From assembly GCF_964355755.1 (NCBI RefSeq), contig NC_092675.1, positions 26,198,912 to 26,262,911 on the forward strand: DNA of 64,000 nucleotides. The letters run 5' to 3'. How positions within the stretch are numbered: position 1 is the stretch's first letter; each line of letters starts with the position of its first letter. The notes beneath the pieces were generated by a model. That model was not told the origin of the DNA and made no database searches. It saw only the letters and a program-made list of their open reading frames with translations. Of this stretch, positions 1 to 64,000 are shown piece by piece. This DNA is from Antedon mediterranea (lineage: Eukaryota > Animalia > Echinodermata). Made by a program: the position numbers and the translations under genes.

Positions 1-187
1 TTTTTTTTAATACACGAAGAAGCTGTAAGCCTGAATACTTATTTATTGTTTTTTTTAATTTAAGTATATTGTTATCAAATGGTATTTAAAATACAACAAA
101 AACGCTAATTTTCAGGATCTTATTAGATTGTTTTAGATTAGAACAAACGAAAACTTTTACTCTATCACTTTGTTTTTGGTTTTGTAG

Positions 188-3100
188 AATGCAATTTCAA
201 TAGACATGGTTGGAATTGTGAAAATCGCTGTACCTCACAAAACAATAAATATGCATGTAGATACTATCAGTTCTGCTTACCTGATCCATATGGATGCAGC
301 TGTGTTACCGGTTACAAAGGATTGAAATGCAATACAGGTAAGACAATTGCCTTTATAAAATAATGTAAACAAAACACAAATCCATTTTTGTTATAGGCCT
401 AGTTGCGATTTAAAAAAATAATATTGCCTATATCAATGTTATACTTCGTGCCGTTTTCAGTATACTGCAATTTAACATTCAACATGTTTTCATTTTTATA
501 GTTTTAAAAGTATTTATAAAGTTGTTTTTTAAAATCGATTCATTGATGATTTTACATTATTTTACAGGATGTTCATCGGATACATTTGGTGCAGACTGTG
601 CTCAAACTTGTCATTGTAAACAAGGTGACTGTGATCGATATACAGGAATATGCACTAACTCATCTTGTGCATTTCCATGGACGGGATCTAACTGTCAAAG
701 TAAGATTATGACAAATGTACTAACATATCCTAATTTAGACGGTAAAAGAATACTATTTTAATTTGAAAAAAACATTGAGATGTGTTAAATAAATTTGAAA
801 TCTTGACCCATATTTAATATATGTTTTTTCTCGGAGCATAACGCTGATGCATATAGGGATATTTGGTAATACAGCATCGGCTGACATGAAACGAAATTTG
901 TTACATTTGTATTTTGTAGAATGTCAATCTGGATTTTACGGAGAAAACTGTGATATTGAATGTCCATGTGAATGTTACAGATTGACTGGTAAATGTATAG
1001 AAGGCACGTGTGATTCTAATTGGCTTGAACCTGATTGTGAAGTTGGTAAGTCAAGTATTAAATGATTTCTTTGGTTAAATTAACCAAATAAAGTAATTTG
1101 TATTCAACCTTGTATTAGTTAGAATGATATATAAATTCAAATGAAGAAATATTGAGTTATATAAAGTTTATTCAGATGATGTGGTGACATGTTGTTGCGT
1201 ATTTGGTTACAATCTTTTTATTCCCTTATCTATTGGTCAAATGTAACTGTTTTGTATTTGTTAAGTGAGTAATAAAGAAAAAACCAAGTAGTGAGCTAAG
1301 AATAATAACATGTTGAATAAAGCATAAAAGTTTCATTTGTGTATGTATATAATAATAAAACTGATGTTCTCCGGAGGATTGTTGAAGTGTATCAACCGAA
1401 AATACTAGGTATAAGAACAGCAATTCTAAAATCTAGTATATTAATTTGAATAATAATTGCATGTTTATTCCACAGGAATCCTTAATACCACATTTACATC
1501 TGTAAATAATGGGCAACGGACAACTACATCCTGTTCGGTTTATCAGAATGATGCATACGATGTTCAAGCAATGATTATAGTGACAAATAATGACGTAACT
1601 GAGAACATTACAACAGTGATAGATACAAATAGAGATGGTCAGAATATAACACGTGCATTTTCTGTGATAGCTGATGCTGATTCGACATATACATGTGTAA
1701 TTTCACGAAAGGGTTACTCTGTTGAAAGTGACATCACAACAGAAATATTTCGTAAGTATATACATTATATAATATTCTTTATTATGTATAATTGAAATTG
1801 CTTGTATTTTGGTAATATATGATTATTTTTATATTAAGGATTACCTTTATATAATGGAAGTTTGACCATACTAAGCATTACAAGCTCCTCTATCACTATT
1901 GAATGGACAGCATGGAATAACAATACTGATGATGGAGATGGTCCAGTTGTTGGATACTTTTTATACCACACACAGATAAATATGACTAATTGGAAGAAGA
2001 CATTATACGAGAATTCTTTATCAGGCACTGTTAATGGGTTGCTATGGGATACAGAATACATTTTTAGTGTTTCAGCTGTTAGACCTGGTGAAGGAGGTGA
2101 AGGACCAGTTGGAAAAGGAACAGTCACAGCAAAAACGATTTGCGGAAGTAGGTCATAATGTTGATTACTTACCGTCTATCTAAATACCTTCAATTAGATC
2201 TAATCCAGCAGCAATTAATGATTACACTATACTGTAATATTATTCATTAAAACGATCAAACGATGTATATTTTACGTCTAAAATGCTGATTCGTTTCAGA
2301 TGGAAATACATGCAATTATGGAAGCATAATTGCTGGAACTTTGATAGCAGGCGTATTTATTGGTGTCTTATGCACTGTTATAGTAGCACAGGGGTAAGTT
2401 ATTAAAATATTATGTTATACTTCTTTATGTCGGAACTTATTTAAAAACTAACTAAAGTTATCTTGCACACAGGTTTATGATATTTTTCTAAGGTTATTCA
2501 TGAATATACCAATCAGCTAGTTACTTAGTTTAATGTGTTTTAGCTTCTTTTCCTTTTTTTCATTTTAAATCAGAATTAATGTATGTCTCTACTGCTTTAA
2601 TTGCGATCGACAGAGTCTTGTAATTAGTGGTTGGTTGGCATACTTATTGGCGGATTATTGTTTTATTCTTCTTATTTGGGTATTGTCGATGGGCTGTCAA
2701 GGTCTTCACTAAAATGGCATTAAACAAAAATGAATTAACTGTATTACTTTGTGCTTGTTTAAAGCAAACAAAGATGGCGGAAGAATATGAGTAAGTCTGA
2801 CGATGATTCCTCGAATGCTCAATATGTGTACATGAATAATGCAAGTAACGGTTCTTCTTCAAGGTAGTATACATTTCTATATTAATCTACTATTACAAAA
2901 TCCAAACATAAACATGCTTTACTTCTTATTGTTACATATAACATAATGAATAAGTCTACTTGTCAATCTGAAATGCTTCTTTAGTAATTTGTGTACATTA
3001 AAACTGTAGACTGTAGAAAAAATATAATGTTAATTTAAAGTTATTGATGAAATTAACTTATTCTCTTATTTTTTTTAATGTTTTTTGTGCTATTCATTGC

Positions 3101-3667
3101 TATATAATCTGTATAAGCTGTACTTTTTTATAATGATGATAATAGCTACTACACCAATATTTTTCAATAGTTATCTATCACTGTATTTAATTAGTTTTGT
3201 GATGGCACCGTAATTGTTTTGTGGTTCGTTGAAAATTATAAGAATTCATACTAATATAATGTTCTGATTTCTTTTGTTTATTTATTTATTTATTTATTTA
3301 ATTTAAAAATAAGCAAACCATCAGTTAAGATTGTGAGTAAATATGATGAGAACGAGACAAATGAGCTACACGTTTACCAGGAATATGCAAATGAGGGTAA
3401 CAATGCAGAATATTCAACCTGGTAAGTATAACATAATAATCTATTTTATTACATTTAATTAATCTGATATGTATATTGCTAGGCTGTGAGAAATGTTTTT
3501 AAATACACAAGGACATTTTACATTAATTTAGTTTCTAATTTGTTTAGTATTATTCTATGATAGTGTGTGTCAAATGTATATATTTTGCCTTTCATTTCAT
3601 TTTCAGCGATTTCCACCCAAATCAAGAAGGTGTTGCATTACCTGAGGAATCTGCTTATGTAAATTAG
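188..3667 (+). CDS. G1: kinase-less TIE-like receptor, 5'-partial (EGF2-EGF3-EGF4-Ig3-FN3-TM-Tyr tail)
   Basis: Exons 188-337, 568-699, 920-1045, 1476-1751, 1839-2147, TM 2300-2393, tail 2765-2863, 3314-3421, 3607-3667. All are AG/GT flanked and in frame. TIE signature peptides FCLPDPYGCSC, GDGPV and RPGEGGEG are present. TM reads IIAGTLIAGVFIGVLCTVIV. The protein ends ...EESAYVN*. Confidence 0.88.
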
Positions 3668-3931
3668 TTTATTATAGGATATCCCGAAAACAGAAAAAAA
3701 CCAATACGGTGTAAATCAAAATCGACATCATAAATGTCTGTCCTTGCAAATTCGACTTTTATTTGTTCGGGATCACTTGATAATTTGTCAAAATGCATTA
3801 CGTCACTTTCAAATCTTTTTCATTTGTAATGAATTATAAGATATATACAGCTTTGGAGGTTTCGATAAACAAATATATTTTTTAGTATTGTGATTATTTC
3901 ATTTGTGTATGAACAATTTTATATATATATA

Positions 3932-4262
3932 TATTTTTTATTCAGTATATTACACAGAGGCGCCTCACAAGGTGTAACAACCTTAGCTTTAAGGCGACTC
4001 AGATTAACAAATACAACATTTTAAAACAAAAAAAAAACTAACAGAAACATCAATCAAATCTTTCAGAATTAACAAGAAATTGTACATAATAAAATAATAA
4101 AGCATTTTCACAATTCGAAAGAAGATCGGAACCAGAAATAAAAATTTCACTTAAAAATTTAAATAAGATATCCTCAATAATTGAGTTAGCGCTTACACGT
4201 AGAATATCTCTTTGTGTATTATAATTAGGGCAGTTTAACGTAAGAAATGATATATATATTCT
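3932..4262 (-). mobile_element. 5'-truncated non-LTR retrotransposon 3' end (C-terminal Cys/His motif of ORF2 plus 3' UTR)
   Basis: The minus strand reads, across small frameshifts, HFL/LNCPNYNTQRDIL...IFISGSDLLSNCENAFII...VQFLVNSERF*, typical of LINE ORF2 C-termini, followed by AATAAA and an AT tail. The segment is absent from the paralogous 3' flank of G3 (near 24490). Confidence 0.6.
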
Positions 4263-6016
4263 TTTCTAGCCTTACTTATTACTAATAACCTCGGAAATTC
4301 AAGTTAGTGTTTTATCAATATATTATATTGTGTACAGTATTATAACAATTAAATATATTCCTGTAATTGTTATATGCATTATATTATGTATAGGCCTATT
4401 ATTATTATTATTATTAATATTAATATTAATTGTTAATGGGAAATTATTTCCGATTCATTTGAGTCTACTGTAGATTTACGATAAATACAAATTATTACAT
4501 TATATTTACAATTATATACGAACGAAACATGTATAACTGCTCACAACCACTGAAAACATAATACATGGTATTGCCATTAAGAAGTTAGTCTTAGAGAGAT
4601 ATTAATTGAATATTGGTTTGGTAATAATAAAAGATGGAAAATAATGTTGAATAAAATCAAACTTTGAAAAGGACATTTGGTAGTTTAAAGTTACAAAGAA
4701 AAACAAAATGGACATGGTTGTTCGTTTTCCGATACAATTTTGTGTCAAAGTAAAAAAAACGATTACTTGAAATGGCATATTCAACAAAATAATTGTTACA
4801 GCAATTATGTTTCCAGAGCTATATAGTGTATCTATTATTTTATATCATATAATGTATAGTAGGGTATATAATTAGAATATTTTGCAACTATACTCGTTTT
4901 TATTGCAATTGGACTACTTTTAGCAACATACATCAGGTGCTATTTATAGTTCATGCAAGAATAATCTTGGTTAATGAATACTAATCCAAAGTAGAGTCAA
5001 TGGTATATTGTGTTTATGTCTTCTCAGCATGTACGCTAGATGGCAGTACATTTCATTTGAATGCTCTATCCTATAGCATTGCTTTAATTCAATATTGGAA
5101 ATTATATTCGTAAATAAAGTTAATCAATAAATAAAACAAACCTGTAGCTTTTTATATTAAGCATTGAGTAATAATAACGTTACTTTCTATTATTACTCTA
5201 ATATTACTCTATTCTTACTCTATTATTAATGGAAATCGTATGTTACCGAGTCATTACTATCGTCGTTCCTGGCTTGGTCTACCACCACATTAAAGCTAGC
5301 TATATAAAATGAACCTTTCTTTTCATTAACATTTATTATAAAGAAAGTGCGAATGGGCTCGTCGGGTTGATTTAGAATGAAATAATTATGAATGTCTGAT
5401 CTTCCGACCTAAGAAATAGTACTTTTTTTTTTTTTCTCTTTTGTGGCGCAAACACCACTTTTATTCACATTCATATTATCTCATATTACATAAAATCAGT
5501 ACAGTACAGTATTATTTAACTTGTAAATGTCGTTACAGTTCATAAGTAACATTTTTACATATCCTTTCCGTTGGTAGTCAACAGGATTTAAAATCCGTCA
5601 AAACTATGTCAAGGGATCCAGGAAGTACATCCAAATGTCCCCGCATGCGCACTATAGATTACACTATTTCTTAGGAGTTCGTCGCAAAGCTCCGTAGTGT
5701 TATGTTTGTTATTACAAAATGTATTATATTAATGAACAATTAACCGAACTTGATTTTGATCAGTATCATCCATGCATGGAGAAAAACCTCTACGTGATCA
5801 ATGTAGTTACGATAACAATTTGTGCAGTGTTTGTGAATAGAGTGTGGGAAAATAAAATAAACAAAGTAACAAAAGACTATAGATTTTTTAATTCAAAATA
5901 TATTTGACAAAGAAGAATTTTGGTTAAATGGCATCGTTATACCGTACAACACGTTCTTACCAAACAACAACAAGTTGGTCGATTGTACCATTGTTCTCGT
6001 CGTAATATTTTACAGA

Positions 6017-6083
6017 ACTTCCTTGTTCCATTTTGTTGAAACATCGTTAATGAACGGATGTATTTGCTTCGTGAAATGTAAGT
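6017..6083 (+). promoter_or_regulatory. Putative G2 promoter and first non-coding exon: ETS-type core followed by a splice donor
   Basis: ACTTCCT at 6017-6023 and GTAAGT at 6078. The same arrangement recurs upstream of G3-G6. The ATG exon begins 6 nt after an AG acceptor, which implies an upstream UTR exon. Confidence 0.5.
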
Positions 6084-6411
6084 ACATATTGTTAATTTAT
6101 GTAGGCACGGCATGCCACACTGTAGAAGATATGTAATTCAGTAGGCCTGATTATTCGAATGGTGTTAATTAACATTATTAACTCCTAAGTGCTGCTATAG
6201 AATGATATTCAGCATGAAATAAACGTTTAATGAAATTTTAAAAAATCGTATTTGTAGTCTGGCCGCTTTTGGGTATAAGGTGGTTAACATGTATTATGGT
6301 AGAACGTCTGCACGAACATAGTACTCATATATACAAAGCTAATTTTTTATGAAGAATGACTCATAGACCTACATTATTAATGTATCTATACATTTTTTTT
6401 TAAAGAAAAAT

Positions 6412-9400
6412 ATGATTGTTACCGTAGTTGTAATTTTACTTCAAGGAGCTGTTTCATGTCTGGGTAATATTTGAATTAATATTTGTAATGAAGATGAGAA
6501 TTAAAATCTATTATTTATTTAATTCCTAAATAATGTAATTTTCTTGCAATAATAATAATAATATAATAAGGGATAAGGGAAAATAACATTTAAGGGAAAT
6601 ACTTATTTATTGTGTTAAGTGAAATATCTCACTTAAGTGTGATTGGTGAATAGGCCTACGGCCACTGATTTCATCAATAACGTTGGTGAACGATAAAAAC
6701 AACAACTAGTACTTTCCTTATAGAAATCAACAAACTATAAATTTTGTATCATAATCAAACAAGATTTCATTCAATCAGTTTCGTACAAATTGTTTTCCAG
6801 TTCATAAATCACACAATTTACCAATAGTTCATAATGAGAACAACACTATGTCACTTCTGCAATTTGTTTTGTTTTCGATAAATAATACGTTTTACATATA
6901 TTTCTTTTCAGGAAATGATGGATATATTACTGTTATGAATATATTTCCAAAACACGACAATGATTACCAATACCAATGTTACATTCCTACTGGCTATACT
7001 GGTTATAGTCTGAGTTACGGTAGATCATTTGCAGTAGCCAATGATGACAGTTTAGATGAAACATCGTGGGACGTGCCGCGTGGTGATCGTCGATATGTAG
7101 CACCTAATGTTGGCATGGGAGTGTATTATTGCAAGATAGTCAACAATGGTGTCACTACAGTCGTTCAAACTACAAAAATAAGAGATGATGGTAAGGTAAT
7201 TTATGATCATTTAGTCTTTGTTTGATATTTGTTATTATTGAAAAACGAAAAATGTACTTGGTACGTTTTGATTTACTTTTCTATTTTGTTCTATTGTAGT
7301 GTTATTGGCTTTGTTACGCGCTTTGTATGTTTGTATTTTCGATTAGTTTCTGAGAGTGCTTGGCTGATTTTTTTTAATTGTAAATATAATTGTAATCTCT
7401 AATCACTGAAAACACGTACTTTTTACCAATAAGGCTATTTGATTTGTTTGTATTGTGAGGTGGTATTGTTGTGATATTTAGAACTATTAGAACCTATATG
7501 GACAGCGTAAGCCCAACACTAGACTTTGTATTTGTTTTTTATTTATCTATTTTTGTATATCGATCTCAGAGTAAACATACTTTCTATGTATATTGTATAT
7601 GCCAATGACAATAAATGGAAATAATTTTCCACTGATAAATGAATTATATATTAAAATACCTTGTAGTTTTATCCTGCTTTATTAGTCTAACTTTGTTCTT
7701 TTTTTCAAAACAGCCCTAACATCAGTAAATTATAAAGACACAGCAACTGTGAATATTGGAGATGACGTCACAATTAGGTTTAATACTAATTTAAACAGTA
7801 GTATATAAAAGATGGTTCCACCCCATTTAAAATGAAAACGGAAACGAGCATGATCTTAAACAATTTAATATATTTTTGTAATTATTTTTTTTCAAATGAA
7901 ATATAATGTCTTGTTTTCGGAACAGCCTTAATAACGCCTGGAAATTCTAAAAACACAATCACTGTAAATGTTGGTGATGACGTCACAATTCGATTTGATA
8001 CGGAATTGACCAGTGATTTAGTGTGGAGGAAAGATGGCTCTACTCCATTAAAGATTGGAACGGAAAAGAGCATAACCTTCGACCCAGTAGAGACCAGTGA
8101 TGCTGGGGTATACGAGATGTATGAGGATGGTAACCGGGAAGATCGCAGGCACGCGTTTATCAAGTTGATTGTACGAGGTAAAATAATAACAAACCAAAAT
8201 AAATGTATGATTAAGTGTATTGGATTATTATTACGTTAGAAATGGTTTACAGTAATCATTGGAATGAATAAAAATTAAAACAAATAACTGTTCGTATATT
8301 TTAAAATGTCAGTAGTATACTACCTATCTGAAAAAAAATATGTTTAGAAGGTAGGCCTAATAGGTATTACATTTTTGTTTCAACTTTCTGACCACATAGC
8401 TTTGTAATCATCAATTACATTTAAAGTAACACGTTTATTTAACAAAATGATTAAGCCTATCCTCAATAAATTTGATAATATAAAACATATTGCAACCCCT
8501 CCGGCATAAAACAGTACTACATACTTACAGTACTATACCGTTCAACTTTGGGTTTTCTTGTTTTAATTACCTCCGCCAAGGAGATTATAGTTTCACTCCT
8601 GTATGTGTGTGTGTGGGTGGGTGGGTGGGTATGGGTGTGTGGGTGTGTGCGTGTGTCTGTGAACAGCCTGGAGGCCACAGTTTTCATTCTCCCCAAATTT
8701 GGCCACAATGATCTATGCCCCAAAAGCTCGGACGAGTTCGACTTTGAGAGGAAAAGGTCATAGGTCAAGGTCACAAAAACATATTTTACTGCCTAGAGAC
8801 CACAGTTTTTGAGTTTTTATCCGATTCTCACAAAACTTAGCCACAATGATCAATGACTCATCATATAATTGTGGTTAAATTTTGATGGGTCAGGGTCAAA
8901 GATCCACCAAAAAAAAAAAATAAAAAAATAATAAAAAAAAAAAAACAAAACAAAAACCTCAGCGGGAATTGAACCAACGATCTCAACTGTGAGAGGCTGG
9001 ACACATAACCATTACACCAAAGTCTCATCCACAACTTTTTCGTGTGCAGTTAGCCTATTTAGGCCTACACTTAGAACTAATAAAAAAAAAATTTAACATA
9101 TATATATATTTTCCGGAGGCATTTATGTAGTGAAATTGTACAGTAGACGGAGGTTTGTACTCTCAGAGTACCCTCTAGTTATAAAGTAACTATTTGATAT
9201 CATTTCTTTAGAGTGTCCACGTCACAAATGGGGTCCACCTGACTGCACTGGTGACTGTGAATACTGCTATAATGGAGGTGTGTGCGATGACAAAACAGGA
9301 TTCTGTATCTGTGCACCTGGATTTATGGGAACCACATGTGAAACTGGTAATTAAGGAATACTATTTTACAAAAATAATTATTACATTCAAGATTCAATTC

Positions 9401-12400
9401 ACTTTTTCTAGAAATCATAACTGGAATGATAAATATTCTAAATATATTCATTGTTCTGCTCAGTGGAGCATTTTCAGTGGACATACAGTACAGTACCAAG
9501 ATATTTATAATTGTTAAAGATTTCAATTACTGTACAATTTACAAGTGGTTCAGGGTACATTTTCAGTGAAAAATTGATAAAAAAAAAAGGTTTTTTATAA
9601 TAATTAACAAATAATTTTGTTAACTAAAACATATAGGCTATAGGCCTACATCTACTAAAAAAGAAGGTTTAAAATAATACAAAATGTTTTAAAAAGATAT
9701 TTAAAGACCGGGGGAATCTCAATAGTGTTGTATAATGACATAAGACTACAAAACTCATAGTTTCCTGTGAACTAGAGTTGAGATCCTAGCAACTTGCGTT
9801 ATTTTCACTTAGAATGCGGCTACAATAAACATGGTTGGAATTGTGAAAATCGTTGTTCCTCGCTGAACCGTAACAATGCATGTATAAACTATCAGTACTG
9901 TTTACCTGATTCATATGGATGCAGCTGTGTTACTGGTTACAAAGGATTGAAATGCAATACAGGTAGATAAACAATGCTTCACGAAACATTTATTAGTTTT
10001 GCTTTTTGTTATTTAGAATGCAATGGCAATAGGCATGGTTGGAATTGTGAAAATCGCTGTACCTCAAAGAACCGTAACTATGCATGTAGATACATTCAGT
10101 TCTGCTTACCTGATCCATATGGATGTAGCTGTGTTACCGGTTACAAAGGATTGAAATGTGATACAGGTAACAAGACAATTCTTATAAAATAATGTAAACA
10201 TTACACAAATCCCCTTTTATTATATGTATAGTTGGGATTAAAACAAATATTGGCCTATATCAATGTCGTACCCATTGCCGTTGTCATTACACTGCAGATT
10301 AAACATTCAAATTATGACATTTTTATAGTTTTAAAAGATGTTTTTTTTAAATTGTTTTTTTTTCATTAATTAATTAATTGATTTTAAATTTAGTGAGAAT
10401 CAATATCATAATGCCTTTAATGAAAATGCAGCAGTCTTAAAATTACGTGACATGTTTCGAGAAATCTATTCTTTTCATCAGAACTCTACCTACTTCAGTT
10501 TAAATGCGGAATCTGCAGAACGATGAAGCATTCAGCATTCGCGAGGGCCTTATACCGTTCTGAATCCTGCAGATGTTGACAAATATGAGAAGCCCCGTAC
10601 CTGAGATGCTCACGCATCCGCATTGATAACCGTCTATTTGTTTCACCAATATACATGAAATGACATCTCATACATTTACATTTATAAACAACACGGCAGC
10701 GGAACATCTCAGGGACAGGGTCTTTTAAACTAAACTAAACTTAAACAACATTTTATATGATTTGAATGCCAATTATTATATAATTTTAAATTATTTAAAA
10801 CAGAATGTTCATCGGATACATTTGGTTCAGACTGTGCTCAAACTTGTCATTGTAAACAAGGTGATTGTGATCGGTATACAGGAATATGCACTAACTCATC
10901 TTGTGCATTTCCATGGATGGGATCTAACTGTCAAAGTAAGATTATGACAAATGTACTAACATATCCTAATTTAGATGGTAAAAGAATACTAGGTTAATTT
11001 GAAAAAAAAATTGAGATGTGTTAAATAAATTTGAAATCTTGACCCATATTAAATATATGGCCTTTCTCGGAGCCTAACGCTGATGCATTTACCCGATTCT
11101 AAGTATCATATGGATATTTGGGAATACAACATCGGCTGACATGAAACGAACTTTGTTACATTTGTATTTTGTAGAATGTCAATCTGGATTTGACGGAGAA
11201 AACTGTGAAATTGAATGTCCATGTGAATGTTACATGACTGGTAGATGCATAGAAGGCACATGTAATACTAATTGGCTTGAACCTGACTGTGAAAATAGTA
11301 AGTCAAGTATTAAATGATTGGTTTGGTTAAATTAACCAAATAAAGTAATTTTTATTTTACCTTTTATTAGTTAGATTTGATGTACAAAATCGAATAATGA
11401 TAAAATTATAATATTTTGTTATAAAGGTTATGTTTGTTCGGGTGATGTGGTGGATGATGTTGTTGCGTAATTGGTTGCAATCTTACTCCCTGGTTCCATA
11501 TTATTTACATTTAACTTAACTATTTTGTATTTGTTAAGCGAGCGCTTAAATAATAGTAACACAGGAATAACGAAGCAGTAAGCTTAAGAATACAACAATT
11601 TGATAGTAATGCATAACAAGTTCATTTGTGTATGAATATAGTGTATATTTTAGAACGAATTTTGAAGTACATCAATTTATAAACTTGTGTTGAAAACATC
11701 AGTTCTAATATCTGATATATTAATTTTAATAATTATTGCATGTTTCCACAGGAATCATCAACACCACATTTACACCTGCAAATAATGGGCAACACACAAC
11801 TACATCTTGTTCGGTTTATCAGACAGGTATATACGATGTTCAAACAATGATTGCAGTGACAAATAATGACGTAACTGAGAACATTACAACAGTGGTAGAG
11901 ACCAATAGAGATGGTCAGAATATAACACATACATTTGCTGTGATAGCTGATGCTGATTCGATATACAAATGTGTAATTTTACGAAAAGGTTATTTTGTTG
12001 AAAGTGATATCACCACAGAAATATTTCGTAAGTATATAAATCATATAACATTCTTTATTATGTATAATTGAAATTACTTAGGCCTATATCTTGTTAATAT
12101 AGACATATATTTTTATATTAAGGATTACCATTATATAATGGACGTTTGACCATACTAAGTATTTCAAGCTCCTCTATCACCATTGAATGGACAGCATGGG
12201 ACAACAATACTGACGATAGAGATGGTCCAGTTGTTGGATACTTTTTATACCACAAACTGAACAATACTGACGAATGGAATAAAGGGCTATATCAGGATTC
12301 TTTATCAGGCACTGTTAATGGGTTGATGTGGGATAAAGAATGCACTTTTGGTGTTTCAGCTGTGAGACCTGGTGAAGGGGGTGAAGGACCAATTGGAGAA

Positions 12401-13917
12401 AATACAATAACTGTAAAAACACTTTGTGGAAGTAAGATATTATCATTTATAATCAGAAATTGTTTTTTTTTTCATCTACATGCATATTTATTTCATACAA
12501 TTATAATACGTTTATGTTTAATAAATCCATCCCATGGGTTTGTTCCATTTTATAATCAGAAATTGTTTATAACAATGCTAATATAATCTAAATAAATGTT
12601 TCTTCACTTATTTACTTACTTTGTATTGCATCATACTCAAAATCAACGCAGTGAATCAGCTAAAAAATACGAATTAGAACAAATTGAAATATACTTGCTG
12701 TATGCAGCTTAATGTGTAGTTATTTTGTTTCAGTAAGGTATACAGAATGTGAAGATGCATCCAAATATTCTGGTAGCCTGATTGGTGGGTCTTTAGCAGT
12801 TGGCGTAGTTATTGGTATTCTAAGTACTATCATAACAACTCAATGGTAAGTTACATAGGTTTCAATCATATTAAAACTCTATTTAATTAAATGTAAAGTA
12901 TGTTAGGCACTTAGGATGTAGTTTATATTTGTTAATTTTCTGATTCTTATTTTTCAGTATTTTGTATATTTTTTAAGACGCATTTAAGTTTGTTAAGAGT
13001 CTCTTTCTGTGTTAATACAAATTAAAAACAAGCATTCTAAATTGTGTATACTTATTTTAAAGCAAACACAGATTAAATAAGAATAAGAGGAAATCTGATG
13101 CCTCAAATGCTCAACACGTTTACCAGAATTATACAAGTAACGACTCTTCATCAAGGTAAATTGTCACAAGTCTGTTGAATATATTCCAAGAAAAATGTCT
13201 CTGCTTTTAAAGTTACTTGACACATGACACACATGAATAATTCAGTTAATAAGAATATATGAAATTCAATTTTCTTTTTATTCTCAGTTATTTGTTATTT
13301 AAATATTGTATTCTTCTTTCTTGCTACAGAATCTACAAGCCTTAGCCTATTTACTATTTTATTTGCAAACACGTCAATGCAAAATAAATAATCCTAATTT
13401 ATTTTGAAAACAACTTTCTGAAGTAAAATACCTGTAGATCAGTTTAATCCAGTATCTTCTAAATTACACCGTCAATTTGATTTTCGTAGTTTTAATGTAG
13501 GTCTATAACATGAAACGATATTAAAGATATTTAGAGATCAATTAGTAAGGTTTGTTTATTTTAAAGCAATCCAAATCAACTTAAAAATGCGAGCAAATCT
13601 GGTAAGAACTCATCAAATGAACACGTTTATCAGGATTATACAAATGAGGGTAACAACTCAGAATACGCAACTTGGTAAGTATAAATTACAATTTAATTTG
13701 ATTGTGATGAATATTTATTTGATTATTTTGTAGAATTCGAGAATATTTAAAATTTAAAATAGATTGCGAGAAAAGTTTAAATGTAAGATTTTTACTTATA
13801 TTTCCTTAGTTACTTACATTTTTTTATATTTTATTTCATTTCAGCAATTATCCAAATCAAGAACGTGTTTATGAATTACCTGAACTTAATCCTGATGAAT
13901 CTGCTTATGTAAATTAG
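6412..13917 (+). CDS. G2: kinase-less TIE-like receptor (SP-Ig1-Ig2-EGF1-EGF2a/2b-EGF3-EGF4-Ig3-FN3-TM-Tyr tail), about 743 aa with both EGF2 exons
   Basis: Exons 6412-6463 (MIVTVVVILLQGAVSCLG), 6912-7190, 7926-8177, 9212-9346, 9813-9962, 10017-10166, 10804-10935, 11175-11297, 11752-12027, 12123-12431, TM 12746 (or 12734)-12845, 13063-13155, 13567-13674, 13845-13917. The summed length of 2232 nt is in frame. The protein ends RVYELPELNPDESAYVN*. Confidence 0.9.
7714..7855 (+). pseudogene. Degenerate partial duplicate of the Ig2 exon
   Basis: A CAG acceptor is followed by LTSVNYKDTATVNIGDDVTIRFNTNLNSSI*. It has an internal deletion, stop codons and no donor, and lies just upstream of the true Ig2 exon. 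Confidence 0.75.
8567..9180 (+). mobile_element. Non-autonomous Helentron/HINE-like element
   Basis: It starts TTACCTCCGCCAAGGAG, followed by a GT/GGGT microsatellite. A subterminal inverted copy CGGAGGT lies at 9148, a hairpin GTACTCTCAGAGTAC at 9157-9171, and the terminus is CTAGTT. Confidence 0.7.
8955..9024 (-). pseudogene. Degenerate tRNA-like sequence (CTC in anticodon position) or SINE head inside the Helentron-like element
   Basis: The minus strand has box A TGGTGTAATGGTTA, a loop CTCTCAC and box B GGTTCAATTCC. The stems pair poorly. Confidence 0.55.
10495..10725 (-). mobile_element. Penelope-like element fragment (GIY-YIG endonuclease) in a G2 intron
   Basis: VVYKCKCMRCHFMYIGETNRRLSMRMREH matches the Penelope GIY-YIG pattern VVY..C..C...YIGET.R.L..R..EH. 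Confidence 0.8.
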
Positions 13918-15446
13918 TCCTAAAAAAGGAAAAACGTTATTTTTAAACCAATAATACTTTTTTGGAATTCGTCTTAAATTGATCAGATTAATTCAAATGT
14001 TCATTTTGAATGGTAGATTTTTAACATTTATAAACATTTGCATGACCCTTGTCTGAAAATTAGTAATTGTTTAATTTTGTTATTTTGAAAATTTTACATG
14101 TAGGCCTACTTCTAATTTTGATATTCTTGAATTACAAATGAAATATAAGTAATAATAAATGTATGTTTTATGAAACAATAGATTAATTAAGTAATTAATA
14201 CATTACTTATATTATTTGTTTTTAACATTTTTATTTCATTTCATTCACGTCACAAAAAATTAAATTAATGAAAATAGCACCTTAACAACGCTTTCGCGCA
14301 ATTACATTAATGCTCAGTGAAAACAGGTTTAAATGACATGTGTAATTTCATACCGTCAAGGTGGCCTAATTATGTTGCAAAAGAATTGATAAAAGAATGA
14401 TTGTTAAATTTAATTTAAATAAGTAACAACAAATATTTTTATATTCAAAATTCACATAATTAAATCACTGAATACACGTAACAGCAATCATCATGAGATG
14501 TTACTAAATCACACATCCTCATTATTATTTGTGGTACTCCTGTATAGCAGATTAAACTTATATTTATAGATACTGAATTAATTATTACTCCGTATCTAAT
14601 GTCATGTTTATTCAAAGGAATGTAAATACAAACATACATACATGATTTTTGCTTATATTTTGTAAAATGTGTATATGCTTAAATAATTAGGCTTATAAAT
14701 GCAATACTAAAGATGTTTCAAACAAGGAACTAATAACACAATAATAATTGTAGACTATGTATTTATTTATTCATTCATTGTAGTCCCGTCACAGTTCATT
14801 TGATCTCAACTAGCTCTATTTCTATTACCTTTTCACTGTTATTTATTCATTTGCCTAACAAATCATATATTTGATTTATCCTTAAAATTACTCCCCTGTT
14901 CCATTTACTTACTTATACATCTATTTACATACTGATTTACAGTCAGTGTATTGGGTGCGTCTAGCACGGTCTAAGTAGCAAAGAACACAGAGAGCAATCC
15001 TGTTACTAATACTTGTAAGTAGGCTCTTAATAAATACAATTATAGGTAGAAAATCATAAATATGTTTTTAATTTAAAAACAAAACCAAACCTATGAAAAT
15101 TGTTGGGAATTTATAAACGATTGTAATTAGTATTAAAACTTGATAGTTTCATTGTTTAGCGAATGTCTTTTTTATAAAAAGTCTAATTAAAGCCACATTT
15201 TGAAACTTAAGTATACAGTACAGTAACTATAAGTAGGAGAACGTAATTTTGACATTAAATATTGATTTGAACATTGGTTTAGTAAATTATAGCAGAGTTG
15301 TTTACAACTCACCGATTAAAGACTTATTATTATGTGCATATTTCCTACTATGCAGCGAGTGAAAAGAAATAAACGTAGGCCTAACTGTTCATTTTTATTC
15401 AAAAGGAAATTTGTTGATTTGTGCCATTGTCATCATAATCACATCT

Positions 15447-15536
15447 ACTTCCTTATTCCGTTGTATATCAACAGTACGTCAGATTATATATAAGTAGGCC
15501 TACTGATTTGTTTTTGATAGGCAATGTAATGTAAGT
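15447..15536 (+). promoter_or_regulatory. Putative G3 promoter and first non-coding exon
   Basis: ACTTCCT at 15447-15453 and donor GTAAGT at 15531. The upstream GTTGATTTGTGCCAT is homologous to the G6 upstream region. Confidence 0.5.
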
Positions 15537-16087
15537 ATTCATCCAGTGCTACTGCTCTAGAATGAAAAGTAGGCCTTCACACCTCTGTAGAATGACATTT
15601 TTTGTGAGGGCTTTCGTTTTTTAGCCTCACTTTCTATTAGAAATTGTAAGAAATCTTTCGTTAATTAATAGTCACTAATTACCAGTTACGTCATGGTTAA
15701 CATCTTTTTTTAATAAATAGGACGTGTGCAGTATATCATTACTTTTATTTAAAACGGTTGCTCACTTCTAAATAATTAAGACTAGAATTCTCTTTTTATA
15801 CCAAAGTAATTGAAATTATTAAAGTTGTGAGGCCTAAAATGTTTAAAAACAATTGTTGTATATAACTTGTTGCATGTGTTACGGTACATCAGATATAATT
15901 ATAGTATGTATAGGTCAGCTTCATAACCCACGTTTACTCCATAGTGATATTATTATTCATGTTAACGAAAATATAATGAAAATAAACTACTTTATATTTA
16001 CAATAAACAGTGTATTATTTGTTACAATATCGTAAAAGAATAGCGTAACAAAATATAAATGTATATACTTTTATATTTTAGAAAAGT

Positions 16088-19000
16088 ATGATTGTTAAAG
16101 TTGTATTGTTACTTCAAGTTACTGTTTCCTGTCTGGGTAAGTTAAACAAAAATGTGAAGCAGAATTGATAATTCAATTCGATCTAAAATACAACATTCTT
16201 CAAATAACAGTTTAAAATTGCATATTTTCTCGGCAGTATCATGTCGACAATACACAGCACTTGCTAGTTTCTATTCCAGATAATATGACACCGTTCCAGA
16301 ATCAACTACTGCATACAAACCATTGATTTTCTAATCTAAAACAGTGTTTAATTAATTAAATTGTAATAAATTATGTGTTAGTGCACGTCGTTAGGCAATA
16401 TGTCTGTATGTAGTTTATTCAGCAAAAAAAAAAAAAAAAATAGAAAGAAAAAGCACTGGATTACAATGACAATTTATTGAACTAACGCATTTTTTGACAG
16501 CGGCAAATTACTACTCGACATAAAGGTGCGCACGTTCACATAAACTACAAAAATTAATCAAATTACAATACTACTATAACATTAAAAAAAATCAATAAAG
16601 ACGATTGAAAAGTTCCCTGCTATGTACAGGGAACTGTCCCCATCCCACCCTCATATTTCCTCTACCAGTCTCAATTTTTCGTCAATCAACATAATATTAA
16701 AGAGATATTATCACTGTTTTAAATTTTAATCTTCATTGTTCATGTTTTTGCAACGCACGCACATTCTAACGCACATTTCCGGGTTCGATAAAGTTTTGGC
16801 GGATCTTCTATCATGGGGGGAAATTTCTGGCGCCCGAACACTTTTTCCAGACATAAATACACTCCCGTTAATTTAATAATCCTGAACTCTGTTGACACAA
16901 AAATAATTTATTGTCAATAAATGTTGTATTACACAAACTTTTCACCACCCATGGTCTTCATAGTGAGATATACCATTACCGGAAGTATTTATTGTTTTAC
17001 CAATTAAGTTTATAATATGTTTTTCTCACAGGAAATGACGGATATATAACGATTTTAAACCTGTCTCCACAAAGCAACGCCGACACAGTATACCAATGTT
17101 ACATTCCTGATGCATTCATTGATTATAGTTTGAGTTACGGTAGATCATTTGGAGTAGCGAATGGTGAACAAGAAAATGAAATTTCATGGTATGTGTCAGG
17201 GGATGGGTCGCGGTTTGGAAGGTATGTCACATTAGCAGTAGGCATGGGAGTATACCATTGCAAGATAGTCAACAATGGTGTAACTACAGTCGTTCAAACT
17301 ACAAGAATAAGAGATGATGGTAAGTCAAGTTAGGATCATTTGTTCTTTGCTACTATACGACACTATTAATGAAAACGAATACGGCCTAGTAACTAGATTC
17401 ACTAGATAGGCGTACACCACTCTAAGTTTTTGACTTAGTTAATTTACTTTTACTATTCGCAAAATGTCAAATATTACGTGAGTTATGTTTATTTGATTTA
17501 CTATAAGAGTCTACTCTACTACTTGATCTGTTTTGATGTGAGGTGGTGTCTTGTGATTTGTAAAACTTTATTTTCACAGCTCTAATATTGCATTTTAAAT
17601 ACCATATGTGTCCTACTACTAGGCTACTTTTTTTAAACAGCCTTAATAACGCCAGCAAATGATAAAAACACAGTAACTATAAATGTTGGCGATGATGTCA
17701 CAATTACATTCAACACGGATTTAACAAGTGATTTAGTGTGGAGGAAAGATGACTCTACTCCCTTCAAGATTGGAACAGAATCGAGCATGACCTTTGACCC
17801 AGTAGAGACCAGTGATGCTGGTGTTTATGAGATGCATCAGGATGGTAACCGGGAAGATCGTAGACATGCATTTATCAATTTGATTGTACGAGGTAAAAAA
17901 CTGAAGACGTAACAAAGTATAAATGAATAAACCTATTATTTTTTTTTAAATTGTAAAAACATATAATTTGAATTTATTATTATTAAAACAATCAATTTTG
18001 TCTAATAAAAACGTAATTTATCTCATTATACTGTAATGTTGTGGTACACAGTATGTCGGAGAAACAACAAAAAATGACCAATGATCAATTATCAATCAAA
18101 ACATTAAAGATTGATCAACCTGTAGTTGCACTGACCACGATGTTGAATGGAGCGACAAAACTCGCAAAACTACCAGAAAACCTTCTGGACTTAACATTTG
18201 CAACATACTTCCTAGGATCGGTAACATTATTACATATGCATCCTAAATTCCAATATCAACAAAGTGTTATATTATTTTTCCATTGTTTTCCATTCCTAAA
18301 TTGTTTATATCTACCAATCGTTATTGTTCTATACTCTACTCTCTCTCTTACCCTATATTCACCAGTCTGTGTCTTCTTTGGTTTTATTTCTTTTATTCCA
18401 GTCCATTCAGACAGCGCTTGCCTTGTAATTATTCTAAACTTTCCCGAAAGTTCTGGAATATTTTCTGGCTATTTTACTTTATCATTTTGATTTTATTTCA
18501 TTTGTATTTTCATTGAAATCCACCCACTGATACCCACAGCATTGTCATTTTCAGTAATTTGCCTTTGGATTAATAAGTATAATTTAATATACATTGAACA
18601 TCCCTGTGCGGACAACTTTCACAACGTCATCAGTTACGTACACCCTTTGTTTAGTTGATTAGTTTCATTTTAGATTTATATAAGTTTATATATATATATA
18701 TAAGTTTTCAAGCATGCTTTTATAAAATGTTTGGTCTGTAGGCCGTGATAACAATTTGATCAATATTCCGAATATATACTAAAGTAGCAAATCAAAATAG
18801 GCAAGTAAAGAAAATTAAGTTCTATGAAAGATTTAATATTACTTTACAGAACATTATGTACCATGTTTTTTTTCTTAGCCTGTCCACGTCACAGATGGGG
18901 TCCACCTGACTGTACTGGTGACTGCGAATACTGCTATAATGGAGGTGTATGCGATGAAAAAACAGGATTTTGTATCTGTGCGCCTGGATTTAAAGGAGCC

Positions 19001-22000
19001 ACATGTGAAACTGGTAAGGAGAATGATAACAATACATAAATTACATTATTTTTTAATACACGAAGAAGCTTTAAGGCTGATATATTTATGTTTCTATTGA
19101 AATATATTGATATCAAACGGTATTTAAAATAGAACAAAAACGCTCATTTCAATATCTAATTTTAAATATTTTTAGATTCGTATGAACGAAAACATTTACT
19201 CTATTATTTTGCTTTTGTTTCCTAGAATGCAATGGCAATAGACATGGTTGGAATTGTGAAAATCGTTGTTCCAGTAGTGGTGGTCTTAATTCGTGTAGAA
19301 ACTATCAGTTCTGCTTACCTGATCCATATGGATGTAGTTGTGTTACCGGTTACAGAGGGTTGAAATGCGATACAGGTAAGACAATTAATATTATAAAATA
19401 ATGTAAACAATACACAAATCCATTTTTGTTATAGGCCTAGTTGCGATTTTAAAAAAAATATTGGCCTATATTAATATTATAGTATTTATTGCCGTTATTT
19501 CACCGCAGTTTAACATTCTAAACATACGAAATGTTTATAGTTATTAAAGTATTTTAAACTTTTTTTAATGGATTCATTGATTTTAAATTATCTCACAGTA
19601 TGTCCACAGGGTACATTTTGGTTCAGACTGTGCTCAAACTTCAAATCACATAAACGTTCTAAAACAGAACAAAATTAAATAACAGATACAATTATGTGGT
19701 TAATTTATTTTATCTTTAAACTGTTTTAAACAACAACAACATAATATTTATGACACACGGAGACACAACCTGCTTTGTTTCCGATATCCAAAAAAAACAT
19801 TCATATAATGAACTCAGTATAAAACTGACTCCAAATAACGAGAGGCAAGTCATGATTCAACATATCAACTCGTTTTCTTTCTTTTTTTTAACCTAAATAA
19901 TTTGAAAGATTTGATACCGGTACTTGATTTTTTTTTATATTTTAATCTAAATTTTGCTTGCGATTAAAAAACAAATGGGGTGTCTCGTACTGTATTATAA
20001 ATAACCTCGCTTTAAAGAGTTAAATTCAACGACGTTTACGTTTATTGTATACAACCACACAACTTATAGTGGAATCCTCAATGTGGTGTGGATCCTAGGA
20101 AATGGAGGAGTATATTAGACATAAAGGCGTGTTTTGCACATCCCAAATGTATTATGTTTATACGTTTTTAGCCTTTTGTTTTCTATATCGTTATATTAAT
20201 GCAAACAAATTTAAATTAACAGAATGTTCACATGGTACATTTGGTGCAGACTGTGCTCAAACTTGTCACTGTAAACAAGGTTATTGTGATCGATATACAG
20301 GCAGATGCACTGACACTCAAGATTCGCCTTGTGCGTACCCATGGATGGGATCTAACTGCCAAAGTAAGATTAAGACAAATTTACAAAAATATTTTAATTG
20401 AGACAATAAAACAATACTAATGTGAAAAAAAAATGTTTATTTTAATAGAAGACGTGTTAAGTTAATTTGACATTCTTACCTTTTTTAATTACGGTACTTT
20501 TCTCGAAGCATAAAGCTGATGCATATTTCAGGGATACCTGATTCTCAGTGCTGTATCTTCACATATACTACAATAGTTACCCAGTATCATAGGAATATGT
20601 AAACACAGCATCGAATGACAGGAAACGAACTTCGTTACATTTGTATTTTGTAGAATGTCAACCTAACTTATATGGCGAAAACTGTGATATCGAATGTAGG
20701 CCCAATAAACCATGTGATTGTCACAGGAATGGCAGATGCATAGAAGGCACATGTGATTCTAATTGGCTCGAACCTGACTGTGAAGTTGGTAAGTCAAGTA
20801 TTAAATGATTTGTTTGGTTAAATTAACCAAATAAATTAATTTGTATTTAATTTTTTTATTAGTTAGATTCGATGTACAACATCAAATAATGAGTAAATTA
20901 TAATACTGAGTTATAAAGGTGTTATTTGTTCGGTTGATGTGGTGGCATGTTGCTGCGTAATTGGTTGCAATTTTACTCTTCCCTGGTTGCAATAAATTGA
21001 TTATGGACCTTATTATAGCGAGTTAGTAATAAAGGAATAAACAAGCAGTCAGCTAAGAATATAATAAATTGAATATTGCATAACAAGTTAATTTGTGTAT
21101 GAATATAATACATATTTGAAAACTGACGTTCTCCGGACGATTGTTGAAGTGTATCGACCGAAAATGCGAGGTATAAAAACAACAATTCTAATATATAGTA
21201 TATTAGTTTGAATAATGACTGCATGTTTATTCCACAGGAGTCCTTAATACCAAATTTACACCTGCAAATAATGGGCAACGTACAACCGCATCTTGTTCGG
21301 TTTATCAGACTGATACATACGATGTTCAAACAATGATTGTAGTGACCAATAATGACGTCACTGAGAAAATAACAACAGTGGTAGAGACAAATAGAGATGG
21401 TCAGAATATAACACGTGCATTTGATGTGATAGCTGATGCTAATTCGACATACACATGTGTAATTTCACGAAAAGGTTACTCTGTTGAAAATGACATAATC
21501 ACAGAAATATTTCGTAAGTTTATAATTTATAACATTCTTTATTATGTACAATTAAAATCGTTTATATCTTGGTAATATATATTTTTATATTAAGGATTAC
21601 CTTTATATAATGGACGTTTGACCATACTAAGCATTTTAAGCTCCTCTATCACCATTGAATGGACGCCATGGAACAGCAAAACTGATGATGGAGATGGTCC
21701 AGTTGTTGGATACTTTTTATACCACAAACTGAGAACTACAAATGATTGGAAGAAGACATTATACGAGAATTCTTTATCTGGCAATGTTAGTGTGTTGATG
21801 TGGGATACAGAATACACATTCGGTGTTTCTGCTGTGAGACCTGGTGAAGGAGAAGGACCAATTGGAAAAGAAAGTGTCACGGTAAAAACACTTTGCGGAA
21901 GTAGGTTATATGTTGATTACTTACCGTTATCTATTTACCTTCAAATAGATCTATCGAGCTGCAGCAATTATTGATTACACTATACACTTTTTCTAAAATA

Positions 22001-24223
22001 CATTATGTAATAAATTGTATTCGAACGTGTTAATATTAATAGTCACATCTTATCAGTAAATATAAATACCTATATAATTAAGTTATATATATTGTTAAAA
22101 GCGATATATATGGCATTATCATTTTTAATTTACTAGGCCTACATGTTAACCTTATATTGTGTTCTCTCGTTTTAGCGCCTGCTTCAGTTCAACAAGCCAA
22201 CCATGATGTTTCCGACTGTAACCCACAAAGTGCATTGGTCAGGTGGACAGTAAGAAAATTTAATTATTAATTTTTATATTCCATTAACGACGATATGCCC
22301 AACTTTTAAATAAATGTCGATACTATGCAACACTTTTACAGTAGGGCCTAATATAACAAATAATTAATTATTTTTACAGTACAAAAATGATTTTTGCCTC
22401 TTCATATATTGAAAATTAAACTGTTAAATTGATTTGCATATAAAAAAAAATGATGATTGAATGTTTTTTAACTCAAGGTGATAACGAAAAAATGCATCTT
22501 TTAAATTCTTGTTATTGGACCGTTGAGAAGTCTGGAATCAATACTAAAACGTCGATATTGGCAATTAATAGTTATTGTTCCATAAATGGATCGATCTTAA
22601 TTAAATACTAAAATGATTAGATAAATGTTTTTATATCATAATCAGAAAATTAAATCAGATGCAGAGACACTGAAATGCTATGACACGTCTTACGTATACA
22701 AAGTGTATCTACGATTGAATGATGATGATGGAATAGGTGATGTGGTTTACAGCGGAACTAACTCGAACGTGACTATAGATAACTTTAGCTCGTCAGCTTA
22801 CAGCTTTTTTGTTACTGTATCTAACAAAGACAATGAAAGTGATTATGTTAAAAGCATCGATACTGCAGATACAAGTGAAGGTGGGTGTCTGTTAATTATG
22901 TAATATTGTTTTCTTATAATTTAAGATCATAACGAAAAATGTTACGAACTATAAGGAAATAGTGAGATACCTCCTTCTCTTTACTAGATAACTTTTAAAG
23001 TTTATTTAATTAATTGCTAGAAAACAATAAGATATAGTCTAGTTTTCCCCCTTTACAAAAGAAAAAATGCATATAGTCCATAAACACAAACATTATTTTA
23101 CTTCTTAAAATGCTAATTCGTTTCAGACGGAAATACATGCAATTGTGGAAGCATAATTGCTGGAACTTTGATAGCAGGTGTATTCATTGGTGTCTTATGT
23201 ACTGTTATAGTAACACATGGGTAAGTTATTAAAAATGTTATGTTATACTTCTTTAAGTCGGAACTTACTTTATGCAGTTATCCTGCACACAGGGTTTATG
23301 ATATTTTGCTAAGATTATTGATGAATATACCAATCAGCTAGTTACTTAGTTTAATAATTATGTTTTAGCTTATTTTTCTTTAATAATTCTGAGTTTCTTT
23401 TTTTTTTTTCATTTTTAATCTGAATTAATGTATGTATCTCTACTGCTTTAATTGCGATCGACAGAGTCTATTAATTAGTGGTTGGTATACTTGTTAGCGG
23501 ATTGTATTTTTATTCTTCTTATTTGGGTATTGTCGATAGCCTGTTACGTTCTTCACTACAATGGCATTAAAATAAGATTTAACTGTATTACTTTGTGCTT
23601 GTTTTAAAGCAAACAAAGATGGCGGAAGAATATGAGTAAGTCTAACGATGATTCCTCGAATGCTCAACATGTTTACACGAATTATGCAAGTAACGGTTCT
23701 TCATCAAGGTACTATCTACTATTCCAAAATCCAAATCATTGTATTGAATTCGTTTTTGTGTTTGCATCGTGATTGTTTTGTCATTGGTTATAAAGTTTAG
23801 AAATTTTCCAAAGATCTAATTTTCTCATTTCTTATGTTTCTTTTATTTATTTTTAAAATAAAAGCAAACCATCAGGTAAGATTGTGAGTAAATCTGAAAA
23901 GAACGAGACAAATGAGCTACACATTTACCAGGATTATGCAAATGAGGATAACAATGCAGAATATTCAACCTGGTAAGTATAACATAATAATCCATTTATT
24001 ACAATCAATTAATCTCTTACGTATATTGCTAGATTGTGAGAAATGGTGTAAATAGACAATGACATTTCACATTAAGTTAGTTTCTAATTAATATTTTAGT
24101 ATTATTCTATTGTTTGTCAAATTTGTATATTTTACTTATAACCATAATTTCATTTTCAGCGATTACCACCCAAATCAAGAAAGTGTTTATGCACTACCTG
24201 AGGAATCTGCTTATGTAAATTAG
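16088..24223 (+). CDS. G3: kinase-less TIE-like receptor with full architecture (SP-Ig1-Ig2-EGF1-4-Ig3-FN3-FN3-TM-Tyr tail), about 801 aa
   Basis: Exons 16088-16136, 17032-17319, 17641-17892, 18879-19013, 19226-19375, 20223-20363, 20654-20788, 21238-21513, 21595-21900, 22176-22249, 22646-22880, TM 23127-23220, 23610-23708, 23865-23972, 24160-24223. The total is 2406 nt in frame. The protein ends SVYALPEESAYVN*. Confidence 0.9.
18515..18571. repeat. Dispersed repeat segment, second copy at about 47285-47344
   Basis: CCACTGATACCCACAGCATTGTCATTTTCAGTAATTTGCCTTTGGATT is nearly identical at both sites and is followed by AT-rich tails. It is probably a retroelement 3' end. Confidence 0.6.
19599..19641 (+). 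pseudogene. Truncated, frameshifted EGF3 exon fragment
   Basis: An acceptor is followed by CPQGTF(+1 T)GSDCAQT, then similarity stops. The intact EGF3 exon follows at 20223. Confidence 0.75.
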
Positions 24224-26566
24224 TTCGTTTTTAAGAAATCCCGAAAATCGATACCAAACAAAAATGTAAAAATTAAAATCGACATCACAAATGTCTGTAT
24301 CTGCAGATTCGCCTTTTTGTTCGGGAGCACTTGGTAATTTGCCAAAATGCATTACGTCACTATAAGATCTTTTTTATTTTTAATGAATTATAAATTATAT
24401 ACAGCTTTGGCATTTCTAGGCTTCGATAAACAAATATTTTCTTTGGTATTGTGATTATTTCATATTTGTGTATAAACAATTTTGTATTCATTTTGAGCCT
24501 AACGTTTTACTAACCTCGGAAATGCAAGTTAAATATAACACCTAAATATATTCCTGTCATTTTTTAATGTATATTATTACTAATTGTTAATGGGAAATTA
24601 ATTCAGATTCATTTGAACCTAATGTAGATTTACGATAAATGCTAATTATTTATATATTTGCATTAGATTTGCAATTATACGAAATAAACAATTATGTTGC
24701 TTACAAACACCGAAAACATAGTATATGGCATTGACATTAAGATCTTAGTCTTTAGAGAGATATTAATTTAATATTGATTATATTAAAAGATGGAAAATAA
24801 TGTTGAATAAAATCAAACGTTGAATAGCCCATTTGGAAGTTTTAAGTTACAAAGAAAAACATGTTTGTTCTCCTTTAAATTACGATTTTCGTTTTCCGAT
24901 ACAATTTTTGTCAAAGTAAATAATGATTACATGACATGGGATTTCAACAAAATAATTGTTATAGCAATTATGTTTTCAGAGCTACAATGTATCTATTATT
25001 TTATATCATATAATGTAGTACGGTATATAATTAGAATATTTCGCTAGTTTATTGCAATTGGACTAATTTTAGTAACATGCATAATATTCTATTTATAGTT
25101 CATGCAAGAATAGTGAATACTAATCCAACGTAGAGTAAATGGTATATTGTGTTTATGTCCTCTCAGCTTGTTGTATGCTAGATGGCAGTACTTTTTATTT
25201 TAATGCTCTACCGTACTACTCTATATCATTACTTATAATATATTGGAATTTATATTTAGAAAAAAAGTTAATCAACCAATAAAGGAAAGTTCGAAGCATT
25301 GTAGGTGATTATTGTGTTATTGAAGTTCTTATAATTATTAAGCATAGAGTAATAGTAATTACTCCATGAACAAGTAATATCCTAGTGTATTATATAAAAA
25401 TAAAGATCAACAATATAAATATGGGTATTCTGAACAATTTGAGACTAAAACCAGGTTTCTATGACAATCGGTTTTACGAAAAATTGCCATTAGAATGCAT
25501 ATAAAAATGAATATCGAGAGTACTTTGGCACAAAAATTATATTTATATGTATGTTAGTTAGTTATCGAGAACTGCAAATGCACCAAAATACGAGCAAAAT
25601 TGTATAAACATTTAAATGAAATTATGTAAAATGTCAAACATATCATTTCCAGTCATTTTTGGCCGAACGTTTGCATTACCATAAATATATATGTGGGTAT
25701 TCTGCATTTGAGACTAAAATAAAGTTTCTATTACGATATGGACACAAGACACAAGGTCATAGGTCAAAAATCCTACTTTCCGTAATTTTATACGAAAAAA
25801 TGTCATTAGAGTGTATACAAACATATATTCTGAGTACTTTGGTACCGAAATTATATTTCTACGACCTCTGGTTCCTGAGAAATGCGAAAAAAATGTTTCT
25901 TTGTTAAAACCAACATACATGGCCGACTAAATGAGAAAAAAAACAACCACATAGGACACGACTTGAAAATGTTAACTACCTGATCTGGTTACTAGAAATA
26001 ACTGGGATTATAAAAAAACACATTATAAAATATACCCCATGGGTACATGGGAACCTACTAAGACTACATAGAAAGGTTTACAGTGGGATGGATTGAAACT
26101 AGCTATAGAAGAGCATTGTTTAAACAATGTGTGTCAACTACTACATTTACAACAAGAATGATACGTCAAATGATCAGAACGTTCAGTACAAAATGATCAA
26201 CCAGTTTACCAGGAGTATGCACCAACACTGATCAGGTTTGAAAACATCATCCTGATGCGCCTCCCTTCGGTAGTCAAAACCCTCAATAGTTCATTCCCTT
26301 ATCATAATTTAGCAGGGGGAAGCATTCTTAGGATATTATTATTATTCTATATCATATACTGTTTATTATTGCATCATCATTGTCAGCATATGTATTATAT
26401 TTAGACACAATTGAAATGAAAGATGAATTGCTGTTATTCAATTGTTTGAAAGTCTGTTCATTTGCTCTATACGCACTAGGTATTTTTTAGAATTATTTCA
26501 TTGTTGTTTTTGCCAAACCCATTACTTATTAGCTTGGTTGAGCCCCCTTAAAATATAATAAATGCT

Positions 26567-26628
26567 ACTTCCTTATCAGGAAAGAACGGCCAAGTTTGAA
26601 TAACTTCTGAAAAATGAACTCTGTGAGT
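26567..26628 (+). promoter_or_regulatory. Putative G4 promoter and first non-coding exon
   Basis: ACTTCCTTATCAGGAA (ETS core abutting a reverse GATA motif) at 26567 and donor GTGAGT at 26623. Confidence 0.45.
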
Positions 26629-26919
26629 AATATTTTTTATATTTTATTTTATATTAATTTTATTTAATTTTTCTCTTTTAATGGCCTGTAAGGAGTTCGT
26701 TTTGGGGATTTATAAACCTTAGGCTAAAGAAAACAGCCCCACTCCATAGCTACAGTGGTGATCTTTCTCTAGACCGAACGAAAATGTAGACATGGCGAAC
26801 GAGACTAATTTCCTTTTAAAATTTGTTTTATTTTGTTACAATAAGAAATGCAAAAATATTGTTAAAAATAAATATTAAATGTATAATGTACTTTTATTTT
26901 ACTTTTATTTTAGAAAAGT

Positions 26920-29900
26920 ATGCTTGTTAGTGTTACAATCTTGCTTCAATGTATTTGTTGCTGCCTGGGTAAGTTAGATCATAGAGATAGATCCAAACGA
27001 CTAAGAAGAAGGATGCAGATTAAACAAATTACAAAAATACGATAATCTGTTTATTTTTCAATAAATGTCAATCGATAATTTATGTTTTTCATGATTATTC
27101 AATTAAAAAAATTTCATTTTAATGATTTTATAATGTACCGGTGCATTTTCATATCACACACGTTAGCTTAGTTTATTCATAATAACAAACATCGCCTTTT
27201 TACTCACTATCATCTATCACAAAGTTAATAAAATTAATAAAGAATATTTATTTATACCAATAGTATATTGTATCTTTTAGGAAAAGAAGGGTATATAACA
27301 GTCTTGAATATATATCCACAAAGCAACGATAATCAAGTGTACCAATGTTACGTTCCTACCGTGTTCACTGGTTATAATTTAAGCTACGGGAGATCATTTG
27401 CAGTAGAGAATATTGAAAGTGTAAATGAAATGTCCTGGAATGTGCCAGGCGATAAGGTGCACGAAAGATATGTCGTAGTTGATGATGTAGGCATGGGAGT
27501 ATATTATTGCCAGATAGCAGACAATGAAATCACTACAATTGTTCAAACTACTAAAATAAGAGATGATGGTAAGGCAATAATGTTTATAATTTCTTTTACT
27601 TACGACTGTAAAACCACCCGATTCTGCTACTGTCCACAGGTGCTATCTGTAAAACTATAGCAAGTTATACACGTTGCTGTCTGCTATAAATGCTGTACTT
27701 TTAACACACGGTACACTGTCTGTAGCACAGTGTGTGTTGACAATTTACAATGATGTACAACCATAGGCAGGTTTTCGTACTGCCATGCAAGAATGGATAG
27801 GTGTTTTCCGCCGCTTTTAGGCCTTCTAGTCAATTATTGTTATTATTATACGAATTACGTAATTAGTCTAGTAGCTCATCTACCTTTTTAGCAGGGCATA
27901 ATGAATATTGTAGCTAGGCTAGGCCTACTAGTCTAGCGGGAAATCAACCAATTATTTGGTTGGATACGAGTTTAGGGTAGGAGGTTAAGTACGAGTTGGC
28001 ATGGGTACGAGTCGACCAGGGGTGAATCGACCAGAGTACACCCGGCCGCCCTACTAGAGCATAGGCTACAGGCCTGCAGGAATGGGAAATCTGTCCTAGC
28101 TATAGGCATAGGTCTACATTGGGACGCCCAAAAAAGCCATCCTATGAGCATAAAAAGGCCTCGTAGAGCCAGAAATGTTAACATATACTACACATATAGT
28201 ACGTCTACCATTTATTATAGTTCCATGGTACTACGGATCACTACTATCTAGGTCTAGTAGGCTAGGGTAGGGTTCCAGTAATTTCGGTCGCGTTTTTTCC
28301 GGAGGGCATGTGAGAGGTGAGGTAGGTTAGCCCAGCTAAGCTAAACTAACATGTAAGTAGTATTCTACCATGGGATGAGAACGAGTCGGCATGGGGGTAC
28401 GGGTTGATCTTTATCCGTATTCTAGGGTGCTGGTCAATCCGTAACGTACCCATGTCAACTCGTACCAAACTTGGAAAACTCGTACCCAAATAATTGGTCA
28501 ACTCGTACCAATAGCTTTATAGCTTTATTGATAGCTGGGTTCAAATCTAGGTTGGGACGGTTTTTTCTCATTCTAAAACAGATTTCCTTATAATAATAAA
28601 ATAATATCGACCTATGAATTTAACTGTAATATTGTATTGTATACATAATATTAGTAGTAATAGTAATTCCCATTGCATTTATTATTATAATATATTTTAC
28701 GGTTACCCCTTAATTATACTATAGTATAACTTCCTTGTTATATTTTACAATATTTTCTTCATAATTCAACAATTTTTGTTCACAGCTAATTATCAAACTG
28801 AATCATCACACACCAAATCACATGAAATCTCTAGTGTATTTCTCCAAGCTAATCCAGCTACATGGTATTGCCTTGAGGCTAAACTACACTGTATACTGGG
28901 CACTACCATCATTCCTGGCCCGTCAACCTGGATCACATTATGGTCCAACACAGTCGTGTACTACTGATTCCAAATAGTGAATTACATCCTGTGGTCAAGG
29001 ATTTATTTGCACTTATGCTTATTTCCTCCAACATACAGAGTACGTAGGGCTTTTAATTTGCTTTTATACCTGTTAATTAAAAAATCGTTTATGCCTATTG
29101 TTGCATAAAGATCAAATTTAGACTGTAAATACTGGGATGATCACCCTAAATTTTCTTTTTCATTTAACAATTTTATATTTCACAGCCAGAAAAAAGCATA
29201 CAGGTTTTTTTTTATTCATAACTGTTGAATTGCATCCCAATACATGGTACCTATTGGTATTATATCTATAATAATAAAGTACTCTCTTATAAATAGATGT
29301 ATCTCTCCAAACTACTCCAACTACCTAATCTAATAATAGTACTATTAGCATACTACCTGTACACTTTGTAGACAAGAAATAAGTTGTATCCACCTAGAGG
29401 ACTTATGTTAGTACTGTACAGTCGATCGTCCTCTCACTGGTCTGGTCAACATATTCTACGCCTAGATTATTACAGTAATTAAAGTACATTATTACAGAGA
29501 TTTTTTTTAAAAATAATATAATTTAATATTATGTTCATATTATTTTATTATATCATAGAGATTTTCAAAAACATAGTTTGGTAACATTTAGTTTCTGTTT
29601 TAGACCTTTAATATTTGGAAATAACCTATAATAATTATAAAACATTCTTGTTTTCAATGCCATTATGCGGTTAAAAACAAGTACAGCAGCATGCATATGT
29701 AGATAGAGTACACCTATATATTGTGAGAACATAATTTCAATAATTTCTTTGTTAGTTATCAACCTAGGGGTTAAATTATTAGGAAAACATTGGTTTATTT
29801 TTTTTATGTGTACAGAAATTTGTTCTTCTAGCCTCAGATCATTCCTGAAGTTAGACATAAATCACATAAATTAGTATTAAGTAATGAATATTAGATGAAA

Positions 29901-32900
29901 TACAGTACAAATACATGTTTCAGGAGGATACTTTATGTTAAAGGTGATAATTAGTTTAAATGTTACACCAATGAAATTTATTCAATTACCAGGTTGAAGT
30001 AGTCTTGTGGAAACACTACTATGTACTCATGTAGAACACAGTCAGTTCTACCAAGGTTAGAGGTGGGTGCCAACATTTGAGATAAGTGGAAACATGACCT
30101 TTTCAATAGTAAATTCATTACCAGCATTATAAATAAAATGTTAAAAAGATGAGAATGCAAGTAAATATTAGATTCATAGTCCTCATTATGCACAATGGTT
30201 TTCTACTATCACATTATTAAAATATAAAACAATCATATAGCCATTAATGAATTTACATGGAGGTCTATCCAAATAAATTTAAATAAAAAGGTCATAATAT
30301 GTCTTTGTCTCCAGTTCGTGGAAAATGAACAAAAAATATTCAAAATATCCTGCCAGTTTGCGTTCAGTACAACCTGCTTAGTTTTTAATACGATTACTGC
30401 TTTCTATACACTAAACTTTGATTTCTGCAAAAAAAAAAAAAATCTCTGTAATAATGTACTTTTTAATTACTGTAATAATCTAGGCATAGATTATGTTGAC
30501 CAGGCCAGTGAGAGGACGATCGACTGTACAGTACTACCATAAGTCCTCTAGGTGGATACAACTTATTTCTTGTCTACAAAGTGTACAGTAGTATGCTATT
30601 AGTACTATTATTAGATTAGGTAGTTGAGTAGTTTGGAGAGATACATCTATGTATAAGAGAGTACTTTATATTTATAGATATAATACCAATAGGTACCATG
30701 TATTGGGATGCAATTCAACAGTTATGAATAAAAAAAACTCTGTATGCTTTTTTCTGGCTGTGAAATATAAAATTGTTAAATGAAAAAGAAAATTTAGGGT
30801 GATCATCCCAGTATTTACAGTCTAAATTTGATCTTTATGCAACATTAGGCATAAACGATTTTTTAATTAACAGGTATAAAAGCAAATTAAAAGCCCTACG
30901 TACTCTGTATGTTGGAGGAAATAAGCATAAGTGCAAATAAATCCTTGACCACAGGATGTAATTCACTATTTGGAATCAGTAGTACACGACTGTGTTGGAC
31001 CATAATGTGGTCCAGGTTGACGGGCCAGGAATGATGGTAGTACCCAGTATACAGTGTAGTTTAGCCTCAAGGCAATACCATGTAGCTGGATTAGCTTGGA
31101 GAAATACACTAGAGATTTCATGAGATTTGGTGTGTGATGATTCAGTTTGATAATTAGCTGTGAAAAAAAATTGTTGAATTATGAAGAAAATATTGTAAAA
31201 TATAACAAGGAAGTTATACTATAGTATAATTAAGGGGTAACCGTAAACTCGTATCCAACCAAATAATTGGTTGATTTCCCGCTAGACTAGTAGGCCTAGC
31301 CTAGCTACAATATTCATTATGCCCTGCTAAAAAGGTAGATGAGCTACTAGACTAACGTAATTCGTATAATAATAACAATAATTGACTAGAAAGTCTAAAA
31401 GCGGCGTAAAACACCTATCCATTCTTGCATGGAAGTACGAAAACCTGCCTATGGTTGTACATCATTGTAAATTGTCAACACACACTGTGCTACAGACCGT
31501 GTACCGTGTGTTGAAAGTACAGCATTTATAGCAGACAGCAACGTGTATAACTTGCTATAGTTTTACAGATAGCACCTGTGGACAGTAGCAGAATCGGGTG
31601 GTAAAACAGTAATAATTATTTATTTAAAAACTGCTTGATTGTAAAGTTAATCATATTAAAATGTAATACTACTTTATTTTTTTTCAAAATAGCCATAATA
31701 ACGCCTGACAATTCTAAAAATACAGTAACTGTAAATGTTGGAGATGACGTCACAATTAGATTCTACACCGATTTCAACAATACTTTAGTGTGGAGGAAAG
31801 ATGGGTCTACTCCATTAAAGATTGGAACGGAAAAAAGCATGACCTTTAACCCAGTAGAGACCAGTGATGCTGGAGTTTACGAAATGCACCAGAGTGGTAC
31901 CCGAGAAGATCGTATGCATTCGTTTATCAAGTTGATTGTACGAGGTCAATAATCGCAAAAAATATAAAATAATAAAATGTGATCAGCACTTTTCACGAAT
32001 AAACATGTTTATATTATTTATATAAGAAAGTAAAATAAAATGAATTCAGATTTTTAAAAATAAGCGATATTTTATTATACATCAGGCCTATCCTAAATAA
32101 AGCCGTATAATAATAATAAATAAGTCAACATTAGGAATATTAGGCATTAGAGCTATACTTTTATAAAAAAGTAACGATTACCCGATGAATATTTCGGCCT
32201 AAATACATTTAAAAAAAAACCTCAGTTTTAATGACGATTTAAAAACCTACTAGGTCTAAGCAGGGATCTTCCTGGTCTAATGATCACAAATTTTGATTTC
32301 AAACTTTCCAGACTGAAGTTATGATGACTTGCTTTTTCTGTACTATTTTAGAGTGTCCTAATCACAAATGGGATCCACCTGACTGCACTGGTGACTGTGA
32401 ATACTGCTATAATGGAGGTATATGTGATGACAAAACTGGATTATGTATTTGTGCACCTGGATTTAAGGGAGCGACGTGTGAAATCGGTAAAAAGCATTTT
32501 AAAGTAAACATTCAATTCTCTGCTCTTCTATTATTATAGAAATAGTACCTTTAACGTATACTCAATAGCCTATAGGTTATTCATTCATTCAATCTTCTAT
32601 TTCGGAATCTCTAGTCCATAAAAAGTAAATTATGTATACATTTTTAAAAACCTGACTAATTACTACAAAACGAAGTGCTCTCAACCTGACCCTCTCATTG
32701 AATTTATCAACACAGACAACAGATGCATATGTTATTTTTTATGTATGCAGTTTGAGAAACAGGCAATAGTTTCTTGTTTATAGACAGGGACAACAACGAG
32801 TGCAGTAAACACCATATTATTGTCATTGATAAATTAAAAAGGGCTCAATACAGTATATGACATGGAAATAGATGTATAGTGTAAATAGTGTGGTATGAAT

Positions 32901-35900
32901 TAGGCCTTTTTTAGAATCTAAAAGCTACTTGTTAATCATATTAATGCAATACCATTGATTGTAGTATTTAATAATAATTATATGGCCAGGTTTTATTATT
33001 TATTAGCAAATAATACATTACACCTTACACCTTCCTTACGTAGAATGCGGAGGGAATAAACATGGTTGGAATTGTGAAAACATTTGTTCCAGTAAACTCG
33101 ATCTTAATAGGTGTAGATATTTTCAGTTTTGTTTACCTGATCCATATGGATGCAGCTGTGTTACCGGTTACAAAGGATTGAAATGCGATACAGGTAGAAA
33201 CAATCTTAAATTTACAAGACAATATTATTTTAAAATATAGTATAATGTATATTATTCGTTGCTATTTTAAGTACATTAATGGAAATCTACCACGTTTTAC
33301 TCCAAATTTGTTATTTCGATTTATAAAAAATACTTACACTTAACAGAATGCACACCAGGTACATTTGGTGCAGACTGTGCTCAAACTTGTCATTGTAAAC
33401 AAGGTGGTTGTGATCGATATACAGGAATATGCACTGACACTCAAGACTCGTCTTGTGCGTACCCATGGATGGGATCTAACTGCCAAAGTAAGACAGATTA
33501 AATAGGCATAAGCATTTGTAACAATTAGTTGTTTAAGATAGTAAAACTACCAGATTAGTTTGGATTTTTAACTTTATACACAGGCTTTCTCTGGGGTTCT
33601 TTTGCTAAATTCCATAGAAAAAAAATGTTTCTGTTCATTTTACCAACAGCAAACAAGCAACACCTAGTAGACCTATTATATTATAATATGTTTAAATCTG
33701 CTCTCAAAACTCACCTTTTTTCATCATTTCACTCTTTCTCTGCGATCTCGTTTCATATTAGAGGCCTACGTTACTTTCCAATTTTGTAGAGCGTTAACAT
33801 AAGTACACGGGAAACTATAGTTTTCAGTGATTTGTTGTTTGTTTTGTGTTTAGTTAAATTTATCAAATCAAGTAATTAGTAATCATTTAATTACGGAGAA
33901 GAATTATTCAAATTTTGTTCAATCGAAGATAGATAAATGGTAATGATAAATGAATTTGAATTTCACAAACTATTTTATTTTAAGTTAATAAATAAAATAT
34001 TTTATTTAACCAAGTTTAAATATAACAACAATAGTTGTATCTTTATTTACACAGGAATCCTCAATACAACATTTATATCAGCAAATAACGGCCATAGTAC
34101 AACTGCATCCTGTTCATTTTATTATGCTGATGCGTACAAAATTGAAGCAATTATTATGGTGATAAATGATGACATCACAGAAAATATCACAACACCGTTG
34201 GAAACAAAACGAGATGATCAAAATATATTGACACATACATTTTCTGTGATAGCTGATTATGATTCAGTATACATATGTGTAACTTTGCAAGGGGGTGTAT
34301 CAACCCAGAGTGTTATCTTCTCAGAAATATTTCGTAAGTAGATCAAACAAGGCCATATACATGGCTGCAGTCGCGTGCTCAAGTTAGTGTTTACCGACAC
34401 ACCGACCGACTGACCGACCAACCGACACAGTGAGCTGTAGAGTCGCGTTGCACGTGACTAAACATGCTTGAGTAGGCTTCAATATATATAGTAATATAAA
34501 AGGATTGAAAGAATAATCATTTTTTTCTTAAAAGGTTTACCTGTATATAACGATAGTCTAACGATACTTGACGTTTCAAGCTCCTTTATCGCCATTGAAT
34601 GGATGGCATGGAACAACACTACTGATGATGGAGATGGTCCAGTTGTTGGATACTTTTTATACCACAAACTGAGCAATACAAATGATTGGAAGAAGACATT
34701 TTATGAGAATTCTTTATCTGGCAATGTTAGTGAGTTGATGTGGGATACAGAATACACTTTTGGTGTTTCTGCTGTGAGACCTGGTGAAGGAGGAGAAGGG
34801 AAAATTGGAAACAAAGGACTCACAGCTAAAACTCTATGCGGAAGTAGGCCTATAATTAATTGATTACATCTCTTATTACTTATGATAATAAAAAGAACAT
34901 TCTATGTCGTTATTTTATAAAATGATGTACACATAATTCTACTGTAATACTATATATTCTTCTAATCTTGAATCGTACAATATTGAGGACTTTTGTTTCC
35001 ACGCGTTTAAGTCAAACATTTTTATGCGCACGCTCAGAAACATACATGAGAGTTATATTTATTTTCTTACATAATAGGCCTACACAGATTTACAGTATAA
35101 ACTTATCGTAGTTGTTTTTTTACAATACAGTATGCTAGGCATACTTTATGATTGATTAGGGCATACAATATTATTATTTTACCTTTTAAAAATACTAATC
35201 ACTAATAATTTAAACTAATCAATTTCACTGATAAAAGGCCTATTTACATATAAATCACATAGGCCTAATGATAATTATTTTACAGGGCCTTCTCCAGTTC
35301 AGAACGTGAAACACAGAGTTTTAACAACTGAATCTGAAAGTGTAGAAGTTACATGGATAGTAAGTAGGCCAATTATAACAATCTTCATTTTTAACGACAT
35401 TATCATGTCGTCTGTTAACATGACCACTACTTTGTTATACTTTTTTTACAATAGGCCCTACAGTTTAAAATGAATATATTACAAACTCTGGTATTTACCG
35501 TTTGAATAAAATGTGTAATAATATATACATGTTTATATAATATATACATATTCTAACATTTATTTTGCAATATCATTCATCAATTAGAATAAAAATATAT
35601 GTTGATCTTTTCAAGGGAATAGTCGATGTCCAATCATTAAAATGTTTCAGTAAAACATTTGTCTACAACGTTTACCTAAAGGTGGCCAACAATGAAGGGT
35701 ATCGTGAGGAGGTTTACCAGACTCATAGCAATCTACTTACTATCGATAATATTGCATTTTCTGACAGCTATGATATTTTAGTAACTGTGTCGAATAAGGA
35801 CAGCGAGAGTATATCTGTTAAGAGTTTAGCAGAACTAACAAATGGTAGGTAAAATAAAAACTTAAAGCTTAGTTTGTTAAATAACAATATTTTATAATCT

Positions 35901-37738
35901 TGGCATTTTTGTAATTGATTGTTTGTTATATAACGAGTTCAGTATACTAAAATGTATTCATTTCAGAATGTGAAAATACATGTAATTCTGGTGGCATAGT
36001 TGGTGGTACCTTGTTTGCAGGTGTTTGTATCGGTGTATTAAGTACTATTATGATATTGCTGGGGTAAGCTAGTAGAATTTTGAAAGTAATAAATATTGTT
36101 ATTGTTATGTTGTGTCCGTTGGTTATTTATCTTAATATATTATAAAATGAAATTACTTTTTAATAATAAAACTAATATACGTTTGCTTCTGATTCCAACA
36201 TGTTGGTCTAAATAAATCAGTTTTAATTGTCTGTGGATGAGATTTTTGTAACCTGTTTTATGTAGTAGAAAAAAAAGGAGAGTGACATGACTTCAGTTTC
36301 CGTTACAAATATAAAATATGAAATTAAAAGGTCTGTTTTTATTATAGTAGTAAATGTTTTGTTTCTGTTTTAAAGCAAACAACGTATACGTACAAATATG
36401 TGTAGGTCAGACTCTGGTGATGATCCACATGCTCAACACCAATCTGGTAATATTAATAATGATTCTTCATCAAGGTATCTATCAATTAATATTTATCTGT
36501 TATACTAAATGTTTAAAAAATATGAGTTTACTCTAGTTCTGTTTGGTGCTACTTTTATAATATTTAATTAATTGAAGTTATTACTTACTTAATTTTCTCG
36601 TATGCTTTTCTTTCAATTGAATTTGTCACATTAGGCTAAATAAGCTACTAATGAATTCAATGAAGTTTATTAACCCAAAATAAACAATAAGTACAATACT
36701 GAAACTCTGATAATAGAAAGCACAGTACAATTATCCTCAGTAATTGCAGTCAGTTATTTTGCCATGAGTTTAGTATTACGATACATACAAAAACAAAAAA
36801 AAAACATATAAATTTAATTTTCAAAAATTATTTTTTTTTTCCAAAGTGGTATAAATCAAGAAAGACCGAATTTAAGTAAGTCTGACGTTAAAACGTCAAA
36901 TGAGCTACATGTTTATTACGATTATGAAAATGAGGGTAACAATATAGAATATTCAACATGGTAAGTATAAATATGTGCATTGATCTAATTTATTTCACCA
37001 GAACACTAACCCAGTAAACATTTAACAAGTTTTGTAAAAACGAATTACAGTTATGTAGGTTTCAAAATAGTATGCTAATAGTATTATAATGTACTGCTAC
37101 AAAATACTAAAAATAGCACTTCAATAATATAACTGTAACTGCATATGTAGTCACTAGTAATGCTCCAGCAAGTTTATAGAGAACTTTGTATTTAGTTAAA
37201 GTTTCTTTTGTTTAATTGCCTAATTTGCATATTATTTTATCCAGCAGTTGTTTACTGCATTGAGCAGTCAGTTTCTTTTGTTCTTAGTTCTACTATAAGT
37301 TAGTTGTAGCTGTGCACCCAGTAAGGGCAGATCATGTTTTGTTACCAGCACACCATTTTATTTACCTGGAATTTACTTACATTCAGTGAATGCATTTATA
37401 TTTATGTTGCTTTAGATGTATCCTTATGTTGCTTTGGATTTATATTTATGTTGCTTTTCGATTGCCAGTATTCATATAAGGAAGATTCGATTAAAATCAT
37501 CCTGTTATACATAAAGAAGATTCAATTACAATCATTCTGTGTATCCTTTATTTATGTTCTGCGTAAACAAACTGCTCGCCAGCCAGCTACACTCGCCTAA
37601 TTGTTGTCGCAATTAAAATAACAATAATAGTGGGACTTTTAATGTTTCTATTATTTCATTTTCAGCGATAACCCAACTGAAGAAAGTGTTTATGCATTAC
37701 CTGATGATGATCCTGAAGAATCATTTTATGTAAATTAA
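26920..37738 (+). CDS. G4: kinase-less TIE-like receptor lacking EGF4 (SP-Ig1-Ig2-EGF1-3-Ig3-FN3-FN3-TM-Tyr tail), about 762 aa
   Basis: Exons 26920-26968, 27281-27568, 31693-31944, 32352-32486, 33044-33193, 33347-33487, 34055-34333, 34535-34843, 35286-35359, 35616-35844, TM 35967-36063, 36376-36474, 36847-36960, 37666-37738. The total is 2289 nt in frame. The protein ends SVYALPDDDPEESFYVN*. Confidence 0.88.
27605..31610. mobile_element. About 4-kb foldback element with long inverted arms, in the G4 Ig1-Ig2 intron
   Basis: 27605-27974 is the reverse complement of 31244-31610, and 28696-29508 is the reverse complement of about 30435-31247, with scattered mismatches. 27975-28695, which contains GGTACGAGTTG/CAACTCGTACC sub-repeats, is present only in the left arm. 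The central spacer is about 0.9 kb. Confidence 0.88.
34346..34463. mobile_element. Short HINE/DINE-like element with ACCG microsatellite
   Basis: AACAAGGCCATATACATGGCTGCAGTCGCGTGCTCAAGTTAGTGTTTACCGAC(ACCG)n...GTCGCGTTGCACGTGACTAAA. A second copy lies at about 49110-49198. Confidence 0.65.
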
Positions 37739-39264
37739 TCGACATCCGTATAGGATGGTATTTACAAAACTGAGCAAAACACAATACGGTTAAATGTGTA
37801 TGCTGTAATTAATGGAAATGGAAATCATTGTTTGATTGCAGACAATGTTTATTTATGTGTGGGAAATCAGACTTTACTAAAATGACGATAATACGTATAT
37901 TATATATTGAGTAAGAAAAGATGGCGAACACGTTTATAATATAGATTGGTATATAATGGTTTAGTTAAAATATTAAAAACATTTAAATTAATAATTACTA
38001 TAATATATAATACTAATGTTTTTCTTTCTGTTTTTTTTTATTTAGGGACTTTATGTGAACAGTTCCATATTTTAGTTTTAATGTGATTCCCTAAAAAGTC
38101 ATCTGCTGTATATAATTTACCTATTCGATAAAATTCACATTTTTGCATTAGTTTCTGTTTTTCAATGACTTTCTTTCTGAATAAAATTTAAATTATTTGA
38201 AACATGTTATTATTAAAAATGTGTTTTATTTATAACATATTGTGTAAATAATTATGTATTGTGCTACATTATGGTGCAACTATAATCAGGGTACCTTGCG
38301 ATCTCTCCATGTATGCTACAATAATGGTTTAAGAATGTTGCTACAAAGGCCTCGACATTGCAGTGCCAGCCTTATGTTTACGGAATGTTGAATTCCTTCT
38401 TTTTATGAATTGTTATTTTAAGAAAATCAATATATGGCCTCTGATCGGTAGACTATGCAAGCGAAAATGTTTTTATATTATTATATGCAACGTCTTAGTT
38501 AAGTCGAAGATGATCTTTAGGTGGAATGCCATCCAGGTGGAATGCCATCCTGAGATGAGTAGTAGTAATCAGTTTTGTTTATTTTATTTCATTTATATGT
38601 AATTTTTACTTTCTATGGACCAGAGATTCCGAAATAAAAGATTGAATTAATGAATTATGAATGAGACGAACAAAAGGATAGGAGGAGAGAGAAAGTCGAA
38701 TTATCGTATATATTTTATTAGTGTATAAAAAAGAAAAGGTATTAGAAAGAAGTATAAGGAAGGTGGATTTATGAAAAGTATTTAACATTGAACAAAAGAG
38801 GAAAAATGATGTAATTCGTATTTCTTTGTTTTTGATTAATCATTATCATTATATTATCTACCAATATATTTATCTATTATTCTATTATTAAAAAATAAAA
38901 TATTCGACATTTATAAGCCTACTTAAGTGTTTGTTATTCTTATAATGGCTACTTACAAAGTGTTCATAGCAAAGAATGGCAAAAAGTTCACATGACTTCA
39001 GGAAGGTAAATATTTAAGTAAAAGATATTTAAATAAAAATATAAGTCCTAAAACCAGGCCTCTTTAATTATAATCAAAGCATTCGTACTTTTCTTTTCTT
39101 CTCTTTCAACTTTATTACCTCCCTTGGAATAGCATCAAACAAATATAAAAGAATTTAAATACAATGATAGTTTACTGCTGCTCGGTGAGTATTTGTTTGT
39201 TCGTTATTCTTTTGCAAATGTAGGCCTAAGATCACCCGTGAAATGTTTGGTAAACATGAGCCTT

Positions 39265-39374
39265 ATTTCCTCTTTTGAGTCAATCAGCGGAACTATTAAG
39301 TATTGCTTTGCTAAATAGCATAATATCTTAAGTTCATTTGTGGTCATAATTTGCATAACAAATTAACTGTAAGT
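39265..39374 (+). promoter_or_regulatory. Putative G5 promoter and first non-coding exon
   Basis: ATTTCCTCTTTT (reverse strand AAAAGAGGAAAT, PU.1/Spi-like) at 39265 and donor GTAAGT at 39369. Confidence 0.4.
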
Positions 39375-40944
39375 ATTCACAATGTTAATTTTATCTTATA
39401 GTAATAATTATTTTTGTCTGATGTTCCCTTTTTTTATATATTCTGCCTTAATTACTGAAAAATGCAGATACCATGCATGGTACGGTACATTAAAAAAAAA
39501 AAAATTCCGTAATGTATTCCTATGTAAAGTAATATTGATGTTTTGTTGTATTTCGAGATTTTCTCGGTTTTATCTAATAAAATTGTTTAATCTTCAAGAA
39601 AAATTATCTAATCAGTAAGAGTTTAATTCCACTCTTCTCTGATTTAATGAAGATTCGTAATAAACAGAAATTCCGTGTTAAAAAAACAACGAAGAAAAGA
39701 AAGAAATATTGCATAATAGTCTTTGTTTTTCGTTCATTAAAAAAAAAGTAAAAATTATATTCGCCTCAATATTTCTCTTTTTATTTTCATTTCTAGAAAA
39801 GCATGATTGTTATAGGCCTACTTCTGATCTTGCTTCAATGTTATTTCAGTTTGGGTAAGTTATGAATTTACTTGTAAAGGATTGATTATTTTGCAAGTGC
39901 ATTTATATAATATCTTTGAATAGATGTGTGTTTAGTGAGTTTTTGATGTAATTACAACAAAAATCATGTTTGTAAACCGATGATAACAAAAATACAATGT
40001 TAGAACAAATATGTATAAATAACTATATTTGAAAATTGATGAATTGATGATGAACCCACATAAGACAAAAACAATGTGAAGCTATTTATTAAATGATCTC
40101 CACTAAATAGGCCTAAATTGAAACAAGGCGTCATGGAAGAATTTGGCTTGAATCATAATGTTACACAACTAGGCTGTGTGAAATATTGGTTTATTTGTGA
40201 TGATGGATGTAATTATAGTGTAATTTAGAAAATATTACTAGGACACATTGCAAGATCCATCCATGTTCGGGTTCATTTATTAATTTCGTCTCAAAATCTG
40301 TAGCTTTCTATTGTATTATGTCATTGTTGTATTTTCCTATGTGTTTTGAGGCGGAATAAATGTGTTTACATTTCGTGTAAAAAACTTAATTTGAAATTAT
40401 TTGTATTTATATTCTCCTAAACGCCACGGCCCATTTGATGAATTTGAAAGTTTAAATGCAAGATTCTTTAAAAAATGTCCGTATTTATATGTGTGTATTA
40501 TACTGTAATATTTAACTATTTATTTTGTGATTCAGGAAATGATGGATATATAACAGTTTTGAATATAAATCCACAAACCAACAGTTACCAACTATACCAA
40601 TGTTACACTCCTACTACATTTACTAACTACAGTTTGAGTTACGGTAGATCATTTAAAGTCAAGAGTTGGGAAAGTATAAATGAAATGTCGTGGACCGACG
40701 TGCCGCGAGGTGATCGTAAGTATGTCGTTGATGAAGCAGTAGGCATGGGAGTATACTATTGTAAGATAGTAAAAGATGACGTCACTACAATTGTTCAAAC
40801 TATAAGAATACATGCAACTGGTAAGGAAATGAAATGAATAGCAATAAGTTAGTCACATGATGTTTGTTACGTTTATTCTACCACCGTACATTTTAGCACC
40901 TGGATTAATAGGCTCTATAGATCCGCTGACAAATATCTTTATAT

Positions 40945-41091
40945 GTATTTATATGTGTGTATTATACTGTAATATTTAACTATTTATTTTGTGATTCAAG
41001 AAATGATGGATATATAAAAGTTTTGAATATAAATCCACAAACTGACAGTTAACAACTATACCAATGTTACACACCTACTACATTTACTAAC
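40945..41091 (+). pseudogene. Partial tandem duplicate of the Ig1 acceptor and exon 5' part
   Basis: Near-identical copy of 40481-40627. The acceptor CAGG has become CAAG, there is a TAC>TAA stop, and the copy is truncated. Confidence 0.85.
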
Positions 41092-44000
41092 ATTGAATGG
41101 GTTTAATTAGACTTGCCCAAAGTCTGTATTCATTGTCTTTTTTATTTATTTATTTTTTTATTTCGATTTTTGTCTGAAAATATCCAAAGTAATATACGTA
41201 TGAAACGCAATATGTGCAAAAATATTTATTTTTTTACTAAAATTAAGACAAAACTCCGTCTGGAACCCAGACTAGGGTTTAATGCATATACATAAAAACA
41301 TACTAATAATGTTAACCGACCGACATATTGTTACTACAATCTAAGTTAGATTCTTTCAATACTTACGATTTAAACTCTAAGCAGACCTACGGTAGCTTAC
41401 GGTAGGTTTAGTTAAGATTAATAAAATTAATATTTGGATTTGACTATTTCTTTTATAAAGTTTAATAGATGAAAGTAATGTTTTAAGCAATTTTTAGATT
41501 TTTTGAAATAAAGTCTTTGTATTGAAATGTAACATATCTTATTTAACAGCCTTAATAACGCCCGAAGATTCTAAAAGCACAGTAACTGTAAATGTTGGTG
41601 ATGATATCACAATAGGATTCAACACAGATATAAACAATACTTTATTGTGGAGAAAAGATGGATCTAATGCAATTAAAATTGGAATGACGTGATGACGTTT
41701 AACAGGGTAAACACCAGCGATGCCGGGGTTTATGAGATGCATGAAAATGGTAAACGGGCAGATCGTAGGCATGCGTTTATCAAGTTGATTGTACGAGGTA
41801 TAGCTATATACAGTTAATGAAAATACTAGCGTAAATTGTAGGCCTACTACCAACGGCAAAATACTGATAATACCCTGATAAATATTATATACAAATTGTC
41901 TTCGTATGTTCATTGATACCTCTGACAGTGAGTATTTGTCTACTGTTTTTAAATGATAATGAAATCATAAAATTGTGTGCGATTTTTTTTTAGCCTGTCC
42001 ACGTCACAAATGGGGTCCACCTGACTGCACTGGCGATTGTGAATACTGCTATAATGGAGGCGTATGTGATGATAAAACAGGAATATGTATCTGTGCACCT
42101 GGATTTAAGGGACCCACGTGTGAAAATGGTAAGAACTTATTATATAAACTGAAATAAAATTGTTAGCACAACACAATAATTAAGAGGACACCTTTTTGTA
42201 CCATTGTAAAACTGTAAAACCAATAAAAAAATCAACTATAAATGTTTTGTTTGTTTATTCTTTTTTCTGCCTTTCTTTTAACATTTATTACGTAGAATGC
42301 GGTGCCAATACACATGGTTGGAATTGCGAAAATCGTTGTACTTCAAGGAATCTAGATTATGCGTGCAGAAACTATCAGTTTTGCTTACCTGACCCATATG
42401 GTTGTAGCTGTGTAAGCGGGTTTAAAGGCATTTCATGTGAAGCAGGTACACAGACGGTTTTAAATATTTTTTTAAAGAAGTAGTTTTTATTTTAAAGAAG
42501 TTAGGTCTAAAATATAATTAAAGTTCATTGTCATATACACGTCCATTTATATCCCGTATCTAACTACCATGCACTACTTTCATATATTTTCAATAACAAT
42601 ATTTTTTAACCTACTTCTATACCTTTTCTTTACTATTACCTCTTATTTTCTTTATGTATCTATTTTTCAGAATGTCCACCCGGTACATTTGGTGCAGATT
42701 GTGCTCAAACTTGTCATTGTAATAGAAGGTGTTGTGATCGATATACAGGACGATGCACTAGCATTGAAGATTCTTCTTGTACATTTCCATGGGCGGGATC
42801 TAACTGCCAGAGTAAGGTTAACTTTTTAAAAGCTTCAGTAATGTGTTGATGATTGCTGATTGCAGAATACATATTAACATTGATCATATTCTTATTGTAG
42901 ATATCGCAGTTTCTATATTAATTCGTAAGGTTTTAACAAACATTCTACAAATTTATAATAATAAATAAATAACAATAATAACTTATAATATAATAATTAC
43001 AATCATTAAAATGATTTAATTAGAATGTCAACCCAAATTCTACGGAGAAAACTGTGATATGGAATGTAACAACGTATGTAACGAATGTGAAAGATTGACT
43101 GGAAATTGCATAACGTGTTCATCTAGTTATCTTGAACCCGATTGTAAAATTGGTAAGCATTTAGTATATTGGTGAACTATTTATTCGGACATACAATGTT
43201 TAAACACATGTAAGCTAACAATGACATTTTACTTAAAAATAGATGTTTATAACTTAACATACTGTAAAATACACTCTATTTTTATAATGAAAAGGAATCC
43301 TGAATACCAAATTTATAACAGCAAATAACGGCCAGAATACATCGGTATCCTGTTCAGTATATCACACTGATGCATACAAAGTTCAAACTATGATTATAGT
43401 GATGAATAATGACGTAACTGAAAACATTACAACAGCGTTGGAAGCAAAGCAAGATGGTCAGAATATAATGATATATACATTTTCTGTGATAGCTGATGTG
43501 GATTCGACATACAATTGTGTAATCTCGCATGAAGGTGTTCTAGCTCAGAGTGTAATCATACCAGAAATATTTCGTAAGTAGAATTTAGAATTTTTTAATG
43601 ATTGGAGACAATGGTGATAACCGATTTTAGTTGATACTTATCTTAATCATGCATAACATGATATATTCTATAGATAAAAAATTTACGGAATAATTGAATT
43701 CCTCAAAAGGTGTACCTGTCTATATCGGAAATTTGACGGTACTTAATATTTCAAGCTCCTTTATCACCATTGAATGGACGGAATGGAACAACAATACTGA
43801 CGATGGAGATGGTCCAGTTGTTGGATACTTTTTATACCACAAACTGAGCAATACGACCGATTGGAAGAAAGGTTTATATCAAAATAATACATCAGGCACT
43901 GTTAATGGGTTGATGTGGGATACAGAATACACTTTTGCTGTTTCTGCTGTGAGACCTGGTGAAGGAGGAGAAGGACCAATTGGGGAAAAGGAACTCCGAA

Positions 44001-44100
44001 CAAAAACGCAATGCGGAAGTAATGTTTGTTACTTACTTACAATGATTAAAGCAAAAATGTATTCTTTAATTGAAACATATAATAATTCTTTAAAATATCT

Positions 44101-44223
44101 CAAAATATGGATACACTTTAATCGTGAACTATTTGTTTTCAACGATTGTAATTTTACAGGACCTTCTCCAGTTCAGAAGGTAGAATATTGGGTTTTAACA
44201 AATGTAGTTTTTAAAAATAGCTA
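44101..44223 (+). repeat. About 120-bp tandem duplication containing a truncated copy of the first half-exon of the second FN3
   Basis: Acceptor at 44159, then GPSPVQKVEYWVLTNVVFKNS*, with no donor. The intact copy is at 44279-44346. Confidence 0.8.
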
Positions 44224-47200
44224 AAAATATAGATTAACTTTAATCGTGAACTATTTTTCCACGATTGTATTTTTACAGGACCTTTTCCGGTTCAGAAGGT
44301 AGAACACTGGGTTTTAACAAATGGAAGTTTTGAAGTGTCATGGATAGTAAGTGTAAAGAGAATTAATGTTTCACTACATGAACTCGATATTAAACTTCAA
44401 ACCGAATATCCTTACAATTAAAAACACTAAAATCAAATTTACCTTTAAAGAACGTGAAGTTTCTCAAAGTAAACATAACGGTAAATTACTGGAACTATTT
44501 GATAACTAAACCAAAAGGACGTGTAACTTTATATAACAAAACATTAAAATATTTTTTATGTGAGACATGTTTCGGATAACTTCAACTATTCGTCTGTATA
44601 CTACCGTTCTTAAACTAAGGATACACATTGCTGAAAACCATGTGGTTTGATTATATTTTAAAAGAAACTATAAACCGGTAAAACTTTATTTTACTGTTTT
44701 ACTTTAGAAAAACTTGGAATTCCAGCCACTGAAATGTCCCAGTAAGACATTAATGTACAACGTTTACCTAAAGGTGATCAGCAATGAAGAATATCATGAG
44801 AAGGTTTACCACACTAATAATACCCAACCGACTATTGATGATATTGATGTTGTAGACAGCTATGTAATTTTGGTTACTGTTTCTAATAAAGACAGTGAGA
44901 GTATGTCTGTTGGAAGTCCAAATAAACAAGAGAATGGTAATGAAAAGTTAAACTTAAGTTACATTTTACAAAATGGCACTGTGGTTTGTACCCAGACAAC
45001 TTAAACAAGTAGTAAATCTATCTATTATTTTAATACTTTTCTCTATCAAACTTTAATAAGTAAACTTAAATTTGCATTACTGTAGTTTCAGAAAATGTCA
45101 ATACATCTGTTTTTAAAAGTCCTAGTTTAATTGGCGGCGCTGTTGCAGCTGGTGTGTGCATTGGTACCTTATTTACTATTATGATAACACAATGGTGAGA
45201 TGATTCTTGTTATATTGTTTTAAAAAATACATTATAATTTCTAATTATATGTTAAACTACATTATGTTGCCCAATGATTAACAATTATTCGTTGGCCATA
45301 AGATGATTTGCGTTTTCCACATTTAAACATGATGGCATTTGTATGCTTAAAATTACATTTGTTGTTTTTATTCAATTACAAATAGGTTTTTTATAAAATG
45401 TGTATAAAAAAACCAATAATAAATATAAAATCTGCAGAGACCAACATGTAAGAATTATATATCACTTTTTTAAAGCAATACCCAACGTAAGAATTCAAGT
45501 AAATCTGATGAAAACTCGTCAAACGAACTTCAGGCTTATCAGGATTATGCAAATGATGGTAACACCTCGTATTACAAAACATGGTAAGTGTATTCACTAT
45601 TGTTTGCAAAATCACATGCGCTACAAAATGCCTTTTAGGAAACCAAGTGTTGGCGAAAGAGCAAGCCAAACCGAGCGGACGGCAACTCAGGCGGACAAAC
45701 CAAATCATTTCACAAACCTGTCTCGCAATCGGGGTTCCAAAATGGTGGATAAAATCGATAAAGTTGTGCATAATCTTGCGTGGCCTGTCAAAGGCGCGTA
45801 GGGGAAATGTTGAGGAAAAAATACCATTTTCTCCGACAATGCATCCGCTCGACTGATGAGCTCGCGAGTTAAATTGTAGCGGGGCCAATCTTGCTCGGTG
45901 TGGCTTCATGCGCAATTAATTATAAGCCATGCCAATGTTCAACTTATGCAAAATGGCATTAGAACAACCCATCGAAATGATAAAACAAGCGTTTTGGATA
46001 TATCGGTATACCATTTTAGGGTTGGCTGATTGTTTTGTACCGTACCTAACAAACGTCCAGTACCCTAATTCGAGACTAGGTATAGACTGGTTCGAATTTT
46101 CAGTTTTTAAAAACTGAAATTATAATCAATTTTATATTTTTATGCTTTCGTATTCCTAATTTATTGTCAATACTTATCTGCTTGTTTGCTACGAACCACC
46201 TGTTTGATGAAGATCGGAAAAAAACTGGTAACTGCGGTTGACATGGTCGTCTGTTTCCGCCTGAAACGGATACACTGACCACTTTACAACTCCCTGCACT
46301 GACAAAGCTCCCGAAGCTTGAATGTGATGTGTATAAAACACCATTGATCGACTTGGGATCAACATGGACAATATAGCTCTTTTTTCCATGCCGACCGCGG
46401 CTATCCTGTTTATGTCAATATATTGTTGTACACATCTGCACAGTCCTATTTGAATAACGCACGACGGCATACCAAGCCATGTCGTACAACTACGATGAGA
46501 TACAAATGATCTTTAAAGAAAAGGAACGAAGAGAATTAATAAATTCACGGTTAGGGTTATGTTATTGTAGTTAATTTATAGGAAATTAATTTTGTATTAT
46601 TTTGGTAAAATATGGTTATGGTTAAGTTTATATTTAAGATTTAACTACTATTATATTTTTTATTTCAGCATCTCCTCTAATCAAGAAAGTGATTATGAAT
46701 TACCTGATCTCGATGAAAATGATTATGTGAATGAGTTAAATGCTCAAGAACCTAAAACTGAAGTAAACTAATAAGATCAAAATGGTAATATGTGAATTAA
46801 GATGCTGAATCAAAATGTGTTCATATTATTATAAAAAAAAACACTTTCCAACAATAGAGAAAAGAAAAACAAACCTACATTAATTAAAGTATAGTCATAT
46901 TGTTACCAATACCCAACTAGCGCTATTCCAATACTTCTTTTATTTTATTTTATTCAATTTTCAGGCACAAATAACAACGTATAAAACATGATAGCGGTGC
47001 AGCATCCCATGAGTGCTAAGCACTATCGAATTGGCTCTCCATACTGCACATATAAAAGTGAAACAAAAATACAAATAAACAAAGAATTGAAAAATTGCGT
47101 TGTATCAAATTAAACAGTCATTAAATATATATATACTTTTTCTCATTCTCACAGATTTCCTCATCGTTATCGTTTCAAATTAATTAATTAAATTTCAGTA

Positions 47201-47825
47201 TATCACCGGGCGGTTTAGAATTAATGTTCTTTGCCTGATTTGTTTATGATTTAGCTTTTCGCTTTTTATTTTTGTATCTCCATTGAGATCCAGCCACTGA
47301 TACCCACAGCATTGTCATTTTTTTCAGTAATTTGCCTTTGGATTTATATATATATATATATATATATAATTATTTACAGATAATATATATATATATACAT
47401 TTCCGTACGTTTCAGTTAATGCACCATTGTTTTCCAATATTATAATATAGGGATAGATTTGCTTATGAATTGTAAATATTTAAATTTATAGTACGGTAAA
47501 GATTCATACATTTATACCACATTTTAATTTCATAGAAATAATAATTATGTATTTTATTTCATATTATATTATTTGGAATGTAATACTTGGAAGGCACTTT
47601 CAAGAAAATAATTAGTTTAATATCTAAATATCTAGTTAAACTCACGAGAAACAGTTATACATACGCTAAAAATACAAATACTTGGCACAGATGCGCTTAA
47701 AATCAAAAAATGAAACGCATAAAAATACAATGTGAACTTATAAATAAAAGAAACAGTAATAAAGAAGGCTTATTTACTTATAAAGAGTGACATTGTAATT
47801 AGTCTACATGAAGGCAGTGATGCCT

Positions 47826-47868
47826 CAATTGGAGAAGAACTCCAAACAAAACAAAAACGCAATGCGGA
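47826..47868 (+). pseudogene. Isolated fragment of the FN3 exon 3' end in the G5-G6 spacer
   Basis: CAATTGGAGAAGAACTCCAAACAAAACAAAAACGCAATGCGGA resembles G5 43977-44017 CAATTGGGGAAAAGGAACTCCGAACAAAAACGCAATGCGGA. Confidence 0.6.
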
Positions 47869-48566
47869 TATAACCGCTTTAGTAACTGAAAGCCTCATAT
47901 AATTCTGACTTTTAAAATGTTTTAAGGTTAAAATTTAGGGTAAGATTTGTTAGCTTTCTGAGATAGCGGTGCTTTTGAATAATAATATTATTCAAAAGCA
48001 AATAAATGTATGTATATTTGAACTCTTTGAATGGATTGTTTTGTGAGCTTTTTCTTATTGTCACTAGAGTTCAAAGATACTCGAATGAATGAAGCAAGCC
48101 TGACAATCTCAGGCTTAAACAAGAGGTGCTGAAATGATAGTTGCCGTTGCCATTTCTATTGTACTGTAAATAAATAAATATAGTAATTTAATTGGGGAAA
48201 TGCTGTGCCGTACGAATGCCGTTTAGTGTTTAGTAAGAATTAATTTAAAAGTTTCACTGTTGAATCATTTTCCAGTCCCACATGTTTCAAGTGTGTGACA
48301 ATCATGCGAACATGAACGTGTTCCATTTTCTTCGATTTTGACGACAACAAATCATTTTCATTTCCGACTGTAACTGCGCATGTCAGCCGATATGCTCTTC
48401 CGGGATCAATGGGTAAATTTAGAACAAATATGTTTATTATTATAATATTTGCCAATTCAGCAGTGGTTACAAAAACATGAACAATTAAACAACTGTGTAT
48501 TTATTTAAAAAATAACCACACATGGTTGATTTGTTCCATCTTCATAATAATAATAACAACATAAGT

Positions 48567-48647
48567 ACTTCCTTCTTTCATTTATTAGATGTAAGCCATT
48601 GATGTAGGATTATTGGTAAATTTATTCTGGAAGCTAATATTGTAAGT
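48567..48647 (+). promoter_or_regulatory. Putative G6 promoter and first non-coding exon
   Basis: ACTTCCT at 48567-48573 and donor GTAAGT at 48642. Confidence 0.5.
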
Positions 48648-49109
48648 ATGGAGTGCTTAATGTGATTTTATAGAAATCCAAACATGGAAGATAGATTTAT
48701 TAATCTGTGGTTTGAAAAAGTAATCTCGACAAGAAGCCCATCTTAAAATCAAGTCTAATTGGCTTCTTTTCAAGATAGTGATTGGCTTCTTTTCGAGATA
48801 AACTGTATTTGAATGTCAAAGGAATAGAAAGGTATGATCGTGTTATTTATATCAATATATTGATGACCTTGCATCCTTAATTATCTCAACAACAAAGCCC
48901 AGGGTACGTGGTAGTATTGTATAATAATTTAAAACACCATTTAAACAAATAAGCAATTTGAATCATGTGATAATATAGGCCTAATTACGATTGTAAATCT
49001 GGTGGTGTGGCGCGCATGTGGTTGGTAATGTAAGAGACAGAAACTTGGACGACCACGATACAGTGGTGATGCCAAAGTGTAAGTGTTGCGTTGTTAGGAC
49101 TACAATACT

Positions 49110-49198
49110 AACAAAGCCATATACATCGCTGCAGTCGCGTGCTCAAGTTAGTGTTTACCGACCAACCGACCGACCGACCGACATAGTGAGCTGCTAAA
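49110..49198. mobile_element. Second, internally deleted copy of the ACCG-microsatellite HINE-like element
   Basis: Shares GCCATATACAT.GCTGCAGTCGCGTGCTCAAGTTAGTGTTTACCGAC and (ACCG)n with 34346-34463. Confidence 0.65.
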
Positions 49199-49477
49199 AT
49201 AAGTTACTGCAAAATGCATTGTTAATGTTTCTTTGTTGATGGAATATTTACAGTGGTTTTCTATAAACAGTAATTCATTTACTTAGTTTAATCTCATCGT
49301 TGTATAAATTCATTCTCACAGATGATATAATGAAATTGTAGTTTATGAAAAAAAATCATATTATTTTATTGAAGCTGTCGTACTAAATGCACGCGTTACC
49401 CTCCCTGGTGCTACTTGGATACTCCATATGAGTAACTCATACTAAATAATTTTGGATATCTTATATTTTAGAAAAGT

Positions 49478-52400
49478 ATGATTGTTACAGCTCTAATCTT
49501 CATCCAAGTTGTTGTTTTCTGTCTGGGTAAGTTATTTCACAAGAAGGCAGGTTATACAAATTAAATTATTATTTTAATTAAAAATTCAACATACTGTAAC
49601 ACTGACAAAACCCAGAATATCCCACGTTAAGGAACTTCATGTCAAAATTAGCAAAACTAAACTACGTCGATTTCCGCTGGATTTCCTTGGGGCTACATAT
49701 TATATTATTTATATTTTCAACAAATTTAAATTATGATTTTCTACTTTTTTCCACTACAGGAAATGATGGATATATAACAGTTTTGAATTTGTCTCCTCAA
49801 AACAGCGGTAACAATAGGTACCAATGTTACATTCCTAGTACATTCACTAGTTATAATTTGAGTTACGGTAGATCATTTGGAGTCAGGAGTTGGGAAAGTT
49901 TAAATGAAACATCGTGGGACGTGCCAAGTGATATTCAGAATGGAAGGTATGTTACAGATCCAGTAGGCATGGGAGTATATTATTGCAAGATAGTGAAAGA
50001 TGGCGCCACCACAATCGTTCAAACTTCAAAAATCAGAGAAAATGGTAAGGCAATATTAATACTTATACTATCTATTTGTTATTCTTCGCTACGTTATGAT
50101 ATTGGATTATGTTGTTGGCGGCTGAATATAAAAACACTTGTTATTCTACAGTATTAATTTTAAAATGTAACTCTCTGTTGCAATAATCATTTGCAACATC
50201 TCCCTTCCTTCGTAGCTAGGTGTCAATTACCGACAGTATTAAAATACGATGTTTCATTTTTGTTTTGTTCCTTGGGATTGGTTAGAAGTGTAAGATGTTT
50301 CATTTTCTTTATACAGATAGACACAACTTTAAATCAATCTCTCAATCATTATTATTGGCAAAATAGAATTTTGCAAAATAATACTTGCTTTGTTTGTATG
50401 TTAGCATGATAGCGCCTAAAATTTTGAAGTTATCGTTCTGAATTTTTCGGTGTAAATAGGTACTGTATATACTTTATATACTTTATATATAAATTGGTTT
50501 ATTAACTTTAGAAATAGAAAAAACCGAATTTTTTTCTCATATTTTGGCAAGCACTTCACTCAGTTTCTGAGAGTGTTTTTCATCTCAATTAGTCATTTTC
50601 ATAACTTATATAAGATTATTATTATTATGGAAAGTTTGATCTTAACAATGGTGGTTGTAAAAAGTAACATTTCATGCATTTAACTGTATTGTGGTGGTAT
50701 CTAATTGTTTATAAAAACAGCCGTAATAACGCCAGCAGGTTCTAAAAACACAGTGACTGTAAATGTTGAAGATGACGTCACAATTAGATTCAACACATAC
50801 TTGAACAGTGATTTAGTGTGGAGGAAAAATGACTCTACTGAACTAAAGATTGGGACGGAAAAAAGCATGACCTTTAACCCAGTAGAGACCAGTGATGCTG
50901 GCGTTTACGAGATGTATCAAGATGGTAACCGGAACGACCGCAGGCATGCGTTTATCAAGTTGATTGTCCGAGGTAAAATGTAGTTAAATAAAAAAAAAAT
51001 TATTATGAATAAATAGGTCTAACAAACATCATTATCCCATACATAAATGTTATTTATAGGCCTACATTGAAAATTCTACGTAGTAAATATTTTTAAAAAC
51101 CAAATAATGAAAATAGGCTAGACCTGAAGGATTTTTATTTGTTAAATATAATATAAAATTACTTTATTATATCCTATTTCGACCATATAAAAACTAAATA
51201 AGCCCTATGAATAACAAAAAAAAAGTAGAAATTACTAAGCAGTAAGGGTGACACCATTATGACAAAAGTTACTGTTTGTCGTATCAGTCTATTTTGCCTC
51301 CCCAATAGTAATAAAATTAGTCAACTTGGCTAAGACTTTCTAGTACAGTGATTTGACTTTGATTTGTCATTCTTTTGTTTTTCATCACAAAGTCGTAATT
51401 TAGTTTGTGCTATTCTTAGAATGTCCACGTCACAAATGGGCTCCACCTGACTGCACTGGTGACTGTGAATACTGCTATAATGGAGGTGTATGTGATGACA
51501 AAACAGGATTATGTATCTGTGCACCTGGATTTAAAGGAGCCACGTGTGAAACTGGTAAGACCTTGGTATTTATGATAAATAATAAATGTTGATAGTGAGG
51601 TGGATCAAAGCATATTGATCGAAACGTCAAGAAACAGTTTATTTTTTCAGAACTAATATACGTGGTGTACCGCAAACTTTATATCAACATTTGATTTCGC
51701 AGTGCAAACCTTCAAACAATATAAATAATAAACATTATTATTATTATGTTCATTTTATAAAATGTAATGGCAAATTTTAACCTTAATACTCCAAGCATTT
51801 TTTCTATAACCAATGTAAAGACATTTCTACATAAGCTTAAGTAGGCCTACTACTACCTTTTTAAAAAAACGTATGTAAATAATATTAGCCTCATAAAATC
51901 TGTTTATTGAATAGCCAAACAAGCAGCAAGGACAATTTCGGCAGCAAAAATGCAACAAAAAGATCTTGAATAATTAGAATAGACAATGATAATTATACGT
52001 ATTTATACTATTATCAATTCCTTACAGCAGAACAAAATACGTTATGTACATTATGATATGATTTTATGAAATTAATTAATTCTATTTCCATCCTTTATTG
52101 TACTGTAATTACCAAATAAAACACAATATTGAAAAATATTAATACATTTCGGTTGTATACTTAGAATGTGGTGCCAATAGACATGGTTGGAATTGTGAAA
52201 ATCGTTGTTGCTTTTAATAACCCCGCACATGCATGTAGTAACAAACAATTTTGCCTACCTGATCCATATGGTTGTACATGTGTCAGCGGCTTTAAAGGCA
52301 TATCATGCCAAACCGGTAAAAACTGCCTTTTTTTATATTTTTCGTTTAAGGAATATCAAATTAAATTATAGTTAATATACGGTGGCATTTAATGAAATAC

Positions 52401-55400
52401 AATATCGTTCTTGCTTGTCTACTTTTACGTATTTTCTTATACAAACGTACATTACAATACTTTAATTATCTACATCAATATTTATTTAAAGTTAATCTAC
52501 TATTCTATTTGTCTATTAACATTATCACACAACAATTATAATTAAAAAAACTCAAAATAATTATATAGTGATTCTTTTAAATGCTTATATTACAGAATGT
52601 TCACCGGGTACATTTGGTGCAGATTGTGCTCAAACATGTCATTGTAAACGGGAGTGTTGTGATAGATATACAGGCCGATGCACTAGCATCGAAGACTCGT
52701 CTTGTGCATTCCCATGGACGGGATCTAACTGTCAAAGTAAGATTGTCAATAATATAGATATCGCATAATTACGATTTCTGTGTTTTTTTTTAATAAATTG
52801 ATGTTTCTCTCTAGGTTCCACACGTATGTGTTTTAAAAATCATTCCAAGATTTTGGTATTATCTCAAACATAAAGTACAGCGCCCAAATAATTAAAATAA
52901 TCAAATTGTACATTACTTACAATACTTTGAAATGATTTAATTAGAATGCCAGCCTCAACTTTACGGAGAAAACTGTGATATGGAATGCAAAGCTTGCAAC
53001 GAATGTCACAGACTGACTGGAAAATGCATCACTTGTGCACCGAATTATCTTGAACCCGACTGTGAAATTGGTAAGATTTTGTCAGCAGACATTGTGAACT
53101 TGTCAGACAGTAATATTTTAATTGATTTATAACCATGCAATGATATACTTTTGTAATATCTAAAGGAATCATCAATACCACATTTACATCAGCAAATAAC
53201 GGCCAGAGTACAACTTCAACATGTAAAGTCTACCAAACCGGTGCTTATGAAGTTCAGACAATGATTATCATGATGAATAATGGCGTCACTGAAAACTTTA
53301 CAACATCGTTGGAAGCAAAGCAAGATGGTCAGAATATAATTATATATACATTTTCTGTGACAGCTGATGTTGATTCGACATACAAGTGTGTAATCTCGCA
53401 TGAAGGTGTTCTAGCTCAGAGTGTAATCATACCAGAAATAATGGGTTTGTCAGATTTATTCTGTCTTTATTCATAGTACCGAATAAAAGATTAGCAATTG
53501 TTTTACATTCTTATTATTTTTATTATTTTTTTACTAATTTTACTGATATCTGACTATTTGCTTTAACAGTGTATGACCATACTACATATTTTAAGAGATA
53601 GTTTTTACTTTAGGAAATTTACATGTCTAAACCAGTAAATAAACTAGATATCATCTTATTCATTTGTTAAATTATCTATTACAGAAATGAGTTTTACTAA
53701 CATTTATAAATGTATTGATTATGTTTTAATAAACAAACTAATGAGAGGGAAGTCTTCATTTGACGTTCGATCTTTGTTTGATCAGAATTATGATGACCTC
53801 ATAAATATCGAATCATTACTTCCCTCTCAGTTTAGCATTTTTTAAATAATCTTATTATATTTTATACTATACAAACTTCAAACTGTTTATACTTTTTGAA
53901 ATCAATATAGATTAATAACTTTTTGTAAAAATTTCAACCTACACTTATAAATACTGCTCATTTTCATTTTTACATTTCTGTATTTTTACAAGAGCATTAA
54001 TACGAATCGTTTGATATAGCTTAATCATTATACATTTTAAGGTTATCTACATTGTATACATTTAAGTAATAATGTTTTCTTCAAAAGGTTTACCTTTCTA
54101 CACCGGAAGTCTGGCTATACTTAATATCACACGTTCCTCCATTTCAATTGAGTGGACGGCATGGAAAACTAATAGACCCACTGACGACAGAGATGGTCCA
54201 GTTGTTGGATACTTTTTATATCACAAACTTATAAATAATGAAGATTGGAAGAAAGAATATTTGAACGTGTCGTCAGGCACTGTTACTGGACTGAAGTGGG
54301 ATACAGAGTACTCGTTTGCTGTTTCAGCTGTGAGAGCTGGTGAAGGAGGCGAAGGACCAATTGGGGAAAAAGAACTCCTAACAAAAACTCTATGCGGAAG
54401 TAAATATATGTTGTTACTATAGGCCTACAGCAATGATAGCAATTAATTTGGTCTTTGATTTAAACAGTTCCTAGAGTTAGTTCAAAGGCTGCATTTTTAT
54501 TACCGTTAAATTTATAAATCTATAAGTATTTATATAACAATGTAGGGTGGTAATAGCATATTCAAAATCTGGTATACGTTTCTGAAAAAATAAATTTGGG
54601 TGACTTAGTACGTAGTCATTTTGTTGCCAATACTCTATGCTTTTTTCCATGATTGTATTTTCACAGTTCCTTTACCAGTTCAGACCGTAGAACACCAGCT
54701 TTTAACAAACGGAAATGTCAAAGTTTCATGGAGAGTATGTGTAAACAGGAATATTATTTTAAGGCCTTTAGCTCTACACAATCCTATAAAAACAAATAAC
54801 CTTTAAATAAAATTAAATAAATATTTTCAAAATAAATGTTAAACTTGGAGTTCATTTTTCTGTTTTAATTTTAGAGAAACCTGGATGTCGAGTCATTGAA
54901 ATGTTCCAGTAATACATTAATCTATAACATTTACCTAAAGGTGATCAACAATAAAGGATATCGAGAGGATGTTTACCACACCATTAAGAATCAACTTACT
55001 ATCGATAATATTGGAGTTGCAGACAGTTACGTCATTTATGTCACGATCTCTAATAAAGACAGTGAGAGTATTTCTGTTAGGAGTTCAATTGAACAAGACA
55101 TTGGTAGGTGGATTAGGTTAAATTCTACAGTGTTACTTTATTTTATAAGCAGACGCCTCAGGCAGGTAGAAATTCCACTATCAACAATTGCAATAATTGT
55201 CTCTATGTCAAACTTCAATCGATTTTATTTCAGGAAGTGCTAATTCATCCATTTCCGTTGCGATAATTGGTGGCGCTGTTGCAGCTGGTGTGTTTATTGG
55301 TATTGTATTTACCATTATGATAACACAATGGTAAGTTCAAGTTCAAATTATGTTGTAAACTATTATGTTAGGTTGTTATGTTTATACCGATTACAAGTAG

Positions 55401-56495
55401 ACCTAAATGAATGTAAAGTAGTCCAATGATATTTCTTAATATTCATTCGTCAGTGGAAAATTACTTCTATTTATTGTCATTTGCATATAAGATATACTTA
55501 CATACAATTAAATTAACTAAAACGATAGATATGTGACATTGATATAAAACAAACATTTAATTGGCGTTTCTCACACGAATATAACAAAGTTTTGTCTTTT
55601 TTTAAACATTTTGTCTAAATCTAAGTCAAATTCACGTATTATTATCAACAATATGATCTATAAAATATAGCTTAAGTTCCCATTATAGAAAACCAATTTG
55701 TTATGCGTCATTATAAGTTCATTATCAAGTTTATGAACGTTAATTTTACTTTGTGTTTGTTTCAAAGTAAACAAAAACTACGTAAGAATGTAACCAAGCA
55801 TGATAACCATGAGTCGAATGGTCAAAATGTTTACAAGAACTATGCAACCAGTGATGAACACGTTTACCAAGATTTTGAATCAAATGAGAAGGTTTACCAG
55901 AATTCTGCAACAACTAACGAATCCGTATCACGGTAAATAATAAATGTGCTTTGTTATTTTGTCAAATGCATTATTTAACAGATAGTTAGTCGGAGTTAAT
56001 GCATAATTATAATAGCATCATTTTTTATTTTGTTTTTTTGTATCATTGTGTTTAAATAATGGTTGATTTTCCCCTCATTGAATATTTGTTGTACATGCTA
56101 ATGAATTTTACATTGATGTAGATCATTTCTTTCTTATCATTTCAATTATCTCGTAATGATATTATACTTGCTGGTTTCAGCAGAGCAAAACTACACATAA
56201 ATGCGAGTAAATCTGCCGATGAAATGTCAGTCGAGTTCCACGTTTATCAAAATTATGAAATTAAGGATAACGATTCAGGAAATCCCTCATGGTAAGAAAT
56301 TAATTTGACACAATGGTAATACAAAACAACAGCTTCTAGAGACAGTAACAATTTCTAGCTACTGAATTAATCCAAATGATATATTCAAAATTATTGTTTA
56401 CATTAAGGTAATATTTGTTGTTTTATATTTTCAGCAATTTTGAAAATGGTGACGAACCACGTGATCATTCTTACGAATCTGTTGTTTTGAATTAG
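49478..56495 (+). pseudogene. G6: TIE-like receptor gene with a +1 frameshift in the EGF2 exon and an expanded Tyr tail
   Basis: Exons 49478-49526, 49760-50044, 50721-50972, 51420-51554, 52165-52315 (151 nt versus 150, TAA at 52215), 52596-52736, 52945-53070, 53166-53444, 54088-54399, 54667-54734, 54875-55103, TM 55234-55330, 55768-55932, 56181-56291, 56435-56495. The sum without EGF2 (2310 nt) is in frame. The single-base lesion could be a sequencing error. Confidence 0.72.
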
Positions 56496-58224
56496 TTCAA
56501 AGTGACAATTTAAATTACATTGAGGGTGTAATTAATTTTACGGTAGACGTATTATTCTGAATTAGAAATATTAATTTACTGAGACTAGTCTACTATGTCG
56601 GTGGCTAATTAGCGGTGTATTAATAGAAAATAAACAAACATACAATATATTTATAATTAAACAAATACCCAGAATATAATTGTTCTATGGAATACACAGA
56701 AATAATAAAGTTAATACATACATTATTTAGACATTACATTTATTAGAACGGACCAGCAAATGGAGAGCCAACCTCCATTGAGGTGGGGGAAAAAACAGAC
56801 TAATTGGTATGTCCAAAATAAGTAAGTAAATGTATATAAGAATAAGTTTAGAAAAAGTATATAATCTGTTTATGTTTGAGTTTATAAGTTAATGTTTCAA
56901 GAATAAGATTTTGAGAATCAGAATTTTTGGTTTGGAATCATCGGTTTTTCTATAAAGTCATTACTGTGTTTGTAGATGCTGTTGTTGTCTTTAATCATTT
57001 TGTTACTTTATAATTCAGATGTATAACAAGTCATTCTGAGGCTTAGGCGATTTTATTATCTCCTTTCTAGATCTTTACTGGATCCACTCTCTGTGAAAAA
57101 TTTTCATTCAATAATAATAATTATGATAATACATAATATGTTCGTTTAAGTTTATATAGTTTTTAGCCAAAAACAGAACCAATTTACTACTGAAAAATAA
57201 AGCCAACCTAGTGTCGCCAGAATAACTTATATTCAAGTGCGTTTTTTTAAATGTTGACGTTAAGATTCGGTTAGCTATGTAACACCCGGTTGACAATACG
57301 AACAAGCATCTACCATGATAAAGAACATCACTATATACGGAGTCGTTCACGTGTGCTATGCATTGTACTTCTAATCATTTGAATGGAACATTGAGCCGTT
57401 GGTTCCGTACGCAGAATTCACACGCGATAACAAAATAGTTACAATATTACAATAGCAGAGTTTTGATCTCAGTAGGCGTATTTGAAATGGAGGATTTTCG
57501 GATGTAATGCCAATTTTTGAAATCCCAAGTTTATTGGCAAGTTTTATTGTATCTAACTGTCTATGTATATCTATTGTACTATTGTTATTTTGCTCTTCTG
57601 TGATTTCTTACATTGTTATTCATATTAAAACCATCATGTTTTTCATTTACTGTTTCATTCCACTTGTATTTACACAACGAGCGAGTTTGATTTTCGTCTG
57701 AAGTTTAATATCAATTATGTAAGTACTCTTATTTTAAAGAATTTCATGTATTCATGTCCAACCGCCACTGGTTTAGATAAGAATAATATTCTGAAAATAT
57801 TAATGTTTTATTACTATCTGGAATGATTACAGAGATGAAAATATAGAATGGTTTTATATTTCACCATGAATAGGTGCTAGAAACCAAAAATTAAATTAAT
57901 ATTAATAATAACTAGAAATTGTGTAAGATACTGTCAGTCTCAGGTGTGGCCACGAAGTAAAAATATGTCCTAATTAGCTACGAAATGTTTTTGTATGTAT
58001 GTTATTATTTTAACTAAACACAGCAATGACAAGAAATATCTTGTATTTTAGAAAACTATGATTGGTAGGCCTACAGTTCTACTCTTGTTTCAACTTATTT
58101 TGTCCTGCTTTGGTAAGTCAAAGTTTAAAAATAATTCATGCAGATATAAAAAAAATATACAATATTATTTTCTTGTTCCAGATATCTGCATATTTTTACA
58201 GTCTGAAGATATATGAAGACTATA

Positions 58225-58823
58225 CACAGCAAAATTCTGATTCTTGTTTTAAGAAAAAAAAAACTTGTTTCAAGCAAAATATTTCTTGAAACAAGTAAAT
58301 TTTGCCTTGTCCGTATTTCAATACTTTTTTGTTTACCAAGAATCGTAAAATTCTTAACAAGAATCACACAAATTCTTATCAAGAAAATTATTCTTATCAA
58401 AAAATAATACTTTAAGAACAATATTCTTACCAAGATTTAAATTGTTTTTTTCATTCTTGTTTTAAGCAGTATCTGCCTTAAATTAAGTAACAATTTATCG
58501 ATTTTTAAAAATAGAATTCTTGTTTCAAGCAATATTTTTCTTAAAATAAGTAAGAATATTCCGATTTGTATTTTTTTTGAATTCTTGTTTCAAGGAAGAT
58601 ATTTCTTAAAATAAGTAAGAATATTCCGATTTGTATTTTATAGAATTCTTGTTTCAAGCAATATATTTCTTAAAATAAGTAAGAATATTCCGATTTGTAT
58701 TTTTTTGAATTCTTGTTTCAAGCAAGATATTTCTTAAAATAAGTAAGAATATTCCGATTTGTATTTTATAGAATTCTTGTTTCAAGCAATATATTTCTTA
58801 AAATAAGTAAGAATATTCCGATT
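58225..58823. mobile_element. One-ended DNA-transposon-like insertion with internal repeats, possibly EnSpm/CMC-type non-autonomous
   Basis: It begins CACAGCAAAATTC and has many TTCTTGTTTYAAG/CTTGAAACAAG sub-repeats in both orientations. It ends in the 64-bp array, which abuts a truncated exon. No second terminus is visible. Confidence 0.5.
58514..58823. repeat. 64-bp minisatellite, about 4.8 copies, with alternating unit variants
   Basis: GAATTCTTGTTTCAAG starts at 58514, 58579, 58643, 58707 and 58771. Confidence 0.92.
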
Positions 58824-61800
58824 TTTATGGAGAAAATTGTGATATGGAATGCAAAGCCTGCAACGAATGTCACAGACTAACTGGAAAATGCATCACGTGT
58901 GCAACGAATTATCTTGAACCCGACTGGGAAATTCTTTTCTTTCATTCTTTATTGTGAACTTTAGTCCGAGAGTGAAATAAACAGTAATGTTTAATTGATT
59001 TATAACCATGCAATGCATTTTTATGCATTTTTAATTCAAAGGAATCATCAATACCACAGTTACAAAAGCCAATAACGGCCAGAGAGTACAACTTCATCAT
59101 GTAAAGTCTACCAAAGTAAGACTGAATTGCTTCCTTTCCTTTACACTCTTATAACAATAGACTGATCGAGAGAGTAACATTTTAATTTTTACATTATTGT
59201 GATGTTATATTAAGACAGTCTTTTTCATGAGAATGACCAATGAGTTACATCTTAATTTTGTAGAATGCCAACCTAACTTGTACGGAGAAAACTGTGAAGT
59301 TGAATGCAATAAACCATGCGAGTGCCACAGAACTGACAGATGCATAAAAGGGACGTGTTTTTCCAATTGGCTTGAACCTGATTGTAATAATGGTGAGTAA
59401 AATGTTCAATGAAAATGGTAACATATTTTGGTTTTTAAGTAATTAATTTGTTATTCAACCGTTAATTAATTATATATAGTAAGTAGTGCGGCTCTAACTA
59501 TGTTATATTTTATATATACGTAGAAACAATAGACACAAAATATTGTGAAACATACATTTTCTGTCATAGCTGATGTTGATGCGACATACACGTGTGTAAT
59601 ATTGCAAAAAGGTATATCAGCTCAGAGTGTCATCTCTGAAGAAATATTTGGTAAATAGAATCATACTTTTTAAGGCTTCGTCATCTAAACAATTAAATTA
59701 CATTTAAAATGTCATCCATATTGTTTTCAATTTTTCTATTAGACTGCGTTAATTAATGGGGTGTATTACATCTAGTCCTAATCTATAAACAAATCCCATA
59801 TTTTTAAAAACAAAGTTAAACCATTTCAAGAGGAATTAAAACATGTTCTGAAAATATATTGCGTGAATTATATTATATTGTTTTAATGATTTGTATATTA
59901 TTTGCAGATGACCCTAATAGCCGTAATCACTTTTTCCATTAAAGATTTCTAGGTTGATACTAATTTTATTAGAGTATAATTTTGTACAGAATTAAAACAC
60001 TTCGTGATTAAAATTAGCTTACAACCTTAGTATTCCTGTGTTTTTCTGACATTTTACTTATATTTATTATTCTTTCAAACAGTATTCTTTAACAATTTCA
60101 GAATGTGAAGATGGATCAAATTCTGGTGGCATAGTTGCTGGTACTTTGATAGCAGGTGTGTTTATTGGTGTTCTAATTACTATCATGGTAACACTAGGTT
60201 AAGTTATAATAAATATGTATACATTTTGGCACTTCTGCTTTTCGCACCCGCTTGGTATTTCCACTACAAATTACAAACTAACTTTATCGTGGACCTCATA
60301 AGATACATTTTATGAGACTTCATGAAGTTCTTATGGTGCCAAATTCTGGTGTGCTATCCAAAGTTAGTTACCACATTTTGAGTCGAAATACAAGGTGGTT
60401 ACGAAACAACTGTTAAGATATATTACCTCACTCACAAAATCATAAATATGTTTTGGTATTTCGAAGGTTCGTATTACTTTTGAAAAAGACATTTCATACA
60501 TTTTATATCATACATCAATATTGGTTTTAGTTGATACAAACCAGGGAAGTGTACCTTTACCTGCATCAAGTAATTATTTTATGTTATTTATTTCAGAATA
60601 GTAGGCCTAATTTATTTCTTAAATTGTTGTCTTCAATTAATTCTGACAGACCATGTATTGCTGATTTTAAGTGAGATTTCGCTCTATGAATATTATTATT
60701 ACCGGTAATGAATGGTACAAATATGTATCATGCCTATTAATACTAATACTTAAAAGGAGGTATGCTATATCATGTCTTTGTGAAGAATATCAAAGCAATT
60801 GTATTGAATGTAGCAATACACTTTTAGATAATCCCTCGCCATTTAAATAGTGTGTGGTTTGAGTTGCCTTAATAATAGAGGAACGATGGTAAAACATATC
60901 TACAAACGTCAGTAGGATACCATCCAGGGTATTTGATTCATATGAATATATCATGAAATTGTTAATTTCACCATAGAAAGGACCAAATGAATGGTTTAGT
61001 ATAATCTGGATTTAGACTGTCAACCTACATTTCTGCAAGTCATGAATTAGTAGTATAAACAAAAATCTCATCAGTTGTTTGTGAAATTATAGTTTAAAGA
61101 ATGTGTGGCAGGGCAATGATAATGTCTCTCGGAGGACTGAGATATGTAAATACTTATAAAATACATTAGGCGATAAAATAACAGGTCAAATACATATTTT
61201 AGTCAATCAAACCGATTATAAATATAAATATGACTTTCAAAATGAATTGACGTCAATTCAACTAATAATATGTTTTGCGTTTTTGTTTTAAAGCAAACAA
61301 AGACTAGGTAAGAATAGAAGGAAATCTGATAAAGATATGTCAAATTTTCAACACGTTTACAAGAATTCTACAATTTACGGTTCTTCTCCTTCATGGTAAA
61401 AGTCTCTTCTTTTGTTTTATTAAGTCAAATGATGATTTTGAGATGAAATAAAACACAATTAAACACGCGTATTTACAATATTCTATATATATAATCATCT
61501 AAGGATTGAGAAAGAATGAATATTTTGTCTTATTTTTCTTCATCCGTTTCTTATACTGTATTTCGATTTTTGTGGAGCATTTTTACAAACTATGCTAATT
61601 TGTATATGCTTTTGTTGAAAACAATTTAAAACAATTATTAGATTATAGACATTCTCAACCAGATTTTATTTCCTTTTGAAACACATGGTGTACAGCAAGC
61701 CTACTGTAACTTGGTGTTTATTAACCATGCAGAATGAACAGTTTTATTCAGTTTAGTACAGATTAATTAATTTCTTTCAAAGCAAAATGAATCAACGAAC

Positions 61801-64000
61801 GAGTAAATCTAATGAGACCGTAACAAACAAGCCAGACGCGTATCAAGATTATAAAAAGGGTAAAGAATCCGATTACTCTTCGAGGTAAATGTCATTTTAA
61901 ATGTAAACTTTTTCTAATTATTAATAACATTTGTTATTTTACCAAATCAACAATGATGATAATAAAAAAAAATTAGACATTAAATATTTAATATTGAAAA
62001 AAAAATGAATAAAACATACATTGGTTTCAAATTGTTTGTTATTATATTATTTCAACGTTCACATGGATGTAATGTTTACTTACAATATTTATTTCATTTC
62101 AGGAAAAACCCAAATCAAGAAAGTATTTACGAATTACCTGATGAAAATGCTTATGATTATAGTTATGAAAATTAGTTGAAAGTAAAAATCATAGGATATC
62201 GCGGGTGTATAATCTAGGACATTGAGCTTCAAATAGCAACGTTTTAATTATCTAACACAGTTAGCTGAATTTCAACCGCTCAACTGGCTCGCTTTAAAGT
62301 AAACACTTAGGCCTAGCGAGAAGGAAACTGATAGAAAGCCTGGAAAAAAATACACTTTTCAAAATCAGATGCAAACCTTTCAAAGTATACTCGAATTACA
62401 TTAAGTAGAATAAACACTATAACAACGTGCACATAGCTTATAGTTCCTGGTAAATTACCGGCTGTAAAAGAAAGTTTGTTTCCTACCTTACACTGATACG
62501 AATACATTTTAAGTCCCATTCACTACGTTTTTAGATCTAATTTAAGGTCACAAACTACATTTAATGTAAAATAAATACCATATGGTCCTACTTGAGATAA
62601 CTTTTTTCGTCTTTAAATGGTTAAATATGCAAAAAATAAGGCGATTCTAATCATTTTAGCGGCCCGCTATAAATCCCAACATACATTGTAGGCGGATAGA
62701 TATTTTTGTTTTTCTTCTGTAATTCACTCACTTTTCGATCGATCGTGAGGCCCAATATACAAATGGAAGACTCCTTAGCGAAAATATTGGTTTTCCCCAA
62801 GTTGTATCATCGGAGTCTGGCAAAACAGAAAGATAATTAATGCAGCAACTATACAACGTCAGGATAGGCATAATATGCTAGCGTACCGATGTTCGTACGT
62901 TACCCATGTTTACCAGCTAGGCCTACAAAACTAAGCCTAGTTAGGCTAGGCCTAAAAACTGCCAACGCCGAGAGGTCATTCACCGTGACCTACTTAGGTA
63001 GTTAGTGCATTGTTTCTCTCTTCTTTATCATAATTTACCATAAAACGTACATTTCAGACAAGGAATGGTTTAATGTTTTAAAGTAATATATATGCAGTCT
63101 TTTTACATTTACAAAACGTCGACACAAGTGTAGGGAATGGGTCTTTAAATTCTTTTTAAACAGTTTTTGTATGGACATATCACCAATACTGTATTTTGTT
63201 TGAGTTATTTTACTTTATCCTGTTTTTTTTTTCAATGTTATTTTTATATAATAGGCCTCTATGTGCCATATTGAATATTATAATCAAACATATTATTGTA
63301 ACATAAAACTGTATTGAAAGTAATAATACTATTAAAAATATATATGCCTAGCTGAATATGAATCATTTGAGTATTAATATCCAATGTGCAAGGGAAATAT
63401 CCGTTAAACTTCCCTTGAAAAAAAGGCCGACATGCCAGACAGTGTAAACAACCTTCTTTATTGTGATTTTTTCCTGTTGAAAAGAAACCACGGCACGATA
63501 AACACTATATACTGTATTGTATACATTTCAATTGAATGATTCAACCAAAAACTATTAGGTGCTACTCATTCCATGTTTTAGACGTAAGTCGGAATAAGGT
63601 TTTGATTTCGATCTGACGCTAAACTCGGTAAGTAGGCCTAAGCCTAACTGACATTTTTAAACATAATATACCGTATCTTCACAGATTTTCATTAGTATCA
63701 ACCTTATAGTAATATAATTTATAAGGTTTTAAATAATTACGTATATTAATTTACGCTCGCTTCGCTCGCGTACCATCTAGGTCGTGCCCACAGATGGTTC
63801 TCGAATACATAATAATTTCAGCGTTAAAAAACTGGCGATTTCAAATGTACGTACCGCAGGACAATAATACATGTCGTGTACAGGAACGAATAAATAGACA
63901 CTGTGATTTATGTACTCAACTAAAATTAGCACCCTATTACTTCCGAAAGAGAAACTTGTCACAAAATAAGACCAATTGTTTAAGTCAAATTTAAACAAAC

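What the first reader, a model, noticed from the sequence alone, without database searches (positions are those of the whole stretch)
188..62175. Tandem cluster of kinase-less TIE-ectodomain receptors with tyrosine-motif tails: candidate diversified invertebrate immune receptor family
Seen: at least 7 co-oriented paralogs, each ending TM + 2-3 small exons + stop, with no room for kinase exons before the next paralog's signal exon. Established: Ig-Ig-EGF3-Ig-FN3 with the motifs LIVR.C...KWG, FCLPDPYGCSC, GDGP and GEGGEG is the TIE1/TIE2 (TEK) ectodomain, and vertebrate TIEs are low-copy RTKs with a kinase. Inference: an RTK ectodomain has been joined to an adaptor-style phosphotyrosine docking tail and amplified by birth-and-death. 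This is organisationally like KIR/LILR/CD300/NITR or Hydractinia Alr clusters, but built on a different scaffold. Automated annotation would probably label these Tie-1-like kinases and miss this. I cannot confirm from the sequence that the family is undescribed.
Basis: partly seen in the sequence, partly recalled or inferred. Interest (0 to 1): 0.92.

Follow-up and report, generated by a model that had tools for sequence, protein, structure and literature searches.

The report
Feather-star enzyme-less TIE receptor array
A feather star carries a tandem array of receptor genes that have the outer part of the blood-vessel receptor TIE but a short tyrosine-rich tail instead of an enzyme; their nearest enzyme-bearing relatives are phosphatases with almost the same outer part, so the two kinds likely act as an on/off pair, likely in immune recognition.

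Summary
Observation confirmed, interpretation revised. The window (crinoid; matches Antedon mediterranea RefSeq proteins) holds seven co-oriented units: three intact (P1-P3), one cut by the window edge, two with one frameshifted exon, one relic. They end TM + 2-3 small exons + stop (the relic's TM donor is broken); no kinase or phosphatase is encoded; one TM-to-tail splice is seen in a putative RNA run. The TIE ectodomain is real, but the genes are not offshoots of the TIE kinase (45-50% identity; AU p 0.022). They sit in a crinoid clade with tandem-PTP receptor phosphatases (up to 94% identity in Ig2), probably in the same array, and paralogs are recombinant mosaics. Tails have conserved YxN and [IVL]YxxP sites but no ITIM, ITAM or charged TM residue, so this is not KIR/LILR-like signalling. 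Other echinoderms and amphioxus have separate expansions of the same module on kinases, phosphatases and tails. Best reading: docking-tail half of a receptor/phosphatase pair. Immune function is inferred only: no expression, polymorphism or positive-selection evidence. Closest published analogue: Biomphalaria LG5R/SudRes1 clusters.

The parts
188..3667 (+). P0: 3' part of a paralog (EGF2-EGF4, Ig3, FN3, TM 2300-2393, tail exons 2765-2863, 3314-3421, 3607-3667); mosaic, P1-like in EGFs and P2-like in TM and tail
   Evidence: ectodomain and TM equal RefSeq P0007
6412..13917 (+). P1: intact gene, SP-Ig1-Ig2-EGF1-4-Ig3-FN3-TM-three tail exons; second EGF2 exon at 9813-9962
   Evidence: equals RefSeq P0006/P0211
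7926..8177 (+). P1 Ig2 exon, 94% identical in protein to the receptor phosphatase P0010
16088..24223 (+). P2: intact gene with two FN3 domains; second FN3 (22646-22880) is 71% identical to phosphatase P0010 but 32-38% to P3-P5
23127..23708 (+). P2 TM exon and first tail exon; a contig of putative RNA run X5 joins 23217 to 23609
   Evidence: table 5c
26920..37738 (+). P3: intact gene, lacks EGF4, two FN3; 4-kb palindromic insertion in intron 2
   Evidence: equals RefSeq P0016
39803..46771 (+). P4: Ig2 exon (41550-41797) 4 nt short, frameshift; two tail exons
   Evidence: RefSeq P0133 starts inside Ig2
49478..56495 (+). P5: EGF2 exon (52165-52315) 1 nt long, frameshift; tail with internally repeated VYQ/KN motifs
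   Evidence: RefSeq splits it into P0002 and P0134
58058..62175 (+). P6: relic with signal exon, EGF4/Ig3 fragments, TM exon with broken donor, three tail exons

Best explanation
The window holds seven tandem feather-star genes or gene relics for enzyme-less receptors with a TIE-type outer part and a tyrosine-rich tail, whose closest enzyme-bearing relatives are receptor tyrosine phosphatases with nearly the same outer part; they likely act as the docking ('on') half of a paired, likely immune, recognition system whose 'off' half would be the phosphatase. Shown: architecture, absence of catalytic domains, shared clade and near-identical Ig2 with the phosphatases, recombination among paralogs, conserved tail tyrosines. 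Inferred: ligand binding at Ig1/Ig2 clusters the receptors (GxxxG in all seven TM helices); a cytoplasmic Src/Abl/Syk-type kinase phosphorylates the disordered tail; YxN sites recruit Grb2-type and [IVL]YxxP sites Crk/Nck-type SH2 adaptors (motif preferences recalled, not from a call), driving Ras/actin responses such as phagocytosis or encapsulation in coelomocytes; the phosphatase paralogs, seeing the same ligands, reverse or damp the signal; unequal crossover keeps shuffling outer parts between output types.
For: EGF2 hits only human TIE2 in the PDB (3 sequences, E 1.3e-8); the P1 model's top three fold matches are TIE2 ectodomains and residues 590-672 are low-confidence/disordered. 3 of 16 Ig1 relatives carry PTP domains, 0 of 16 a kinase; 0 of 28 crinoid relatives from three searches carry a kinase. 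Window genes fall in a 19-row crinoid clade (100/99) with phosphatases P0010, P0005, P0014; the TIE kinase clade (98/93) is separate; AU rejects tail forms + TIE kinases (p 0.022). Module identity of P1: 84% to P0010, 45-50% to TIE kinases; Ig2 alone 94%. P0010 and the tail forms have consecutive RefSeq numbers on one 31.7-Mb sequence. P0 is a P1/P2 mosaic (max chi-square 63, 0 of 2000 shuffles); 5 of 8 protein triplets show a mosaic signal at 14 of 2000 or less. Tail tyrosine columns are more conserved than others (0.88 vs 0.66, p 0.004); YxN 19 vs 7.2 expected, [IVL]YxxP 4 vs 0.19 (tails are not independent). Purifying selection in all ectodomain exons. TM-to-tail splice in run X5. Same pattern of lineage-specific expansion with mixed outputs in sea stars, sea urchins, sea cucumber and amphioxus. 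Snail clusters with the same mix of short-tail and tandem-PTP receptors are linked to schistosome resistance (PMC13712769 section 20; PMC12297450 passages).
Against: No tissue or challenge expression data; X5 is only guessed to be RNA and one junction was displayed. No ITIM, ITAM, ITSM or charged TM residue. No whole-domain positive selection (dN/dS 0.20-0.53). AU tests do not reject tail forms as one clade (p 0.16) or phosphatases as one clade (p 0.099), so repeated exchange between the two types is not proven by the tree; the triplet P1/P0010/P0 is borderline (105 of 2000) and 3 of 8 triplets are not significant. RefSeq models in this array can be chimeric (P0007 joins P0 to the P2 tail; P0005 fuses two genes), so ectodomain-to-phosphatase links outside the window rest on gene models. 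Physical linkage of the phosphatases is inferred from accession order, not seen. No ligand, kinase or SH2 partner was tested.
Confidence: 0.45

Rival explanations
1. Non-immune modulators: co-receptors or decoys that tune TIE-like or phosphatase signalling in development, arm regeneration or skeleton formation by binding the same ligands without an enzyme.
For: TIE scaffold has developmental roles in vertebrates; all ectodomain exons are under purifying selection; no classic immunoreceptor motifs; sea-urchin Tie1/2 is reported in axial organ and embryos as well as coelomocytes (PMC12113024 passages).
Against: Rapid gene turnover, relics, mosaics and separate expansions in each lineage are unusual for conserved developmental modulators; conserved tail tyrosines argue against a pure decoy.
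Confidence: 0.22
2. Stand-alone scavenger or engulfment receptors in the manner of MEGF10/Draper/SCARF/PEAR1, signalling through their own tails with no functional pairing to the phosphatases, which are merely neighbours by descent.
For: EGF-rich ectodomain, enzyme-less tyrosine tail; the snail analogues are classed as scavenger class F-like; tail forms may be one clade (AU p 0.16) and share one TM + first tail exon module.
Against: No NPxY and only 1 YxxL/I/V site in 7 tails against 4.7 expected; 94% Ig2 identity with a phosphatase paralog suggests recent exchange.
Confidence: 0.17
3. Self/non-self cell-adhesion or gamete/allorecognition molecules binding their own alleles, like Hydractinia Alr or Botryllus FF/FcoR.
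For: Ig/FN3 tandem array with intergenic recombination and tyrosine tails resembles the Botryllus FcoR description (PMC12582321 abstract and section 13).
Against: FcoR motifs (ITIM, hemITAM, YxxI/L/V cores) are missing; allelic polymorphism not measured; crinoids are solitary (own knowledge).
Confidence: 0.09
4. Largely neutral duplication debris of a phosphatase gene, with little function.
For: 3 of 7 units are damaged; duplicated partial exons and transposon insertions.
Against: dN/dS well below 1 in all ectodomain exons and TM; a distinct conserved TM + tail module not derived from the phosphatase juxtamembrane region; spliced junction seen.
Confidence: 0.07

Closest known systems
TIE1/TIE2 (TEK) receptor tyrosine kinases and sea-urchin SpTie1/2
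   Same: Ig-Ig-EGF-Ig-FN3 ectodomain, FCLPDPYGCSC EGF2, fold match.
   Different: No kinase; 3-4 EGF and 1-2 FN3; separate clade at 45-50% identity; multi-copy array.
Crinoid and other echinoderm receptor tyrosine phosphatases with a TIE-type ectodomain (RefSeq models P0010, P0005, P0014; annotated 'uncharacterized' or 'PTPRM/T/K-like')
   Same: Same ectodomain clade, 64-84% module identity, 94% in one Ig2; same chromosome-scale sequence.
   Different: Window genes have a different glycine-rich TM and a 70-110 aa tyrosine tail instead of two PTP domains.
Biomphalaria LG5R and SudRes1 single-pass receptor clusters (PMC13712769, PMC12297450)
   Same: [quoted passage not shown]
   Different: Their ectodomains are described as MEGF/galactose-binding, scavenger class F-like; the signature covers EGF repeats generally (own knowledge), so homology of the full TIE Ig-Ig-EGF unit is not shown; they have genetic links to parasite resistance, this array has none.
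Vertebrate paired receptors (KIR, LILR, CD300, NITR, Siglec pairs) and Botryllus FF/FcoR
   Same: Tandem array, birth and death, intergenic recombination, similar outer parts on different outputs.
   Different: No ITIM, ITAM, hemITAM or charged TM residue; the putative inhibitory partner carries its own phosphatase rather than recruiting SHP-1/2.
Transmembrane adaptors LAT/NTAL/TRIM and CD28-type YxN tails (recalled)
   Same: Disordered tail with several YxN sites, C-terminal YVN, cysteine in or just after the TM in most copies.
   Different: Large ligand-type ectodomain; no sequence homology tested or expected.

Membership tests
TIE receptor tyrosine kinases | Ig-Ig-EGF-Ig-FN3 ectodomain homologous to TIE2 | tested here: met
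   EGF and FN3 counts differ
TIE receptor tyrosine kinases | Cytoplasmic tyrosine kinase domain | tested here: not met
TIE receptor tyrosine kinases | Groups with the TIE kinase orthologue clade | tested here: not met
   (AU p 0.022)
TIE receptor tyrosine kinases | Binds angiopoietin-type ligands | not testable with these tools
   no binding assay
Receptor tyrosine phosphatases with TIE-type ectodomain | Tandem PTP domains | tested here: not met
   absent from the window; present in relatives P0010, P0005
Receptor tyrosine phosphatases with TIE-type ectodomain | Ectodomain in the same clade | tested here: met
   (100/99, 99/93, 97/90)
KIR/LILR/CD300/NITR-type paired receptors | Tandem array with birth and death and recombination | tested here: met
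KIR/LILR/CD300/NITR-type paired receptors | ITIM/ITSM in inhibitory members | tested here: not met
   0 of 7 tails
KIR/LILR/CD300/NITR-type paired receptors | Charged TM residue or ITAM in activating members | tested here: not met
   TM sequences; ITAM 0 of 7
KIR/LILR/CD300/NITR-type paired receptors | Outer domains homogenised between members of opposite output | tested here: inconclusive
   94% Ig2 identity and mosaic signal, but AU p 0.16 and 0.099
KIR/LILR/CD300/NITR-type paired receptors | Immune-cell expression and allelic/copy-number polymorphism | not testable with these tools
   runs served cover one DNA sample and one putative RNA sample as contigs
KIR/LILR/CD300/NITR-type paired receptors | Positive selection on ligand-binding domains | tested here: inconclusive
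   whole-exon dN/dS 0.20-0.53, Ig1 and Ig3 highest; no site model run
Botryllus FcoR | ITIM/hemITAM and YxxI/L/V core motifs | tested here: not met
   1 YxxL/I/V in 7 tails; definition from PMC12582321 section 13
Biomphalaria LG5R/SudRes1 clusters | Mix of short-tail and tandem-PTP single-pass receptors in one cluster | tested here: inconclusive
   same 31.7-Mb sequence and consecutive accessions; adjacency not seen in the window
Biomphalaria LG5R/SudRes1 clusters | MEGF/galactose-binding ectodomain | tested here: not met
   Ig/EGF/FN3 only
Biomphalaria LG5R/SudRes1 clusters | Genetic association with parasite resistance | not testable with these tools
   no population or infection data
LAT-type transmembrane adaptors | Disordered tail with several Grb2-type YxN sites | tested here: met
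LAT-type transmembrane adaptors | Very short ectodomain | tested here: not met
   550-680 aa ectodomain

The most novel reading that the evidence does not exclude
The TIE outer module is the shared sensor of an unrecognised paired-receptor system of echinoderms and amphioxus, rebuilt in each lineage, in which the same ligand-binding unit is swapped between kinase (writer), tandem phosphatase (eraser) and tyrosine-tail (scaffold) outputs; this crinoid array is its phosphatase-plus-scaffold form, and vertebrate TIE1/2 would be the low-copy survivor of a much larger immune-type family.
Probability: 0.3. Interest if true: 0.88.

Novelty: new variant of a known kind. Interest (0 to 1): 0.64.

Why it matters
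Crinoids are the earliest-branching living echinoderms and their immune receptors are barely described. A receptor array in which tail-only and phosphatase forms share an outer part gives a concrete, testable candidate for activating/inhibitory pairing without ITIMs. The same swap is visible in sea stars (kinase and phosphatase forms 90-95% identical in the TIE module), so model species such as Patiria and Lytechinus can test it. It also shows that many 'Tie-1-like / angiopoietin-1 receptor-like' hits in echinoderm coelomocyte transcriptomes may not be kinases at all.

Tried and rejected
No whole genome is held for this window, so array size and the position of the phosphatases were inferred from protein records. 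No RNA holder was listed; X5 was added by species label and is only guessed to be RNA. The two frameshifts (P4, P5) were not checked against reads, so assembly error or a single-haplotype lesion is not excluded; both exons are phase 1-1, so skipping them would keep the frame. The ESM Atlas look-up for the TM + tail gave no answer. Pfam finds nothing for Ig1, Ig3, the second FN3 or the tail. Profiles of the tail exons and TM hit only Antedon proteins among 210 relatives (one marginal Patiria TM hit, E 0.098) and nothing convincing among 103 further ones (one weak hit, E 0.015); the phosphatase juxtamembrane region has no match in the window, so 'tail = truncated phosphatase stump' was rejected for these genes. 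Read-through from a TM exon into a downstream kinase is rejected for P0-P5 within the window; beyond 64000 it was not testable. No crinoid TIE kinase was found in three word-based searches, which does not show it is absent. Ten paper searches found no description of this family or of TIE-ectodomain phosphatase/tail pairs in echinoderms; the library lacks most subscription papers, among them D'Aniello 2008 (not held) and the 2006 sea-urchin kinase/phosphatase surveys (recalled, not seen). PMC7494358 held none of my five terms. Three look-ups of earlier scan findings returned nothing. No complex prediction was sent.
Full report
What is there. The window is 30% GC animal DNA. Self-comparison shows seven repeating units on the + strand. 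I built exon models from AG/GT sites and reading phase. P1 (6412-13917), P2 (16088-24223) and P3 (26920-37738) give open frames of 743, 801 and 762 aa: signal peptide, Ig1, Ig2, three or four EGF exons, Ig3, one or two FN3, TM, three small tail exons, stop. P0 (188-3667) is the same from EGF2 on. P4 has an Ig2 exon 4 nt short and P5 an EGF2 exon 1 nt long; both shift the frame. P6 is a relic with a broken TM donor. These lesions were not checked against reads. Gaps between a stop and the next start are 1.6-2.7 kb; four kinase and two phosphatase domains from relatives gave no tblastn hit better than E 0.21, while the ectodomain control gave 59 hits.

Source and independent models. The best protein relatives are RefSeq models of the crinoid Antedon mediterranea; P0006/P0211 equal P1, P0016 equals P3, P0133 the 3' part of P4, P0002 and P0134 the two halves of P5, and P0007 joins the P0 ectodomain and TM to the P2 tail. 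So an independent pipeline ends these genes at the same stops and names them 'angiopoietin-1 receptor-like' or 'uncharacterized'. In a run guessed to be RNA (X5), one contig joins the TM exon to the first tail exon (23217 to 23609), and others cover sequence just past the P1 and P2 stops (most joints were not displayed). This supports transcription of at least one family member; it says nothing about tissue.

The ectodomain is TIE-type. The EGF2 exon matches only human TIE2 in the PDB (3 sequences, E 1.3e-8); FN3 matches TIE2 weakly among other FN3 proteins. The predicted P1 structure (pLDDT 80) has a TM helix at 565-588 and a low-confidence tail; its top three fold matches are TIE2 ectodomains (E 4e-34 to 4e-16, low global TM-scores of 0.34-0.38).

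The nearest enzymes are phosphatases. Of 16 Ig1 relatives, 3 carry PTP domains and none a kinase. P0010 is a complete SP-ectodomain-TM-PTP-PTP model with an intact HCSAGVGRTG first domain. From 210 proteins of three searches I cut the Ig2-EGF1-3 module (208 copies from 201 proteins), dropped 27 redundant vertebrate rows and 2 copies of window genes, and labelled outputs by Pfam and motifs. The 184-row quick tree groups by lineage, not by output: Antedon, Patiria, Apostichopus, echinoids and Branchiostoma each have their own expansion mixing kinase, phosphatase, tail, SAM or 7TM forms. In a careful 47-row tree the window genes lie in a 19-row crinoid clade (100/99) with P0010, P0005 and Anneissia P0014, apart from the clade of vertebrate, hemichordate and sea-urchin TIE kinases (98/93). 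On 23 rows, AU rejects tail forms plus TIE kinases (p 0.022) but rejects neither tail-form monophyly (p 0.16) nor phosphatase monophyly (p 0.099). P1 is 84% identical to P0010 over the module and 45-50% to TIE kinases. None of 28 crinoid relatives has a kinase, though the searches could miss one. P0010 and most tail forms carry consecutive accessions (XP_071952977-994) and P0005 follows two window genes in a second run (XP_071954248-253), all on one 31.7-Mb sequence; I infer a larger mixed array around the window.

Mosaics and selection. In DNA, P0 sides with P1 in EGF2-4 (47 vs 12 sites) and with P2 from Ig3 to the tail (36 vs 115); max chi-square 63, 0 of 2000 shuffles. P1 Ig2 is 94% identical to P0010 (next best 84%); the second FN3 of P2 is 71% identical to P0010 but 32-38% to P3-P5. 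Five of eight protein triplets show a mosaic signal; the most direct one (P1, P0010, P0) is borderline at 105 of 2000. Pooled Nei-Gojobori dN/dS is 0.20-0.53 for ectodomain exons, 0.51 for TM, 0.37, 0.68 and 0.99 for the tail exons: functional constraint, no whole-exon sign of positive selection; no site model was run.

The tail. Seven tails of 69-111 aa hold 51 tyrosines. Tyrosine columns are more conserved than others (0.88 vs 0.66, p 0.004). YxN occurs 19 times (7.2 in shuffles), [IVL]YxxP 4 times (0.19); ITIM, ITAM, ITSM and NPxY never; YxxL/I/V once (4.7 expected) (the tails are related, so shuffle counts overstate significance). Tail exons 1 and 2 are duplicates of each other, and the TM plus first tail exon is shared with other Antedon tail forms (P0004, P0009, P0012) but not with the phosphatases or non-Antedon proteins. 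All seven TM helices carry GVxxG and no charged residue. Other echinoderms have unrelated tyrosine tails on the same module (for example P0022, P0215, P0034, P0249, P0218), so the design arose repeatedly.

How it likely works. Shown: enzyme-less receptor, conserved docking-type tyrosines, phosphatase sisters with near-identical Ig2, recombination. Inferred from recalled SH2 and kinase preferences: ligand-driven clustering, phosphorylation by a cytoplasmic kinase, Grb2- and Crk/Nck-type recruitment; the phosphatase forms as the opposing arm. Ig2 as the ligand site is recalled from TIE2. Immune use is inferred from gene turnover and analogy. I put this at 0.45, against non-immune modulators 0.22, unpaired scavenger receptors 0.17, allorecognition/adhesion 0.09 and neutral debris 0.07.

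Comparison with print. PMC13712769 (section 20 read, plus passages) describes a Biomphalaria cluster of single-pass receptors, mostly with small tails and four with two PTP domains, under a schistosome-resistance peak; PMC12297450 (passages) describes MEGF phosphatases in SudRes1. PMC12582321 (abstract and section 13) describes Botryllus FcoR motifs, which these tails lack. PMC4898815 (passages) reports a single Tie kinase in most invertebrate deuterostomes with duplications in amphioxus or sea squirt. PMC12113024 (passages) lists SpTie1/2 in coelomocytes and axial organ; PMC11925454 (passages) lists a 'TIE1' among top genes of a holothurian coelomocyte cluster without saying whether it has a kinase. 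PMC8662651 (passages) gave nothing specific. No supplements were read; supplementary tables of echinoderm genome papers could list these families. Ten searches found no description of this family; key subscription papers were not available.

Verdict. Real, functional-looking and apparently undescribed as a family, but a variant of a known kind (fast-turnover receptor clusters with mixed outputs), and better described as the tail-bearing sister of TIE-ectodomain phosphatases than as a decapitated kinase. Interest 0.64.

Noticed in passing
window 27597-31618: 4-kb palindromic insertion in P3 intron 2, arms over 1.1 kb at 95-99% complementarity; foldback- or MITE-like element.
   Followed up: partly
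window 10495-10734, - strand: GIY-YIG-like fragment in a P1 intron (Pfam E 0.061, below cut-off); perhaps a Penelope-type retroelement relic.
   Followed up: partly
window 58453-58828: 64-bp unit repeated 5.9 times where relic P6 lacks Ig1 to EGF3.
   Followed up: partly
window 7714-7860, 9813-9962, 40945-41091, 44092-44331: Duplicated whole or partial exons inside genes; the second EGF2 exon of P1 is in frame with intact splice sites and could be an alternative exon.
   Followed up: partly
P0062/P0072 (Asterias amurensis), P0098/P0091 (Patiria miniata): Kinase and phosphatase receptor models with 95% and 90% identical TIE modules; chimeric models not excluded.
   Followed up: partly
P0030, P0089 (Apostichopus); P0053, P0130 (scorpion, spider); P0050, P0084 (amphioxus): The TIE module also sits on adhesion-GPCR, chelicerate phosphatase and SAM-tail receptors.
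   Followed up: no
P0013, P0001, P0132 (same chromosome-scale sequence): Array members with four or more tandem Ig3-FN3 repeats, suggesting stalk-length variation.
   Followed up: no
window 23217-23609 and P0007: The X5 junction and the RefSeq model both put a P0-type TM end on a P2-type tail; either mis-mapping between 90%-identical exons or a recombinant allele.
   Followed up: no
window 45620-46520 and 47890-48500: Higher-GC inserts in the last P4 intron and after P4, not identified.
   Followed up: no
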